DNA of 64,000 nucleotides, taken from positions 4,863 through 68,862 of the forward strand of contig CALXKD010000005.1 in assembly GCA_944388795.1 (NCBI GenBank), in the 5' to 3' direction. The notes below the pieces were generated by a model. The model was not told where the DNA came from, did no database searches, and was given only the letters and a program-made list of their open reading frames with translations. The translations under genes were made by a program, and so were the position numbers. The stretch comes from an uncultured Clostridia bacterium (GTDB taxonomy: Bacteria > Bacillota > Clostridia > TANB77 > CAG-508). Of the stretch, positions 1-64,000 are shown in pieces; position 1 is the first letter of the stretch; every line of letters starts with the position of its first letter.

Positions 1-110
1 AAAAGGAAAAAAATAAATATTTTGCTAAAATAATTTTGCATAAAAAAGAGAATACTAACAATGTAAAGTTGTATATACAGTTTTATAATTTTAATTTTTT
101 AGGAGGAAAT

Positions 111-284
111 ATGTCTAGAAATAGTAAATTAATTTCTGAAAATTTAAGAGAGGAAATTGCAAGAGAATTAGGTGTGTATGAACAAGTAAAAAAAGACGGA
201 GGAAGCTGGGGAAATGTTTCTTCTAAAGATTGCGGAAACATTGTCTCAAAAGCAATTGAAATAGCTAATAGAGCTGTAGAATAA
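111..284 (+). CDS. small acid-soluble spore protein, alpha/beta type
   Basis: The 57-aa product (MSRNSKLISENLREEIARELGV...GGSWGNVSSKDCGNIVSKAIEIA) fits the conserved alpha/beta SASP pattern. AGGAGG at 101-106 precedes ATG 111, so the 36-110 extension in the ORF track is unsupported. A hairpin terminator follows. Confidence 0.8.
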   Translation: MSRNSKLISENLREEIARELGVYEQVKKDGGSWGNVSSKDCGNIVSKAIEIANRAVE

Positions 285-294
285 GTCAGATATT

Positions 295-333
295 TAGATA
301 GAACTAACATTAGTTCTATCTATTATTTTTTTT
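295..333 (+). terminator. rho-independent terminator after the SASP gene
   Basis: 12-bp perfect stem tagatagaacta (295-306) / tagttctatcta (311-322), 4-nt loop, then a T-rich run to 333. Confidence 0.65.
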
Positions 334-406
334 CATTTAGAATGAGTTGCAAAAAAATGATATTCATCATATAATTTAAAAATAGAAAAAATAAGAGGTG
401 AAGCAA

Positions 407-1813
407 ATGAAAAATTTAACAATACAAGATATAGTAAATTGTACACAAGGGATATTGGTAAATGGAAGTGAAGAGATAATATGTAAAGGCTTTTCAAAAG
501 ATACAAGAACCATTAAAGAAACAGACATATATATTGGAATAAAAGGTGAGCATTTTGATGGAAATTTATTCTGGGATAAGGCTTTAGATAATGGTGCAAT
601 GGGAGTGATTGTTCAAGATATAGATTTTACAGGAGAAGATTTAAAAAAATATAAAGATAAAGTAATTATAAAGGTAAAAGATACTTTACAAGCATTATAT
701 CAATTAGCAAGTTATAAAAGAAGCCTATATAAAATACCAGTTGTAGCAATTACGGGAAGTGTAGGAAAAACAAGTACAAAAGATATTGTGGCAAATGTAC
801 TTGCTCAAAAGTATAAAACATTAAAGACGATAGGAAATAATAATAACAATATAGGTTTACCATTTACAATATTAAATGCACCTGATGATATAGAGATAAT
901 GGTGTTAGAAATGGGAATGAATCATTTTGGAGAAATTCATTTACTTTCTGAAATAGCTAAACCAAATGTATGCATCATTACCAATATAGGAACATCACAT
1001 ATTGGAAATTTAGGATCAAGAGAAAATATATTAAAGGCAAAATTGGAAATATTAGATGGAGCACAAAATCCATGTATGATTATCAATAATGATAATGATT
1101 TATTACATAAATGGTATGAGGAAAATAAAGAAAAATGGAATATAAAAACATATGGAATAAAAAATAAAAGCGATACAGTTGCTAAAAATATTATATTAAA
1201 AGAAAACAGTAGTGAATTTAATATTTATTTAAATGGACAAGAGGAAAAAATAAATGTTCCTGTTGGAGGAGAACACTTTGTTTTAAATAGTTTATGTGCA
1301 ATTACTGTTGGAGAAATACTTACAGTTGAAAATAACAAAATAAAAAATGGAATAGAATCCTTCACACTTACAAAAAAAAGAATGGAAACAATAGCACTAG
1401 AAAATGATATTAAAATTATAAATGATACATATAATTCTAGTGTAGAATCTGTAAAAGCAACTTTAGAATATATGAATCACATGGAAGCAAATAGAAGAAT
1501 AGCTGTATTGGGAGATATATTAGAAACAGGAAAATTTGCAAAAGAATTACATGAAAGAATAGGGGAAATTGTATGTGAAAATAATATAGATATTCTGATT
1601 TGTAGTGGAGAAAAAGCAAAATACATAGTTGAATCAGCAAAGAAGAAGGGATTCCCGGAAAAAGATATTTACTATTTTAAAAATAAAGAGGAGATTGTAG
1701 AATTATTAAAACAAATTGTAAAAGAAAAGGATGTTATCCTATTTAAGGCATCTAATGGAATGCGATTTTTTGATATAGTAGAAAAAGTAAAAGGTGTTTT
1801 AGCAGAGAAATAG
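407..1813 (+). CDS. murF: UDP-N-acetylmuramoyl-tripeptide--D-alanyl-D-alanine ligase
   Basis: Mur ligase P-loop AITGSVGKTSTKD and C-terminal INDTYNSS motif; about 470 aa; directly upstream of ddl. ATG 407 sits 8 nt after AGAGG, so it is preferred over the track's GTG 398. Confidence 0.9.
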   Translation: MKNLTIQDIVNCTQGILVNGSEEIICKGFSKDTRTIKETDIYIGIKGEHFDGNLFWDKALDNGAMGVIVQDIDFTGEDLKKYKDKVIIKVKDTLQALYQLASYKRSLYKIPVVAITGSVGKTSTKDIVANVLAQKYKTLKTIGNNNNNIGLPFTILNAPDDIEIMVLEMGMNHFGEIHLLSEIAKPNVCIITNIGTSHIGNLGSRENILKAKLEILDGAQNPCMIINNDNDLLHKWYEENKEKWNIKTYGIKNKSDTVAKNIILKENSSEFNIYLNGQEEKINVPVGGEHFVLNSLCAITVGEILTVENNKIKNGIESFTLTKKRMETIALENDIKIINDTYNSSVESVKATLEYMNHMEANRRIAVLGDILETGKFAKELHERIGEIVCENNIDILICSGEKAKYIVESAKKKGFPEKDIYYFKNKEEIVELLKQIVKEKDVILFKASNGMRFFDIVEKVKGVLAEK

Positions 1814-1841
1814 GAATTAATAAAGTAAAGGAGAGGATATT

Positions 1842-2885
1842 ATGAAAAAGAAAATAGGTCTTATTTTTGGAGGAATGTCAACAGAAAATGAAGTTTCTGT
1901 AATGTCAGCAAATTCAATCTTAAAAAATTTAGATAAAGAAAAATATGAGGTTTATCCAATATTTATATCAAAAAATGGTAAATGGTATATATATAATCAA
2001 TTAGATAATATAGACATGAAAGAAATGATAGATAATACAAGCAAAATAGATAATATTGTTGGATATTTACAAGATATGGATGTGCTTTTCCCAGTATTGC
2101 ATGGATTATATGGAGAAGATGGAACTATCCAAGGATTATTTGAAATCTTAAAAAAGCCATATGTTGGTTGTGGCGTATTGGCATCTAGTTTAGGTATGGA
2201 TAAAGCATATACAAAGGTTATTTTCGATAAAGCCAATATCCATCAAGCACCATATGTATATTTAAAGAAATATAAAGATACATATGTATATATAGATAGT
2301 GAATTTAATGAAAAGAAAGTAACCTTAGAAGAATGTGCTGAAATTGTTGCGAAAAAAATTGCTTTTCCAGCTTTTATAAAACCATCTAATTCTGGTTCAA
2401 GTGTAGGGATTAATAAGGCAAAAAATAAAGAAGAATTAAAAAAATATATACAATACGCAGGAAAATTTGATAATAAAATATTAATAGAAAAAGCAATCAA
2501 TGGTCAAGAAGTAGAGTGTGCAGTACTTGGAAATGAAGAAGTTATTGCATCATGTGTAGGAGAGATAAAGGCTGCCGATGAGTTTTATAGCTATGATTCC
2601 AAATATGAAAATGAAAATTCAAAAACCATTATTCCAGCTAATATAGATGAGCAAATTGCAAGCAAAATTAGAAATTTAGCAATTAAGGCATTTAAAGCAA
2701 TAGATGGAAAAGGCTTATCAAGGGTGGATTTCTTTGTAGAAAAAGATACCAATAAGATTTATATAAATGAAATTAATACATTACCAGGATTTACGAAAAT
2801 AAGTATGTATCCAAAATTATTTGAAAATGTTGGAATAAAATATAAGGAATTGTTAGACAAATTAATAGAATTGGCACAAGAATAA
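1842..2885 (+). CDS. ddl: D-alanine--D-alanine ligase
   Basis: GGMSTENEVSVMSA N-terminus, GEDGTIQGLFE motif, ATP-grasp C-terminal half (EINTLPGFT). AGGAGAGG RBS. Confidence 0.95.
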   Translation: MKKKIGLIFGGMSTENEVSVMSANSILKNLDKEKYEVYPIFISKNGKWYIYNQLDNIDMKEMIDNTSKIDNIVGYLQDMDVLFPVLHGLYGEDGTIQGLFEILKKPYVGCGVLASSLGMDKAYTKVIFDKANIHQAPYVYLKKYKDTYVYIDSEFNEKKVTLEECAEIVAKKIAFPAFIKPSNSGSSVGINKAKNKEELKKYIQYAGKFDNKILIEKAINGQEVECAVLGNEEVIASCVGEIKAADEFYSYDSKYENENSKTIIPANIDEQIASKIRNLAIKAFKAIDGKGLSRVDFFVEKDTNKIYINEINTLPGFTKISMYPKLFENVGIKYKELLDKLIELAQE

Positions 2886-2990
2886 ATTTGTCATATAGGA
2901 TGATAAAATGAATAAAAAATCCATAAAAGTATGGATTTTTTTATTTTTTATGATATAATAAAAACACCTGATTATTGGGGAGGATGTCAA

Positions 2991-3863
2991 ATGATTTTTA
3001 AAGATTACTATAAAATTTTAGGACTAGAAACGAGTAGAGTTTCTATTGAAGAAATAAAAGTAGCATATAGAAATGCGGCTAAAAAATATCATCCAGATGT
3101 AAATATAGGAGATAGCTTAGCAGAGGAAAGAATAAAAGATATTAATGAAGCGTATAGAATATTATCTGTACCAAGCTCTAAAAGAAAATATGATAGAATT
3201 TGGAATTCTCGAAATTTAGTAAATAAAAAATTTGATTTAAAAGGGAAGGATTCTATTGTAAAAATGTTTTTTGGCAATGTTAAACAAGAAAATAATAAAG
3301 ATAAAACGTCAGAGAAAGAGCCTTTAAGAGGAGAAAATGTAGAAACAGAAATAAATTCTACGATATATGAAGCATTTTATGGTTTAGATAAAAAAATCTC
3401 TTTAAGAACTGTAGAAGGAAAAATGAAAACATTTACAGTAACCATACCACAAGGAATAAGAGATGGTGAAAAAATAAGACTGATTGGACAAGGAAAACCA
3501 GGAGTAAATGGTGCTAAAAATGGAGATTTATTTATTAAAATTAATATAAAAGATGATAAAAAATTTAAACTTCAGGGATGTGATCTTTATACGGATTTAC
3601 AAATAACGCCATGGGAGGCAGCTTTGGGAACAAGGGTAAATATACAATCTATTGATGAAGAAACTAAAGTATATATTCCTCAAGGGATACAAAGCGGAGA
3701 AAAGATAAGAATACCAGGAAAGGGATATAAAGACGGAAAAGGTTCTAGAGGAGACTTAATAGCAGAGGTTAAAATAATGGTACCAAAAAAATTGACAAGC
3801 CAAGAGAAAAAGATATTCGAGGAATTAAACCAAGTATCATCTTTCAATCCGAGAAAAGAGTAA
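2991..3863 (+). CDS. cbpA: J-domain co-chaperone, CbpA-like (DnaJ C-terminal domains, no zinc-finger region)
   Basis: J domain DYYKILGL...YHPDVN with HPD, plus DnaJ-type C-terminal beta domains (GENVETEI..., GDLIAEVKIMVP). No Cys-rich CxxCxGxG repeats. GGGGAGGA RBS before ATG 2991. Confidence 0.75.
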   Translation: MIFKDYYKILGLETSRVSIEEIKVAYRNAAKKYHPDVNIGDSLAEERIKDINEAYRILSVPSSKRKYDRIWNSRNLVNKKFDLKGKDSIVKMFFGNVKQENNKDKTSEKEPLRGENVETEINSTIYEAFYGLDKKISLRTVEGKMKTFTVTIPQGIRDGEKIRLIGQGKPGVNGAKNGDLFIKINIKDDKKFKLQGCDLYTDLQITPWEAALGTRVNIQSIDEETKVYIPQGIQSGEKIRIPGKGYKDGKGSRGDLIAEVKIMVPKKLTSQEKKIFEELNQVSSFNPRKE

Positions 3864-3896
3864 GCAAGATCGAACTAAATTTACATAAAATAAATA

Positions 3897-3925
3897 TTGA
3901 CAATATGTGTTTTTTCATGTAAAAT
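3897..3925 (+). promoter_or_regulatory. sigma-A-type promoter candidate for the T4CP cassette
   Basis: TTGACA (3897-3902), 17 nt, TAAAAT (3920-3925). Consensus match only. Confidence 0.5.
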
Positions 3926-3992
3926 AAATAGTGAGTGATAAATGAAACGGAAGATAAACTATGGAATAAAACATAGAAATGGAGGGAAAAAA

Positions 3993-4517
3993 ATGGAGAC
4001 ATGGGAAGGAAAGAGCTTTAGTATTACGGATCCAAAAGGAGTAAGTACAGTAATCTATCAAATCATTAGAACTCCAAAAGAACTATTGAAGGAATATCCG
4101 AAATATGCATTAGAGAGGTTAGATTCAACAGATGAAATTAGAGGAGACATGATAAGAAAAACATTTTATGTGGATTTTCCATCAGTTGACCAAGATGAAT
4201 TAGTTATATTGTCTTTTGGAAAAGATAGAGTTGTTGTTAATACCGCGATATTGGAGGGTAATAAAGTTTCTATCAGTAAAAAACCAATGCCTTTAAAATT
4301 TGACAGTATATATTCAGATAATGAAACAGAAATAAAGGATTTTAAGTACACGCCAAATTTGAAGAGACCGATATGTGTTATAGACCCAGAAACTACAGAA
4401 GAAGTAAAACCTGTACTTTATTTTGATGAGAAAACAAATGAAGTAAAAGGAAAATGTAAGTTGAAACCAAATAAATCTTATTTTGCCTTTGAAATCAGAG
4501 ACAAAAAAGAGGACTAA
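3993..4517 (+). CDS. hypothetical protein (first gene of T4CP cassette)
   Basis: Long ORF with GGAGGG at 3981-3986 before ATG 3993. No family recognised. The track start at 3942 would include an in-frame CGG. Confidence 0.6.
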   Translation: METWEGKSFSITDPKGVSTVIYQIIRTPKELLKEYPKYALERLDSTDEIRGDMIRKTFYVDFPSVDQDELVILSFGKDRVVVNTAILEGNKVSISKKPMPLKFDSIYSDNETEIKDFKYTPNLKRPICVIDPETTEEVKPVLYFDEKTNEVKGKCKLKPNKSYFAFEIRDKKED

Positions 4518-4532
4518 GGGAGGAAAGTTTAA

Positions 4533-4904
4533 ATGAGTAATACAAATTTAACAGGTAATGAAGTTAAACCAATAGATATAACTTGTATGAGTCTACAACA
4601 AAGAGTGGCTGAAAGAGATGGCAAAACTGAAAAATGGGTAGATGATGAAAGAGACGGAAAATTAACTGTTCTACATAAAGTTCAAGGACAAATTCCACCA
4701 GAAGAGGTATTTAGCCAAACTTCAACTGAAGTATATATTTTAGGTGAAGATGGAAAAAGAAGAACAGTAGATGGAAAAGTTATAGGAGAAACATCTTTAT
4801 CTGCAGAAGAATTGAGAGCAGAGCATGAAAGAGATAAGAAATTCAAAGAGGTTATTGCAGCAAGAAATAATCAAAAACATGGAGACGAAGAAGTAGAAAT
4901 ATAA
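4533..4904 (+). CDS. hypothetical acidic protein (second gene of T4CP cassette)
   Basis: 123-aa ORF, GGGAGGAAAG RBS, tightly spaced between neighbours. No family recognised. Confidence 0.6.
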   Translation: MSNTNLTGNEVKPIDITCMSLQQRVAERDGKTEKWVDDERDGKLTVLHKVQGQIPPEEVFSQTSTEVYILGEDGKRRTVDGKVIGETSLSAEELRAEHERDKKFKEVIAARNNQKHGDEEVEI

Positions 4905-4929
4905 ACAAACAAAAGAGTAGGTGATAATT

Positions 4930-6982
4930 GTGAACTATAAAATAGAAGGTGCGATTAGAAGAAATAGAACGAATTTTATTATTTTTGGAATACTATGGAT
5001 ATTTATAGCCATAGTATTTGTTACGCCTATCGCTTATAGTACATATATGTCAACAGCTAATGGAAGTTTTGATTTAACTGTATTTATGCAAACATTTTTC
5101 TCATCAATCATGAATCCATTTGGCACATTAGGAAGTGTCTTTTCAGGGGGAGCATCAGGTACATATTTTTCTACATTAATTGTTATAACGATTTTATATG
5201 CATTATTTTTCTTTATAGGAATTTTTAGATCAGCTCCAAAAAATGAGTATACAGATATAGAGCATGGATCAAGTGATTGGAGTCAAAGAGGCGAACAATA
5301 TGAAATATTAAGTAGAAATAAAGGTATTATATTAGCAGAAAACAATTATTTACCAGTAGATAAAAGGGGAAACGTAAACGTATTAGTTGTTGGACGGATC
5401 AGGTTCTGGTAAATCTGCATCATATTCTATTCCAAATGCTTATCAAATGTTAGGATCTTATGTATTTACAGACCCTAAGGGAGAATTATATGATAGAACA
5501 GCAGGATATTTAAAAGCACATGGTTATAAAATTAAGGTATTAAACCTTGTAAGACCAGAATATAGTGATGGATATAATCCATTAATGCACGTGGCTTCTG
5601 GACTAGATGTTGATGTAATAGCAAATACAATTGTAAAAGGGCAAAAATCAGAAGGAGGAGCTTCAGATCCATTCTGGGATGACTCAGCAGAAATGTTATT
5701 AAAAGCTCTAATCTATTATTTATTAGCTACAAGACCTGAAGAGGAGCAAAACTTAGCTAGTTGTGCGGAATTGGTAAGGGCTGCTAATGCAAATGGCGGA
5801 AGTAACTTGCTTACAGAATTAATGAGTCAATTGCCTTATGACCATCCAGCAAGAATGAATTATAAATCTATAGAGATAGCACCAGAAAAAACATATGGTT
5901 CTATTTTGAGTTCATTGCAATCTAAACTAGGTAAATTTGACTCAAAGGAAATTGCAGAATTAACATCAACAGACACCATTGATTTTGAACAAATCGGAAA
6001 TGAAAAAACAGCTGTATATGTTATATCTTCAGATACACATACAGCATATGACTTCTTATTAACTATATTCTTTGCACAAATGATTCAACAGCTATATGAT
6101 TATGCAGATAGAAATGGAGGAGCATTAAAAGAACAGACCTTCTTCATACTAGATGAGTTTGCTAATATCGGAAAAATACCAGATTTCGATAAAAAGATTT
6201 CTACATCTAGAAGTAGAAGAATATCATTTAGTGTTATTCTACAAAATATTGACCAATTGGAAGCTGTGTATGAAAAGTCTTATGAAACAATCATGGGTAA
6301 CTGTGATACACATGTCTTTTTAGGAAGTAACTCATATAAAACAGTTGAATATTTCTCAAAAGCATTAGGAGAAAAAACAATTGAAAGAGATAGTATATCT
6401 ATAAACAGAGATAGACAAAACTGGAGAACTGGAAAGAGTGTATCAGACCAAGTAATGGCAAGAGCATTGATGACGCCAGATGAGTTAAGAAGAATGGATA
6501 ATGATTTATGTATTATCTATGAAAAAGGTATAAAACCAGTAAAAGCAAATAAATTCTATTATTTTAAACATCCAATGGCTAAAGAAATGAAACGTTTTGA
6601 AATTAGTCATAATGATATAGGGGAGATAGAAAGAGGAACATGGAGAAAGTATAATCCATATAATCCTTATGTTCCAGAAAGTGAAAAGAAACAACAAGCA
6701 AATAATTTAAAAGTAGAATCTTTAGATGATTTATTTGATGATGATACACCTAAAGAAGAGAAAAAAGAAGAGGTAAAAACACCGCCAACAGAACAAACTC
6801 AAAATAAAAAGATGGAAGAGCCAAAACAAAACAATACATTGGATTTGAGCAGCTTTGATGATGCACCAGTATTACCGCAAAATCCTGTGGTTAATGAAGA
6901 GGAAGATGATATGTATGACTTACAAAAAGAGTTAGAGGCTAAATTTGATGAATTGTTTGGTCCATTAAATGAGGATGATTAA
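4930..6982 (+). CDS. type IV secretion coupling protein (TraG/VirD4/TraD family), frame interrupted at CGG 5395-5397
   Basis: Two N-terminal TM helices. The Walker A motif is split across track ORFs 4921-5412 and 5387-6982 (NVLVVG | GSGSGKS). Walker B FFILDEFANIG and an acidic C-terminal tail are present. AGGTGA at 4919-4924 favours GTG 4930 as the start. Confidence 0.8.
5395..5398 (+). other. frame-break site GGA CGG A (continuation in +1 frame from GGA 5396)
   Basis: The 0 frame reads VVGRIRFW-stop. Skipping c5395 gives VVGGSGSGKSASY, a continuous P-loop. Confidence 0.8.
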
Positions 6983-7004
6983 AAATATATAAAAATATAA
7001 AAGA

Positions 7005-7045
7005 ATAACTGTGAATCTATTTTAGAAATCACAGTTATTTTTGTT
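7005..7045 (+). terminator. rho-independent terminator after the T4CP gene
   Basis: 10-bp stem ataactgtga (7005-7014) / tcacagttat (7029-7038) followed by TTTTGTT. Confidence 0.6.
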
Positions 7046-7154
7046 ATCATATAAAATATATACTACCAAAAAAACTTTCGCCCATCTACTTGAAAAAAAA
7101 GAACAATTAGTATACAATCATAATCATAAAATAAGTAAAGAGGAAAGAGAAAAT

Positions 7155-8238
7155 ATGAAATTTGTACATATAGCAGACATACATTTTGATAGTCCATTCG
7201 TAAATTTATCAGATAAAGAAAATTTAGGAGATATCAAAAGATTAGAGCAAAGAAAAGTATTTAAAAAAGTAATTGAATATATAAAGGAAAATGATATAGA
7301 ATGTTTATTTATTGCAGGAGATGTATATGAACAAAAATACATTCGAAAATCTACGATTGAATATATAAATCAATTATTTAGTGAAATACCAAACACCCAA
7401 ATCTATATCAGTCCGGGAAATCATGATCCATATATTAAAAATTCATATTATAATAAATTTCAGTGGAATGAAAATGTACATATATTTCATTCAGAAATAG
7501 AAAAAGTGGAATTAGAAAATGCAGATATATATGGATATGGCTTTGATGATTTTTATTGTACAGATTGTGGAATAGAGAATCTAGAAATAGAGAATAAAAA
7601 TAAAATGAATATACTTGTTATTCATAGTACTATTGATGGAGCAAATTTAGAAGAGAAACAATATAATTCTATACCTAGAAAATTGCTAGAGGAAAAGGGA
7701 TTTGATTATGTGGCAACAGGACATATTCATAAACCAGATTATCATTCTTATTCAAACCAAAAAATTGTGTATCCAGGTTCATTAATTTCATTAGGATTTG
7801 ATGAGCTAGGGGAGCATGGAATGATAGTAGGAGAAATAGAAGAAGATAAAAAGTTAAAATTAGAATTTATTCCACTTAGTGAAAATAATTTTGAAGAAAA
7901 AGAATTAGATGTCAGCCATATTATTTCTAAAGAGGAACTGATTGAAAAAATAAATGATTTAGAGATAAAAAATAATCAATTGATAAAATTAATATTTATT
8001 GGAAAAAGAAATTTTGAAATTAATAAATATGACATATATAAATTATTAACCAATGATAAGATAATAAAAATAAAAGATCATACGAAAATAGAATATGATT
8101 TGGAAAAAATGGCAAATAGTAATACATTAAAAGGATTATTTATAAAAGAAATATTGGAAGAAAAAAGAAATGCACGGAGAAGAAGCATTGGAGATTATAG
8201 ATAAAGCAGTTGAAATTGCTTTTGAAGCATTAAAGTAA
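7155..8238 (+). CDS. SbcD-like metallophosphoesterase nuclease subunit (YhaO/SbcF-like), 3' end shifted at CGG 8175-8177
   Basis: Calcineurin-type motifs HIADIHFD, GDVYE, GNHD, GHIH. RBS AAAGAGGAAAG before ATG 7155. After c8175 the +1 frame reads GEEALEIIDKAVEIAFEALK and stops at 8238, abutting the RBS of the next gene. Confidence 0.75.
8175..8178 (+). other. frame-break site GCA CGG A (continuation in +1 frame from GGA 8176)
   Basis: The 0 frame gives NARRRSIGDYR-stop at 8204. The +1 frame extends to 8238. The alternative break point is the A6 run at 8161-8166. Confidence 0.55.
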
Positions 8239-8249
8239 GAGGTGAAAAG

Positions 8250-10196
8250 GTGAGAATCAATAAATTAAAAATAAATGCTTATGGAAAAATAAAAGATAAA
8301 GAAATAGTATTAGATAAGAATATAAATATTATATATGGAAAAAACGAATCAGGTAAATCCACATTATTAAATTTTATAACCAATATGTTATATGGAATAT
8401 CTAAAAATAAAAATGGAAAAGAATATTCTGATTTTGAAAAATATAAACCATGGGATACAGAAGAATTTTCAGGAAAAATAGAATATCAGTTAGATGATGA
8501 AGAAAAATTTGAAGTATTTCGAGATTTTAAAAAGAAAAATCCTCAAATATTTAATGAAAAAAAAGAAGATATTTCAAAAACATTTAATATAGATAAAACA
8601 AAGGGCAATGAATTTTTTTATGAACAAACTAAAATGGATGAAACTTTATTTTTATCTACAATTGTTGTGGGACAAGATCAAGTAAAATTAGAAAAAAATG
8701 AGCAAAATATTCTCATACAAAAAATTGCTAATTTAGTGGGAACAGGAGAAGATAATGTTTCATATAAAAGGGCAATTGATAGAATTAATCGAAGACAATT
8801 AGAAGAAATAGGAACTCAAAAGTCTAGGGAAAAGCCACTAAACATTTTGTTACGTGAAAATCAAAATTTGGAACAGGAAAAAGATGAATTAGAAAAATAT
8901 AAAAATTCAAAATATGAAATGGAACAAAATAAAAATAATTTATTGGAAAAATTTTCAAATTTAGAAATTGAATTAGAATATTTAAATAAAATAAAAAAAA
9001 TATTTGAAGAAGAAAAAATAGAAAATGAAAAAATAAAAATAAAAGAAAATATAAAAAAAGAAAATATTGAAAAAATAAATTTAAATAAAAAAGAAATTTT
9101 TAATATAGAAAATGAAAATAAAAAAATATTTGAAAAAAATAATCAAAAAATAAATAAATTCATTAAAAATAAAAATAAATTAAAAAATAAATTTATTATA
9201 TTATTTATTTTATTATTTTTAATGAATATAATTCAATTTATTTTTATAAAAAATAGAATATTTAATTATATTTTTCTTCTTACTCTCCCAATGGATTTGA
9301 TTTTTTCTATAATTTATTTAAAAAATAAAAAAAATAAAATAAAAATATTAGAAAAAGAAAATAAAAATGAAGAAGAAATGATAAATAATGAAAAAAATAA
9401 TTATTTAAATGAAAATAAAATTATAGAAAAAAATAATAATGAATTAGAAAATGAAATAAATATATTAAAAAATGAATTAAATTTAAAAATAAATTCAAAT
9501 TTAGAAAAAATAAAAAATAATTATTTAAATAAAATAGAAAATAAAAAAATAATAGAAATAAATCAATTAGAAAATATACAATATGAAATAGATAAAACAC
9601 AAAATGAATTAAATATGATAAAAATAAAATTACATGAGTTAGATTTTGATAGAGAAAATATTGAACCTAAATTAGAAAATTTGATTAAAATAGAAGAAAA
9701 AATAGTTAACAATAATGAAAAAATTGTAAACTTAAGAAAATTAGAAAGTAGCATGAATTTAGCAAAAGCACTTTTGGAAAAAGCATATCAAAAAATGAAA
9801 AATACAGTTACCCCTAAGTTTACAGAGAATCTTTCTAAAAATATAAAGGAAATAACAAATGGAAAATATAGTAATGTTATGTTACAAGAGGATAATGGAT
9901 TAATCGTAGAATTACAAAATGGAAATTATGTTGCAGCAAATAAATTAAGTATAGGAACAATTGATCAATTATATCTATCTTTAAGACTTTCTATGATAGA
10001 AGATTTATCTAATGAGATAATGCCAATTATTCTAGATGAAGCATTTGCTTATTATGATACACAGAGATTAGAAAATATTTTAAAATATTTATCTGATAGA
10101 TATCATAATCGACAAATTATCATATTTACTTGTACAGAAAGAGAAAAAGATATGTTAGATGAATTAAAAATAAAATATAATTTTATTAATTTATAA
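8250..10196 (+). CDS. SbcC/Rad50-like AAA ATPase with central membrane segment (YhaN/SbcE-like)
   Basis: Walker A GKNESGKST, C-terminal signature LSIGTIDQLYLSLRLS and Walker B PIILDEAF. Long K/N/E/I coiled-coil arms. Hydrophobic stretch FIILFILLFLMNIIQFIF...LIFSIIYL in the middle. GTG start after AGAGGTGA. Confidence 0.75.
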   Translation: MRINKLKINAYGKIKDKEIVLDKNINIIYGKNESGKSTLLNFITNMLYGISKNKNGKEYSDFEKYKPWDTEEFSGKIEYQLDDEEKFEVFRDFKKKNPQIFNEKKEDISKTFNIDKTKGNEFFYEQTKMDETLFLSTIVVGQDQVKLEKNEQNILIQKIANLVGTGEDNVSYKRAIDRINRRQLEEIGTQKSREKPLNILLRENQNLEQEKDELEKYKNSKYEMEQNKNNLLEKFSNLEIELEYLNKIKKIFEEEKIENEKIKIKENIKKENIEKINLNKKEIFNIENENKKIFEKNNQKINKFIKNKNKLKNKFIILFILLFLMNIIQFIFIKNRIFNYIFLLTLPMDLIFSIIYLKNKKNKIKILEKENKNEEEMINNEKNNYLNENKIIEKNNNELENEINILKNELNLKINSNLEKIKNNYLNKIENKKIIEINQLENIQYEIDKTQNELNMIKIKLHELDFDRENIEPKLENLIKIEEKIVNNNEKIVNLRKLESSMNLAKALLEKAYQKMKNTVTPKFTENLSKNIKEITNGKYSNVMLQEDNGLIVELQNGNYVAANKLSIGTIDQLYLSLRLSMIEDLSNEIMPIILDEAFAYYDTQRLENILKYLSDRYHNRQIIIFTCTEREKDMLDELKIKYNFINL

Positions 10197-10212
10197 AATA
10201 GGGGGAAGTATT

Positions 10213-11283
10213 ATGAATTTAAATATAAAAATAAGAGGGAATGATAAAAAAGAAATCTTTAAATTATTAATGATACTCACAGCTATAAATATTTTGATAA
10301 CAATAGTTATATTTATGTTTGCAAATGTACAAATTTTAAAAACAATTATTTTATATATCATGTCTGTTGTTTATGTGGGATTAGCAATATATATTATAAA
10401 AAAAGAAAATGAAGAAGTTACAACAACTGCAAAAGAATCATTTGAAAATAAATATGATCCGATATTAACAAGATTTTTTATTAAAAATGAATTTACATTA
10501 GATAATGAACTATTAAATGCAGAAATATATTATCTTATAAAAAAAGGATATGTGTATGTTGACAAAGAAAAAAACATGTTAAAATTAAAGGACAGAAATC
10601 AGTTTAAACAAATGGATGCTTTAGAAAAAATAGACAGCAATAAAATAAGAGAATATTCGAGCGATGAAATTCCTTCTTATGAAAGTATGTTTATTGGTAA
10701 AATATTATTTGCTTTTCATGATGAAATAGAGTTAAATGAATTTAAAAGAAATCAAAAAGAAAATTATTATTTACAAAGAGGAGAAATTTGTAAATTAACA
10801 ATGGAAAAAATGATTTTATATGAAATCGAAAAAAGGCAGATGATGGGAACAACCAATAATTTTAACTTTATCTCTATTGCAGGTATTTTAAATATTATTA
10901 CTTCAATTATCTTATTTATGGTTATGGGTAGATTTAATATTATTTTATTATTAGCTACTATTATAAATATTGCATTAAATGCAATTATCATAAAAAATGA
11001 AAATATCTTATCATATAAATATTCAGAAGAAATTACAAAATATATAGATGATTTGTTGGAGTATGTTGAAATATTGAAAAAGAAAAATAATGATTCAAAG
11101 CCTATATCCATAGTAAATCAAAGTAATTCTGCAGAAAATGAATTGGATACAGAATTGAAGGAAAAACAAGATGAATTAAGTGAAGAAAATGAAGATAATA
11201 GTGATATTGTAAAACAGGAGGATAATTTGTATTCTGATGAGGAATTAGCGTTATTATTTGGAATACAAAAGCTTGAATTTTAA
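10213..11283 (+). CDS. hypothetical membrane protein (two TM pairs, acidic tail), co-oriented with the sbcDC-like genes
   Basis: GGGGGAAG RBS, 16 nt after the previous stop. Predicted TM helices near the N-terminus and around aa 215-260. No family recognised. Confidence 0.6.
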   Translation: MNLNIKIRGNDKKEIFKLLMILTAINILITIVIFMFANVQILKTIILYIMSVVYVGLAIYIIKKENEEVTTTAKESFENKYDPILTRFFIKNEFTLDNELLNAEIYYLIKKGYVYVDKEKNMLKLKDRNQFKQMDALEKIDSNKIREYSSDEIPSYESMFIGKILFAFHDEIELNEFKRNQKENYYLQRGEICKLTMEKMILYEIEKRQMMGTTNNFNFISIAGILNIITSIILFMVMGRFNIILLLATIINIALNAIIIKNENILSYKYSEEITKYIDDLLEYVEILKKKNNDSKPISIVNQSNSAENELDTELKEKQDELSEENEDNSDIVKQEDNLYSDEELALLFGIQKLEF

Positions 11284-11322
11284 ATGAAAGATTTAATATA
11301 TATAAAATAATAAATAAAAATG

Positions 11323-11360
11323 AAAAACCAGATCATTCCACTAGGATTGATCTGGTTTTT
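11323..11360. terminator. bidirectional hairpin terminator between convergent genes
   Basis: 13-bp stem aaaaaccagatca (11323-11335) / tgatctggttttt (11348-11360). The right arm overlaps the last codons of the minus-strand ORF. Confidence 0.55.
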
Positions 11361-12324
11361 CATATTCATCATAATATACTCGGATTTTTTCTCCTGCAAA
11401 GAATCGATTGTATGCCTCTAAATCAAACTGGTCTTCATGTGTTATTGAAAACCAATTTGCTGCTGCAATGTAAGCCATTAATAAACTCTCTCTATTTATA
11501 TTCTTTTTAGATAAAATTGTATGTTGTGCTATACAACTTATCATTGTAGAGAAAAAATTGCTAAAACTTTTAATATGCAGATTCTTCTTAATGCATATCA
11601 GGTAAGCAATTAAGAAAAAACTATTGCAACAAGCAGAAATTAATATATTGGGGAAATGAAAAATAGTAAAAATGTAACTAATAAATATATTAATTATTGA
11701 TACAATGATAAAGGAAACGGTGGTATCTATGGTAGATGAAATCACTTTCTCCTTTGTATCACAGTACTTGTCAATCTGACTAGCCCGCATTAATTCTGTT
11801 ATATCGTACGGAAGCCGCTGCTTCTTTTTTAAGAAGTTAATAATCATGTGTTCAGCTGCATGATTACTCCTCAGAAAAGCAGAACACCGCTTGTTTTCAG
11901 CAGAAATAACTTTAGATACTGTGATTAGTACCATTATAATGCAGGTTAAAATAGAGGATGTTATAAAATCAAAAGTGTAAAAATTAAAAACATTTGTAAG
12001 AACGAATGTCAAATAAAATGAGAGAAAAATAAATAAAATTGTGTAAACGATTTCATTTGACTTTTCAATCTTTAACTTTTGAGCTTCTATCTTTTTTTGC
12101 ATTTCCCGCATTTTTTTGGTTTCTGCATTATCCCAATTGTTAGCTGTTATCTCCTGAAAACTGTACTTGTAGTGATAAGGAGATTCACGAGTTACTAAAA
12201 CCCGTTGTGTGGGATTAAAATACATCCCTATAGCATTATCTCTGCTTACTGCCTGTATTACCTCATACGGATTTCTTCCTGAAATCATTGGCTGTATATT
12301 ATGAAGTGGAATTTTTTTTGTCAT
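11341..12324 (-). CDS. hypothetical polytopic membrane protein with HAAEH motif (possibly distant DUF1385-like); atypical codon usage
   Basis: AAGGAAG RBS before ATG 12324. Soluble N-domain, short coiled coil, several TM helices, and the motif NHAAEH...CDT. Visibly higher G+C than its neighbours, and three in-frame CGG codons. Confidence 0.6.
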   Translation of the reverse strand: MTKKIPLHNIQPMISGRNPYEVIQAVSRDNAIGMYFNPTQRVLVTRESPYHYKYSFQEITANNWDNAETKKMREMQKKIEAQKLKIEKSNEIVYTILFIFLSFYLTFVLTNVFNFYTFDFITSSILTCIIMVLITVSKVISAENKRCSAFLRSNHAAEHMIINFLKKKQRLPYDITELMRASQIDKYCDTKEKVISSTIDTTVSFIIVSIINIFISYIFTIFHFPNILISACCNSFFLIAYLICIKKNLHIKSFSNFFSTMISCIAQHTILSKKNINRESLLMAYIAAANWFSITHEDQFDLEAYNRFFAGEKIRVYYDEYEKPDQS

Positions 12325-12392
12325 TTTCAAACTTCCTTTCCAATTTGAATACAAGTTTATGAGTTGCATAGTTTCATTTAGAAACTATATAT

Positions 12393-12421
12393 ATTATACC
12401 ATAAATTTACATAAAAGACAA
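12393..12421 (-). promoter_or_regulatory. sigma-A-type promoter candidate for ORF 11341-12324
   Basis: Minus strand reads TTGTCT, 17 nt, TATAAT, with TGg immediately upstream (extended -10). Confidence 0.45.
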
Positions 12422-12432
12422 TTTGGAGACAC

Positions 12433-12461
12433 TTGTAAAACATTTAAAAATATAGTATAAT
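12433..12461 (+). promoter_or_regulatory. sigma-A-type promoter candidate for prfA
   Basis: TTGTAA (12433-12438), 17 nt, TATAAT (12456-12461). Confidence 0.45.
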
Positions 12462-12495
12462 ATCAAAAGTGTTTTAGAAAAGAAGGAGAATATTT

Positions 12496-13557
12496 ATGTT
12501 TGAAAAATTAGAAACTGTAGAAAAGAGATATGATGAATTAACAAAAATGATTAGTGACCCAGAAGTGATATCTAATCATACAGAATGGCAAAAATTAATG
12601 AAGGAACATGCAAGTATTGAAGAAATTGTATTAAAATTTAGAGAATACAAAAAAGAGAAACAAGCAATGGAAGAAGCAGAAGAATTAATGAAAGATCCAG
12701 AAATGAAAGAGCTTGCAGAAGAAGAATATTATGCTTCAAAAGAAAAATTGCCAGAGATAGAAGAAGAATTAAAATTTTTATTAATTCCAAAAGACCCAGA
12801 TGATGATAAAAATATTATTTGTGAAATTCGTGCTGGTGCAGGAGGAGAAGAAGCAGCACTATTTGCAGGAACTTTATTTAGAATGTATACCATGTATGCA
12901 GAAAGAAAACACTGGAAATTAGAAGTCCTTAATGAAAATGAAACAGGACTTGGTGGATACAAAGAAATATCTTTCATGATTACAGGAAAAGGTGTATATA
13001 GTCGACTAAAATTTGAAAGTGGTGTTCATAGGGTTCAAAGAGTTCCAGATACAGAGAGTAGTGGAAGAATTCATACATCAACTGCAACTGTTGCGGTTTT
13101 ACCTGTTGTAGAAGATGTAGAAATTGAAATTAATCCGGCAGATGTTAAAATGGAGGTGTTCCGTTCATCAGGTGCTGGAGGACAACATATTAATAAAACT
13201 TCATCAGCTGTAAGATTAATTCACGAGCCAACAGGAATTGTTGTAGAATGTCAAACAGAGCGTTCTCAATTTCAAAATAGAGATAATGCAATGAAAATGC
13301 TTAGAACAAAATTATATGAAATTGAAAAACAAAAACAAGATAGTGAAATTTCAAATGCAAGAAAATCACAAGTAGGTTCAGGAGATAGAAGTGAAAAAAT
13401 TAGAACCTATAACTATCCTCAAGGAAGAATTACAGATCATAGAATTGGTATGAGTATTTATCAAATGGAAAATTTCTTAAACGGTGATTTAGATGAAATG
13501 ATAGATAATCTAATTGCAGCAGACAGAGCGGAAAAATTAAAAGGTGAAGAAGAATAA
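12496..13557 (+). CDS. prfA: peptide chain release factor 1
   Basis: GGQ motif ([11 protein letters not shown]), PxT-type recognition loop [14 protein letters not shown], typical length of 353 aa. Confidence 0.95.
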
Positions 13558-13564
13558 ATTAAAG

Positions 13565-13598
13565 AAGTACAGAGTTTGTTAAACTTTGTACTTTTATT
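13565..13598 (+). terminator. probable terminator after prfA
   Basis: 13-bp stem with one mismatch (13565-13577 / 13581-13593), then a T-rich tail. Confidence 0.45.
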
Positions 13599-13663
13599 CT
13601 ATATATTTACTTAAATTGTATACAATGATAAAATAATAAAAATGATATATATAGGAGGAACTT

Positions 13664-14782
13664 ATGAAAGATGTAAGAATAGAAACATTAGCGAATAATC
13701 TATTAAAAAATTCTGTTAAGTTAAGAGAACATGAAAATATTTTAATAGAAATATTAGGAGAGGATAGTATTCCATTAGCAAAAGAATTAATCAAACAGGC
13801 AGAAAATATGAGGGCAAATCCATATTTTAATATTGTAAATTATGAAATTTTAAGAGAAATGTTATTACATGCAAATGAAGAACAAATAAAATTATATGCA
13901 AAACATGATTTAGAAAGAATGAAAGATATGGATTGCTATATTGGAATCAGAGCAAGTAATAATACAGCAGAATTAGTGGATGTTCCAAAAGAAAAGATGG
14001 AATTATATAATACATACTATAATTTACCGGTTCACTTTGAAGAAAGAGTAAAACATACAAGATGGTGTATATTGCGATACCCAAATGCTTCAATGGCACA
14101 AATGAGTCATATGAGTTTAGAAAATTTTGAAGATTTCTATTTCAATGTGTGTAACCTAAATTATACAAAAATAGAAAAAGCAATGAATCCTTTAGTAGAA
14201 TTAATGAATAAAACAGATAAAGTACATATATTAGGAGAGGGGACAGATTTAACATTTAGTATAAAAGGGATTCCAGCGGAAAAATATTTTGGAACTTTCA
14301 ACATTCCTGATGGAGAAGTGGCAACAGCACCTGTAAAAACAAGTGTAAATGGATATATAACGTATAATACAGAAACCACATATAATGGCATTACATTTCA
14401 TAATGTAAGATTTGAATTCCAAAATGGTAAGATTATAAAGGCAACAGCAAATAAAGAAAAAGAAATTAATGAAATATTGGATACAGATGAAGGTGCAAGA
14501 TATATTGGAGAATTTGCACTAGGTTTAAATCCTTATGTAGAAAATGTTATAGGAGATACTTTATTTGATGAAAAAATAAGAGGAAGTTTCCATTTTACAC
14601 CAGGTGATGGTTTAGAAGAATGTGATAATGGAAATCGTTCAGCTATCCATTGGGATATTGTTAATATACAAACACCAGAATATGGTGGAGGAGAAATTTG
14701 GTTTGATGATGTATTAATTAGAAAAGATGGTAGGTTTGTGTTAAGAGAATTAGAAGGATTAAATCCAGAAAATTTAAAATAA
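13664..14782 (+). CDS. aminopeptidase, M29 (AmpS/PepS) family
   Basis: Size of 372 aa and motifs (EGARYIGEFALGLNP, HWDIV) are typical of thermophilic-metalloprotease M29 aminopeptidases. AGGAGGAA RBS. Confidence 0.8.
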   Translation: MKDVRIETLANNLLKNSVKLREHENILIEILGEDSIPLAKELIKQAENMRANPYFNIVNYEILREMLLHANEEQIKLYAKHDLERMKDMDCYIGIRASNNTAELVDVPKEKMELYNTYYNLPVHFEERVKHTRWCILRYPNASMAQMSHMSLENFEDFYFNVCNLNYTKIEKAMNPLVELMNKTDKVHILGEGTDLTFSIKGIPAEKYFGTFNIPDGEVATAPVKTSVNGYITYNTETTYNGITFHNVRFEFQNGKIIKATANKEKEINEILDTDEGARYIGEFALGLNPYVENVIGDTLFDEKIRGSFHFTPGDGLEECDNGNRSAIHWDIVNIQTPEYGGGEIWFDDVLIRKDGRFVLRELEGLNPENLK

Positions 14783-14873
14783 AAATATAAAATACTTTTA
14801 TATACAATGAAAGTAATAAAATAAAACTCTTTAAAATAAACTAAAATAAAGTATATTTTAAGGAGTTTTTTTC

Positions 14874-15618
14874 ATGCAAGAAATTATAAAAACAACTATA
14901 ATAGGATTATTTTTTGGAACCTTTGGAACGACGATAGGTGGAGTTATCGGTGTTATCACAAAAAAACATTCTAAAAAATTTTTAAGTTTTGTATTGGCAT
15001 TTGCTTCTGGACTGATGATGGCGATTATCTGTTTTGATTTAATACCAGAAGCACTAGACATTAGTAATTTACTAAATGCTATTTGGGGAATCCTATTAGG
15101 AATTGGTATGATGATTTTTTGTGATAAATTAGTTGAAAAAAAGTTTCGTATTGAAGAAACAAATATAAGTAAAAATAATACTTTGCTAAAAACAGGAATC
15201 ATTGTATCGATTGGATTAGCCATTCATAATTTCCCAGAAGGATTAGCCATTGGATCAGGATTTGGAGCCTCTATTAAATTAGGCCTAAGTTTAGCAATCG
15301 CTATTTGCTTACATGATATACCAGAAGGGATATCTATGGCGATTCCTATGAAAAATGGAGGAATGAAAAAAAGTAAAGTCATATTTTTAGTTGTTATGTC
15401 AGGAATTACTACGGGAATAGGGGCTTTGGTAGGAGCCATTATTGGAGGAATATCAGACGAGGTAATTGCGATTTGCTTAAGTTTTGCAGCAGGTGCTATG
15501 TTATATATTATTTCTCGGAGAATTAATTCCAGAAGCTAATAATTTGTATCATGGCAGAATGACAGCAATTGGAAATATAATAGGATTTTTATTAGGATTA
15601 TTTGCGATGATGTTATAA
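14874..15618 (+). CDS. ZIP-family divalent metal transporter (ZupT/GufA-like), frame interrupted at CGG 15516-15518
   Basis: HNFPEGLAIG and HDIPEGISMA ZIP signatures. The 0 frame stops at 15539. The +1 frame from GGA 15517 gives GELIPEANNLYHGRMTAIGNIIGFLLGLFAMML-stop at 15618, the expected last TM helix. Confidence 0.8.
15516..15519 (+). other. frame-break site UCU CGG A (continuation in +1 frame from GGA 15517)
   Basis: AGAMLYIIS | GELIPEA is continuous with the ZIP family C-terminus only if c15516 is skipped. Confidence 0.75.
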
Positions 15619-15641
15619 AATAATAAATTTAAGAAAAATTC

Positions 15642-15670
15642 TTGACAAATAGATTAAAACCTTATAAAAT
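15642..15670 (+). promoter_or_regulatory. sigma-A-type promoter candidate for the RhuM gene
   Basis: TTGACA (15642-15647), 17 nt, TAAAAT (15665-15670). Confidence 0.45.
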
Positions 15671-15724
15671 ACAAACAAAAGTTCAATAGAATACAGGTGT
15701 TAAGAATAGAGGAGGAAATTAAGG

Positions 15725-16742
15725 TTGAATAATATAGAAAATTTAAAGGATTTAATCATATATCAAAGTCAGAATAATAAAAATATATCAGTAGAGGTTT
15801 TATATAATGAAGAAGATTTTTGGTTAGCTCAAAAATCAATGGCAAAATTATTTAATGTGGCAGAAAATAATATTACATATCATTTACAAAATATTTTTAA
15901 AACAGAAGAACTAGAAGAAATTCGAACTACTCAAAAAATTAGAGTAGTTCAAAAAGAAGGAAATAGAAAAGTTTCAAGAGAATTAACATTCTATAGTTTA
16001 GATGCTATTATAGCAGTTGGTTATAGAGTAAACTCAAAAGAAGCAACAGACTTTAGAATTTGGGCAACAAAGACATTAAAAGAATATATTAAAAAAGGGT
16101 TTGTTGTGAATAGTGAGTTTTTAAAAAATGGACCAAAATTTGGAAAAGATTATTTTGATGAGTTATTAGTCAAAATAAAAGAAATTAGAGCAAGTGAAAG
16201 AAGGTTTTACCAAAAAATAACAGATATCTATAAAGAATGTAGCTATGATTATGATAAAAATAGTGAAACAACGCAAGAATTTTATAAAAATGTTCAAAAT
16301 AAATTACACTATGCAATTACAGGAATGACTGCTCCTGAGATTATTTATAATAGAGCAAACAGTGGAAAAGAAAATATGGGGTTAACTACATGGAAAAATG
16401 CACCAGATGGTAGATGTTACAGTAGCCAAAAATTATTTATTACAAGAAGAAATTACAGAGTTAAATAATTTAGTTTCAATGTATCTAGATTATGCAGAAA
16501 GACAAGTAAAGCTAGGTAAAATTATTTCAATGCAAGAATGGAAAGATAAGTTAGAAATATTTTTGAAAATTAACGAATATAATATTTTAAAAGATAATGG
16601 AAAAATAAAGAAAGAAATAGCAGATAAGCTTGCATTAGACGAATATAAAAAATATAGAATTATACAAGATAGAGAATATATATCTGATTTTGATGAATTA
16701 TTAAAAGAAACAAAAAAGTTAGAAAGTGGACAAGAAGGTTAA
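15725..16742 (+). pseudogene. RhuM-family protein, frameshifted (track ORFs 15725-16468 and 16398-16742)
   Basis: N-part WLAQKSMAKLFNVAENNITYHLQNIF...TWKNAPDGR and C-part DVTVAKNYLLQEEITELNNLVSMYLDYAERQ are the two halves of a RhuM protein in frames offset by +1. There is no CGG at the junction. Confidence 0.75.
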
Positions 16743-16849
16743 TTAAAAAGATGTTAAAAAATGTATATCAAAATGTGCTTGCTTTTTTAAATGAAATATA
16801 GTAGAATAAAAAACGCAAACAGATATTTGAAATAAAGGAGTAAAAATAC

Positions 16850-19174
16850 ATGCAAGATATATTAAAAGGATTAAATGATAAACAATATGAAGCAGTTGTA
16901 AACACAGAAGGACCATGCTTAGTCATTGCAGGTGCAGGAAGTGGTAAAACAAAAGTATTAACACATAAAATTGCATATTTAATAGGAGAAAAAGGTGCAA
17001 AACCATGGGATATATTAGCTATTACCTTTACCAATAAAGCAGCAAATGAAATGAAAGAAAGAATTGCTAATTTAGTGGGAGATGATGCAAAAGATATTTG
17101 GATGGGAACATTCCACTCTATTTGTGTTAGAATTTTAAGAAGATTTATTGATAGAATCGGATTTGATTCTTCATTTATTATATTTGATACATCAGATCAA
17201 AGAACATTGGTGAAAAACTGTATGAAAGATTTAGCAATTGATGATAAATTATTTAATGATAGAAGTGTGTTATCTGAAATTAGTAATGCAAAAAATGAAA
17301 TGCTAGAGCCTGAACAATATACAGCAAGAGCAAATTCTGATTTTCGAAAAGAAAAAATAGCCACAGTTTATGAATTATATCAAAAACGATTAAAAGAAAA
17401 TAATGCGATTGACTTTGATGATATCATTAATTATACAATAAAAATTTTAATGGAAAACCCAGATGTTTTAGAATATTATGCAAATAAATTTAAATATGTA
17501 TTAGTAGACGAATACCAAGATACAAATAAAGCACAATTTACATTAGTTACATTATTAGCATCTAAAAATGGAAACATTACAGTTGTAGGTGATAATGACC
17601 AAGGAATCTATAGCTTTAGAGGAGCAGATATTTCAAATATTTTAAATTTTGAGAGAGACTTTCCAGGAACAAAAATTATTAAACTAGAGCAAAATTATAG
17701 ATGTACGGGAAATATTTTAAAAGCCGCAAATAGTGTTATTAAAAACAATGAAGTGAAATATAAAAAAGAATTATGGACACAAAATGAAGAGGGTAATCTT
17801 CCAAATGTATATCAAGCTGATAATGAATATGATGAAGCAACCTATATTGTGACACAAATAGAACATTTAAAAAGAGAAGAATATTATAAATATTCAGATT
17901 TTGCTATTTTATACAGAATGAATACCCAATCAAGAGCAATAGAGGATATTTTAAGAAGAGAAAATGTACCATATAAGATTGTTGGTGGTTTAAAATTCTA
18001 TGAAAGAAAAGAAATTAAAGATATTATTGCCTATTTACGATTGATTCAAAATGGTTCTGATAATTTGAGTTTAAAAAGAATTATTAATGAACCGAAAAGA
18101 GGAATTGGAAAGACAAGCTTAGAAAAAATAGAGCTATTAGCAGAGCAAAATGAAACATCTATGTATGAAGTGATTAAACATGCTGACCAATATGGATTAA
18201 ATAGAGTATATTTAAATTCTAGAGAATTTGTAAATGTGATAGAAGAATTAAAAGATAAGAAAGATGAACTAGTCATATCAGAGTTAATAAAAGCAACTTT
18301 AAAGAAAACAGGATATACAAAAGCATTAGAAGAGGAAAATACGATAGAGGCAGAAAACAGAATAGAAAATTTAGAGGAATTTTTAACAGTTGCCATTGAA
18401 TTTGAGGAGGAATATGCAGAAAACTCTTTAAGCCAATTCTTAGAAGGAATTACTTTATCTTCTGATATTGATAATGTAGAAGAAGATGAAGATTCTGTAA
18501 CACTTATGACATTACATAGTGCAAAAGGATTAGAGTTTCCAGTTGTATTTTTGGTAGGAATGGAAGAAGGTATTTTCCCTGGATATAAATCCATTTCGGA
18601 GCCAAAAGAATTGGAGGAAGAAAGACGTTTATGTTATGTAGGAATTACAAGAGCAAAAGAACATCTATATTTAACTTGTAGTAAACAAAGAACCATTTTT
18701 GGATCAACAAGTTACAATCCAGTCTCTAGATTTTTAAAAGAAATACCAGAAGACTTATTAGAAGGATATAAAGAAGCATTTGGCGAAGAGGATCATAATA
18801 AAAATCAGATGTTTAAAGATTCAAATTATACATGGACTTATGGAAGTAAGGATAATGGAAATATAAAAACATATAAAATTGGAGAAAGAGAATCTGTTGG
18901 AGTGGCAGCAAAGTCAAATAAATTAAATAATTCTGGATTTGCTTTTAGAACGGCAGAAAGCTTTTTAAATAACTTAGGAAAGAAACCAACATCTAATCAT
19001 CAGGTAGACTTATCAAAATATGAAGCAGGTGTGAGAGTATATCATAAAAAATTCGGAGAGGGTACAATTAATAAAGTAGAGCCAGAAGGAGAAGATTTAA
19101 AAGTAGATATTAGTTTTGATAAGGTGGGACATAAACGATTAATGGCAAAATATGCGAATCTGGAAATTATATAA
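16850..19174 (+). CDS. pcrA: ATP-dependent DNA helicase PcrA (UvrD family)
   Basis: Motif I AGAGSGKTKVLTHKIAYL, motif II DEYQDTN, TLHSAKGLEF, VGITRAK; 774 aa. Confidence 0.9.
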   Translation: MQDILKGLNDKQYEAVVNTEGPCLVIAGAGSGKTKVLTHKIAYLIGEKGAKPWDILAITFTNKAANEMKERIANLVGDDAKDIWMGTFHSICVRILRRFIDRIGFDSSFIIFDTSDQRTLVKNCMKDLAIDDKLFNDRSVLSEISNAKNEMLEPEQYTARANSDFRKEKIATVYELYQKRLKENNAIDFDDIINYTIKILMENPDVLEYYANKFKYVLVDEYQDTNKAQFTLVTLLASKNGNITVVGDNDQGIYSFRGADISNILNFERDFPGTKIIKLEQNYRCTGNILKAANSVIKNNEVKYKKELWTQNEEGNLPNVYQADNEYDEATYIVTQIEHLKREEYYKYSDFAILYRMNTQSRAIEDILRRENVPYKIVGGLKFYERKEIKDIIAYLRLIQNGSDNLSLKRIINEPKRGIGKTSLEKIELLAEQNETSMYEVIKHADQYGLNRVYLNSREFVNVIEELKDKKDELVISELIKATLKKTGYTKALEEENTIEAENRIENLEEFLTVAIEFEEEYAENSLSQFLEGITLSSDIDNVEEDEDSVTLMTLHSAKGLEFPVVFLVGMEEGIFPGYKSISEPKELEEERRLCYVGITRAKEHLYLTCSKQRTIFGSTSYNPVSRFLKEIPEDLLEGYKEAFGEEDHNKNQMFKDSNYTWTYGSKDNGNIKTYKIGERESVGVAAKSNKLNNSGFAFRTAESFLNNLGKKPTSNHQVDLSKYEAGVRVYHKKFGEGTINKVEPEGEDLKVDISFDKVGHKRLMAKYANLEII

Positions 19175-19188
19175 ATTGGAGGAATATA

Positions 19189-19746
19189 ATGAAAAAATTA
19201 ATTATTGATATGGATGATGTTTTGTGTGAAAAGGGTTTTTTACGAATGGTTAATGCGTTTTTGGGAACAGATTATCAGGAAGAAGATGCAGGATCATATT
19301 ATATCAATGATTTGATTCCAAAAGAAAAATTTTCAGAGTGGTTACAATTTTTTGAGGAAAACAATGTATATGACTATGTGAATTTGAAAGAGAATGTACA
19401 AGAAGTACTAAAAAAATTAAACGAAACATATGATATCTATATTGCTACATCTTATGTGTTTAGAGATGATAATCAATTATCTGGAAAATCATTAAAGGAT
19501 AAGTTTGAATATTTGTATAAAAACTTTCCTTTTATTAATCCAGAAAAATATATTTTTATAACCAATAAAGAAATCATAAAGGCAGATATCAGAATTGATG
19601 ATAGTATTCAAAAATTAGAAGGAGATGCAGAAATAAAATTATTATTTACAGCATATCATAATGTAAATATATCAGAGGAAGAATTAAAAAAGAAAAATTT
19701 AATTAGGGTAAATGATTGGAAAGAAATTGAGAAAATTTTATTATAA
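19189..19746 (+). CDS. 5'(3')-deoxyribonucleotidase-like HAD hydrolase
   Basis: N-terminal DxDxV motif (IIDMDDVL), about 185 aa, overall NT5C-like layout. Confidence 0.65.
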   Translation: MKKLIIDMDDVLCEKGFLRMVNAFLGTDYQEEDAGSYYINDLIPKEKFSEWLQFFEENNVYDYVNLKENVQEVLKKLNETYDIYIATSYVFRDDNQLSGKSLKDKFEYLYKNFPFINPEKYIFITNKEIIKADIRIDDSIQKLEGDAEIKLLFTAYHNVNISEEELKKKNLIRVNDWKEIEKILL

Positions 19747-19804
19747 TTTTATTATACGATGAAATTTATAAAGTTTATCAATAAATATATAAAAAATAAC
19801 TAAA

Positions 19805-19846
19805 AATAACTTTTGTATAAAATCATGTACAAAAGTTATTTTTTTG
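19805..19846 (+). terminator. rho-independent terminator
   Basis: 13-bp perfect stem aataacttttgta (19805-19817) / tacaaaagttatt (19828-19840), then TTTTT. Confidence 0.65.
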
Positions 19847-19909
19847 GAATAAATTTGATAAAACAGGAAATACTGAATAAAGAAATATATAAGAAAGGAA
19901 TGATTAAAA

Positions 19910-20098
19910 ATGGCAGACTTAAACCAAATGGAATTACAACATTTAAGACATCTAATAGGAGCACATGAAACAGCATATCAAAAATTAAATACGTATTCAT
20001 CACAAGCAGTAGATCCACAAATAAAACAACTTTTTACCAAATCTGCTCAAGATGCTTTAAATACAAAACAAAAATTAATGACATTTTTAAATAATTAA
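19910..20098 (+). CDS. small spore coat protein, CotF-associated (YraE-like)
   Basis: 62-aa helical protein (ELQHLRHLIGAHETAYQKL) directly upstream of a CotF-family gene. RBS AAAGGAA. Confidence 0.55.
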   Translation: MADLNQMELQHLRHLIGAHETAYQKLNTYSSQAVDPQIKQLFTKSAQDALNTKQKLMTFLNN

Positions 20099-20108
20099 GG
20101 AGGGTTTT

Positions 20109-20351
20109 ATGGACGAGAAAACAATGGTAAACGATATTCTAGCTGGAGTAAAATCAGATTTAACAGCATATCAAACAGCAATATCAGAGGCTGAGAATAT
20201 GCAATTAAGACAAACTTTTCAACAGATTAGAAACAATGATGAAAGTTTTCAATATGAGCTTTTTAAAATAGCACAATCTAAAGGGTATTATATCCCAGCA
20301 CAAAAAGCAACAACAACAGAGGTTAATACAGTAAGAACAGAATTACAATAA
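20109..20351 (+). CDS. spore coat protein F family
   Basis: MVNDILAGVKSDLTAYQTAISEAEN...LRQTFQQIRNNDE matches the Coat_F pattern. AAGGAGGG RBS. Confidence 0.7.
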   Translation: MDEKTMVNDILAGVKSDLTAYQTAISEAENMQLRQTFQQIRNNDESFQYELFKIAQSKGYYIPAQKATTTEVNTVRTELQ

Positions 20352-20411
20352 ATGATTATATAGGTGTCTATTGAAGTGTCTTTTAAGACATTTTGAACAA
20401 CATGTGAAAAG

Positions 20412-20450
20412 TAGTTACATGCATTATATGAATGTGTGTAACTATTTTTA
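20412..20450 (+). terminator. probable terminator after the cotF-like pair
   Basis: 8-bp stem tagttaca (20412-20419) / tgtaacta (20437-20444), then TTTTT. The loop is rather large at 17 nt. Confidence 0.4.
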
Positions 20451-20675
20451 TATATTTATGAAAATATACTTTATTTGAATGAAAATGAAGCATTCAAAAT
20501 GTACCAAAAGGAAACGTCCCTAATTGGACAAAAAGAAAAAAAGAGAAAAAAAGAAGAAAATAAAGCTTTTATAAAAAAAAGTAAAAAAACTTACGGAAAT
20601 TAGACTTTTTATATCTTTGCAAAAAAAATAATATTACAATATGATTACATTATCATATACAAAGGAGATAGTGTA

Positions 20676-21683
20676 ATGTTTAAAAAGGTATTGGTTCATG
20701 CGAGAAGAGGAATAAAACTCATAATTCTTTTTATGATTGCAATATTTTTAATTATTGGAGCTGTTGCATTTTTATATAAACCAACATATAGTGTATTTAT
20801 AAACGGAGAGCAAGTAGGATATACAGCAAATAAATCTGATTTACAACATAGAATTAATGAATATGTAGATCATGGAGATGGAACAAATAAGAATGTGGCT
20901 TTTGTACAAGTAAATGAATTACCAGAATATAAATTATGTTTGTTAAAAAGAAATATTGTGACAAATGATGAAGAAATATTTAATAAAGTAACAGAACAAG
21001 GTATTCCATATTATAGATATTATGCTATATTAGAAGACCAAGAAGAAAAATATTATGTATCTTCATTTGAAGAAGCAGAAAATGTAGTAAATACATTAAA
21101 GGATAAAAATAGTGAAAATATAGATAAAATTTCAATTTTAGAAAAATATGAAACAGGCATCAAAGATATGGTTTCAGTAGATGAAGTTGTTTCTAAGTTA
21201 TATGTAGAAAAGAAAACAGCAGTTAAAGTTGCACAAAATACTTCTTCCAAAGCATCTGGATATGTAAATACAGCAACAACAACTTCAAGTGGTAAAGCAT
21301 CTTTAGGAATTTCACTAATTAGACCAATTTCTGGAACAATAACATCTAGATTTGGTGCAAGAAGTAGTATCAGAAGCTCTGCACATACAGGTTTAGACAT
21401 ATCTGCACCTTCTGGAACAGCAATTAAAGCAGCTGCAGGAGGAACAGTTACATTTTCAGGCTGGAAGGGGTCTTATGGATATATGCTTGTAATCTCTCAT
21501 GGAAATGGTGTTCAAACCTATTATGCACATTGTAGTAAGTTATATGCATCAGTTGGACAAACTGTTTCACAAGGAGAAACTATTGCTGCCGTAGGATCAA
21601 CAGGAAATTCAACAGGACCACATCTACATTTAGAGATTAGAATCAATGGAGTGGCATATAATCCACAAAATTATTTATATTAA
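20676..21683 (+). CDS. membrane-anchored M23 (LytM-type) peptidoglycan metalloendopeptidase
   Basis: N-terminal TM helix. C-terminal HTGLDISAP...GSTGNSTGPHLHLEI M23 signature. Confidence 0.85.
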   Translation: MFKKVLVHARRGIKLIILFMIAIFLIIGAVAFLYKPTYSVFINGEQVGYTANKSDLQHRINEYVDHGDGTNKNVAFVQVNELPEYKLCLLKRNIVTNDEEIFNKVTEQGIPYYRYYAILEDQEEKYYVSSFEEAENVVNTLKDKNSENIDKISILEKYETGIKDMVSVDEVVSKLYVEKKTAVKVAQNTSSKASGYVNTATTTSSGKASLGISLIRPISGTITSRFGARSSIRSSAHTGLDISAPSGTAIKAAAGGTVTFSGWKGSYGYMLVISHGNGVQTYYAHCSKLYASVGQTVSQGETIAAVGSTGNSTGPHLHLEIRINGVAYNPQNYLY

Positions 21684-21690
21684 AAAAAAG

Positions 21691-21722
21691 AATCCACAGT
21701 TTACTAACAAACTGTGGATTTT
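21691..21722. terminator. bidirectional terminator between the M23 peptidase gene and mecA
   Basis: 12-bp perfect stem aatccacagttt (21691-21702) / aaactgtggatt (21709-21720), flanked by A-run and T-run. Confidence 0.65.
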
Positions 21723-21749
21723 ATGATAAGATAATCTTCTATTTTTATA

Positions 21750-22382
21750 TTATGATAAGAAATATTTAATTCCAGTTTCAATTGCATTTCGTTTCATAAT
21801 GGCTTTACCATGCTCTAGTAGCTTCATTTTAAATGTTTCAGAATGAGAAGCTAAACTTGCAAATTCAGAAATAGTTGAGTAAAAAGTATGAATATATACA
21901 GATTCTGTATTTATATTGGAAAGTATAAGATAATATGTATTGTTAAATAAATATAAGGCAATTATTTTTGCTAATTGTTTTGATTGGAATTTTGGTGTAT
22001 TATTTATAGCGGTACAAAACTCACAAAATTCTTCAAAGCTAGAAAATTTATAAATAGAAGTTGTACTTTTAGGATTTACGTTTTTTATTTTCTTTTTTGG
22101 TGTGACCTTTAATTTATTAGGGGGAGTCGCAATTTTTTCGACATATTTTGTAATTGTAAAAACAAATAGTCCTTCAGAAGAGGAAAAAGCTTCTACAAGG
22201 AGTTTACAGCCTTCTGTATAAAATCCTACTTCTTTTTCAGCTTTTAAAAGCATTTCAAGAAATAATTTTTGGGATTCTATAGGTTTTTCCATAATTGTTT
22301 TATAATCTAAATTATTATTTTTTAAATCTTCTGAATTAACGATAACGCGAATCTTATTTTCAGTCAATTTTTCAATTTTCAT
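21750..22382 (-). CDS. mecA: adaptor protein MecA
   Basis: MKIEKLTENKIRVIVNSEDL N-terminus and about 210 aa, as in MecA-family Clp adaptors. AAGGAGG RBS. Confidence 0.75.
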   Translation of the reverse strand: MKIEKLTENKIRVIVNSEDLKNNNLDYKTIMEKPIESQKLFLEMLLKAEKEVGFYTEGCKLLVEAFSSSEGLFVFTITKYVEKIATPPNKLKVTPKKKIKNVNPKSTTSIYKFSSFEEFCEFCTAINNTPKFQSKQLAKIIALYLFNNTYYLILSNINTESVYIHTFYSTISEFASLASHSETFKMKLLEHGKAIMKRNAIETGIKYFLS

Positions 22383-22610
22383 ATATAAAAAAAGCCTCCT
22401 TAAAATCTATTAATTATATTATACTACTATTATTATTATATTTAAATAGATAATTTTTGGTAATAAAATTTTAAATATTAAACAATATACCATATAAATA
22501 TGAAAAAAGTAAAGGTTTTTACTTGAAAAAAATGTTAAATCAATATATAATACCAATATGTGAAAAAATAAATAGCCGTAAGAAGTAAAGGCTGATTTGG
22601 AGGTATAAAA

Positions 22611-22868
22611 ATGGCAACAAAAGATAAGAATATATGGATATTATTAGTATTTATTTTATCAGGATTAGTAGTAGGGGGATTATTAGGACAACTTGCATCT
22701 AATGTGGATTGGTTATGGTGGCTTTCATATAACCAAACATTTGGGCTACAAGATCCAATTGTTTTAGATTTAAGTGTTGTTAGTATCACATTTGCATTAA
22801 TGTTTAGAATTAGTGTAGCAAGTATTATAGGAATGTTATTAGCTATATTCATTTATAAAAAAATATAA
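22611..22868 (+). CDS. small membrane protein, DUF4321-like
   Basis: 85 aa with two TM helices. Its position immediately upstream of radC-mreB is typical in Clostridia. GGAGG RBS. Confidence 0.6.
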   Translation: MATKDKNIWILLVFILSGLVVGGLLGQLASNVDWLWWLSYNQTFGLQDPIVLDLSVVSITFALMFRISVASIIGMLLAIFIYKKI

Positions 22869-22908
22869 AAATAGGGGCAAAATATGAATCAAAGAAAGGA
22901 AGGATATT

Positions 22909-23616
22909 TTGTCTATAAAAATAAAACAATTACCAGAAACAGAACGACCTTATGAGAAAATGGAATTATATGGAGAAAAAGCATTATCCAATGCAGAATT
23001 ATTGGCAATTATTATAAAAACGGGAACAAAAGAGGAATCCTCAATAGTTGTTGCTCAAAAATTGTTAAGTATGAATACAAGTACAGCCAATAATTTAGAT
23101 TTTCTAAAAGAAATTACGTTATCAGAATTGATGCGTATAAAAGGTATAGGAAAAGTAAAAGCTTTACAATTAAAGGCAGTTTGTGAATTAGCCAAAAGAA
23201 TGTCAACGCCATTAAATTATCAGAAGGTAAAGATAAAAAAGCCAGAAGATATTGTAACCCTACTAATGGAGGAAATGCGATTAGAAAAACAAGAAATCGT
23301 AAAACTTGTGATTCTAAATAACAAAAATCAAATTATAAAAATAAAAAAGGTGGCACAGGGTGGAATTAATTCTGTAAATATGTCATATAAAGATATATTA
23401 GCAGAGCCAATAAAAGTACAAGCGCCTAAAATCATTTTAGTGCATAACCATCCAAGCGGTGATTCTACACCAAGTCGAGCAGATATTGAAATAACCAAAA
23501 GAATTTTTGAAATTGCACAATTATTTAATATTGAATTATTAGATCATATAGTGATAGGCAACGGGAATTTTACAAGTATTATTTCAAAAATATTAACGAA
23601 AGATGGAGAAATATGA
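22909..23616 (+). CDS. radC: RadC-family JAB-domain protein
   Basis: HNHPSGDSTPSRADIEITKR JAMM motif and an N-terminal HhH-like region. TTG start after AAAGGAAGGA. Confidence 0.9.
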   Translation: MSIKIKQLPETERPYEKMELYGEKALSNAELLAIIIKTGTKEESSIVVAQKLLSMNTSTANNLDFLKEITLSELMRIKGIGKVKALQLKAVCELAKRMSTPLNYQKVKIKKPEDIVTLLMEEMRLEKQEIVKLVILNNKNQIIKIKKVAQGGINSVNMSYKDILAEPIKVQAPKIILVHNHPSGDSTPSRADIEITKRIFEIAQLFNIELLDHIVIGNGNFTSIISKILTKDGEI

Positions 23617-24673
<1,057 letters not shown>

Positions 24674-24690
24674 AATGTTAGGAGTAGAAA

Positions 24691-25506
24691 ATGTATAAGA
24701 ATAAAAAGGCAGAAATTGCAGGGATTGTTATAACCATTATTATTTTAATTTTAATTGTGGTATTTTCAAATGCAGATAGTGAAACTTCATTTCTTGAAAA
24801 TGCAGCAAGTAAATTAGTTATGCCCATACAAAATGGATTAACTTATTTAAAAAATGGAATTAGTGGTAATAGTACATTTTTTACAGATATTAATAATTTA
24901 AAACAAGAAAATGAGGAACTAAAACAAAAGAATAGTGAATTAGAACAATCATTAAGAGAATTAGAAAACATAAAATCTGAAAATGAAACATTAAAAGAAT
25001 ATTTAGATTTGACAGAAAAGTATGGAGAATACAAAACAGTACCAGCATATATCATTAATAAAGATATTAGTAATTATTCAAAAACGATTGTTATTAATGT
25101 TGGAAGTGATGACGGAATACAAGAAAATATGACAGTTATTGCTGATCAAGGACTTGTTGGACATGTTATTTCAGTAACGAGTGATACAGCAAAGGTAAGA
25201 ACAATTGTTGATACATCTAGTTCTGTTAGTTGTTCTTTAAGCACAACTGATGAGAGTATTGTATGTAAAGGAACCTTGGAGGAGGAATCTGCCTTAAAGG
25301 CAATGTATATCCCAGATGATGATGGAATTATACAAGGTGATAGTGTGGAAACTTCAGGCTTAGGAGGTATCTATCCTAAAGGAATTCATGTAGGAAGTAT
25401 CAAAAGAGTTGTCAATACACAAAATGCAACAGATAGATATGCTATTGTAGAAACAGCAGTAGATTTTGATAAATTGGATACAGTATTGGTTATAACGAAT
25501 AATTAG
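24691..25506 (+). CDS. mreC: rod-shape protein MreC
   Basis: N-terminal TM helix, coiled coil (NLKQENEELKQKNSELEQ), beta-barrel region GLVGHVISVTSDTAKV. Located after mreB. Confidence 0.85.
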   Translation: MYKNKKAEIAGIVITIIILILIVVFSNADSETSFLENAASKLVMPIQNGLTYLKNGISGNSTFFTDINNLKQENEELKQKNSELEQSLRELENIKSENETLKEYLDLTEKYGEYKTVPAYIINKDISNYSKTIVINVGSDDGIQENMTVIADQGLVGHVISVTSDTAKVRTIVDTSSSVSCSLSTTDESIVCKGTLEEESALKAMYIPDDDGIIQGDSVETSGLGGIYPKGIHVGSIKRVVNTQNATDRYAIVETAVDFDKLDTVLVITNN

Positions 25507-25518
25507 AAAACAGAAAGG

Positions 25519-26061
25519 GTGAAATCATTGAAAAAATTAACAATTAATATATTTCTTATATTAACAGCATTCATTTTATATTTTTTGCAATCGAATTTTT
25601 TTAATTGGTTCACAATTTCTGGTGTTATGCCAAATTTGTTTGTTATATATATTTTGTTTATAGGACTGTTTTCTAATAGAATAACAGGTGTTATATATGG
25701 TGTTATTATAGGAGCTATATTAGATTTAACAATAGGAACACAAATTGGTATAAATGCTGCTGGGTTAGGCGTAATTGGCTTTTTATCAGCAACATTTGAT
25801 AAGAATTTTTCAAAAGATAGTCGAGCAACGATTATGTTTATGGTGTTAGGTACGACCTTGATATTTGAAATCATTGTATATATATTAAATTTTATTGTAT
25901 TTTCTACAAATGTAGAGATTATTAATTTTGTGAAAATATTATCTATAGAAATTATATACAACCTAATTATTGTCATCATTTTATATCCATTAATTCAAAA
26001 ATTTGGATATTCTATTGAGAATGAATATAAGGGGAATAAAATCTTAACAAGATATTTCTAA
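25519..26061 (+). CDS. mreD: rod-shape protein MreD
   Basis: 180-aa polytopic membrane protein immediately after mreC. Confidence 0.75.
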   Translation: MKSLKKLTINIFLILTAFILYFLQSNFFNWFTISGVMPNLFVIYILFIGLFSNRITGVIYGVIIGAILDLTIGTQIGINAAGLGVIGFLSATFDKNFSKDSRATIMFMVLGTTLIFEIIVYILNFIVFSTNVEIINFVKILSIEIIYNLIIVIILYPLIQKFGYSIENEYKGNKILTRYF

Positions 26062-26095
26062 TATAATTATTTAGAAATATAAGGAAGGTGAAGCC

Positions 26096-28228
26096 TTGAA
26101 GGGATTAAGTTTTAGAAGAAAAAATAAGAAAAGAAAAAGTAATTTAAATTTGAGATTTAATATCTTAACGGTATTAACATATTTTGTTGGAATTGTACTA
26201 ATTATACAATTATTTAACCTGCAAATTGTGCATGGGGCAGAATATAGGGAAGAGTCTAATACAAGACTTACTAGAGAAACGACATTAGAGGCAGCTAGAG
26301 GAGAAATATTAGATAGAACAGGTACAGCGTTGGTTAGTAGTTCAACAAAGTTTAGTGTGGAATTATATAAAACAAAAATAGATGATAATGAATTAAATAA
26401 TTCTATTTTAAATATTGTTAATTTATTAGAAAAATACCAAATAGAATATGTAGATTCTTTTCCAATATCAATAGATCCGTTTACATTTACCATAAGTGAT
26501 GAAGCTTTAGCTAATTGGAAAAAAACATATGATTTGGATGAGAATATATCTGCAGAAGAAGCTTTTTATGACTTTAAGGATCGATATGAAATTGAGAATA
26601 CAGATGTATCAGAAATTAGAAAGATTATAGCAATCAGATATGAGATAACAACGACAGGATATAGTAGTACAAAAGCGTTAACAATAGCAGAAGATATTCC
26701 AAGAGAGGCTGTGGCAGAATTTTCTGAAAGTAGTGACAAATTCCCAGGAATTAATATTGTGACAGAACCAGTAAGAGAATATACTTCTGGAACATTAGCT
26801 TCACATATATTGGGATATGCTTCAACGATTAGTTCTGAAGAATATGAGAGCAGAAAAGATACATATGATCAAAATGATATTATTGGAAAAACAGGAATAG
26901 AGTATGTTTTTGAAGAATACTTAAAGGGACAAGATGGTACAAAACAAATTGATATGGCTGTTGATGGAACCATTACTTCTGAATATACATCAGAAGAGGC
27001 AGTAGCAGGTAGTGATGTGGTTTTAACCATTGATTCTAATTTACAAAAGGTAACAGAACAAGCACTGGAAGCAAATATTCAAAAAATAGCATCAGGAGGA
27101 TTTCCACAAACCTTTGACACAAAGGCAGGTAGCTGTGTGGTAATGAATGTAAAAACAGGAGAAATATTAGCAATGGCAAGTTATCCGAATTATGATCCAG
27201 CAGATTTTGTAAATGGGATTAGTACAGATAAATGGAATCAATATAGTACAGATTCTGCAAAACCATTAATGAATAAAGCGGTACAAAATTCTTATGCACC
27301 AGGTTCTATTTTTAAAATGGTTACAGCCATTGCAGGATTAGAATCAGGTGTGATTACAAGGACGGAAAGAATTAATGATACAGGTCTATACTCAAAGTAT
27401 GGAGAAACATGGCCTTGCTGGTATTATACAGATTATCATAGAGGACATGGTTCATTAAATGTATCACAAGCAATTGAGAGGTCATGTAACTATTTCTTCT
27501 ATGAAACAGGAGATAGAATGGGCATTGAAACCCTTTCAAAATATGCAAAATATTTTGGATTAGGTGTAAAAACAGGTGTAGAATTACCAAGTGAAACATC
27601 TGGCGCAATGGCAACACCAGAATATGCTGAAACAGTTGGTGTTACATGGACTAAGGGACAAACAATTAATGCTTCTATCGGACAAGGATTAGATAGCTTT
27701 AGTCCATTACAGATGGCTAAATATATTAGTATGTTAGCAAATGGAGGTCAAAATATAGATGTATCTATTGTAAAAAGCATTATAAAGCCAGATGGAACAG
27801 AGGCATCTACAGAGGAAATTAATAATTTTGTTAATCAAAAATTAGGATTACAAACAGAAGAAAGTGAAGATTTAACAATTCATCAAGAAAACTTAGATGC
27901 TATATTAGAAGGAATGCGTTCTGTTACAAGTGATACAACAGGAACAGCATATGTCAGATTCCAAGATTTCGGAATTTCTGTTGGAGGAAAAACAGGTTCA
28001 GCAGAAGCAATAGGAGAAAATGGAGAAGAGGTTGTTCATGCGTGGTTTGCAGGATTTGCGCCATTTGAGGATCCTGAAATTGCCGTTGTTGTTATGGTAG
28101 AAAATGGTGGGCATGGAAACTATACAGCAGAAGTAGTAAGAGACATTATGGAAGAGTATTTTGGAATGAATACACAAGAAGTACAAGAAGATATGAGTGC
28201 TGTAAATTATAGTCAATCTCTAAGATAA
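26096..28228 (+). CDS. mrdA: penicillin-binding protein 2 (elongation-specific class B transpeptidase)
   Basis: N-terminal TM helix and dimerisation domain. SxxK (GSIFK), SxN (SCN) and KTG (GGKTGSAE) motifs. Located after mreD. Confidence 0.88.
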   Translation: MKGLSFRRKNKKRKSNLNLRFNILTVLTYFVGIVLIIQLFNLQIVHGAEYREESNTRLTRETTLEAARGEILDRTGTALVSSSTKFSVELYKTKIDDNELNNSILNIVNLLEKYQIEYVDSFPISIDPFTFTISDEALANWKKTYDLDENISAEEAFYDFKDRYEIENTDVSEIRKIIAIRYEITTTGYSSTKALTIAEDIPREAVAEFSESSDKFPGINIVTEPVREYTSGTLASHILGYASTISSEEYESRKDTYDQNDIIGKTGIEYVFEEYLKGQDGTKQIDMAVDGTITSEYTSEEAVAGSDVVLTIDSNLQKVTEQALEANIQKIASGGFPQTFDTKAGSCVVMNVKTGEILAMASYPNYDPADFVNGISTDKWNQYSTDSAKPLMNKAVQNSYAPGSIFKMVTAIAGLESGVITRTERINDTGLYSKYGETWPCWYYTDYHRGHGSLNVSQAIERSCNYFFYETGDRMGIETLSKYAKYFGLGVKTGVELPSETSGAMATPEYAETVGVTWTKGQTINASIGQGLDSFSPLQMAKYISMLANGGQNIDVSIVKSIIKPDGTEASTEEINNFVNQKLGLQTEESEDLTIHQENLDAILEGMRSVTSDTTGTAYVRFQDFGISVGGKTGSAEAIGENGEEVVHAWFAGFAPFEDPEIAVVVMVENGGHGNYTAEVVRDIMEEYFGMNTQEVQEDMSAVNYSQSLR

Positions 28229-28242
28229 GGAAGGATGTAAAA

Positions 28243-28854
28243 ATGAGAAATTGTGTGAGTATTAATTTAAGAAAGAATGAAATTTTAATAAAAATTAGTG
28301 ATGATGCAGAGCAAAAAGAAATTATAGAAAATTTAAAAAGAAAGCTTTCTGAATTAAAGAAAATGTATAAAAATGAAAAGACACCAATTACAGTTACAGG
28401 AAAGATTTTAAAAAATAAAGAAATAGATGAAATTCAAGAGTTAATAAAAAATAATATAGATGTGGAGATTGATTTTGATATGCCGAAATCACTAGGGCTT
28501 TCTAGCATAACGAGGACTTTTAATAAAGAAATTGCTATTTCTGAAACCAAATTTCATAGAGGTTCATTACGTTCTGGGCAAAGAATGGAGGCAGAGGGAA
28601 GCTTAGTTATACTAGGAGATGTAAACTCAGGAGCTGAAGTAATTGCATCTGATAATATTGTTGTGCTAGGTGCATTAAGAGGTTTAGCACATGCTGGAGC
28701 AAAGGGAAATAAGCAAGCAATTATATCAGCAGGTCTATTAGACACAGTACAAATTCGAATTGCTAATATTGTCAAAGAAATAGACAGAGATGAGGAGCCA
28801 TTACACAAACAAGCCTATGTTAGTATTATAGATAATGATATTGTCATAGAATGA
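28243..28854 (+). CDS. minC: septum site-determining protein MinC
   Basis: C-terminal beta-helix RSGQRMEAEGSLVILGDVNSGAEVIASDNIVVLGALRGLAHAG. Confidence 0.85.
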   Translation: MRNCVSINLRKNEILIKISDDAEQKEIIENLKRKLSELKKMYKNEKTPITVTGKILKNKEIDEIQELIKNNIDVEIDFDMPKSLGLSSITRTFNKEIAISETKFHRGSLRSGQRMEAEGSLVILGDVNSGAEVIASDNIVVLGALRGLAHAGAKGNKQAIISAGLLDTVQIRIANIVKEIDRDEEPLHKQAYVSIIDNDIVIE

Positions 28855-28859
28855 CAAGA

Positions 28860-29264
28860 TTAAGTTATTAATAGTAAAATTAAAAGTATAAATAGCATAT
28901 CATCTTTTACATTTTCTTTATAAAGAAAAAATAGTAAAGATAGAATAATGATATCATCTAAATATAGTTGTAATCCAGAAAACTCTAATAAAGGTTCTTC
29001 TTTGTTAGAAAAACCATTTGTATTGATTAAAATGGGACCAATATAGCTATATTTAGATGATTTTTTTTCTTTTTCATCCTTTCTAACATTGTCTTGTTTG
29101 ACTTTTTCATTTTGCACAGGTGGTGTATCATTTTGTGAATCATGAGAATTTATGTCATTTGAATGTGCATATATTTTTTGAGAATAATTGCGAGGATACG
29201 TATAAAAAGGAAATCTAAAAAAGGGAAGATTATGATTTATCACTAGAATTCTCCTTATGATCAT
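28860..29264 (-). CDS. hypothetical protein with hydrophobic C-terminus
   Basis: ORF only. It overlaps the 3' end of the upstream minus-strand gene. No family recognised. Confidence 0.35.
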   Translation of the reverse strand: MIIRRILVINHNLPFFRFPFYTYPRNYSQKIYAHSNDINSHDSQNDTPPVQNEKVKQDNVRKDEKEKKSSKYSYIGPILINTNGFSNKEEPLLEFSGLQLYLDDIIILSLLFFLYKENVKDDMLFILLILLLIT

Positions 29265-29670
29265 TTTGATTAAACAATTCCATTAGTGCAGTCATATTTA
29301 GTAATTTAGAATATTGATCTAATTTATCTTTTTTTTCATCTCGTAAGTATGGTTTTAAAGATTGTAATAAATTTGTTCTTGGATCATTAGAATGACTATT
29401 CATTTTTTCCATGACAGCCTTCATTTTCATCATGGTATTTATATCAATATTATTAAAATCAAAATTAGTTGAATTATTAGAACTGCTAGTGTTAGTAGAA
29501 TTTTCGTCTGTATTATCTGTAGAAGAATTTGTATTATTGTTAGACATCATATTAGAAAAATTTTTAATAGCATCAGGAGGAATTTGTGAAATCATATCAT
29601 TTAAGTTACCATTTTTTAACATAGAATTTAATTTATCCATTGTATTTTTATCAATATTAAAATTATCCAA
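29230..29670 (-). CDS. hypothetical N/S-rich protein
   Basis: 146-aa ORF with a conserved-looking C-terminal helix DPRTNLLQSLKPYLRDEKKDKLDQYSKLLNM. No function recognised. Confidence 0.5.
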   Translation of the reverse strand: MDNFNIDKNTMDKLNSMLKNGNLNDMISQIPPDAIKNFSNMMSNNNTNSSTDNTDENSTNTSSSNNSTNFDFNNIDINTMMKMKAVMEKMNSHSNDPRTNLLQSLKPYLRDEKKDKLDQYSKLLNMTALMELFNQNDHKENSSDKS

Positions 29671-29848
29671 AATAAATCACCTCATAGAATATATATTCAG
29701 AATGAAAAATTCTATTAATATAATATGAAATATTACAAAAAAATGTAACACAATAGTAATATTTTTTGAAAAAGTAAACATGAAATTTAAAAATGTATAC
29801 TTTAAGAAAATAAAAAGAGAAAAAAAGCATAAAAAAAGACGAAAAAGC

Positions 29849-29877
29849 TTGAAAAATCAAGAAAAACAAGTTATAAT
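29849..29877 (+). promoter_or_regulatory. sigma-A-type promoter candidate for the A1-B1 surface-protein operon
   Basis: TTGAAA (29849-29854), 17 nt, TATAAT (29872-29877). Confidence 0.45.
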
Positions 29878-29957
29878 TAATATTAGGTATAATTGTAAAA
29901 TTTAAAATGCTGAAATTGTGATTAAAAGCAAATTTAGTTTTCAGGGGAGGTACTGAT

Positions 29958-32900
29958 ATGAAAAGTAAAATTTTTAAAATTAGTGTAGTTATTTTATTAA
30001 TTATGACACTAACAATGACAAATTTTATATTTTTAGGTTCAAGTCTTATATCTTATGCGGCAGATAATGTAGCAACCAACCATAAAAATATAGAATTTAG
30101 TGCATATTTTAAAGATAGCAATGGAAATAAAACAACAACATTAGAAAGAACAATGGATATGCAAGATATTTCTTTATATCTATCTATTAATGTGAATAAA
30201 GAAGGATTTTTCATGGGAGAGGTAGAATTATCTAATTCTAACTTTGATCTTGTGAGTTCACAAAGTGAATATGTAAGTGAAATTGCAGAAAATAAAATAT
30301 ATTTAAATCAAATTAATGCAGGAACTTCACTAGAGATAGAAGTAAAAGTAAAACCTATTGATGCAGACACAATGGATTTAAGTATGTTGAATTGTGAAAG
30401 TGTATTAACTTTAACAGGTATTTATAGAGATAGTACAGAAAAAGATATAGAAATAAATGCAACAAGAAATGTAAGTATGCGATTAATAGAAATGAATACA
30501 AATGATGGTGTTGAAAATACATTAGAAGTTATAACAAATAAGGTTTTAAAAATATCAGGAGAAAACAAAAGAATCATTCAAATAGCATTAAATCTTGGAT
30601 TAAAGGATAATAGTTACCCAATAAAAGAAATTTATGCTAGAGTAAATGTTCCAGAAATAGATGGAAAACTACCAGAAATAAGAAGAGATATAAATTTAAA
30701 CACAATGTCAGCATCTGAATATAAATATGAAAATGGTTATGTTGAAATTACATTAAAAAATAATGCGACAGAAAATAATGAAATATTATGGAAGAAACAA
30801 GGAACAGAAAATGTTATATTAACATACATATATGATGCAGATATTGATTTAGAAAATACAGAGATTATTTCAGAAGAAACGGTAACATTACATAATAATA
30901 AACAATTAACTTCAAATACAGGAAATATAACATTATCTAATGAAGAAATCGATTCTACAATAGAAGTAAGTGCTAATAATGCAGAGGAAAGTATCTATAA
31001 AGGTAAATTGTATGCTGGAATTGATAGACAATATACTAGTAAAACTGTATTAGATATCAATCTAGCAAATATTGAAGAATACGTATCTATCAGAGAAGAA
31101 GCTAGTAGATATATATTAGCTGATGGAGAAGCAGATAGTAATATATTCTATAATAGAACAACAATTAATAAAGAAAACTTCTATAAGATTTTTGGTGAAG
31201 AAGGAACTATTGAAATTTATAATGAAAACAATGACCTATTGGCTAGAATAAATAATAGTACAGAAACAGATGAAAATGGAAACTTTGTAATCGACTATAC
31301 AGGAAGAGAGCCAAAAGGAATCGAGATAAGAACTTCTAAACCAGTAGCAGAAGGAAGTTTAGAATTTAACCATACAAAAACAATAAAAGCTTCAGATATC
31401 AATGTTATAAAAAGTGCAAATAGTATTGCAACAAAAATTGTATATGGATATAACAACTATAATGAACAAAATATAGCACAAAAAGAAGCGTTATATACAC
31501 AAGGAATAGAAGCTGAGTTAGAAACAAAAATGATGTTAAATGAAACAACAACAGAAGCAAAATTAGAAATAAATAGAAATTCATTATCTACTGTTGTTGC
31601 AAATGATATAGAGATGAAATTCATCTTAAAAACAGATGAAGAATCTAGAGATTTATATAGAAATCCAACATTCACAATAGAATTACCAGAACAAGTGGAA
31701 AATATACAAATCAATCGTATAGATTTATTATATGAAGATGAGTTAAAAATTGCAAATTACTCAGTAGATGGAAGATATATAACAATTCAAATGGAAGGGG
31801 AGCAAACAGCATATAAAGCTCAATCTGTGGAAGGTGCTAACATTGTTATTAATGCAACAATTCATGTAAACAGAACTTCTATAGCAAAACCAGAGGAAAT
31901 TCATGTAACATATACAAATGAAAAAGCAAATGCCTATGCAAATAATGAAGAAATAGGAAGAATTTCTAAAGAGATTGAAGTGGTTGCTCCTAAAGATGTA
32001 ACAGCTATAAATAGTATTGAAGCACTAAATGTAGAAACAGTAGGAGAAAATGAAACAAGTAATGTAAGTCTACAAAGAGGAGCAGAAAGCAGACAAGTAG
32101 AAGTTAAGTTTGAAATTATCAATAACAATGAGGAAAATGTTGAAAATGTTAGTGTTTTAGGAACATTTCCAACTAGAACAGATGAAAATAATATCGATAT
32201 CAGAGTTATAAATGGTATACAAATAAATAATGGTACAGTATATTATACTGAAAATGAAAATGCATCTACAGATTTAGAAAACACAGAAAATGGTTGGACA
32301 CAAAATATATCAAACCCAGAAACAGTAAAGAAATATCTAATTGTTATGGATAAAATTGATTCAAGAACAGCAGTGGATGGATCATATACGATAGAGATAC
32401 CAGAGAATCTAGAATATAACCAAACTGCAAAAGAGGGATATGAGGTTAACTATACAAAAGGACAAGCAAGAAGTGAAAATACAGTAAAAGCAACAACAAT
32501 TGCAATGGAAACTGGTGTAGGTCCTAAATTAGAAAGTAATTTAACAGCAACAGTATCTGGTCAAGAAGTAACAGATACACAAACAGTAAAAAATGGTGAA
32601 GTAATTAAATACAGAATACAAGTATCTAATGTGGGTTCAGAAAATGTAACAAATGTAAAAGTAACTGGAAAAGTACCAGAGGGAACCATGTTAGTACAAC
32701 CAATTGATAATTATGAATATACAGGAGCATCATATTATAAAGCAGTTGATACAGATACTTTTGAAACAACAATTGACAGTTTGGCTGTTGGAGAAGTGAA
32801 GTATGTAGAATATGAAGTTATGGTAGCTTCTAATACAGCAGAGAATACTTCAATTGCAAATATAGCTGAAATTAATTATTCTGACGTTGTTCAAGAAACA

Positions 32901-34889
32901 AATGAAGTAAAGCTTCTATCAGAGTCTGGAAATTTAAGAACAATGGTTAAGAGAGTAACAGATAGAAAAGTAGATTTATATGAAGCTGGAATGGTAGAAT
33001 ATTTTGCTATTATAAAAAATATTTCATCTGAAACTTTGAACGATGTTAAGGTTAAAACAAATAAATCAGAAAACTTAAATGTAACAAGATTGACACTAAT
33101 TTCAGGAATGAGTGAAAATGAAATTAGCGATGACGAAATATATGAAATAGCAGCAGGTGAAAATACAGAGCTTAGAGAGGAAACAAATAGTTCAATAAAT
33201 GAAGATACACAATCAGAAACGATAGAATATAGTGACGAAATCAGTATTGGTTCATTAGCACCAGGAGAAGTAAAAGTATTAAGCTATAACATGACGATTG
33301 ATAAAATGCCAGATAATGAAGTGGATACAATTCATTTCTCAGTAGCAGCATCAGATGGACAAAAAGAATATGCATCAAATGCTTGGGAGGATACAGTTAA
33401 TAGTTTTGATATAGATATGACAATGGAGGCCAATACAGAAAGCAAATATGTAAAATCAGGAGATAGCATTCATTATACAATTAGAGTAAAAAATAATAGT
33501 ACTTCTCAAACTTCAGGTTTAGTAATAAGAGATGAAATACCTTCTCAATTAACGATTAATCGAGTAACAAAAGATGGAGAAGAAATAGAAGTAACTTCTT
33601 CAAACAATGTAGAGATACAAACGGAAATACCAGCCAATGGAGAAAGTACAATTGTTATAGAAACGATTGTTAATTATTCAGAAGGCAGAACAGAGGCAGA
33701 AACTATTACCAATAAGGCGACAGCTAGTATATATGGAGAAGAGGTAGCAACGACTTCAGAGATAAATCATATTATAGAAGCTGATGTAGCAGAAGGAGAT
33801 AACAATAACACAGGTGATAATAACAACGGAAATGGTAACGGAAATAATAGTGGCAATGTTGCAAATGGAGAGCAAATGATCAGCGGTCTAGCTTGGTATG
33901 ATGAAAACAGAGATGGTAGAAAAGATGATAATGAAAAAACTTTAAATAATGTAACTGTACAATTATTAAATGTACAAACAAATCAATTAGTGAAAGATAC
34001 TTCTGGAAGTACATTAGAAGTAAAAACAAATGAAAATGGAATGTATGTACTTGATCATATTCCTAATGGAGAATATATAGTTATATTCAAATATAACACA
34101 GATCAATATTCATTAACAAAATATAAAGCAGAAGGTATTAGTGATGCACAAAACTCTGATGTAAGACTAAATGAATTATTAATTGGAGATACAAGACAAG
34201 AGGTAGCATCAACAGATATGATTAATATAGATAATGAAAATATTTCAGATATTAATATAGGATTAATCGAATTACAAAACTTTGACTTAAAATTAGATAA
34301 ATATATTAGTAGAATATTGATTCAAAATTCAGCAGGAACAACTGTTAGAGAATATAATAATACAACAACAGCAAAAGTAGAATTAGATGCAAAACAAATG
34401 AAAGGTTCAACAGTTATTATAGAATACAACATTGTTGTAACAAATGTTGGGGAAGTTTCTGGATATGCTAGAAGTCTAGTGGATTACATGCCAAGTGATT
34501 TAGAATTTAGTTCTGAATTAAATAAAGATTGGTATGAGCAAGGAAATGCTTTATATACAACAGCACTTGGAAATGAAATCATTAATCCAGGAGAATCAAA
34601 AACAGTCACATTAACATTAACCAAAACAATGGGAGAAGATAATGTGGTATCAAGAAACAATGCAGAAATTTATGAAGATTATAATGATTTAGGAATGGAA
34701 GATGGAAATTCAACGCCAGGAAATAATGTAAGTGGAGAGAACGACATGGGATCAGCAGATGTTATCATAAGTATTAGAACTGGTGGAGTTGTATATATGT
34801 CAATAGGAATTATCATAGCTATTGTTGTAATAGCAGGAGTTGCAGCAGGAATTGTTGTAAAAAGAAAAAATTTGAAGGATAAACAATAG
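29958..34889 (+). CDS. giant surface protein A1 (1643 aa): DUF11-type repeats, SdrD-B-like domain, C-terminal TM anchor
   Basis: Signal peptide ending ...LISYA|AD. DUF11-like repeats (VKNGEVIKYRIQVSNVGSENVTNVKVTGKVPEGT; VKSGDSIHYTIRVKNNSTS). SdrD-B-like ISGLAWYDENRDGRKDDNE...NGEYIV. DSTPGN-type C-domain. TGG, hydrophobic helix, KRKNLKDKQ tail. Confidence 0.85.
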   Translation: MKSKIFKISVVILLIMTLTMTNFIFLGSSLISYAADNVATNHKNIEFSAYFKDSNGNKTTTLERTMDMQDISLYLSINVNKEGFFMGEVELSNSNFDLVSSQSEYVSEIAENKIYLNQINAGTSLEIEVKVKPIDADTMDLSMLNCESVLTLTGIYRDSTEKDIEINATRNVSMRLIEMNTNDGVENTLEVITNKVLKISGENKRIIQIALNLGLKDNSYPIKEIYARVNVPEIDGKLPEIRRDINLNTMSASEYKYENGYVEITLKNNATENNEILWKKQGTENVILTYIYDADIDLENTEIISEETVTLHNNKQLTSNTGNITLSNEEIDSTIEVSANNAEESIYKGKLYAGIDRQYTSKTVLDINLANIEEYVSIREEASRYILADGEADSNIFYNRTTINKENFYKIFGEEGTIEIYNENNDLLARINNSTETDENGNFVIDYTGREPKGIEIRTSKPVAEGSLEFNHTKTIKASDINVIKSANSIATKIVYGYNNYNEQNIAQKEALYTQGIEAELETKMMLNETTTEAKLEINRNSLSTVVANDIEMKFILKTDEESRDLYRNPTFTIELPEQVENIQINRIDLLYEDELKIANYSVDGRYITIQMEGEQTAYKAQSVEGANIVINATIHVNRTSIAKPEEIHVTYTNEKANAYANNEEIGRISKEIEVVAPKDVTAINSIEALNVETVGENETSNVSLQRGAESRQVEVKFEIINNNEENVENVSVLGTFPTRTDENNIDIRVINGIQINNGTVYYTENENASTDLENTENGWTQNISNPETVKKYLIVMDKIDSRTAVDGSYTIEIPENLEYNQTAKEGYEVNYTKGQARSENTVKATTIAMETGVGPKLESNLTATVSGQEVTDTQTVKNGEVIKYRIQVSNVGSENVTNVKVTGKVPEGTMLVQPIDNYEYTGASYYKAVDTDTFETTIDSLAVGEVKYVEYEVMVASNTAENTSIANIAEINYSDVVQETNEVKLLSESGNLRTMVKRVTDRKVDLYEAGMVEYFAIIKNISSETLNDVKVKTNKSENLNVTRLTLISGMSENEISDDEIYEIAAGENTELREETNSSINEDTQSETIEYSDEISIGSLAPGEVKVLSYNMTIDKMPDNEVDTIHFSVAASDGQKEYASNAWEDTVNSFDIDMTMEANTESKYVKSGDSIHYTIRVKNNSTSQTSGLVIRDEIPSQLTINRVTKDGEEIEVTSSNNVEIQTEIPANGESTIVIETIVNYSEGRTEAETITNKATASIYGEEVATTSEINHIIEADVAEGDNNNTGDNNNGNGNGNNSGNVANGEQMISGLAWYDENRDGRKDDNEKTLNNVTVQLLNVQTNQLVKDTSGSTLEVKTNENGMYVLDHIPNGEYIVIFKYNTDQYSLTKYKAEGISDAQNSDVRLNELLIGDTRQEVASTDMINIDNENISDINIGLIELQNFDLKLDKYISRILIQNSAGTTVREYNNTTTAKVELDAKQMKGSTVIIEYNIVVTNVGEVSGYARSLVDYMPSDLEFSSELNKDWYEQGNALYTTALGNEIINPGESKTVTLTLTKTMGEDNVVSRNNAEIYEDYNDLGMEDGNSTPGNNVSGENDMGSADVIISIRTGGVVYMSIGIIIAIVVIAGVAAGIVVKRKNLKDKQ

Positions 34890-34912
34890 AGAAAGGAAAG
34901 GAGGGAAAATAG

Positions 34913-37900
34913 ATGAGTAAAATAAAGAAATTACTAATTGGTATAATTGTTACAATGATAGCAATCATAGGATTTACTAGTATATCTCAAGCTGCTTATA
35001 CTGTGGGACAAAATGTTACAATAACCTATAGTAACTATTTGAATGATCCAAACCTATTTTGTGTTGAGCATCATCAAGCATTGCGTGGAACGCTAACCTA
35101 TAAAGTGATATCACAAGTGGATATAAGAGGAAATACTTCAACAGATCATACTGGTAAAAGTATCGAAAGTTGGTATAACGCAAAATTAGCACATATTTTG
35201 TCAGCTGATAATGGAGCAAATAAACAGTCTGGACCAGTGCAAAATGCTATATGGAATTATATGTATACTTGGATAAAAAATGTAGGACAATATCATGCAG
35301 GATTATATGATGGATTTGCAAATACAGTAAAAGGAAATTCTTCATACTTAGATTCTCAATCATCAGATTATGCAAATGAAGTAGCAAATCTTGGTATAAC
35401 AGACAATACGAATAAAAATAATATCAGTGTAAGAGCAGATGGAGATCATATAAAAGTAGGACCATTTAATTGGTATTTCTCAGGAACTTTGAGTGAAATA
35501 AGAGTAAATGACCAAAATGGAAATGCAGTAAGTGGATTAAGCTTTAGTACATATAATGGAACTACAGAAACTGCTATTGGTATTGGAGATATAAAATCAG
35601 GAAAAGACTTCTATATATCTATACCAATCAGTAGTGGAATTAGCAGAATTACAACTATTACTGCAAAGGGAAGTGTAGCAGTAAAAGGGGTAACTATATG
35701 GTTCTTGGAATCACAAAGTGGATACAATTTCCAAAACTTAATATCTAGACAACCTTATGAAACACCTTATGAATATGAAACACCATTTGATTATAATATA
35801 GATTTACTAGGAAACTTAAAAGTAATAAAAGTAAATAAAGATAATCATGAAGTGAAATTACAAGGTGTTGGATTTAAAATTCAAAACAAAGAAACAGGTA
35901 AATATGTACATGAGGATGCAAATGGAACAATTACATATGTAGATGAAAGTCAAGCAACAGAATTTGTTACAGATCAAAATGGTGAGATTTTAATAGAAAA
36001 CTTAATTGTGGGTACATATGTAGCTTATGAAACCAAAAACCCTAATTATGGATATGAATTTATATCAGAAGGGGTAGAGCATACTGTTGTTGTTGATAAA
36101 ACAGAAGAATTTGTTATAGAGAATAAGCAAATCTATGTAAAACTTTCAGGATATGTATGGTTAGATAAGCAATATGCCAAAGAATCTCAAAGAAATGACC
36201 TATATAGGGACAATGATTATGATTCAGAAGATCAATTAATGGAAGGTGTTATTGTAAGATTAATTGATAGAGAAACAGGTGAAGTTGTAAGAGATGATAA
36301 TGGTAATGAGTTTAGAGCAGAAACAAAAGAGATTCAATTAGATGATGGAATTTTAAGATATTATCAATTTGTAGATGTTAGAATAGAAAATCTAGAAAAC
36401 TATTATATGCAATTTGAATATGATGGATTAACATATACAAATGTAGTTCCACATATAGATGTAGACAATGGTTCTAAGGCAGCAGAAAATGCCGAAACCA
36501 GAAGTGAATTTAATAAAGATTTTAGCACAATAGAAGGAAATTCTGAAACAACAGGTGTTACATTAGATGAAAATGGAAATACGGTACACAACTTATCTTA
36601 TAACAAAGATACAGAAGCACATACAGCAACATTAATCAATGAAGGTTTACCAGTTGGGCAATATCCAATAACGGCTAATACAGATGAAACAGGATATATC
36701 ATAAGAGACCATTTTGAATATGGAATGGAAGAAATACCATATATTAACTTGGGATTATATGAAAGAGAACAACCAGACTTAGCATTGATTAAAGATATGA
36801 AAAATGTAAGACTTGCTATTAATGGATATCAACATATTTATGAATATGATCAAAGATTCCAAAATCAAGGAGAATATGGAGACGGATTTAATGTTGGTGT
36901 TAAATTTGGTAGTGAGTATGCAGAACAAACATATACAAGAGCAATTTATAAAGCAGATTATGAATATGTAAATGAGAATGATGCAAGTAAAGAATTAAAA
37001 GTATATGTAACATATAGAATTGCAGTAAGAAATGAAGCAACCAGCTTAACTTCACAAGTAAATTCATTAGTAGATTATTTTGATAGTAGATATACTGTTG
37101 TGGCAGCAGGAACAGGCATTAATCAAGAAGGTATTATTACTGGTAATATAGACTATACACAAGAGGGCTACAATGATGAATACTCAAAAGCAATCATTTA
37201 CACAAATACAAAGATAGATGCACAAACACAAAGCGAATTCTATGTACAATTTGAACTAAGTAGAGAAGCAGTTATTAATATCTTAAATGATGGAGAAAAC
37301 TTAGACAATGTTGTAGAAATTAATTCATATTCAACATTTGATGAAAATGGAAATGCTTATGCAGGTGTAGATGTGGATTCTAATCCTGGAAATGCAATAC
37401 CAGGTGATAGAGCAACTTATGAGGATGATACAGATTCAAGTCCATCATTGAAGTTAGAAGTAGCAGATGCCAGAGAGATGGCTGGTAAAGTATTCTTAGA
37501 TTCTACATCAGGTGAATTATTAACAGGACAAATCAGACAAGGTAGTGGTGCTTATGAAGATGGAGAAACAGGAATACCAGGTGTCGCTATAACACTTACA
37601 GAAAATACAGGAAGTGGAAAAGTATATACAGCTACAACAGACGATAATGGTGATTTCTATATTTCAGACTTTATACCAGGAGACTATACTTTAACATATA
37701 CTTGGGGAGATACAACTTATACAGTACAAAACTATAAAGGAACTGTATATGATAAAGATAGATATGATGCAAATATGGCTAATAAAGAATGGTATAAAAC
37801 AGATGTGGCTACAAGATGGACAGATGCAGTAGATGATTATCAAACAAGATTAGATATAGATAATGAATTAAAAGAAATTACAAATTCTACACAGACAACA

Positions 37901-38857
37901 ATTGATAAAATGAATTCAACAACTCCAACAATGGGAATTGGTGTAGAATATGATACAACATATACAGCATCAGCAGGGGACAGATATGTATATAGAATTG
38001 AAAACATTGACTTTGGTATTGTAGAAAGAGCAAGACAAGATTTAGCATTAAGTAAAAGAGTAAGTTCAATGAAGGTTACTTTAGCAAATGGTACAACATT
38101 GGTAAACTTCCAAGTAAATGAGGATGGTAGCCTAGAGGGACAAACTTCAAGTGTAACATATATTCCACCATCAGATAGTTCATCACCAGAAAATGGATTA
38201 GTTAGATTGGAAATGGATAATGAGTTAATTCAAGGTTCTAGACTAGAAGTAACTTATGAAATACGAGTAGACAATAATAGTGAATTAGATTACTTATCTG
38301 AAAACTATTATAAATATGGAATCATAGAAGGAGATGTCGTAACAATCACACCATCAGCAATTGTAGATTACTTAGACAGTGATTGGAGCTTTGATGCAAC
38401 AAATAATCCAGATTGGGAAGTAATACAAAGTGATGATAGTAGAATTGATTTAGCAGAGGTTGTATATAATGATGAAAATTCAACAATAAATGAGAAAACT
38501 ATATTATATACAGAAGCATTAGCAGCTTATGATTTAGAGCCTACACAAAATGCAACAATTACGCTAAATGTTTCAAAATTATTATCAGCATCAGAAGATA
38601 TTGAATTAGACAATGAAACAGAAATTGTAAAGGTTAATAAACCAGGAGGATCTGATTTAGTATCAACACCAGGAAATTATATCCCAGGTACAGGACCGGA
38701 AGTAGAAACAGATGATGGTATGGCAGAAACAGTTATTATAACACCAAATACTGGTGATAACTTGAATTATATAATACCAATAGCAGTTATTATAACAGCA
38801 TGTATTGTATTAGGAGTAGGTGTTATCTTTATTAAGAAAAAGGTATTAAATAAATAA
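34913..38857 (+). CDS. giant surface adhesin B1 (1314 aa): thioester (TQXA-type) domain, CnaB/SpaA-type and SdrD-B-like domains, C-terminal TM anchor
   Basis: Signal peptide ...SISQA|AY. FCVEHH (Cys50) and VQNAIW (Gln110) thioester-domain motifs. CnaB fold with E-box-like YVAYETKNPNYGY. Two SdrD-B-like modules. TPNTGD, TM helix, KKKVLNK tail. GGAAAGGAGGG RBS 23 nt after A1. Confidence 0.85.
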   Translation: MSKIKKLLIGIIVTMIAIIGFTSISQAAYTVGQNVTITYSNYLNDPNLFCVEHHQALRGTLTYKVISQVDIRGNTSTDHTGKSIESWYNAKLAHILSADNGANKQSGPVQNAIWNYMYTWIKNVGQYHAGLYDGFANTVKGNSSYLDSQSSDYANEVANLGITDNTNKNNISVRADGDHIKVGPFNWYFSGTLSEIRVNDQNGNAVSGLSFSTYNGTTETAIGIGDIKSGKDFYISIPISSGISRITTITAKGSVAVKGVTIWFLESQSGYNFQNLISRQPYETPYEYETPFDYNIDLLGNLKVIKVNKDNHEVKLQGVGFKIQNKETGKYVHEDANGTITYVDESQATEFVTDQNGEILIENLIVGTYVAYETKNPNYGYEFISEGVEHTVVVDKTEEFVIENKQIYVKLSGYVWLDKQYAKESQRNDLYRDNDYDSEDQLMEGVIVRLIDRETGEVVRDDNGNEFRAETKEIQLDDGILRYYQFVDVRIENLENYYMQFEYDGLTYTNVVPHIDVDNGSKAAENAETRSEFNKDFSTIEGNSETTGVTLDENGNTVHNLSYNKDTEAHTATLINEGLPVGQYPITANTDETGYIIRDHFEYGMEEIPYINLGLYEREQPDLALIKDMKNVRLAINGYQHIYEYDQRFQNQGEYGDGFNVGVKFGSEYAEQTYTRAIYKADYEYVNENDASKELKVYVTYRIAVRNEATSLTSQVNSLVDYFDSRYTVVAAGTGINQEGIITGNIDYTQEGYNDEYSKAIIYTNTKIDAQTQSEFYVQFELSREAVINILNDGENLDNVVEINSYSTFDENGNAYAGVDVDSNPGNAIPGDRATYEDDTDSSPSLKLEVADAREMAGKVFLDSTSGELLTGQIRQGSGAYEDGETGIPGVAITLTENTGSGKVYTATTDDNGDFYISDFIPGDYTLTYTWGDTTYTVQNYKGTVYDKDRYDANMANKEWYKTDVATRWTDAVDDYQTRLDIDNELKEITNSTQTTIDKMNSTTPTMGIGVEYDTTYTASAGDRYVYRIENIDFGIVERARQDLALSKRVSSMKVTLANGTTLVNFQVNEDGSLEGQTSSVTYIPPSDSSSPENGLVRLEMDNELIQGSRLEVTYEIRVDNNSELDYLSENYYKYGIIEGDVVTITPSAIVDYLDSDWSFDATNNPDWEVIQSDDSRIDLAEVVYNDENSTINEKTILYTEALAAYDLEPTQNATITLNVSKLLSASEDIELDNETEIVKVNKPGGSDLVSTPGNYIPGTGPEVETDDGMAETVIITPNTGDNLNYIIPIAVIITACIVLGVGVIFIKKKVLNK

Positions 38858-38871
38858 TGACTATAATTAAG

Positions 38872-38908
38872 ATATGAGATTGATGAAAATCAATCTCATA
38901 TTTTTTTG
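38872..38908 (+). terminator. rho-independent terminator after B1
   Basis: 12-bp perfect stem atatgagattga (38872-38883) / tcaatctcatat (38890-38901), then TTTTTTT. Confidence 0.65.
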
Positions 38909-39179
38909 TGCCAATTATAAGTTTACTTTAACTAAAAGTGAGAAAATATTACGCAAATAATAGAAAGAGAGGATTTTTGTAGAAAAAATAAAATTTGTAA
39001 TAAAATTGTAAACAAAATTTAAAAAAATAAAGACGAATATTGACAAAAAGATGATCCGTAAAGAGATTTATTGTTTTTTTTGTAACAAAAGATAATTGGA
39101 AATAATTCCATATTGATTTTTATTTTCTCAGAAGTTAATATAAAGTAGAATATTATCTAAAGATATGTGAGGGGTATTT

Positions 39180-42100
39180 ATGAAAAAGAAGGTTTTGAAA
39201 TTAGTAACAGTAGTAGCTTTAATTGCCGTATTAATGTCATTTAATATGGTGCCATTAGGATATAATGTAGTAGTAGCATTAGCAAGTGAGCTAGATGCAC
39301 AAAGTAATAACACAAATATTGCTAATGTTAAATTTGATGCCTATTTTAAAACAGATAGTGGAAATGTACATGCTAAGCAATCAAATATCAGTGACGGTGA
39401 GAATTATTTGTACATCAACATAAATGTTTTAGAAAAAGGTAGTTTGGATAATGCCAAAATAAAAATCAATGATTCTAATTTCAAAATTAAAGGAAATAAC
39501 ATTTCTAATACATATATAAAAAGTGTAAATGTGGAAGCAAATGAAATAGAATTAAATTCTATCATTTATAATAATAATGTAGAAATAGAAATTCCAATTG
39601 AATTTAATAAGGTAAATAATGTGAATGGAACATATTTTTCAAAAGAAACCAATGTTTCATTAGAAGGAACATATAAAGAGGAAGAGGATGAAGAAGCTTT
39701 ACAAGGAAATATTGTTACAAAATTAGAATGGACAGATAATGCAGAAGCAAAACTTTCACAATCTATTGAAAAATGTATAGATTTAGGAGAAAATGGAGTA
39801 TTAATCCAACAACAAATTACAAGTACAATAGACAATGGCAACTTACCAAGAGAATCAGAAGAATTTCATGTGGTAGTTCCTAAAATAGGAGATAATTTAC
39901 CAAATAATATTCAAGTGCTTTCAAATGGAAAGAAACTAAATGATGGTAATATTCAATATGATGCAGAAGCTGGACAATTAAAAATAACAAGAGAGAGTAC
40001 AACAAATGAAGAAGGAAATACAAGTTGGGATAGCGGTATAGATGAATATAAAGTTATATATACTTATGATAAAGCTGTAAAGGAAAATGTAAGTACCATT
40101 CATTTAAAAACAGAGATGAATAGTAAACTGTTTACAAAAGAAAATAACCAAAAAATAGATGAACAAGATGTAACACTAGAATTTAAAGGAAATGTGGTAA
40201 GCAGTAAGAAAAGTACAACACAAGAGGTATATAAAGGATATTTATATGCAAATTCTGCAAACGAAACGATATTTAGAGAAAATAATGTTATAGAAATATC
40301 AAAAGCAGAGGTTATTGATTATATAAAAGCAAGTACCAATAATTCACATTTTGTTGGAAGTGAAGAAAATGCATATGATGCAAATAGTATTGTTTTATAT
40401 AAAGAAACATTGATTAATAAAAACAGATTTATAGAATTATTTGGTGAGAATGGATATTTAGATATCAAGGATGCAAATGGAAATGTAATAGCAACGGTTA
40501 ATAATCAATCAGAAACAAGTGAAGACGGAAATGTACATATTACATATGCACAACCTTTAACAGGAATATATATTGAAACATCAAAACCAATAAAAGAAGG
40601 ACAATTCACAATTCATCATGTAAAATGTATACAAGGAAATACAGGATATGCAAAAAATCAATTAAAAACATTTACAAGATTAAACACAAATGAAGTTGTT
40701 GAGACAAATTTAGGATTAGACCAAACAGAGGCAAATATCAATTTATTAGACACTGTAACAGAAGCAAGATTAGAGGTTAATAATACAAATTTATCTACAT
40801 TACAAAAAAATGAAAATGTTCAATTTACCATAACTTTAAAAACAGCATCTGAAAAATATGACTTATTTAAAAATCCAGTAATTGAACTTACATTACCAAG
40901 TAGTATTTCTAACATAGATGTAAAATCAGTTAATAAAGTTTATGCAGATGAATTTAATATAGAATATGCTAGATTGAGAGATGGAGCTAATGGAGAAAAA
41001 GTGATTCAAATTGCATTATCAGGACAACAAAGTGATTATTCTAAGGAAATAAATGAATTAGCAATCGTTATTAATGCAGATATAGAATTTAGTGTCTTAA
41101 CAGCTAGTCAAAAATCTAATATTGCAATGTCATATACAAATGAAAATGGAAATGAAGCAAGTTATCAAACTTCTGTGGATATTAATATAGAATCAAAACC
41201 AGGTATGATGATATATAATAATCTATCAGGATTTAATACAGCAGGAGATTCTATTTATACAATAGATGATAATATTCCAATGGGAGTATTAGATATAGAA
41301 GGCGGAGCTATGACAGCCAGAGCAAGTACAGCAATTATTAATAATTATGATATAGAAATAAAAGATGTTGTAATTATTGGTAGAATACCTAAAAAAGGTG
41401 TTTATGATGGAACTCTAGATACAACATTAGTTGGAGGAATTCGTACAAATGTTAGTGGTATTGAAATCTTATATTCACAAAATATAGCAGCAACACAAGA
41501 TGATGGATCTTGGAGTACAGATTATACAAATGCCGCTTCATATATGATAAGACTAGATAGTGTGGCAGCAGGACAAGCTATAGCACTTCAATATGAAATA
41601 GGAATACCAGAAAATATTGGATATGGACAAAGTATATATGCACAAACAAATACAACATATACGTATTTAGGAAATGTGAACACACAAACTTCTACAATTG
41701 GTGCAAAATCAGAAAATGTAATTACCAATAATATATTAGCGTTAGCAAGTACAACGCAAACTGAACAAAATGGATTAGGAATTGCCATATCTGCTGTATC
41801 TGGAGGAAGTGAATTAGAAGAGGGAACTCCTGTATATGAAGGACAAATGATTACTTATACAATGCAAATAACTAATCATACAGGAAGTGACTTACATAAT
41901 GTAAATATAAAAGCAACACAAACAAATGGACATCTTTATGATTTAATTGAAGAAGAAGCATTTGATCCTAATGCTCAGGAAGAAACAGAAGGAATATATC
42001 ATAAATATGCGGAATTAGATACAAATGAAAAAACATTTGATACAATAGATACTTTAGCAAATGGAGAAAGTGTGATTTTACAATATAATAGTATCGTTTT

Positions 42101-44588
42101 AGAAACAGAGGATGAGTCAGCACAAACAAATGGAAGTATCAATATACAAGCAGATGGACTAGATGGAACAACAATCAATACAATAACAAATCCTATAAAA
42201 CAGGCTGAAATAAAAGCGATTATGCAAAATCCTTTCTACGAAGAAGAACAGTTATATATTGGAAGAAGTATACATATGAACTTAGAAATAGAAAATATAT
42301 CTGGAAATAAATTACAAAATGTAAAAGGAACAATACAATTACCAGATGGTGTTCATGTAAATGATGCTTCAGATTTGATATGGGGGACAACTATTGTAGA
42401 GGGAGAGAGTTTAAATCTTACAGAAGATAAAGTAACGAATCGTACATATAATCAAGAAAATAATACACTAACATTTGAGATTCCTAGTATGGAAGCTGGA
42501 GAAGTTACAACACTAGAGTTATATGTTCAAATTGATAGTTTTGAAGGAATAGAAAAGGACTATACATTTATGTATCAAATGGAAGGACAAAATGTATATG
42601 TGTCAAATATGGCTACATTAAAAATTTTAAATACACAAAGAAATATAGTTGCAGAACAAACTGCTAATATAGATGATAATGTAGGATTAAAATCCGATCA
42701 ACTATTTGAAATTACAACAAGAATTGAAAACAATGATTCAGAGGATTTACATTTTCAATTTTCTGATGCTCTTCCAGAGGGATTTACAGCACAAGGAGGA
42801 ATTGTTAGATATCAAGGACAGGAAACAGAAATACCAATTCTTAGTGAATTTGAAAGTACACAAGATTTTATAATATTCGAAAATATTCTATCAGGCGAAA
42901 TGACTATACCAGCAGGTGAAAGTGTAGAAATTGTATTAACAATATTGGCTGAAACAGAATATATAACAGAAGATACAATTACGAATACAATGGATATTGT
43001 CTATGGAAAACTAAATGAAGACAGTCAGGTTTATCAATATGAATGGACTGGTACAATGCAAGCAAGTAAAGAATATACAATTGCTTCATCAGATGAAAAT
43101 GAAAATGAAAATTGGGTAGAAGTCATACAAACAGGAAATCCAGAAAATAATACAGTATTAGAAAATGGACAAGACATAACTTATACATTTGAAATAAAAA
43201 ATACAAGAGATTATGAAATTGTGACAACAATATATGACTATATTCCAAAAGGAATTACAGTAGAATCTGTAACATTTAATGGAGAACAGCTATCAGCAGG
43301 AGATGTCTACATCGAGGGACATAGAATGGCTGCAAATTCAACCTCAACACTAGAGATAAAAGCATATGCAGATATTGCGCAATTAACCAATACAGATTTA
43401 GTGAATAATTTAACTGTTTCAACTGTTGTAGGAGATGTAATTTCAAATGATATTACTTATAAAGTCGTTTCAGAAGAAACGCCAACAGATCCAGAAAATC
43501 CAAATCCAGATAATCCAGAAGATCCAAATAACCCAGAAGATCCAAATAATCCAAACAATCCAAACAATCCAGGTCAAAATCAATACACAATTAGTGGTAC
43601 AGCATGGATAGATAGCAATCGTGATGGAAAAAGAGATGCTTCAGAAGCTGTATTATCAGGAGTAGGAGTCAGGGTAGTAGATGCTGATCAGGGAACATAT
43701 GTAGATAATGCTAATACAACGACTTCATCAAATGGACAATATCAAATAACAGTAGGAAATGGTAACTATATATTAGTATTTGCATATGACACCGGAAGAT
43801 ATAATCTTACAGAATATAGAAAAGAAGGCGTAGAGGAAAGTCAAAACTCAGATGTTATCAGCAGAAATGTAACAATTGATGGAACTAACAGTACACTTGG
43901 AGCAACAGATGTTATTAGTGTAAATTCAGGAAATATAACTAATATAGATATTGGATTAATCGAAGCTTCAACATTTGATTTAGAATTAGACAAATATGTA
44001 AGCGAAGTTATTGTACAAACTAACAGAAGTACAACACAATATGGATACAATGATCAAAATCTAGTAAAAGTAGAGATACCAGCAAGAGAATTAAACAATG
44101 CAACAGTCATTATACGATATACAATCAAAATTACAAATGTAGGAGAAGTTGCAGGATATGTACAAAACATTGTAGATTATATACCATCTGACTTAAGCTT
44201 TAGTTCAGAACTAAATTCAGATTGGTATCAAGTAAATGCAAATTTACAAAATAATAGCTTGTCAAATACAGCTATAGCACCAGGTCAAATGCAAACAGTA
44301 GACTTAGTTTTAGTAAAAACAATGAATAATGATAATACAGGAACAGTGATTAATATAGCAGAAATTGGAGAGGCATCTAATACCTTAGATTTGAGTGATA
44401 CAGACTCAACACCAGGAAATAACAATGCTTCTGAGGATGATTACGGAAGAGCAGAAGTTATCATCAGTGTAGGAACAGGTGGCGTAATTATATTTGTATC
44501 AATCATATTCATGATATTGATATTAACAGGATTAAGTGTATTTATCATTAATAAAAAAGTATTAAAAAAAGATGAGATAGATTTTTAA
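39180..44588 (+). CDS. giant surface protein A2 (1802 aa), paralogue of A1
   Basis: Signal peptide. Architecture colinear with A1, including ISGTAWIDSNRDGKRDASE (SdrD-B-like) and LELDKYVSEVIVQ...TNVGEVAGYVQNIVDYIPSDLSFSSELNSDWY. Pro/Asn linker. VGTGG, TM helix, basic tail. Confidence 0.85.
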   Translation: MKKKVLKLVTVVALIAVLMSFNMVPLGYNVVVALASELDAQSNNTNIANVKFDAYFKTDSGNVHAKQSNISDGENYLYININVLEKGSLDNAKIKINDSNFKIKGNNISNTYIKSVNVEANEIELNSIIYNNNVEIEIPIEFNKVNNVNGTYFSKETNVSLEGTYKEEEDEEALQGNIVTKLEWTDNAEAKLSQSIEKCIDLGENGVLIQQQITSTIDNGNLPRESEEFHVVVPKIGDNLPNNIQVLSNGKKLNDGNIQYDAEAGQLKITRESTTNEEGNTSWDSGIDEYKVIYTYDKAVKENVSTIHLKTEMNSKLFTKENNQKIDEQDVTLEFKGNVVSSKKSTTQEVYKGYLYANSANETIFRENNVIEISKAEVIDYIKASTNNSHFVGSEENAYDANSIVLYKETLINKNRFIELFGENGYLDIKDANGNVIATVNNQSETSEDGNVHITYAQPLTGIYIETSKPIKEGQFTIHHVKCIQGNTGYAKNQLKTFTRLNTNEVVETNLGLDQTEANINLLDTVTEARLEVNNTNLSTLQKNENVQFTITLKTASEKYDLFKNPVIELTLPSSISNIDVKSVNKVYADEFNIEYARLRDGANGEKVIQIALSGQQSDYSKEINELAIVINADIEFSVLTASQKSNIAMSYTNENGNEASYQTSVDINIESKPGMMIYNNLSGFNTAGDSIYTIDDNIPMGVLDIEGGAMTARASTAIINNYDIEIKDVVIIGRIPKKGVYDGTLDTTLVGGIRTNVSGIEILYSQNIAATQDDGSWSTDYTNAASYMIRLDSVAAGQAIALQYEIGIPENIGYGQSIYAQTNTTYTYLGNVNTQTSTIGAKSENVITNNILALASTTQTEQNGLGIAISAVSGGSELEEGTPVYEGQMITYTMQITNHTGSDLHNVNIKATQTNGHLYDLIEEEAFDPNAQEETEGIYHKYAELDTNEKTFDTIDTLANGESVILQYNSIVLETEDESAQTNGSINIQADGLDGTTINTITNPIKQAEIKAIMQNPFYEEEQLYIGRSIHMNLEIENISGNKLQNVKGTIQLPDGVHVNDASDLIWGTTIVEGESLNLTEDKVTNRTYNQENNTLTFEIPSMEAGEVTTLELYVQIDSFEGIEKDYTFMYQMEGQNVYVSNMATLKILNTQRNIVAEQTANIDDNVGLKSDQLFEITTRIENNDSEDLHFQFSDALPEGFTAQGGIVRYQGQETEIPILSEFESTQDFIIFENILSGEMTIPAGESVEIVLTILAETEYITEDTITNTMDIVYGKLNEDSQVYQYEWTGTMQASKEYTIASSDENENENWVEVIQTGNPENNTVLENGQDITYTFEIKNTRDYEIVTTIYDYIPKGITVESVTFNGEQLSAGDVYIEGHRMAANSTSTLEIKAYADIAQLTNTDLVNNLTVSTVVGDVISNDITYKVVSEETPTDPENPNPDNPEDPNNPEDPNNPNNPNNPGQNQYTISGTAWIDSNRDGKRDASEAVLSGVGVRVVDADQGTYVDNANTTTSSNGQYQITVGNGNYILVFAYDTGRYNLTEYRKEGVEESQNSDVISRNVTIDGTNSTLGATDVISVNSGNITNIDIGLIEASTFDLELDKYVSEVIVQTNRSTTQYGYNDQNLVKVEIPARELNNATVIIRYTIKITNVGEVAGYVQNIVDYIPSDLSFSSELNSDWYQVNANLQNNSLSNTAIAPGQMQTVDLVLVKTMNNDNTGTVINIAEIGEASNTLDLSDTDSTPGNNNASEDDYGRAEVIISVGTGGVIIFVSIIFMILILTGLSVFIINKKVLKKDEIDF
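43482..43574 (+). repeat. short in-frame tandem repeats encoding a Pro/Asn/Asp/Glu linker in A2
   Basis: ccagaagatccaaataa[c/t] twice (43515-43550) followed by ccaaacaat twice (43551-43568). Encodes PTDPENPNPDNPEDPNNPEDPNNPNNPNNPG. Confidence 0.7.
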
Positions 44589-44609
44589 GGAAAGGAGGGG
44601 AGAACATAC

Positions 44610-47600
44610 ATGAAAATAAAAATGAAAACAGAAATCAGTTTTATTATTTCTATTATACTGATTGTTCTACTAGGAGTATTTATATATAAAGTTTCAGGAG
44701 TAGAAGGAGATGACTTAGCTTCATCAGCACAAAATAGTAGTTCACTTTTCTGGAATGATATAAAAATAGGAGATATTGTAAATCAAGAGAATATAGAAAA
44801 TTCTTCACGAAGCCGAAACTGGATATGTTTTAGCCATGAGACACTTAATGGTTTTGGTACGAATAATGAAGTAAAATGTATATTAGATATTAATATGTCT
44901 GAATTAGGGAAATACACAGTACAAATCAAAGGAAAAACAACAGTAAATGATAAGGCATATGGTAATGATAAAAATATAAAAAAATTAGTATATTTACTTT
45001 ATGCAGCTACAGTAGATTCTAGTCCTGGACTAGTAGGTGCAGAAGGTGCAAGTGCTTCAAAGAATGCATTATATTATTTCTTTAACAGTACTAACCTAGA
45101 ATATTTAATAGGTGATTTTAGTAAAAGGAGAACAAGCGAATATACAAGTGAATCAAAATCTGCAGGAGCAACTGTTTTAAAATATGCACAAACATATGCA
45201 GATTCTGAAACAACAGGTTCAAATGCAGAAATAACTAGCAGTAGTGATTCTGGAGCGGAGGTAAAAGTATCTCAGGCATCTAATGGAACTAGTTATAGTT
45301 ATATAGGACCATTTACTATGAAAACAGCAGGAACGATTAGTAGTGTTAGTATTAAAGATGGAAATAGTACACCAGCTGTTGCAGGATATGCTTTGTCAGT
45401 AGGAGGAGATGTAAAAGCTACTTCAGGAATTCCTAGAAATGGTAATAAGTTTTATATTGCAACAACTGCAGTTCTAACGAATTTAAATGTTAATGTAACA
45501 ATAAATACATCAGGAACTGCTGGGGGAGGAACTGTAACAAATCCTGTAACAAAAGCTAAATCAACAGGTTATGTTAGAGGAAGAATTATTTTTATGGGAG
45601 GTACTACAGGACAAGCAACTGCTATATTCAGAGGAGATCCAATTTCAACATCACCAACAAAAGATAGTGTAACATTTACAGCAAAAAACAACTTGGGAAA
45701 AATGGTAATACAAAAAGTAGGAGCATATGCAGGAAATGAAGCTTATGAGAATGTTAGAGATTTTGGATTTAAAGTTTACTATTTAGATGGTTCAACAAAA
45801 AAATATTTAAGAATCAACAATAGTGACACCATTCGTAATCAAGCAACTGTATCAATGGGAGGAAATAGTTCATATGCAGCAAATGCTAATACAGCAACAA
45901 CGATATTTACCTCAAGCAATGGAACGGTTACAATTGATAATATCTCTATTGAATATCAATATTACATAGAAGAATCTAATACAGATGAAACCAATTATAA
46001 TGCAGAAATTATTAGTGCAACTAGTCAAGCAGGAACAGGACAAGTAACAGATCTAAGAATAGATGGAAATACAGCAGGTCCAATTACAGTAACGCTTAAA
46101 GGTGCTAACAATACAGCAACAAAAATTATGTTAAAGGACTATAGAAAAGTAGGATCTTTAACAATAGAAAAAGTCGATCAAGATGACTATAATGTAAAAT
46201 TAGGAAATGTAGAATTTAAACTAAGAAATAAAGACACAGGAAATTATGTAATTGCTGAGAAAACAGGAGATGGACAATATAATATTCCAGATCAATTAAA
46301 AGGTTATACGCCAAATGAAGCAGATGGAACATCTTTTATAACACATCCAACAAACGGAACAATAACCATCAATGGCTTAGATGTTGGTAATTATGAAATT
46401 ATCGAAACAAACAATCCAAATTATGGATATACGGTTTTACCAGAAAATGTTTCAACAACAGTTGTAAATGGAAGTACAACTACAGCAACTGTACAAAATG
46501 AAAAACAAACAGGAAACTTATTTATAGAAAAGAAAGATGCAGATAATGAAGCTGCCAAAATAGGTGGTATCAGCTTTAGAATAAGAAAGAGTGTATCTGC
46601 TGAAGATCAAGCAGCTCTTGCAGATTTTGTTGAAGGAAAAGGTGACGTAAATAATAATGGATATCTAGAGGAAGAGGATTTAAAACTTGTATTAAGACAT
46701 GTTACAGAAAAATTAGAACTTACCTCTGAGCAACGAAATGCAGCAGATGTTAATGGAGATGGACAAGTTAATGTAGCAGATTTACGTTTATTAACGAGAA
46801 AAATACAAAGCGGTGGATATGTTGTTGGAATGCAAAGTGATAGCTCAGGAAACCTAACATCAATTACAACAGCAACAGGCACTGTACATTTTGATAGTAT
46901 GACAACTACAAATAATCCAGATGAAGCAACTACATTTGTAACAGATGCAGAAGGATTAATAAAAATATATAATATATTAATTGGTAATTACGTAGTAGAA
47001 GAGATTTCTGTAGGAGATAATTTTGGTTATGATATAGATCCAAACTTTATTTCTTGGGAAGTAACCAATAGTGATGGAACAAAAACGACTGTAAATCTAT
47101 CAACATCAGCAACAATAGAGGTAACAAGACAAAAATCTACAGATACCAACAGTACAGCAGCGCAAAATGGAACAGGAAGCGCAAGTGAAATGACGAATAA
47201 AAACAGAAGAAAATATATCAAAGTAAGTGGATATGCTTGGGAAGATAAGACAGATGGAAAAGGAAGTCAAAAAGATTATCAATGGACTGATGGAACAGAA
47301 GATAGAAGATTACAATATATCACAGTTACTTTGAAGAATGCAGATGGAATAGTATTAGATACAAGAGTAACAAATGCAAATGGTGAATATAACTTTGGTA
47401 ACTATGATGAGGATTCTAGTGCTATTAAACTAGAAATAGATGAATTACCAGGAGCTTATATAGAATTTGAGTATAATGGTATGAGTTATCAATCAATACC
47501 AATCAATTCTGAATTCGGAATGATATCTGCTACGAATACAGGTGGATTAAATACAGCAAATATTATTAGTGGTACAAAAAATAGTGCAACAGATGAAGCA

Positions 47601-50093
47601 TTAAGAGATGCATTTAATAATAATTATGCAACGATTCGTAAAGGAATTTCTCAAAATACACAAGATCAAAAAGTATATGATATACAATATACATATAGTG
47701 ATTATAAAAGTACAGTGGTTTATGGGGATTCTGTAAATTATGGATATGAAGGTCAAAGATATCCAATATCAGGTGTATATGACCAATATGAGATAACAGC
47801 AGTAACAAATGCAAATGAGAATAATGCACTATGTACACAATATACAACACAAGATATTAGACAAAATAGTGTATTAGAAATAGCTGGTATCAACTTAGGT
47901 GTAGAAGAAAGAGAAATGCCAGATCTAAACCTATCAAAACAAGACCTTGAAAAAATAGAAGTACAGCTTAATGATTATACACATACATATAAATATGGAC
48001 AGGTATCAGCAGACCCTGATGGATTTGCAGGAGGAGATGTATCTAATATAGCAGTTAGATTTGCTAGTAAATATTTTGAAAGCTCATATACAAGAGAAAT
48101 CTACACAGCAGATGTTGTATATAACAAGCAACCAGGAAATGAAGGTAAACTAAAAATGTATATGACCTATAAGATAGAAATAACAAATGAAGCAACAAGT
48201 CTAAATAGTACAGTAAAAACAATAGCAAATTATTATGATGCTAGATATGAGAATATGGTTATTACAGATGAAAATGGAAATACAATTGATTATCAAATTG
48301 ATGATAGCTATAATGTTAATGGCTTGAAGAAAATGGAGATATATGTAAATCAACAATTGGCAGCACAAACTTTAAAAACAATTACGATTCGTTATCAATT
48401 AAATAATGATGCAATAAATGCATTATTAAATGGAGAAACAACATTGGATTCTATTAGTGAAATAACAGGATATTCAACATATATGGATAATACATTTACA
48501 ACTCCTTATGCAGGAATAGATGTGGACTCTGCACCAGATACTGTAATACCAGGAGATAGATCAACTTATGAGGATGATACAAACTGGGCACCATCATTAA
48601 TTATTGTACTTAAAGAAGGAAGAATTATACAAGGTACAGTTTGGGAGGATGCACCAATAGAAGACTTACTAGAGGGAACAGGATATGATAAACAAAGAAT
48701 TGGTGATGGACAATATCAATCAAGTGAAAATATTGTTAATAATGTTAAAGTTGATTTAATGTTAATTGATGAATCTGGAAATCTAACATTGGCAAAATTG
48801 TATAAGAGAGATGAAACTGTAGTAGATGCAACAACAACAACTAGCGGAAAAGGTGAATATAGTTTTGTAGGTGTAGAACCAGGAAATTATGTCATAAGAT
48901 ATACTTATGGAGATAATAGTGTCATTTGTGATGCAGAAGGTAATGAAATAAAAAATGTAGATGCTGATATTTATAAATCAACAATCTATAGAGGTGGAAA
49001 TAAAGACGCAGTAAATAGCATGACAGACTACTGGTATAGAGGAGAAACTAGTCATGAGGGTGCTATTAGACTATCAGATGCAAAGGATAATGAGGAATTT
49101 GTAAATGATAGAATCACAGAAGAAGAAGTAAATTATGAAACCGTAACAGGTAGAATGCAATTAACAGAAATCAGTGCAGATACTAGAAAATTTGATATAA
49201 AATTGGATTATGATATCAATTTAGACAATATTAGTGAATATGGTGTAGACTTGAAATTTGTCTTTGATAATATTGACTTTGGTATTATAGAAAGACCAAG
49301 ACAATCATTACAGATAGATAAAGAGATAGGCTATTTACAATTAACATTAGCTAATGGTGTCAACACAATTAATGGTGATCCAAGAAGTCAAAACTTATCA
49401 GGTGTTGTTGCATTACCAGATGGTAATATACATATAGAGGTTGACAATGAAATTATACAAGGTGCAACATTAAAAGTAACTTATGAAATTACTGTAGATA
49501 ATAGTAATTGTGAGATAGACTATAATGATGAGGATTACTATATTTATGGAACTGTTCCAGCAAACAAAGAGGAAGTATTCAAAATTGCAACAGTTGTAGA
49601 TATGTTTGACTATTTACCAGAAGATGTTGTATTAGAATCAACTGACGGTAATAACTGGGAAAGAATAACAATATCAGAGGATATGAAGGGAACACTTCTT
49701 CAAAATGAGGTATATGATGTTGTAAGAAACTTACAAAATGTTATACACTTAAAAAATCCAGTATTTGAAAATATGCAACCAGGCTCAGAGGCCGTAGATA
49801 CAAGTATGGTGGTAACAAAACAATTATCTGTTTCATCAGATGATTTGGTATATGAAAATGACGTAGAGGTTGTAAAATTAAAAGGAAGAAAAACAATTGA
49901 TTCAATTCCAGGAAACTATGATCCTACTACAAATACGCCAGATGAATATGATGATGATAGAGTAGAATTGACTATTACAGGACCAACTGGTGAAAACAGA
50001 CAATATATCATATATGGAGCAATAGGAATTGGTATGTTAATCATTGTTGGAATAGGTATTGTTATCATAAAAAGAAAAATCTTAAAAAAATAA
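44610..50093 (+). CDS. giant surface adhesin B2 (1827 aa), paralogue of B1 with degenerate thioester motif and an embedded dockerin-like module
   Basis: TM/signal anchor. ICFSHE (Cys73) but SKNALYY in place of TQxAIW. Two CnaB/SpaA-type domains (NYEIIETNNPNYGY). Regions colinear with B1 (NEATSLNSTVKTIANYYD; GIDVDSAPDTVIPGDRSTYEDDT). GPTGE, TM helix, KRKILKK tail. AAAGGAGGGG RBS 21 nt after A2. Confidence 0.85.
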   Translation: MKIKMKTEISFIISIILIVLLGVFIYKVSGVEGDDLASSAQNSSSLFWNDIKIGDIVNQENIENSSRSRNWICFSHETLNGFGTNNEVKCILDINMSELGKYTVQIKGKTTVNDKAYGNDKNIKKLVYLLYAATVDSSPGLVGAEGASASKNALYYFFNSTNLEYLIGDFSKRRTSEYTSESKSAGATVLKYAQTYADSETTGSNAEITSSSDSGAEVKVSQASNGTSYSYIGPFTMKTAGTISSVSIKDGNSTPAVAGYALSVGGDVKATSGIPRNGNKFYIATTAVLTNLNVNVTINTSGTAGGGTVTNPVTKAKSTGYVRGRIIFMGGTTGQATAIFRGDPISTSPTKDSVTFTAKNNLGKMVIQKVGAYAGNEAYENVRDFGFKVYYLDGSTKKYLRINNSDTIRNQATVSMGGNSSYAANANTATTIFTSSNGTVTIDNISIEYQYYIEESNTDETNYNAEIISATSQAGTGQVTDLRIDGNTAGPITVTLKGANNTATKIMLKDYRKVGSLTIEKVDQDDYNVKLGNVEFKLRNKDTGNYVIAEKTGDGQYNIPDQLKGYTPNEADGTSFITHPTNGTITINGLDVGNYEIIETNNPNYGYTVLPENVSTTVVNGSTTTATVQNEKQTGNLFIEKKDADNEAAKIGGISFRIRKSVSAEDQAALADFVEGKGDVNNNGYLEEEDLKLVLRHVTEKLELTSEQRNAADVNGDGQVNVADLRLLTRKIQSGGYVVGMQSDSSGNLTSITTATGTVHFDSMTTTNNPDEATTFVTDAEGLIKIYNILIGNYVVEEISVGDNFGYDIDPNFISWEVTNSDGTKTTVNLSTSATIEVTRQKSTDTNSTAAQNGTGSASEMTNKNRRKYIKVSGYAWEDKTDGKGSQKDYQWTDGTEDRRLQYITVTLKNADGIVLDTRVTNANGEYNFGNYDEDSSAIKLEIDELPGAYIEFEYNGMSYQSIPINSEFGMISATNTGGLNTANIISGTKNSATDEALRDAFNNNYATIRKGISQNTQDQKVYDIQYTYSDYKSTVVYGDSVNYGYEGQRYPISGVYDQYEITAVTNANENNALCTQYTTQDIRQNSVLEIAGINLGVEEREMPDLNLSKQDLEKIEVQLNDYTHTYKYGQVSADPDGFAGGDVSNIAVRFASKYFESSYTREIYTADVVYNKQPGNEGKLKMYMTYKIEITNEATSLNSTVKTIANYYDARYENMVITDENGNTIDYQIDDSYNVNGLKKMEIYVNQQLAAQTLKTITIRYQLNNDAINALLNGETTLDSISEITGYSTYMDNTFTTPYAGIDVDSAPDTVIPGDRSTYEDDTNWAPSLIIVLKEGRIIQGTVWEDAPIEDLLEGTGYDKQRIGDGQYQSSENIVNNVKVDLMLIDESGNLTLAKLYKRDETVVDATTTTSGKGEYSFVGVEPGNYVIRYTYGDNSVICDAEGNEIKNVDADIYKSTIYRGGNKDAVNSMTDYWYRGETSHEGAIRLSDAKDNEEFVNDRITEEEVNYETVTGRMQLTEISADTRKFDIKLDYDINLDNISEYGVDLKFVFDNIDFGIIERPRQSLQIDKEIGYLQLTLANGVNTINGDPRSQNLSGVVALPDGNIHIEVDNEIIQGATLKVTYEITVDNSNCEIDYNDEDYYIYGTVPANKEEVFKIATVVDMFDYLPEDVVLESTDGNNWERITISEDMKGTLLQNEVYDVVRNLQNVIHLKNPVFENMQPGSEAVDTSMVVTKQLSVSSDDLVYENDVEVVKLKGRKTIDSIPGNYDPTTNTPDEYDDDRVELTITGPTGENRQYIIYGAIGIGMLIIVGIGIVIIKRKILKK
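46641..46812 (+). other. dockerin type I-like module inside B2
   Basis: Duplicated Ca-loop plus helix: GDVNNNGYLEEEDLKLVLRHV ... ADVNGDGQVNVADLRLLTRKI. It is inserted within the second CnaB-type domain. Confidence 0.6.
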
Positions 50094-50134
50094 AACAATA
50101 AACTTGAAAAAATAAAATCATAAAAAAGTTTAAA

Positions 50135-50168
50135 AAAATCATTTCTAAATAGGAATGATTTTTTTTAT
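50135..50168 (+). terminator. probable terminator after B2
   Basis: 9-bp stem aaaatcatt (50135-50143) / aatgatttt (50154-50162), then a T run. Confidence 0.5.
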
Positions 50169-50366
50169 TGTATTGCATTTTTTGACATTCTGTAATAAAA
50201 TAAAAAGCATAAAAAACCAAAAAAAGGAATATAAAAAAATATAAAAATAGAAAATGATTAAATCTGTAAAAAACTTCTTAGGAGTTTTTTACTAAAAAAG
50301 ACAAAAACCACAAAAGACAAGTAGTAAAATATAGCTGATATATTAGGAAAAAGGTGGTATGTAAAT

Positions 50367-52787
50367 ATGTTTCAAAATATAAATGAATATGCTGTACAAG
50401 ATAGAAAAAAGGAACGTGTAAATAAATGGTCAGACATATTGCAGAAAAATAACATCATTATGTATATTCTATCTTTTATGTTAGCTTTAGTAGGGATAGG
50501 TGGAGATTTTTCACTATTTAGTATCAGTATATTAGGAGCATGTTTTTCATCTTCAGTACCTCTTTTAGGAATTGTTGCTATGACATTAATAGGTAATGTT
50601 ATTAAGTTTGGAGTAAGTGGAGGATTAGAGTATTTTTTAACAAGTCTAATTTTCTTTATTAGCATATTTATTTTTAAACCTAAGTATAATGAAGAGGAAC
50701 GAAATGAAAAAATAAAAGTAGGAAAAAATATATTTATTTCAGTTTTTATCATTCAAATAGTGAAGGCAATATTTTCTACTTTTACAGTGTATGATGTATT
50801 ATTAAGTATTATATATGGTATTATTGGAGTTGCTTTTTATAAAGTATTTGCAAATTCTATATCTGTTATTGAAAATTTTGGACAGAAAAAAGCTTTTTCA
50901 ATAGAAGAAGTTATAGGGACAAGCCTTCTACTTGCGATAGCCGTAAGTGCTTTTGCAGATGTAACCATATTAGGTTTTTCAATAAGAAATATATTTAGTA
51001 TATTAATTGTATTGATATTAGGCTGGAAAAATGGTGTATTAGTAGGTGCTACATCAGGTGTAACAATAGGAGTTACATTAGGAATTATAACAGGTGGAGA
51101 GCCAATTATTATTGCAGCATATGCCATTTCTGGAATGGTAGCTGGTATATTAAATCGATTTGGAAAAATGGGGGTTATTGTAGGATTTTGTATAGGAAAT
51201 GTTATTTTAGCTTACGCATCTAATGGATACACAGTAGAATTAATTTATTTTAAAGAAATTTTATTGGCTTCTATTATCTTATTAGCAATTCCTAAAAATA
51301 TTAATATTGATATAGAGGAATTTGTTGGAAATTCAAAGTTTTTACCAATATCAAGAGAAAGAAGCTTAACAAGAGAAAAAGAAACTGTTGAAAAATTAAA
51401 TCATGTTTCAGAAACGATAAAGAAAATTGCAAATTCCTATGCAAAAGAACAACAAAAAGAAACATTTTCAGCTGAGGAAAAAGAAGAAAATAAACAAATA
51501 TTTATTAATGAACTATTAAATAATATAGAGCCATATAAAGAAAATCTACTATATGAAGATATTGCAAATGTTGATGGAAAGATTGTAGATGAAATATTTA
51601 ATGTATTGCTAGAAAAACAAGAAATAGAAAGAGAAGATTTATTAAAAATCTTTGCAGATTGTAATAGCTATATTGTAGGATTTGATGATAAAGAAGTTAG
51701 TCATTATTTAGAAGAAAATATTTTACAGATTTTAAGAATTATCAATATTTCATATAAAGTAAGCAAAAATAATTTTGTATGGCAAAAGAAATTAGAAGAA
51801 AATAAAAAGAATATGGAAACACAATTAAATGGTGTTTCAAAAGTCATTTCTGGAATAGCTAAAGATATTGAAAAAGAATCTATAGAAGAAAAAAGTTATA
51901 CAAAACAAGAAATTGAGATAATTGAGTTATTAAAACAAAAAGAAATAGAAGTGGAAGAGGTTTCTATTAGCAGAAAAGATAGATATGTAGTTAAGATATA
52001 TACAAAAAGAATAGCAGATAATAGGATGATAGAAACCATATTAACAAAAGTATTAAAAGAAAAAATCATACTAAATGAAGAAAATTCTACACAAACCAAT
52101 TTAATATATATATCTGATGATAAATATGTTATGGGATTTGCTACAGCAGATTCAAGCAAAAATCAAAGTGAAGTTTCAGGTGATAACTTTATAAATACCA
52201 GATTGAAGGATGGAAAATATTTAATTGCTTTAAGTGATGGTATGGGAACAGGTAGAAAAGCTAATGAAAGTAGTATGCAAGCTTTAGCAATGCTTCAAAA
52301 CTTGTTGGCATCTGGATTTGATAAAAATACATCTATAGAATTAATTACATCTAGTTTAATTAGTAAAAGTGAAGAAATATTTGCAACTTTGGATGTAGCA
52401 ATTTTAGATTTATATAAAGGAACAATAGAATTTATAAAAAGTGGTGCATGTCCAACATATATTAAGAAAAATAAGAGAGTTCAAATTATAAAATCAAATT
52501 CATTACCAGCAGGAATGATTAATCAAGACAATATTCAAATTTTTGATACAGATATACAAAATGAGCAAATTATGCTAATGTGTACAGATGGTATTTTAGA
52601 TTCTAATATAGAATACAAAAATAAAGAATTATGGATAAAATATTTATTAGAGGATATAGAAACAAAAAATACCAAAAAAATAGCAGATATTATATTAAAT
52701 GAAGCAATTGATAATAATTTTGGTAAAACAAAAGATGATATGAGTGTCATCGTATGTAAATTTATGCAAAAGGATATGGAAAATTAG
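50367..52787 (+). CDS. spoIIE: stage II sporulation protein E (PP2C phosphatase)
   Basis: About 10 N-terminal TM helices, a central regulatory region, and a C-terminal PP2C domain (SGDNF...LSDGMGTGRKANESS...DDMSVIV); 806 aa. Confidence 0.9.
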   Translation: MFQNINEYAVQDRKKERVNKWSDILQKNNIIMYILSFMLALVGIGGDFSLFSISILGACFSSSVPLLGIVAMTLIGNVIKFGVSGGLEYFLTSLIFFISIFIFKPKYNEEERNEKIKVGKNIFISVFIIQIVKAIFSTFTVYDVLLSIIYGIIGVAFYKVFANSISVIENFGQKKAFSIEEVIGTSLLLAIAVSAFADVTILGFSIRNIFSILIVLILGWKNGVLVGATSGVTIGVTLGIITGGEPIIIAAYAISGMVAGILNRFGKMGVIVGFCIGNVILAYASNGYTVELIYFKEILLASIILLAIPKNINIDIEEFVGNSKFLPISRERSLTREKETVEKLNHVSETIKKIANSYAKEQQKETFSAEEKEENKQIFINELLNNIEPYKENLLYEDIANVDGKIVDEIFNVLLEKQEIEREDLLKIFADCNSYIVGFDDKEVSHYLEENILQILRIINISYKVSKNNFVWQKKLEENKKNMETQLNGVSKVISGIAKDIEKESIEEKSYTKQEIEIIELLKQKEIEVEEVSISRKDRYVVKIYTKRIADNRMIETILTKVLKEKIILNEENSTQTNLIYISDDKYVMGFATADSSKNQSEVSGDNFINTRLKDGKYLIALSDGMGTGRKANESSMQALAMLQNLLASGFDKNTSIELITSSLISKSEEIFATLDVAILDLYKGTIEFIKSGACPTYIKKNKRVQIIKSNSLPAGMINQDNIQIFDTDIQNEQIMLMCTDGILDSNIEYKNKELWIKYLLEDIETKNTKKIADIILNEAIDNNFGKTKDDMSVIVCKFMQKDMEN

Positions 52788-52802
52788 GAGGAAAAAATTT
52801 CG

Positions 52803-54323
52803 ATGAGTAGAGGAAGAAGATATGAAGAACGAAAGCTAAATATGAAGAAAGTTTTTGCAGTGATATTAGCAATTGTTGTTATCATTATGTCAATATTTAT
52901 CATAAGAGGCATTTTCTCAAAAGAAGAAAAAACGGGAGGAATTACCAGTAAAACATATTTTGCAGCATTTAAGGATAACAAATGGGGTGTGATTGATGAA
53001 AATGGAGAAACAGTCATAGATCCATCTTATGAGGAAATGATTATTATTCCTGATAGCAAAACAGATATATTTCTTTGTACCTATGATGTGAATTATGATA
53101 CGGGAGAGTATAGTGCGAAAGCCTTAAATAGCAAAAATGAAGAGATATTTACAAACTATGATAAAATTGAAGCAATACCAAATTATGATGAAAATAACAA
53201 TTTATGGTATGAGGAAGATGTCTTAAAAGTACAAAAAGATGGAAAATGGGGAATGATAGATAATTCAGGAAAAGAACTTGTAAAGGCAGAATATGATAGT
53301 ATACAAGCTTTACAAGGAGTAAAAAATGCTTTTCTAATTCAAAAAGAGGGAAAATATGGTGTTGTAGATAATGAAGGAAGAAATATCCTAGATGCAAATT
53401 ATGCAGAGATTACAAACTTAGGAGAAACAAATAGAGATGGATATATCGTAAAAGATGATACTGGATTATACGGTATTGTGGATGCTTCTAAAAATGTTAT
53501 TTTAGAAAACCAATATCAAGAAATTGAAAAAGTATATGGAAATGATTTATATGTTGTATCACAAGATGGAAAACAAAAAGTCGTAAATGCTAATGGAGAA
53601 GATGTATTAGCAGAAGGATTTGATCAAATTGCGAAAATTCTAGAAACAAAAGACGCAGGTGTGATTTACATTTCAGGTGGAAAATATGGAATTATGACAC
53701 TTACAGGGGAAGTCAAAGTAGAGGCACAATATGATGATTTAAGTGAAGTAAAAGCAAATATTTTTGTAGCAACTAAAGGTGATAAGCAAGGAATTATTGA
53801 TATTGATAATAATGAGAAGGTTCCTTTTAATTATCAGACAATAACCTATAATGAAATTGGAGATATCTATGTGGCAGAAGATGAAAATTTTAATAGTCAA
53901 GTTATGAATAACCAATTTGAAGTGAAACAAACAGGAATATTAATAGAAATTAATACAGATGCAGGATATTTTGAATTAAGACAAAATGATGCATATAAAT
54001 ATTATAATTTTAGATTTGAAGAAAAAGATAAAAAAGAAATTTTAAGTAATCACACATTATATTTAGATAAAAAAGATAATCAATATGGATATATAGACAA
54101 AGATGGAAATGTTGTGGTAGAATATATGTATGATGATGCCACAGAACAAAATGAATATGGGTTTGCAGCAGTCAAAAAAGATGGAAAATGGGGAGCAATT
54201 AATAATAAAGGAGAGGTTGTACAAGAACCAATTTATAATTTAGATGATTATTTAATGATTGACTTCATAGGAAGGTGGCATTTAGGAAAAGATATCAATA
54301 TGAACTATTATAACCAAGAATAA
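52803..54323 (+). CDS. membrane-anchored WG/KWG-repeat protein
   Basis: N-terminal TM helix followed by many repeats of the KWGVIDENGE / KWGMIDNSGKELV / KYGVVDNEGRNIL type. Confidence 0.75.
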   Translation: MSRGRRYEERKLNMKKVFAVILAIVVIIMSIFIIRGIFSKEEKTGGITSKTYFAAFKDNKWGVIDENGETVIDPSYEEMIIIPDSKTDIFLCTYDVNYDTGEYSAKALNSKNEEIFTNYDKIEAIPNYDENNNLWYEEDVLKVQKDGKWGMIDNSGKELVKAEYDSIQALQGVKNAFLIQKEGKYGVVDNEGRNILDANYAEITNLGETNRDGYIVKDDTGLYGIVDASKNVILENQYQEIEKVYGNDLYVVSQDGKQKVVNANGEDVLAEGFDQIAKILETKDAGVIYISGGKYGIMTLTGEVKVEAQYDDLSEVKANIFVATKGDKQGIIDIDNNEKVPFNYQTITYNEIGDIYVAEDENFNSQVMNNQFEVKQTGILIEINTDAGYFELRQNDAYKYYNFRFEEKDKKEILSNHTLYLDKKDNQYGYIDKDGNVVVEYMYDDATEQNEYGFAAVKKDGKWGAINNKGEVVQEPIYNLDDYLMIDFIGRWHLGKDINMNYYNQE

Positions 54324-54345
54324 AATAATAAAAAAGGTGATAAAA

Positions 54346-55578
54346 ATGGAACTAAAGATAAACTATCAATATACATATTTCGTACATCCTTTTGTTGTAA
54401 AACAAAAGAAATATCAAAAATATATATTAAGATTACTAAAAGATGAAAATTGTAAGTTAAAAAGATTTGAAAAGGAAAAGGATTTAAGATTATATAAATA
54501 TTTTACACCTAAAATGCGAGATTTTCTTTTTTCAAGTTTTAGCTTTACAAATGCTAAATATACAAAGTTTAAAGAAATGCCAATAGAAACACAATCAGCT
54601 GTGCTTTCTAAATATCCTTGTACAATATTTGAATATACTGTAAAAAAAGATATACAAGGAAAAGCAGGAGATGGCAAAGGAATTTTCTTTAAAATAAAGA
54701 AAATTGAGCTAATTTGTTTTAATACAGGCATATGCTTTTTATGTATAAAAACTAATATAGAAGACGAGCCTACATTTTCAGATGTACTAAACTTTAATTA
54801 CAAATTTAGAGATATTCAGCAAGATAATAGAACATTAAATAATTATGATAAAATCAATATACAAACAGATAGTTTTGAAAGTATAGATAAGCTTACAGAT
54901 TTTATAAAAAGTATTACAGGTTCTAATATAGAAGCCATTAAATTAGATATCAATACAGAAAGATTTTTAACCTATTCTTATGTATGTATAGATCAATCAG
55001 CATGGAATCTAGAAAATAGTTTTGATAAAATAGAGCACCATTTTATTAAATTTGCAAGGATATTACCAGCAGATAATTCTGCAAGTTTAAGAGAGGATGA
55101 TATATTATCATTAGCAAAATGGAAATATACTAAAATGGGAATTACAAAACAAGGTGTAACTTTATTTACTTCTTCAACAGACATCAATAATTATACTATT
55201 TTACCAAATGAATTTGAACAACAATATTTATATACATATATTTATGAATTATATAAAAAGATATATTTAAAGAAATTGAGCTTGGCATTTAAGCATACAA
55301 CCAAAATAAAAAGTGTCAGAAAGGCATTTATTAGTTTTACCAAAAATATATGGATTCAAGAGGTAACTGAAGATGAGGCAGGAACTATATTTGATCACAA
55401 GATTAAAGAAATGTTAGGACTAGAGCAATTATATAATGAAGTAAAGACAGAATATGATGTTTTATATAAAGAGCTAAATATAGAGAAAAACAAAAATGTA
55501 ACTATTATTATTTCTATCATACTAATTGCATCTTTAATCTTTAATATATTGAATTTTATGCTGTTATCTAAAGGATAA
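54346..55578 (+). CDS. hypothetical protein with C-terminal TM helix
   Basis: Long ORF. ATG 54346 follows AAAGGTGA. C-terminal VTIIISIILIASLIFNILNFMLL. No family recognised. Confidence 0.55.
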   Translation: MELKINYQYTYFVHPFVVKQKKYQKYILRLLKDENCKLKRFEKEKDLRLYKYFTPKMRDFLFSSFSFTNAKYTKFKEMPIETQSAVLSKYPCTIFEYTVKKDIQGKAGDGKGIFFKIKKIELICFNTGICFLCIKTNIEDEPTFSDVLNFNYKFRDIQQDNRTLNNYDKINIQTDSFESIDKLTDFIKSITGSNIEAIKLDINTERFLTYSYVCIDQSAWNLENSFDKIEHHFIKFARILPADNSASLREDDILSLAKWKYTKMGITKQGVTLFTSSTDINNYTILPNEFEQQYLYTYIYELYKKIYLKKLSLAFKHTTKIKSVRKAFISFTKNIWIQEVTEDEAGTIFDHKIKEMLGLEQLYNEVKTEYDVLYKELNIEKNKNVTIIISIILIASLIFNILNFMLLSKG

Positions 55579-55644
55579 TATATAATCCATCTATAGAATA
55601 GAGAACAAATAAAATCAGATTTTACAAATGAAGATAAAGGAAAA

Positions 55645-55669
55645 GGGAAGAGAAATCTTCCCCATTTTA
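55645..55669 (+). terminator. probable terminator
   Basis: Stem gggaaga (55645-55651) / tcttccc (55656-55662), GAAA loop, then cATTTT. Confidence 0.5.
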
Positions 55670-55785
55670 GTATATATTACTAAATTAAAAGCTCATTATT
55701 TAAGAATAAGTAAAAAGTAAAAAATATAAAATTTAGAATAAAAATAAAAATTAAAAGTAAAAAATAGTAAGAAGGAAAGAAAAAC

Positions 55786-56160
55786 ATGAAAATAACTTGT
55801 GGAACAGATATTATAGAAATTAAAAGAATAAAAGAAAGTATAGAAGAATTAGGAGATAAATTCTTAGAAAGAGTATATACAGATAAAGAGATTGCATACT
55901 GTGAAAGTAAAAGAAATCAGAAATATCAGCATTATGCAGCTAGATTTGCGGCAAAAGAGGCAGGATTTAAAGCTATATCTAGTAAATTGGATAATAAATA
56001 TGATATTGGATGGAAAAATATAGAGATTATCAATGATAAAAATGGAAGACCACATATCAATTTTTTAGATATACAAATAAAGGAAATAGAGGAAATAGAC
56101 ATTAGTATATCACATTGTAAAGAATACGCTACAGCTAATGTTGTTACAATATGGAAATAG
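55786..56160 (+). CDS. acpS: holo-[acyl-carrier-protein] synthase
   Basis: GTDIIEIKRI...RFAAKEAGFKA...ISISHCKEYATA, 124 aa. Confidence 0.9.
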   Translation: MKITCGTDIIEIKRIKESIEELGDKFLERVYTDKEIAYCESKRNQKYQHYAARFAAKEAGFKAISSKLDNKYDIGWKNIEIINDKNGRPHINFLDIQIKEIEEIDISISHCKEYATANVVTIWK

Positions 56161-56201
56161 ACAAAATCGTTAGATAAAATATAGAGAAGGGAAAAGCAAA
56201 A

Positions 56202-56996
56202 ATGGAATTTTTAGATAGTCATTGTCACTTAGATGATGAGAGATTTGATGAGGATAGGGAGAAGCTAATCCAAGAAATTAAAAAAGCAGGTATTACAAGG
56301 TTTGTATCTGCTGGATATAGTGTAGAAGGTTCAAAAACAGGAATAGCATTATCTAAGAAATATGAATTTATCTATACAACTTGTGGGATTTCTCCAAATG
56401 ATATTCCACAAAATGAAGAAGAATTGTGGAAAAATATTGATAAGATAAGAGATTTGGTGAAAGAAAATATAGAGGATAAAAAAATTGTAGCTATCGGAGA
56501 GATTGGCTTAGATTATTATTGGGAAAAAGATTTACAACGAAGAGAATTACAAAGACAAGCCTTTATTAAACAAATTGAGATGGCAAATGTATTTGACTTA
56601 CCAATTGTAATACATACAAGAGAAGCCGTTATGGATACGATTGAAATTTTGAAAAATCATATCGTGAATAAAAAGGGTGTGTTTCATTGCTGTCCATTAA
56701 ATCGAGAATTGGTAAAAGAAGCTTTAAAATTAGGCTTCTATATTTCCTTTGCAGGACCAGTAACTTTTAAGAATTCTAAAAATGCCAATGAAATCATCCA
56801 GATGGTACCAAATGATAAGATGTTAATTGAAACAGATAGTCCATATTTAGCACCAGAGCCAGTAAGAGGAACAAGAAATGATCCAAGAAATGTAAAATAT
56901 ATAGCACAAAAAATAGCAGAAGTAAAAGGTATATCTTTAGAAGAGGTGGCTAAAATAACATATGAAAATGCAAAAGAAATTTTTAAGATGGTATAG
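56202..56996 (+). CDS. tatD: TatD-family metal-dependent hydrolase/DNase
   Basis: DSHCHLDD, GEIGLDYYW, VIHTREA and ETDSPYL motifs. Confidence 0.9.
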   Translation: MEFLDSHCHLDDERFDEDREKLIQEIKKAGITRFVSAGYSVEGSKTGIALSKKYEFIYTTCGISPNDIPQNEEELWKNIDKIRDLVKENIEDKKIVAIGEIGLDYYWEKDLQRRELQRQAFIKQIEMANVFDLPIVIHTREAVMDTIEILKNHIVNKKGVFHCCPLNRELVKEALKLGFYISFAGPVTFKNSKNANEIIQMVPNDKMLIETDSPYLAPEPVRGTRNDPRNVKYIAQKIAEVKGISLEEVAKITYENAKEIFKMV

Positions 56997-57028
56997 TTTA
57001 ATATATAATATAAGAATCAAAAAGCTAC

Positions 57029-57054
57029 GGATGTACGAGGTACATCCATTTTTG
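57029..57054 (+). terminator. rho-independent terminator after tatD
   Basis: 8-bp stem ggatgtac (57029-57036) / gtacatcc (57040-57047), then ATTTTTG. Confidence 0.6.
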
Positions 57055-57258
57055 TGCTTCAAATACATATACAAAAGCAAAAATTATGAACCTAGAAATA
57101 AAAATGTCATAAAAATTTAATATAAGATAAAATAATGCCATATAAATACTTCCGTAAGTATGTATAAAGTAAGATATAAACATGTAATTAGTTGATATTT
57201 ACATCCTCTAAGAGAATTTATATAATGAGATTAATGTACTATTAAAGGGGAGATTTAT

Positions 57259-60200
57259 ATGAAATATAAAATTTGTCTCGTATGCTTATTAGTTTTATTA
57301 ATTATATGTCAAAATTTCATTTTTACTTTTCACCAAGTTTTTGCATCAGATATAAAAGCCAATGGAGAAACAAATAATATGGAAACTGACAAGAATGAAG
57401 ATACAAGTTCTGACAAAACGGTTAATGATTTAAGTATAAATTTTAAAAATTTTGATAATGAAACGAATTCACCAGAAGTTGCATTAAATATGGATAAATC
57501 ACAAGAAAAGATAAAACAAGAGTATGAAAGCAAGATGGAAAATAAAGAAAAAATAAAGCAAATTAAAGAAAAAAATGAAACATCTACAAATGCACAACTA
57601 ATGGGATCTACGGCGCAAAACGAGCAAGCTCAAAATGTTACCATATCATTTAAAGATAAACATCTATTTTATGCTATGATAGATGAAATAGAAGAATTAT
57701 TGATAAGTTATGATGAAGAAACATATACCATTGTCATCAGCCAGGACAATTTAAATAGCATTGAAGACTTAAATTTAGGTTCTTATGGATGGGAATCAAT
57801 TGGTAACGGAGGATTCGACTGGCTTACTGCCTATATTAGCGATTTCTCAGGTATTGAAAAATTTGTTAATTTAAAAGAATTGACTATTGGAATTCCCAAT
57901 GAAGTAGAATATGTAGATTTTACACCTATAGAAACACTTAAAAACTTAGAAAGATTAGTGATAGGAAATAATCTTAATAGTGATTTTTATGGAATTTTTA
58001 ATATAAATCACCTTGCTAAAGTATTTCCAAATTTAAAAACCTTGTATATATATGGTATACATAACATAAATATAAATCATATAGAATGGCCAACAACGCT
58101 AGAAGAAATAAAAATAGCCGAATGTACATTTTTAGAACAACCGATTGTCGATTGGTCAGAGTTAAATCATCTAAAGTCTTTGTATATTCGTCAAACGAAT
58201 TTATGTACCATTCAAGACATTAAAATACCAAAAAACGTGGAGGAAATTCGTTTTGATTCTAATGAACTAGCAAATTTAGATAATGTAGATTTTGGAAATT
58301 GCTTAAGCTATATTGATTTAAATGACAATCAAATAGAAGATATTTCCAATGTTAAATTTCCTAATACTTTAGAAAAACTTCTTATTGGAAAAAATAAATT
58401 AAAATCTATTGATAGTTTGAAGGATAATACAAATTTAAAACTTTTATCAATAAGTGATAATTATATTGAAGATATAAGAGTAGTTGAAAATTTAACAAAT
58501 TTAACAGGATTGTATGCAGGTACATGGTATGCTGTACTATTCCCTGGAGTTATTTCTGGACAAATCATTGATAGGGGAAATGAGATAAAAAATATTAGTA
58601 ATATAAAATGGCCTGAAAGCTTGACTTTTCTAGATTTATCAGGTAATAAAATTACCAATATAGATAATATACATTTTCCAGAAAAATTAAATGAAATTCG
58701 CTTAAATAAAAATGAGATAGCAGAGATTAATAATTTTACAATTTTATCAAATTGGAGAACAATTAATTTAGAAAATAATGATATATCTAAGATAACAGGC
58801 TTAAAATTTGAACCTACTACGAAAACAAGATATTTACAATTATCATATAATCAAATTACGAATTTTGTAGGCGTTGATTGGACAAATTCTTTGATTGAGG
58901 AATTGGATATTGCACATAATAATTTAAGTACGTTAGAAAATCTACCAACTGACCTAGAAATACTAGTAGCAAATAATAATAAACTTTCAGATATTTCAAA
59001 TGTTAATTGGAATGCGTTACCAATTGATTCTCTAGATTTAGCATGCAATCAAATTGAAGTAGTTAACAATATAGAATGGAATAGTCATTTAAGATATTTA
59101 ATATTAAGTTATAATCATATTTCAGACATAAGTTCGTTGAGATTTACAAGTTCATTAGATGCATTAGAATTAGCAGGAAACAATATAAGTGATTTATCTG
59201 TTTTTTCAAATGAGGAGTCAAATGAATTGATAGGACTTAATTTAGCAAAAAATAACATAAGAAATATAACGCCATTAGAAAATGTAACAGATTTAAAAGA
59301 ATTGCTAATTGGAAGAAATCAAATTCAGGATTTTTCAGGATTAGAAAAGTTACAGAATTTAAGTAGTATAAATGCTGAGAGTCAATATTATCTATATGGA
59401 GAAAATATAAATGCAATTCCCAATATTTTAACAGAAGCTATGAAGGAAAGTAGTATAATAGCTACAAAAGATATTGAATATGATAACTGTGAATTAAAAG
59501 ATGGAAAAATAAATATAATTGATTCAAATCAAATAGCAACTATTATTTTTACATCAGGAAATGCAAAAGGAACAACTATATATTTTGATTTAAGTGGAAA
59601 ATTGCAAAATAATATATATAAAATTTCTACAAAAGAGGATTTATTAAAAATTTCGGAATTATCTCATAAAGGTGTGGGATTTTATGGAATAGAAATTCAA
59701 ATGGAAGCTTCAATAGATATGGGAGCATATTATGATATTGAGGAAGATACTTGGAAGGGTGATACTTGGAATCCAATTGGAACAAAAAGTGTACCATTTG
59801 AAGGGATTTTTGATGGAAATTTTAATACAATTAGTGGAATATTAACAGATGAGAATTATGCAGGAATATTTGGTGTTAGTGTAGGAACCATAAAGAGACT
59901 AGGTTCAAAAAATAGTCATATAGATGGTGATATTTCAGGTGGAATTGTAGGATATATGTATAATTTGGGAGAAGAAGAAAGAGGAATTATCCAAGATTGT
60001 TACAATGATAGCTATGTTGAAGGAAGCTCTTATGCAGGTGGAATAGTAGGAAAAGCAGAATGGATTCAAATATGTAATACATATAATACAGGAATGATTG
60101 TTGGTAGTGATGTAGCAGCTGGAATAGTAGGAAGTTGGACAGATAGTACGTATCGTTATGGAAATATAGTATTATATAATGTATATAATGCGGGAAAAAT

Positions 60201-61686
60201 TTTGACCAAATCCGAAGGAGAAACAGCAGGAATATTGGGAGAATTTATAGGAAGTACAGGGTATGCCAATTTAACAAATGTATATAATGTTGGATATATC
60301 TTGAATGGAAACCAAATGATATATGATAAAGAAATTGATGCTGCATTTGAAAATTGCTATGTAATACCTACAGAAAAGAATGAAGAAGAATTTAAGGATA
60401 TAGAGGGCATTAAAGAAATAGATGACAATTTATTAAGTCAAATGTTGAAGGATTTGAATGATCATTCTGAAAATTTAGATGATTGGAAATTAATGGATAA
60501 CTATAAATATCCTGTATTAAAGTGGCAAAATGAAGAGCAATTTGATGAACAAAATAAAAATCTAAATATAATTGCAATTCGTAATCCAAAGGAAAATACA
60601 AATAAAGATGTCATATTAACAATATTTTCTAATAAAAAGATGAAACAAAATGATGGATGGGAAATTTCACAAGATGGCTATATGCAAACAAAAAGTTTTT
60701 CTACATCAGAGTCAGTTGAATTTGTTGTGGAAGATATATATGGAGGCTCTTGTAAGGTTGATGAAAGGATAAGGATTAATAAAGAACAAATTGCAATTGA
60801 GGATATAACTATAGAATATAATAAAATAGCAGATGATTATATTATTATGAAACTCAAAACGAAAAAACATTTAAAAGCAGATTTAGAGGGATTGATTCCT
60901 CTTGAAAGGTGGGTACCTGGTGATACATGTACAACATTTTATAAGATATATTATTCTCAAAATTTAGAGGATATAATCACTTTAGAGGATTCTTATGGAA
61001 ATCTAACAGATATACACTTGCCACTAAGTGAAAGTGTTGATATGATACCACCACAAGTTAAAGTAGAATATAGTACAAAAGAAATTACAGAAGGAAATGT
61101 AATCGTAACAGTAACTATAACAGCAAATGAAGAAGTACAAGAATTAGAAGGATGGACATTGTCAAGTGATAAAAAAACCTTAACAAAAGAATATAATACA
61201 GCAACAGAAGAAACCGTCGTAATAAAAGATATAGCGGGAAATGAAACAAAAGTAGAAATAAAAGTAGAAATTGAAGAAATCTATTCAGAAAAATATGAAA
61301 TAGATAATGAAAATAGATATATATTAAGAGTGTTACCAGAAACAACAGTAAATGTGTTTAAAACAAATATAAGTGTAAAAGGAACTTATAAAATAGTAAA
61401 TTCAAATGGAAAAGAAATAAATGGAGAAGAATATATAACAACAGGAAGTAAATTAATAACAGAAGATAATAAGGAATATAGAATTAGCGTAATAGGAGAC
61501 TTAAACCAAAGTGGAACTATAACATTGACAGATATATCTATGCAAAGAAAACATATCTTAGAGCTAGATATATTAGAAAATGAGATATATCAAGCAGGAG
61601 ATATCAATAAGGATGGAAAAATCACGTTAGACGATTTATCAAAGATGAGAAAAATAATTTTAGGAATAGAAGATATGGTATCATGA
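57259..61686 (+). CDS. secreted 1475-aa LRR protein with GLUG-motif region, Ig-like domains and C-terminal dockerin
   Basis: Signal peptide. About 20 internalin-like 22-aa LRRs (LxxLxLxxNxIxdIsnl, about 57830-59360). GLUG-like repeats (AGIFGV, SGGIVGY, AGGIVGK, AAGIVGS, TAGILGE; about 59860-60260). C-terminal GDLNQSGTITLTDISMQRKHIL...GDINKDGKITLDDLSKMRKIILG. Confidence 0.85.
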   Translation: MKYKICLVCLLVLLIICQNFIFTFHQVFASDIKANGETNNMETDKNEDTSSDKTVNDLSINFKNFDNETNSPEVALNMDKSQEKIKQEYESKMENKEKIKQIKEKNETSTNAQLMGSTAQNEQAQNVTISFKDKHLFYAMIDEIEELLISYDEETYTIVISQDNLNSIEDLNLGSYGWESIGNGGFDWLTAYISDFSGIEKFVNLKELTIGIPNEVEYVDFTPIETLKNLERLVIGNNLNSDFYGIFNINHLAKVFPNLKTLYIYGIHNININHIEWPTTLEEIKIAECTFLEQPIVDWSELNHLKSLYIRQTNLCTIQDIKIPKNVEEIRFDSNELANLDNVDFGNCLSYIDLNDNQIEDISNVKFPNTLEKLLIGKNKLKSIDSLKDNTNLKLLSISDNYIEDIRVVENLTNLTGLYAGTWYAVLFPGVISGQIIDRGNEIKNISNIKWPESLTFLDLSGNKITNIDNIHFPEKLNEIRLNKNEIAEINNFTILSNWRTINLENNDISKITGLKFEPTTKTRYLQLSYNQITNFVGVDWTNSLIEELDIAHNNLSTLENLPTDLEILVANNNKLSDISNVNWNALPIDSLDLACNQIEVVNNIEWNSHLRYLILSYNHISDISSLRFTSSLDALELAGNNISDLSVFSNEESNELIGLNLAKNNIRNITPLENVTDLKELLIGRNQIQDFSGLEKLQNLSSINAESQYYLYGENINAIPNILTEAMKESSIIATKDIEYDNCELKDGKINIIDSNQIATIIFTSGNAKGTTIYFDLSGKLQNNIYKISTKEDLLKISELSHKGVGFYGIEIQMEASIDMGAYYDIEEDTWKGDTWNPIGTKSVPFEGIFDGNFNTISGILTDENYAGIFGVSVGTIKRLGSKNSHIDGDISGGIVGYMYNLGEEERGIIQDCYNDSYVEGSSYAGGIVGKAEWIQICNTYNTGMIVGSDVAAGIVGSWTDSTYRYGNIVLYNVYNAGKILTKSEGETAGILGEFIGSTGYANLTNVYNVGYILNGNQMIYDKEIDAAFENCYVIPTEKNEEEFKDIEGIKEIDDNLLSQMLKDLNDHSENLDDWKLMDNYKYPVLKWQNEEQFDEQNKNLNIIAIRNPKENTNKDVILTIFSNKKMKQNDGWEISQDGYMQTKSFSTSESVEFVVEDIYGGSCKVDERIRINKEQIAIEDITIEYNKIADDYIIMKLKTKKHLKADLEGLIPLERWVPGDTCTTFYKIYYSQNLEDIITLEDSYGNLTDIHLPLSESVDMIPPQVKVEYSTKEITEGNVIVTVTITANEEVQELEGWTLSSDKKTLTKEYNTATEETVVIKDIAGNETKVEIKVEIEEIYSEKYEIDNENRYILRVLPETTVNVFKTNISVKGTYKIVNSNGKEINGEEYITTGSKLITEDNKEYRISVIGDLNQSGTITLTDISMQRKHILELDILENEIYQAGDINKDGKITLDDLSKMRKIILGIEDMVS
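61495..61680 (+). other. dockerin type I-like module at the C-terminus of the LRR protein
   Basis: Two DxNxxGxIxxxD loops, each followed by an amphipathic helix. Confidence 0.65.
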
Positions 61687-61693
61687 TAGATAG

Positions 61694-61722
61694 AAAAAAG
61701 TGAACATTGTTCACTTTTTTTC
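61694..61722. terminator. bidirectional terminator between the LRR gene and htpX
   Basis: Stem aaaaaagtgaa (61694-61704) / ttcactttttt (61710-61720). Confidence 0.6.
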
Positions 61723-61731
61723 TATTAAATA

Positions 61732-62637
61732 TTAATAGTTTAAATTTCTTAAAGCTTCAATTCTATCTGCTGTGCTTGGATGTGTAGACCAAATATTGGT
61801 CGTTTTCTTTTTACCATTTTTAGCATTCTTTTTAAATGGATTTATAATATACATATTTGCTGTGGCATTGTTTGCAGTTTCTAATTGATTTGGATCATTT
61901 TCTAATTTTTCTAGAGCTGAGATTAATCCGTCTGGATTACGTGTTAATTCCACTGCTGTACTATCAGCTAAGAATTCTCTTTTCCTAGATAAAGCAAGTT
62001 GCATAAGAGAACCAAATATAGGGGCTAAAATTAGAAAAATTAATCCAATTAACATTAAAATTCCATTTGCTTTACTATCACTATCTCTATCCTTCATACC
62101 ACCCCAAAATAAAGCACGAGAAAATAAGTCAGATAACATAACAATAAAGCCTACCATAACAGAAACAACACAACTTAAACGAATGTCGTAGTTTTTAATA
62201 TGACTCATTTCGTGAGCAATAACGCCTTCTAATTCATAATAATCTAACTTTTCTAAAAGACCAGTAGTAACACATATGACAGCATTTTCTGGATTTCTAC
62301 CTGTTGCAAAAGCATTAGGCTGTGCATCATCGACTACATATAGTCTAGGTTTGCTTGATAAACCAGAGGTAATCATTAAGGCATCTAAAATATTAACTAA
62401 TTTTTGATCTTCCTCTTTGGTAGCTGGTCTTGCTTTATTAAGAGATAATACAATCTTATCACTATAATAATAGGATGCCCAAGCAGAACCAATAGAAAAT
62501 ATCAAAGCAATAACAATTGACATAGTTCCTAACTCTAAGGCATGACAAATATAGTAAACAATTAAAGTAATGACTAAAATAAAAATCCCTATAATAAAAC
62601 CAGATTCTAATTTATTTTTTTTACTAGTTTCAAACAT
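61732..62637 (-). CDS. htpX: zinc metalloprotease HtpX (M48)
   Basis: HEMSHIKNYD HExxH motif, four TM helices, co-transcribed after lemA. Confidence 0.9.
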   Translation of the reverse strand: MFETSKKNKLESGFIIGIFILVITLIVYYICHALELGTMSIVIALIFSIGSAWASYYYSDKIVLSLNKARPATKEEDQKLVNILDALMITSGLSSKPRLYVVDDAQPNAFATGRNPENAVICVTTGLLEKLDYYELEGVIAHEMSHIKNYDIRLSCVVSVMVGFIVMLSDLFSRALFWGGMKDRDSDSKANGILMLIGLIFLILAPIFGSLMQLALSRKREFLADSTAVELTRNPDGLISALEKLENDPNQLETANNATANMYIINPFKKNAKNGKKKTTNIWSTHPSTADRIEALRNLNY

Positions 62638-62700
62638 AATAATCTCCTTTAAATAAAAAGAAGGGAAAAGGTATCCCCATCCCTTCTTTTAAATTCATAA

Positions 62701-63258
62701 TTATTTTCCAAAATCTACTTTAACATTTTTTCTGGCTTCATCACTTTCTGCTTCAAATAAATCACGTGATTTAAAATTAAACATGCCAGCAATGATGTTA
62801 GATGGGAAAACTTCAAGCTTTGTATTATACATTGTTACAGTATCATTATAGAATTGTCTTGAAAAAGAAATTTTATTTTCTGTATTTCTTAATTCTTCAG
62901 ATAGTTCTGAAAAGTTTTGATTAGCTTTTAAGTCTGGATAACTTTCTGAAACAGCCATAATTGTTTTTAAAGCATCAGATAATTGATTATCTAATGAAGC
63001 TTTTTCAGCAACACTATTTGTGTTGGCCCATGAAGTTCTAAGCTCAGCAATTTTTTCAAAAGTTTCTGATTCATGTGTCATATATCCTTTAACTGTTTCA
63101 ACAAAATTAGGAATTAAATCAAATCTTCTTTGTAATTGTACATCTATTTGACTCCATGCATTATCCACTTTTATTTTGGCTTGAACTAAACTGTTATACA
63201 TTCCGATGACAGCAATAACAATAATAATGACAATTGCTAATATAATCCAACCAATCAT
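62701..63258 (-). CDS. lemA: LemA family protein
   Basis: N-terminal TM helix plus YNSLVQAKIKVDNAWSQIDVQLQRRFDLIPN LemA signature. Confidence 0.9.
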   Translation of the reverse strand: MIGWIILAIVIIIVIAVIGMYNSLVQAKIKVDNAWSQIDVQLQRRFDLIPNFVETVKGYMTHESETFEKIAELRTSWANTNSVAEKASLDNQLSDALKTIMAVSESYPDLKANQNFSELSEELRNTENKISFSRQFYNDTVTMYNTKLEVFPSNIIAGMFNFKSRDLFEAESDEARKNVKVDFGK

Positions 63259-63519
63259 GTATGAAAATCCTCCTTAATTATAATTATATACAAATAAATC
63301 ATAACATATTAATATATTTTATACAATATGAATGTGAATAAATCGTGAAAAAAATTTAAAATAAAAGTCATATTTTTTAAAAATTTTCATATATTATATT
63401 ATGAGCAAAAAATGGACAAATATAAATGATTCACGAATAAATATTATGTAAATACAACAAAAATAATATAGACAAACTCTTAGGGACATAAAGAATTGAT
63501 GAGATAAAGGTGACAAAAT

Positions 63520-63548
63520 TTGACTTTTAATGAAAAAAATAGTATAAT
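63520..63548 (+). promoter_or_regulatory. sigma-A-type promoter candidate for the yabE-like gene
   Basis: TTGACT (63520-63525), 17 nt, TATAAT (63543-63548). Confidence 0.5.
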
Positions 63549-63583
63549 AATATTGTGTTGCCAAAAGGAGGTAATTTAATTTT

Positions 63584-64000
63584 ATGAAAAGAGAAGAAAA
63601 GGCTTCAATTTCTATAATGAAGATTATCTGTGTAAGCATAATTTTAATATTAATATCAGGAATCAGTGTAATGGCAGTAAACACAGACCTTAAAGACATA
63701 ACCATTATATTACAAAATGGATATGAAATGACAGCTTTGACATCAAGAAGCAAAGTTTCAGATATATTAAGTGAAAATAATATTATTTTAAATGAAGATC
63801 AAAAGACAATACCTGATTTAGATAGTGAAATATCTTCAGGGGATACAATTAAAATAACAGACAAATCATATAATGAAGTACAAATTGCTAAAATATCAGA
63901 AGAGGGAATAGAAACTTCATTAGATCAGTTATTAGAAAATTATGCGCCAATAACAGAAAAGATCGTTGTAGAACAAGTGGTTATACCTTATGAAACAATC
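63584..64000 (+). CDS. YabE-like cell-wall protein (DUF348 repeats, start of a G5 domain), 5' partial: runs off the window
   Basis: Not in the ORF track because no stop falls within the window. AAAGGAGG at 63564-63571 precedes ATG 63584. My translation is MKREEKASISIMKIICVSIILILISG...ITIILQNGYEMTALTSRSKVSDILSENNIILNEDQKTIPDLDSEISSGDTIKITDKS...EKIVVEQVVIPYETI. The usual neighbour is tatD. Confidence 0.7.
   Translation, partial: MKREEKASISIMKIICVSIILILISGISVMAVNTDLKDITIILQNGYEMTALTSRSKVSDILSENNIILNEDQKTIPDLDSEISSGDTIKITDKSYNEVQIAKISEEGIETSLDQLLENYAPITEKIVVEQVVIPYETI

Follow-up and report, generated by a model that had tools for sequence, protein, structure and literature searches.

Thioester adhesins form covalent bonds with molecules of a host or partner. 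The closest described systems are the Class II TIE proteins BaTIE, EfmTIE86 and SaTIE (Miller et al. 2018, PMC6194298), in which a thioester domain, composed of a beta-barrel and a helical lobe with an inserted beta-sandwich, a long beta-hairpin and Cys and Gln motifs, is followed by a CnaB/SpaA-type stalk and a C-terminal wall-sorting signal. The motifs of Class II thioester domains have been given as [YFL]C-Phi-zeta, Phi-Q-zeta-Phi-Phi and a helper, TQxxPhiW, which is non-essential, with the bond-forming Gln placed on a late strand (PMC6194298). Fibrillar adhesins of the DUF11/CLIPPER type combine a signal peptide, an array of Ig-like, DUF11 and SdrD_B domains and a sorting domain (PMC9210967, PMC12617251), and DUF11 is an isopeptide-bonded stalk domain of such adhesins (PMC12617251). 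In the pilus of Streptococcus pyogenes (Cpa, FctA, class B-type sortase) the gene of a thioester protein lies beside a stalk-type gene, and in Clostridioides difficile the class B sortase SrtB acts on substrates with the motif (S/P)PXTG (PMC4155245).

In the window, by which we mean the whole 64-kb stretch of DNA analysed, we found four giant ORFs (1643, 1314, 1802 and 1827 aa), all on the + strand, that form two A-B pairs and total 6,586 codons, or 30.9% of the window. This agrees in number, size and pairing with the preliminary description of this DNA. We consider it likely that the locus consists of two diverged copies of a conserved two-gene surface fibrillar-adhesin cassette from an uncultured low-GC gut Firmicute, and the A/B cassette extends the known fibrillar thioester adhesins. 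B shares with the Class II TIE proteins a predicted thioester-type fold, with the inserted beta-sandwich, the long beta-hairpin, the Cys motif and a candidate Gln motif, as well as the CnaB/SpaA-type stalk and the C-terminal wall-sorting signal. Unlike them, its N-terminal domain is invisible to Pfam by sequence, its family is a small one, with 182 clusters at 50% identity in a set of 1.84 billion proteins, its stalk adds two SdrD_B and DUF11-like modules, its anchor is PxTGxN and not LPxTG, and an A gene always stands upstream of its gene, separate or fused to it. A likewise has the signal peptide, the Ig-like/DUF11/SdrD_B array and the sorting domain of DUF11/CLIPPER fibrillar adhesins but, unlike these, no recognisable adhesive head. 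Surface exposure, sortase processing, thioester formation and physical contact between A and B are all what we infer from this organisation. The genes and their flanking signals are as follows.

29849..29877, + strand: promoter-like site upstream of A1, TTGAAA-17-TATAAT, 11/12 matches, the best of the region
29958..34889, + strand: A1, 1643 aa, predicted rod-like surface protein
34913..38857, + strand: B1, 1314 aa, predicted thioester-type adhesin
38872..38901, strand not given: terminator-like hairpin followed by a T-run, after B1, from a motif scan
39180..44588, + strand: A2, 1802 aa, paralogue of A1
44610..50093, + strand: B2, 1827 aa, paralogue of B1
~50134..50168, + strand: terminator-like A/T-rich hairpin followed by a T-run, after B2, seen by eye outside the scanned range

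The A-to-B spacing is 23 nt in the first pair (GGAGGG inside) and 21 nt in the second (AGGAGGGG inside), so that the tight gaps with GGAGG sites noted earlier are borne out by the sequence. A promoter and a hairpin terminator had also been assigned to each pair. The A1 promoter was recovered as weak evidence, promoter-like matches being no more frequent in the region than in shuffled sequence, and no site of comparable quality was listed upstream of A2 in the promoter scan; the hairpin after B1 was found by the scan and that after B2 by eye alone. The term island, in the sense of acquired DNA, does not fit: the GC content of the cassette region is that of its flanks, the chromosomal site, in loci with visible and recognisable flanks, is always the one between minC and spoIIE, and no mobility genes adjoin the region. 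A tblastn search of a plasmid collection with B1 gave zero matches, so that nothing points to an origin from a plasmid or conjugative element.

The pairing of A with B is strictly kept among relatives. We fetched 87 loci for comparison, 78 of them with enough sequence upstream of B, and in all 78 B has A directly in front of it. In every case where the flanks can be seen and recognised, minC and spoIIE enclose one to three cassettes. The second cassette has become a single reading frame in 32 loci, with A and B fused via a sorting-signal/signal-peptide hairpin. The fusions measure about 2,860-3,016 aa and have at least nine distinct junction sequences, with a weak SD-like AAGGA at just 2 of 15 junctions and no Met at some of them. 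Second cassettes of one prevalent species that looked split, and were considered as unfused forms, turned out to be fused as well, the ORF being broken by a frameshift some 230 aa into the B part. Because A and B are fused into one protein of about 3,000 residues in relatives, the pair, judging from these genes, evidently works as a functional unit. A comparison of presence and copy number across relatives had been proposed as a check, and A and B co-occur throughout the 78 loci.

The A proteins have the appearance of long rods. In A1 a signal peptide is followed by an Ig-like array, DUF11 repeats, an Asn/Gly linker, an SdrD_B domain, a DUF11-like domain and the sorting signal, with these domains placed as follows.

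30045..32567, + strand: Ig-like array of A1 (residues 30-870), about eight beta-sandwich domains in the AF2 model, no Pfam match
32562..33728, + strand: DUF11 (CLIPPER) repeats of A1 (residues ~869-1257), Pfam DUF11 1.1e-12, TIGR01451 3e-17
33888..34217, + strand: SdrD_B domain of A1 (residues 1311-1420), Pfam 4.7e-11

In A2 the SdrD_B domain occupies residues 1471-1575 (Pfam), and the DUF11 and SdrD_B assignments made earlier are confirmed. The AF2 model of A1 residues 30-870 is all-beta (pLDDT 88.9), and its best Foldseek matches are the Ig-like domains of PrgB (8beg), integrin alpha legs and the MG arrays of alpha-2-macroglobulin. The stalk of PrgB, the aggregation substance of Enterococcus faecalis, is the best structural match to this array, as a generic multi-Ig resemblance (TM ~0.2), and unlike PrgB, A1 has neither the PrgB adhesin domain nor a conjugation context. 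Compared by sequence with solved structures, A1 gave only weak SpaA-type matches or none. No adhesive head domain was recognised in A, whose first ~840 residues are Ig-like sandwiches outside Pfam families. A has the signal peptide, repeated stalk domains and surface anchor that define fibrillar adhesins, and its domain families are known components of adhesin stalks (PMC9210967, PMC12617251). We picture A as a rod of about 15 domains, built of Ig-like sandwiches, DUF11/CLIPPER repeats and SdrD_B, and the stalk-like character first proposed for it is supported by the all-beta array with Ig-like, DUF11 and SdrD_B domains.

The B proteins, in turn, carry at their N-terminus what is probably a sequence-divergent Class II thioester domain, as indicated by the predicted fold and by conserved motifs.

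34994..35803, + strand: predicted Class II thioester-like domain of B1 (residues 28-297), from AF2, Foldseek and motifs
35057-35068, + strand: FC50VE of B1, motif of the putative bond-forming Cys
35237-35254, + strand: VQ110NAIW of B1, helper motif at the start of helix 108-123
35729-35743, + strand: FQ274NLI of B1, Gln motif
44823..45629, + strand: thioester-like core of B2, by alignment, with IC73FS and GQ335ATAIF retained

The AF2 model of B1 residues 1-300 (pLDDT 89.3) has significant Foldseek matches only to 6fwy and 6fwv, both Class II thioester domains, with E = 9e-7 to 7e-5 and probability 1.0 but a low TM-score (~0.3). FC50VE fits [YFL]C-Phi-zeta (its counterpart in B2 is ICFS), and FQ274NLI fits Phi-Q-zeta-Phi-Phi and lies about 25 residues before the end of the domain, between its two long terminal strands. 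VQNAIW, at a helix start, fits the TQxxPhiW helper, which is degenerate in B2 (SKNALY) and in which Gln is replaced by Ala in about half of the orthologues. Q110 of this motif was considered as the thioester Gln and rejected as belonging to the helper motif (PMC6194298), the Gln being reassigned to Q274. C50, the sole Cys of B1 outside the membrane anchor, is unchanged in all 22 aligned sequences and Q274 nearly so (>=90%), and both are kept in all B homologues (>=30% identity) whose called ORF spans the N-terminus. The domain escapes sequence models. The Pfam thioester-domain model had no match in the first member up to E = 10, and the family is absent from the 25 Pfam families listed for 22 members up to the same value, with the qualification that HMMER filters discard most matches with E above ~0.1, so that very weak thioester-domain matches would escape. 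The B1 sequence alone gave only weak SpaA-type matches or none against solved structures, a profile of the B N-terminus matched the SpaA domains of pilin structures (9lty, 3phs, 4oq1) and no thioester domain, a word-index search with the B1 N-terminus returned 26 close fragments and zero annotated relatives, and cluster look-ups for the family gave no informative names. The thioester domain of the preliminary description is supported by the predicted fold and the motifs, although not by a Pfam match, and the placing of a thioester-type domain at the N-terminus of a stalk is in keeping with its view of B as tip-adhesin-like. A Cys-Gln thioester would let B attach covalently to its target.

All four proteins end in a tripartite C-terminus of the sortase type, with non-canonical motifs that differ between A (S[IV]xTG) and B (PxTGxN).

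34770..34889, + strand: A1 sorting signal, SIRTGG, a 24-residue hydrophobic segment and the tail KRKNLKDKQ
38741..38857, + strand: B1 sorting signal, TPNTGDN, a hydrophobic segment and the tail KKKVLNK
44466-44588, + strand: A2 sorting signal, SVGTGG
49977-50093, + strand: B2 sorting signal, TGPTGEN

The combination of xxxTG, hydrophobic segment and basic tail occurs in the window only in the four A/B proteins, which show the layout of sortase substrates, with a signal peptide at the N-terminus and a Thr-Gly motif, hydrophobic stretch and basic tail at the other end. S-I-[RK]-T-G is kept in nearly all listed A orthologues down to 50% identity, with rare changes (S-to-G, S-to-N, I-to-V/L), and P-x-T-G-x-N shows no variation among nine diverse B proteins or among 38 B-type ORFs. 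The resemblance to the SrtB substrates of C. difficile lies in the Pro-x-Thr-Gly of B, the membrane segment and the basic tail, and in the setting of low-GC anaerobes, with what may here too be a lone class B sortase whose gene lies apart from those of its substrates; unlike these substrates, B has the motif [TIV]P[NSA]TG and A has S[IV]xTG, lacking Pro. No Sortase domain was detected by Pfam in any scanned ORF of the window, as had been stated before. The ORFs of all 87 loci were searched by catalytic motif, the Pfam scan covering those with a homologue in the window, and a single sortase was found, in locus L051, where it adjoins a B gene. In other samples the same sortase adjoins a DUF402 gene and an rRNA operon, so the join in L051, beside an rRNA operon, is probably chimeric and was rejected as evidence of linkage. 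A sortase just past the right end of the window, considered by way of LemA/GerQ synteny, was also rejected, LemA being only ~30% identical and the regions not syntenic. Similar low-GC gut assemblies commonly contain a class B sortase of one family (67-99% identity between listed members), which may also occur in genomes that carry the cassette.

We believe that the conserved Thr-Gly most likely marks cleavage and wall attachment by a sortase whose gene lies elsewhere in the genome; the local absence of the enzyme need not mean independence of sortase, given the tripartite signals of all four proteins, with their conserved xxxTG. A simpler scheme, in which A and B are merely anchored in the membrane by C-terminal helices that act as stop-transfer anchors, sortase plays no part, and the fused forms are a single bitopic hairpin that carries two giant arms outside the cell, seems to us unlikely. 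It would accommodate the non-canonical motifs, which the LPXTG-anchor and other sorting-signal families among the curated models (Pfam, NCBIfam) leave unmatched, and the absence of a sortase nearby, and the fused hairpin topology fits a stable membrane protein. The A motif, moreover, is similar to NVQTG, a sequence left uncleaved by C. difficile SrtB in vitro (PMC4155245), and x[VI]xTG motifs may then be non-substrates. However, Thr-Gly stands directly before the hydrophobic segment in essentially all homologues despite 30-50% identity, a conservation for which a plain anchor gives no cause, and the motif with its ~20-25 hydrophobic residues and KRK tail is a textbook sortase signal; class B sortases are, besides, common in these assemblages.

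On the preferred reading, with sortase attachment, A and B would be co-produced from one operon with tight spacing, exported via Sec signal peptides and held at the surface by the C-terminal sorting signal with its motif, hydrophobic segment and basic tail. In the fused forms the helix of the A sorting signal and that of the B signal peptide would form a membrane hairpin, and such coupling would yield equal amounts of A and B at the same export site. We hypothesise, as a tentative idea that may well prove wrong, that A and B form an obligate pair at the cell surface, delivered in one export event, in which the fused polyprotein is cut by sortase on one side and by signal peptidase on the other, giving two giant adhesins 1:1 at the same site. 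Once released, A and B could remain together, one as a rod and the other as a covalent 'warhead'. In a literature search we found no paper that joins the term 'internal signal peptide' with sortase and adhesin terms and, if true, the polyprotein route would be a previously undescribed way to make Gram-positive surface proteins.

A two-component fibre of the kind in the preliminary description, if built by a sortase, would require that the PxTG of B be joined to a lysine of A, or that A polymerise as a shaft, and that the S[IV]xTG of A then be anchored to the wall, which would give a pilus-like structure or a heterodimeric stalk-plus-tip. The distinct, type-specific sorting motifs of A and B recall tip and shaft pilins handled in different sortase steps, a 1:1 partnership is favoured by the fusions and by how tightly A and B are coupled, and the thioester adhesin Cpa forms the tip of the S. 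pyogenes pilus (general knowledge; see also PMC6194298), whose partners also carry different non-LPxTG motifs. Against this, neither LPxTG nor YPK, of the YPKN-type pilin motif, occurs in A1, A2, B1 or B2, and no class C or other sortase was found in the scanned ORFs of the window, and so direct support for a sortase-polymerised fibre is nil. Unlike the S. pyogenes pilus, the A-B locus has no adjacent sortase or pilin motif, and the partner of B is a multidomain rod of 1,600-1,800 aa. Pilins are about 300-500 aa, and A, at 1,640-1,800 aa, is far larger than known shaft pilins. The pilus reading of the A-B pair is unproven and, in our judgement, improbable.

The stalk of B bears on a further possibility, through the following domains.

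35810..36127, + strand: SpaA (CnaB-type, pilin-like) stalk domain of B1 (residues 300-405), Pfam 1.9e-12
37544..37807, + strand: SdrD_B-like domain of B1 (residues 878-965), 28.9 bits, below the 29.7-bit Pfam cut-off
46638..46805, + strand: type I dockerin in the stalk of B2 (residues 677-732), Pfam Dockerin_1 8.5e-11

What had been called CnaB domains do have a prealbumin-like, CnaB-type fold, the Pfam name being SpaA. In B2 a thioester-like N-terminal domain is followed by SpaA domains, an internal dockerin, SdrD_B and the sorting signal, and in both proteins signal peptide, repeated stalk domains and surface anchor correspond to those of fibrillar adhesins. The dockerin is of type I, with two Ca-binding repeats, by Pfam Dockerin_1, and the cassette, at least in its second copy, could be part of a cellulosome-like assembly in which B2 docks to a cohesin, possibly on A2. 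The strong Dockerin_1 match, the conservation of a dockerin insert of the same kind in second-cassette B parts of other species and the presence of another dockerin protein in the window (57259-61686) would agree with this. We nevertheless find it very improbable, since neither A2 nor any other scanned ORF of the window gave a cohesin match, cassette 1 has no dockerin, and the dockerin could be an add-on rather than the main function.

As for the relation between the two copies, A1 and A2 are colinear and 37% identical over their last 520 aa and 26% over the first 1350 aa, B1 and B2 are colinear and 31% identical across 1119 aligned positions, and at the DNA level the pairs share just five short stretches, of 68-90% identity. 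Every peptide quoted in the preliminary description was found in the translations, inside these colinear alignments, and its picture of colinear, diverged copies holds. An origin of the duplication as an assembly artefact or recent repeat, for which the like gene order of both pairs and nothing further could be adduced, can be dismissed as next to inconceivable, assembly duplication being excluded by paralogues only 26-37% identical in protein with DNA similarity confined to short stretches, and the two-cassette layout being found again in dozens of independent assemblies. Judged by this divergence, the A-B duplication is old. Antigenic diversification of the copies, as previously put forward, is plausible as a putative role.

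These observations point to a predicted thioester-adhesin family that escapes standard sequence models and whose hosts are prevalent uncultured gut Firmicutes. Thioester adhesins are of interest for colonisation biology and for protein-ligation technology, and the conserved non-LPxTG motifs S[IV]xTG and PxTGxN add to the sequences that sortases may recognise. Strict pairing with a rod and natural hairpin fusions pose the question of how two wall-anchored giants are jointly exported and positioned, and a copy number that varies while the chromosomal site stays the same suggests that surface specificity is still diversifying among strains.

We found that the long rod-like surface protein A and the putative thioester-type adhesin B downstream of it form two cassettes, A1-B1 and A2-B2, in chromosomal, low-GC DNA (~25-32% over most of the window) with a uniformly positive GC skew. 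The four reading frames of the preliminary description, their colinear arrangement and the GGAGG-type sites inside both A-to-B gaps (23 nt and 21 nt) were all borne out by coordinates and alignments. A promoter and a terminator had also been assigned to each pair: a strong promoter-like site indeed lies upstream of A1, a hairpin with a T-run follows B1 and an A/T-rich hairpin, recognised by eye, follows B2, but no comparable promoter-like site was evident ahead of A2.

Features of the locus (window coordinates unless residues are given)
28860-29670, minus strand: two small ORFs of 134 and 146 aa between minC and A1, no family match
29958-34889, plus strand: A1, ORF of 1643 aa
A1 residues ~869-1257: DUF11 repeats (Pfam and NCBIfam)
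A1 residues 1311-1420: SdrD_B domain (Pfam and NCBIfam)
34913-38857, plus strand: B1, ORF of 1314 aa
39180-44588, plus strand: A2, ORF of 1802 aa
44610-50093, plus strand: B2, ORF of 1827 aa
46638-46805: type I dockerin inserted in the B2 stalk (B2 residues 677-732)
57259-61686: LRR protein of 1475 aa with a C-terminal dockerin

Upstream of the cassettes lie radC, mreBCD, a PBP2-type transpeptidase gene, minC and the two small, divergently oriented ORFs; downstream come a spoIIE-type gene and those for a WG-repeat protein, acpS, tatD and the LRR protein. The term "island" holds as a description but not as a statement about acquired DNA: the flanks have the same GC content as the region, which has no adjoining mobility genes. 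One of the small ORFs is rich in Asn/Ser and has a conserved helical segment at its C-terminus; homologues occur at the same position in nearly all loci showing the region, and the two ORFs may have a regulatory connection with the cassette. Elsewhere in the window, minC is not followed by minD or minE, and a TraG/VirD4-type type IV coupling protein gene (5387-6982), preceded by three small ORFs without family match (3942-5412), is embedded in housekeeping genes 23 kb upstream; it is possibly left over from a conjugative element, and nothing was seen to connect it with the adhesin cassette. GC content falls to its window minimum of 18% at 8001-10000, where ORF 8250-10196 has SbcC/AAA-type N-terminal domains, and a RhuM-family gene (15725-16742), probably frameshifted, occupies two overlapping ORFs (247 and 114 aa) matching the N- and C-terminal halves of the Pfam model.

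Recent work showed DUF11 to be a stalk domain of fibrillar adhesins that carries an isopeptide bond; SdrD_B is predicted to be of the same kind (PMC12617251). The first 840 residues of A1 had no family match in Pfam or NCBIfam; an AlphaFold2 model of this N-terminal array, built from 28 homologues (pLDDT 88.9), is all beta with about eight Ig-like sandwiches, and Foldseek matched it to multi-Ig arrays (the PrgB stalk, integrin alpha legs and alpha-2-macroglobulin MG domains) at the low global TM expected for a flexible rod. No specialised head domain in A emerged from the A1 model and Foldseek.

The B N-terminal domain (B1 residues 28-297) comes after the signal peptide and had no Pfam match up to E = 10 in the 22 family members scanned. 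Residues 1-300 of B1 gave a confident model (pLDDT 89.3), whose sole significant PDB fold matches were Class II thioester domains, those of E. faecium TIE86 and B. anthracis BaTIE (E = 9e-7 to 7e-5). Set against the motifs that Miller et al. defined for such domains (PMC6194298: [YFL]C-Phi-zeta for the Cys, Phi-Q-zeta-Phi-Phi for the Gln and TQxxPhiW for a non-essential helper), the Cys motif of B1 is FC50VE, the helper motif, VQ110NAIW, starts a helix, and the Gln motif, FQ274NLI, lies between two long terminal strands ~25 residues short of the domain end. In the family alignment C50 is invariant and Q274 nearly so, and both are kept in all homologues down to 30% identity whose N-terminus falls inside the called ORF; apart from its membrane anchor, B1 has no cysteine but C50. 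In B2 the Cys (ICFS) and a Gln (GQATAIF) are retained, and the helper motif is degenerate. When 1.84 billion representative proteins were searched exhaustively, only 182 relatives of the domain were returned; among the matches listed it stands at or near the N-terminus of full-length proteins, mostly of 1,200-1,900 aa. B is predicted to be a thioester-type covalent adhesin, its N-terminal domain belonging to a new thioester-type domain family out of reach of the sequence models. SpaA (CnaB-type) domains, with profile matches to pilin structures, follow, and then two modules, each an SdrD_B plus a DUF11-like domain, to which the conserved B peptides quoted earlier map. B1 orthologues vary: in two MAGs (L005 16312-20232, L006 15285-19043) they match only from residue 78-89 on, after ~280-320 nt of non-coding sequence behind A, so that the Cys-bearing start of the domain may be missing or very divergent, and in L007 (14977-19251) the first SpaA domain is tandemly duplicated (~110 aa longer), indicating a stalk length variable between strains.

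At the C-terminus of all four A and B proteins, and of no other protein of the window, a short motif precedes 20-25 hydrophobic residues and a tail of Lys/Arg; this is how a classical sortase sorting signal is built. The motifs are conserved and type-specific, S-[IV]-[RKSG]-T-G in A and P-[NSA]-T-G-x-N in B; curated sorting-signal models did not match these C-termini, and we regard the two as new, candidate non-canonical sorting motifs without LPxTG. C. difficile SrtB recognises (S/P)PXTG and left NVQTG uncleaved in vitro (PMC4155245); the B motif resembles the former, and the A motif the latter. As first described, no sortase domain is present in any ORF scanned across the 64-kb window. A class B sortase family is abundant in similar low-GC gut assemblies (67-99% identity among members listed). 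At one related locus (L051) a class B sortase gene (PF04203; 588-1622, minus strand) lies 1.1 kb from a hybrid B gene (2726-6259), whose N-terminus is a BspA-like repeat segment without signal peptide. We rejected this adjacency as linkage: the join is probably chimeric or repeat-mediated, because the same sortase adjoins a DUF402 gene and then a 16S rRNA gene in three other samples (L088-L090). Four further contigs are broken at this point of B1 as well (~residue 306). Since the motifs are non-canonical and unmatched by models, and this join is probably chimeric, it is by inference that we assign sortase anchoring to A and B. Pure membrane anchoring is unlikely, as it leaves the near-invariant Thr-Gly unexplained, and a sortase-polymerised pilus is rather less likely, its defining features (pilin motif, LPxTG, local sortase) being absent.

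Other species have kept a dockerin insert like that of B2 in the B parts of their second cassettes (25 ORFs). Docking of this cassette through a cohesin-dockerin pair, as a possible added feature, is slightly more doubtful still, no cohesin partner having been found within the window. The duplication itself is old and real, given that A1 and A2 share 26-37% and B1 and B2 31% protein identity and that the pairs have only five short stretches in common at the DNA level, which excludes the assembly artefact considered at the outset.

Scans of reference genomes (10 loci, in uncultured Clostridia or Clostridium MAGs from chicken and human gut) and of metagenomes (77 further loci) bore out the A-B co-occurrence on which the preliminary reading depended: in gene maps A lies ahead of B in 78/78 loci with enough upstream sequence. 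In all loci whose flanks can be seen and recognised, the cassettes are bordered by minC plus the two small ORFs on one side and by spoIIE on the other (L068, L072, L075, L081 and L084 have flanking ORFs without window match). One to three cassettes occur per locus, and lineages differ in the type of the extra copy and in where it lies. An obligate A-B cassette of this kind, present in variable copy number at one fixed site of the chromosome, is new.

In 32 loci the second cassette is a single ORF (~2,860-3,016 aa), with at least nine distinct junction sequences. The A part closes, as in unfused A proteins, with the S[IV]xTG motif and the hydrophobic helix. Next come a basic loop of 9-15 residues (e.g. 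NVKYGIKRITK) and, with no stop, another hydrophobic segment, which contains an Ala-x-Ala-type site, and the B part, so that the basic tail of A serves at the same time as the n-region of the B signal peptide. A weak SD-like AAGGA occurs at only 2/15 fusion junctions, Met is missing at some, and B-type sorting signals are never internal. The topology is workable, with A outside, helix 1 across, the loop inside, helix 2 back across and B outside. Cleavage by signal peptidase and sortase would set both proteins free, or else the hairpin may be retained as a shared anchor. Such natural polyprotein fusions through a sorting-signal/signal-peptide hairpin are new, and a literature search returned no paper joining "internal signal peptide" with sortase and adhesin.

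In 15 loci from many independent gut samples (L025, L028, L031, L033, L035, L037-L039, L042, L043, L053, L073, L074, L076 and L078), 93-100% identical over the tested region, the fused second cassette has the same frameshift, ~230 aa after the B part begins (e.g. L038 19931-19968). The cassette is thereby split into overlapping ORFs of ~1,600 and ~1,400 aa; this may reflect a pseudogene that has become fixed, translation by re-initiation or a sequencing error that recurs.

As kinds, neither thioester/isopeptide adhesins nor DUF11 stalk proteins are new. Joint action of A and B in equal amounts is strongly supported, in the "Rosetta-stone" sense, by the fusions, which alone are not proof of A-B contact. 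We consider it probable that the cassette encodes fibrillar adhesins that are co-expressed and anchored to the wall, A as a rod and B as a covalent adhesin of the thioester type, and that it has been duplicated and diversified.

Follow-up and report, generated by a model that had tools for sequence, protein, structure and literature searches.

A dockerin module nested in a CnaB/SpaA-type domain of a thioester-domain-like surface protein from an uncultured Clostridia bacterium

Gene organization of the B2 locus

The DNA analyzed here, referred to as the window, is a stretch of 64,000 nucleotides from the genome of an uncultured Clostridia bacterium (1.67 Mb, 74.5% complete). It carries a cluster of four large surface-protein genes, A1, B1, A2, and B2, of which B2 is the last and is followed by a SpoIIE gene. 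The following features are relevant to the organization of B2.

34913..38857, + strand: B1, paralogue of B2 without the insert; its head has thioester domain (TED) sequence motifs
39180..44588, + strand: A2, upstream partner in the A/B pair; cohesin-free by Pfam and a custom profile
44610..50093, + strand: B2, open reading frame for a surface protein of 1827 aa
44736..45695, + strand: B2 head, residues 43-362, divergent class II TED-like (Cys/Gln conservation, Foldseek, hhalign to B1)
49980..50090, + strand: C-terminal GPTG motif, hydrophobic segment, and basic tail of B2 (sortase-type or membrane anchor, from sequence)

B2 was assigned to no family in an NCBIfam search. The protein starts with a signal-like N-terminus, followed by a TED-like head, three CnaB/SpaA-type domains, an SdrD_B-containing stalk, and a sorting-like tail. 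The GPTG motif in the tail is a variant of the LPxTG-like motif, and seven sortase matches were found in the genome, none of them in the window. A and B are fused as a single ORF in 13 of 80 B2 homologues, and a PDB sequence search with A2 matched stalk domains only. The B-type genes are mosaic; for example, P0023 and B2 share 95-100% identity from residue 801 onward, against 21-35% over the first 600 residues, and the same stalk occurs behind a diverged head in strains from three sequencing runs. The runs holding the B2 sequence are mostly recorded as chicken gut metagenomes.

The heads of B2 and B1 are homologous (hhalign 96.7%, E 3e-10), and that of B1 has all three TED motifs given in PMC6194298. 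Cys73 (44826-44828) and Gln335 (45612-45614) of B2 are invariant in all 27 alignment rows and align with, or adjoin, the motif Cys and Gln of the B1 head. Foldseek returned four matches to the B2 head at E<=0.001, all of them to the class II TEDs 6fwy and 6fwv, with poor agreement in fold (TM about 0.2, rmsd about 15). No TED was found among the best 50 matches listed in a VIA structure search of the head (top Z 7.6), and Pfam gave no TED match in it. The TQxx(phi)W motif is absent, as the aligned segment has Tyr or Phe for Trp and no Gln in the 27 rows; this motif is not essential for the thioester bond (PMC6194298). The B2 head is called TED-like here, an assignment that is weak by fold and not proven.

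Dockerin insert and its host domain

The initial annotation recognized a dockerin-like segment inside a CnaB-type domain of B2, with no equivalent in B1, and both points were borne out. Pfam Dockerin_1 (PF00404) matched B2 residues 677-732 with 42.3 bits (cut-off 22.9). As three EF-hand families stayed below their cut-offs (EF-hand_1, 21 against 25.4; EF-hand_7, 19.7 against 30; EF-hand_6, 18 against 25), a generic EF-hand pair was rejected. In a structural model of the region, model residues 42-102 matched the C. thermocellum dockerin 2ccl_B with a Z of 11.8 and an rmsd of 1.5 A over 61 aligned residues. The Pfam score, the ligand repeats, and the predicted three-helix fold thus identify the module as a true type I dockerin. 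In B1, the Pfam SpaA domain (residues 300-405) is uninterrupted. The parts of the B2 module and the domain that holds it are as follows.

46512..47207, + strand: host CnaB/SpaA-type domain, residues 635-866 (isopeptide triad; fold match to SpaD 5yu5)
46590..46802, + strand: optional insert of 71 aa, residues 661-731 (single 71-aa gap against the empty-site alleles P0033 and P0030)
46590..46640, + strand: N-terminal helical extension of the insert, residues 661-677 (helix at model residues 31-36)
46641..46811, + strand: dockerin core, G678-S734 (Pfam PF00404; 2ccl_B fold match)

The segment as first delimited corresponds to the core; the insert itself is 71 aa long, with 17 aa added before that start. 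The core consists of Ca loop 1 (D679-D690, 46644-46679), helix 1, a linker helix, Ca loop 2 (D713-D724, 46746-46781), and helix 3, with both repeats in frame. Conservation was counted over 19 insert-bearing rows, several of which are near-copies of each other. The side-chain Ca ligands at positions 1, 3, 5, 9, and 12 of the two repeats are Asp or Asn in all 19 rows at nine of the ten positions, the exception being position 9 of repeat 1 (E in 11 rows, D in 7, and G in 1). In the extension, F673 and G676 are invariant (19/19), and further conserved residues of the insert are L727 (19/19), K731 (18/19), R730 and R696 (16/19 each), and R726 (15/19). The insert is under purifying selection, like the host domain, as judged from dN/dS values of 0.26-0.50 for the insert and 0.24-0.52 for the host (own Nei-Gojobori script; window versus seven loci).

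Arg-Lys stands at both ends of the insert in 13 of the 19 rows, and an AGAAA repeat lies at both of its ends in the window DNA, 213 nt apart. An assembly artefact was rejected, since contigs from the runs X8 and X9 (apparently one data set) span 46208-47253 and cross both junctions. A contig from an RNA library matches 46574-46907 without differences, which, with no silent control, is no proof of transcription. A junction skipping the 213 nt is not listed in the contigs of four runs; contigs drop rare variants, and this result is hence uninformative.

The host domain was modeled by AlphaFold2 from a 30-row alignment of B2 residues 634-872 (pLDDT 85.5, pTM 0.75). The model runs from strand A and strand B through an extra short helix and the three dockerin helices to the remaining strands of the beta-sandwich. 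It matched pilin CnaB domains with Z values of 12.9 and 12.7 over model residues 1-239; the best of them, 5yu5 (SpaD), has an rmsd of 2.3 over 120 aligned residues covering both sides of the insert, and Foldseek agrees. The predicted isopeptide triad comprises K641 (46530) in the first strand, E798 (47001) in the E-box, and N865 (47202) in the last strand, each present in 30 of 30 rows. In the empty-site allele P0030, Pfam SpaA scored on residues 635-756. On the model, the host domain is of the CnaB/SpaA isopeptide-type fold with a predicted bond-forming triad, and the nesting site is the loop between strands B and C, within the triad. Nesting in a CnaB loop, as originally suggested, is supported by the model, by the fold matches that span the insert, and by the gap in the empty-site alleles.

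Distribution of the insert among relatives

A search with B2 region 505-875, in which the best 7999 candidates were scored, gave 80 homologues, and 20 of them, one being B2's own cluster, have a dockerin at the same site. In 11 empty-site rows, a gap of 66-73 columns is bordered by continuing sequence at either end. The alleles P0017 (1870 aa) and P0030 (1799 aa) differ by a single 71-aa gap, located at 661; of 19 blocks of 100 residues, 15 show 95-100% identity between them. The full nested form was found in 8 of 338 genomes of the genus, including the source genome, and in none of 378 sampled genomes from other genera of the family, many genomes in both sets being incomplete.

With the insert removed, the host domains of 57 rows, 21 of them with a dockerin, were placed on a tree that left out nine near-duplicate or mis-cut rows, two rows without the start motif, and hits under 40 bits. 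Dockerin presence requires seven changes on this tree by parsimony. Because well-supported branches force only two of these changes, a single origin followed by repeated loss or recombination is possible. The insert-bearing host domains are down to about 50% identical to each other.

A profile search covered 1.84 billion representatives, of which the best 150 matches were examined. Six best stretches among these 150 spanned the profile in full, three from known homologues and three from new ones; the new family members P0087, P0177, and P0096 (809 aa) have a dockerin at the same site as B2. P0121 and P0226 carry repeats amounting to about three dockerins in this B-C loop; P0121 includes partial loop-helix units, not all of which make up a complete dockerin. 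In P0097, 12 tandem dockerins can be read from the sequence (Pfam counts 10 stretches); they follow strand A and precede the E-box of a single CnaB-type domain, in what appears to be the next loop along. In P0069, a dockerin occupies a third place, in the C-terminal region. Repeat 1 is charged in most copies of the multi-dockerin relatives, and V stands at 10' in six of nine copies parsed. That dockerins were recruited at three positions and multiplied to about 3 and 12 copies would point to use rather than accident.

Recognition surface of the B2 dockerin

Both repeats had been described as canonical, which holds for the Ca ligands and not for the recognition positions, where they are not symmetric. 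Repeats 1 and 2 of B2 have E-E and V-A at positions 10/11, K-L and R-L at 14/15, and L-R and T-R at 17/18, respectively, and the symmetry of recognition residues that goes with a dual binding mode is absent. Only 4 of 11 helix positions are identical between the two repeats; this count is weak alone, since the C4 terminal dockerin of the same genome also gives 4/11, and it is the charge contrast at 10/11 that decides. Across the rows, repeat 1 has E/Q/T at 10 and E/D/A/Q/N at 11, and repeat 2 has I/T/V at 10', Arg14' in 15 of 19 rows, Leu15' in 19 of 19, and Arg18' in 16 of 19. Since the dockerin is asymmetric, with E-E versus V-A at 10/11, it likely has at most one binding face. From type I geometry, the helix-3 face of B2 is presumably centered away from the host junction, and the degenerate face presumably adjoins it.

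Canonical dockerins have Leu at positions 21/21'. These positions are polar or small in the insert rows, and position 11' shows eight residue types in 19 rows; both the variable 11' and the lack of the usual Leu count against a docking port. A further point against such a port is that the binding face may lie hidden under the extra helix and the host domain. In solved complexes, the dockerin positions in contact with cohesin are 10, 14, and 18 (in our numbering of the residues in PMC5429695), and a single binding mode is known for asymmetric dockerins (PMC5429695).

Cohesins and other dockerins in the genome and genus

No cohesin was recognized in the window at the outset, and Pfam and a custom profile found none in A1, A2, B1, B2, or the whole window, a search that very divergent cohesins could escape. 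The genome holds six dockerins and three cohesins over the Pfam cut-offs, so the objection that the genome has no cohesin fails. The three cohesins sit on contigs C27 (20011-20787) and C10 (39968-41050 and 35579-36913), outside the contig of the window, and the custom profile (48 seeds) found no further cohesin in the genome. All three are single and anchor-ended; two have LPxTG-like tails, and one has cadherin-like domains and a hydrophobic tail. Two of the three cohesin genes lie directly behind a dockerin gene. With the custom profile, none of the 42 loci L069-L110 had a cohesin, a point against a docking port, and none turned up next to B genes. Four loci have cohesin, anchor, and dockerin cargo as one ORF. 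From these one-ORF loci and the dockerin-before-cohesin gene order, the cohesin-dockerin pair looks functional in the lineage. A cellulosome is not indicated by three single-cohesin proteins and a Pfam pectate lyase domain in one of six dockerin proteins, in a genome that is 74.5% complete.

In the genus, cohesins occur in 98 of 121 genomes and dockerins in 113 of 121. Cohesins are present in all seven other insert-bearing genomes; as they are equally present in all three empty-site genomes, this co-occurrence is not discriminating. Two cohesins are common to every insert-bearing genome (71-99% and 40-90% identity), and both are found in insert-bearing and empty-site genomes alike; a cohesin class restricted to genomes with the insert was not seen. 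Such well-conserved core cohesins fit poorly with a drifting recognition site, an observation that counts against a docking port.

The other dockerin of the window closes an LRR protein, as the initial annotation had noticed.

61495..61659, + strand: C-terminal dockerin of the LRR protein (57259-61686), residues 1413-1467, Pfam 32.2 bits

The five terminal dockerins of the genome (LRR, C27, C4, C1, and C10) follow a common upstream module, which the B2 dockerin is without. They fall into two classes, LRR/C27/C4/C1 (49-73% identical; R-K at 17/18) and C10 (S-V, Q-R). The recognition pattern of the LRR class is I/L-T at 10/11 and R-K at 17/18, and the gene for the C27 dockerin lies directly before a cohesin gene. 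The LRR dockerin is 49-51% identical to those of C27, C4, and C1 and 31% identical to that of B2, which is 25-36% identical to all five.

Proposed role of the nested dockerin

The preferred reading, to which a probability of about 0.5 is given, is that B2 is a self-anchored TED-like adhesin with a single-face, lateral cohesin-docking port in its stalk. B2 would be a TIE-type fibrillar adhesin whose thioester-domain-like head is carried by a stalk made up of isopeptide domains, and a dockerin cassette placed in the B-C loop of the last of its CnaB domains would provide a sideways, Ca-dependent docking port. As the N- and C-termini of dockerins meet in a clasp (PMC3821032), the termini of the module are probably close together, which would make it insertable in a hairpin. 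If the K641-N865 isopeptide forms, tension along the stalk would bypass the dockerin, as the insert falls between these two residues. Binding would use one face dominated by helix 3, given the acidic 10/11 in repeat 1 and the hydrophobic or Thr 10', Arg14', Leu15', and Arg18' in repeat 2. The partner would be a cohesin not shared with the LRR protein. B2 has its own anchor and so would not need a dockerin for display, a point against this reading. As all three detected cohesins are anchored too, docking would steady or hold the adhesin on the cell that makes it, or else connect it to a cell nearby. The port could load cargo in those relatives that have free cohesin-dockerin adaptors. More tentatively, a family of TED-type adhesins in uncultured gut Clostridia may act as an inverted scaffoldin, whose isopeptide-locked stalk domains show 0-12 force-shielded dockerin ports in their loops as cassettes are gained and lost. 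The ports would tie the covalently attaching adhesin to cohesins of the own or a neighbouring cell, or take up cargo that bears a cohesin.

The leading alternative, which we consider doubtful though worth keeping in view, is that the module folds and binds calcium without binding cohesin. It would then be a rigid side knob or an antigenic decoration, or would mediate self-association or contact with a partner other than a cohesin. Positions 10, 11, and 11' are variable, the extra conserved helix could cap the face, the units of P0121 are partly incomplete, and a C. thermocellum double dockerin has been described in which one of the modules is functionally ambiguous (PMC12484212), all of which suit such a role. 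On the other hand, Leu15', Arg14', and Arg18' are conserved at cohesin-contact positions (PMC5429695), and cohesins are present in all eight insert-bearing genomes.

It is improbable that the dockerin is a tolerated passenger, copied into a permissive loop, retained solely because its misfolding would harm the host, and removed by recombination at no cost. Its rarity in the genus (8 of 338 genomes), the near-identical alleles without the insert, and the short repeat at both ends, which offers a route for precise excision, would be in line with this, and selection for folding alone could give a dN/dS below 1. Against it stand the recruitment at three positions with amplification to 12 tandem copies, the persistence across host domains only about 50% identical, and the conservation of surface Arg and Leu residues.

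A receptor shared by B2 and the LRR protein, as first suggested, was not supported, the LRR dockerin being of a different class; docking of both on the same cohesin is very unlikely in spite of their common Pfam type I assignment, the Arg at or near 17/18 in both, and the cross-reactivity between classes in other systems (PMC12484212), given 31% identity versus 49-73% within the LRR class, the differences of B2 at 10/11, 14/15, and 17/18, and its lack of the common upstream module.

Relation to known systems

Side domains inserted into CnaB loops are found in pilins. B2 shares the CnaB host fold and the Lys/Glu/Asn triad with sortase pilins such as L. rhamnosus SpaA/SpaD and S. pneumoniae RrgB; in contrast to these, its insert is a dockerin, and B2 is an 1827-aa adhesin rather than a backbone pilin. 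With class II TIE proteins (BaTIE, 6fwv; EfmTIE86, 6fwy; PMC6194298), B2 would have in common a Cys/Gln beta-sandwich head, a CnaB stalk, and a C-terminal sorting signal, a likeness drawn from sequence and a weak fold match. Domain insertion is also known in the TIE class, where a TED lies inside an isopeptide domain in Cpa (PMC6194298). Unlike TIE proteins, however, B2 has a head without TQxx(phi)W and with a weak fold match, and no dockerin is reported for TIE proteins in the accessible parts of PMC6194298.

Non-cellulosomal dockerins are widespread (PMC6487960, PMC2930009, PMC12484212). The type I-like dockerin fold and the single anchored cohesins resemble the cohesin-dockerin pair of C. 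perfringens glycosidases (PDB 2OZN, cited in PMC3821032 and PMC5429695) and the ScaE-type anchors of R. flavefaciens, and non-enzymatic cargo including LRR proteins (PMC2930009) and a probable single binding mode are likewise features of non-cellulosomal systems. Among the dockerins of R. flavefaciens FD-1, 156 are C-terminal, 32 internal, and 19 N-terminal (PMC2930009). The B2 dockerin differs from non-cellulosomal systems in being nested, optional, and on a protein with its own anchor. Multi-dockerin proteins such as C. thermocellum dDoc_0689 and triple to septuple dockerins have been described (PMC12484212), and the tandem arrays of P0097 and P0121 are similar to them; the difference is that as many as 12 dockerins stand in tandem inside a single CnaB domain, and that the protein is an adhesin.

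A link to the published TANB77 pilin was rejected, as that work concerns Tad/type IV pilins, and dockerin, cohesin, and sortase have no mention in the accessible parts of PMC11680825. The word dockerin does not occur in the accessible parts of a large survey of fibrillar adhesins (PMC9210967). A literature search limited largely to articles outside the subscription journals met no dockerin nested in an isopeptide or other domain, no dockerins on TIE-type adhesins, and no genus-wide non-cellulosomal cohesin-dockerin kit in small-genome Clostridia. All of the parts are known; the nested, optional, and expandable arrangement of the dockerin was not met in this search.

If the port binds, covalent host adhesion and cohesin-dockerin assembly would be joined in one molecule, and the occurrence of none, one, or up to twelve dockerins in relatives suggests side ports that clip the adhesin to other surface proteins. 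Alleles that have the cassette and alleles that lack it occur in nature as pairs, so the port is directly testable, and a natural loop with room for 1 to 12 dockerins, set in a domain of high mechanical stability, would be of interest for protein scaffolds. In the Atlas, SpaA and Dockerin_1 are combined in two clusters of proteins of about 560 aa (150 and 69 members; scores 0.89 and 0.85), so that the pairing exists elsewhere as a domain co-occurrence, which does not imply nesting.

Dockerins and small inserts in CnaB-type domains

One clade of relatives of the CnaB/SpaA-type domain that hosts the B2 dockerin carries an insert of 5–6 residues at the same B–C loop, and most of these inserts contain a Cys (homologous proteins P0006, P0007, P0009–P0016, P0018, P0019, P0021, P0022 and P0035; locus L079). 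This short insert is possibly the remnant of a lost cassette. Larger nested modules are also found in B-type adhesins; one CnaB-type domain of P0097 encloses an array of 12 dockerins (residues 410–1245), and about three dockerins are nested in a single CnaB-type domain in P0121 (residues 676–862) and P0226.

Dockerins are also located at the C-termini of small proteins in relatives:
L014:1495–1926 (−), 144-aa protein with an N-terminal hydrophobic segment, which we take to be pilin-like
L023:949–1680 (+), 244-aa protein, whose neighboring genes resemble phage tail genes (labelled by eye)
Among the 60 relatives searched, the 144-aa protein provides the dockerin closest to the B2 insert (43% over query positions 25–101).

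Cohesin-encoding loci

A conserved block of four genes is present on contig C10 of this genome (G000 C10:35579–41050, L225), encoding the following:
a cohesin-LPKTG protein
a sortase
an SH3/Big_2 protein with a C-terminal dockerin
a cohesin-cadherin-like membrane protein
The N-terminus of the SH3/Big_2 protein is presumably glucosaminidase-like, a call that Pfam does not make. The first cohesin (cohesin-LPKTG) was present in all 10 other genomes checked, and both cohesins in nine of them.

At loci L186, L189, L191 and L193, a single ORF joins a cohesin to an N-terminal dockerin and giant protein; between the two lie, in order, [IL]PxTG, a hydrophobic segment, a basic stretch and a signal-like stretch, an arrangement in which anchor and cargo are jointly encoded. 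Secreted cohesin-linker-dockerin adaptors of ~310 aa, whose genes immediately precede those of giant proteins carrying an N-terminal dockerin, are encoded at L015, L016, L017, L021 and L022; none was detected in this genome.

A-type and B-type genes in one ORF

In 13 of the 80 homologues of the B2 region, the A-type and B-type genes form a single ORF of ~2900–3100 aa (P0032, P0034, P0036, P0040, P0041, P0047, P0051, P0057, P0063–65, P0069 and P0070; loci L069, L070, L072 and L073). The A part keeps its sorting-like motif along with the hydrophobic segment and the basic tail; a signal-peptide-like stretch follows immediately and leads into the B protein. Judging from this order, the ORF apparently encodes a two-protein polyprotein.

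Heads of B1 and B2

The B1 head (window 34913–35800) contains three of three thioester domain (TED) motifs, Cys50, Trp114 and Gln274, which are kept in 20–21 of 22 rows; a Pfam search of this head returned no TED match. Part of the B2 head (window 44598–45243) occurs as a diverged version in strains of sequencing runs X8/X9 and X15, within near-identical flanking DNA, and thus varies at the tip.

Two further genes of the window lie amid housekeeping genes:
5387–6982, VirD4/TraG-type coupling protein
15725–16468, RhuM family
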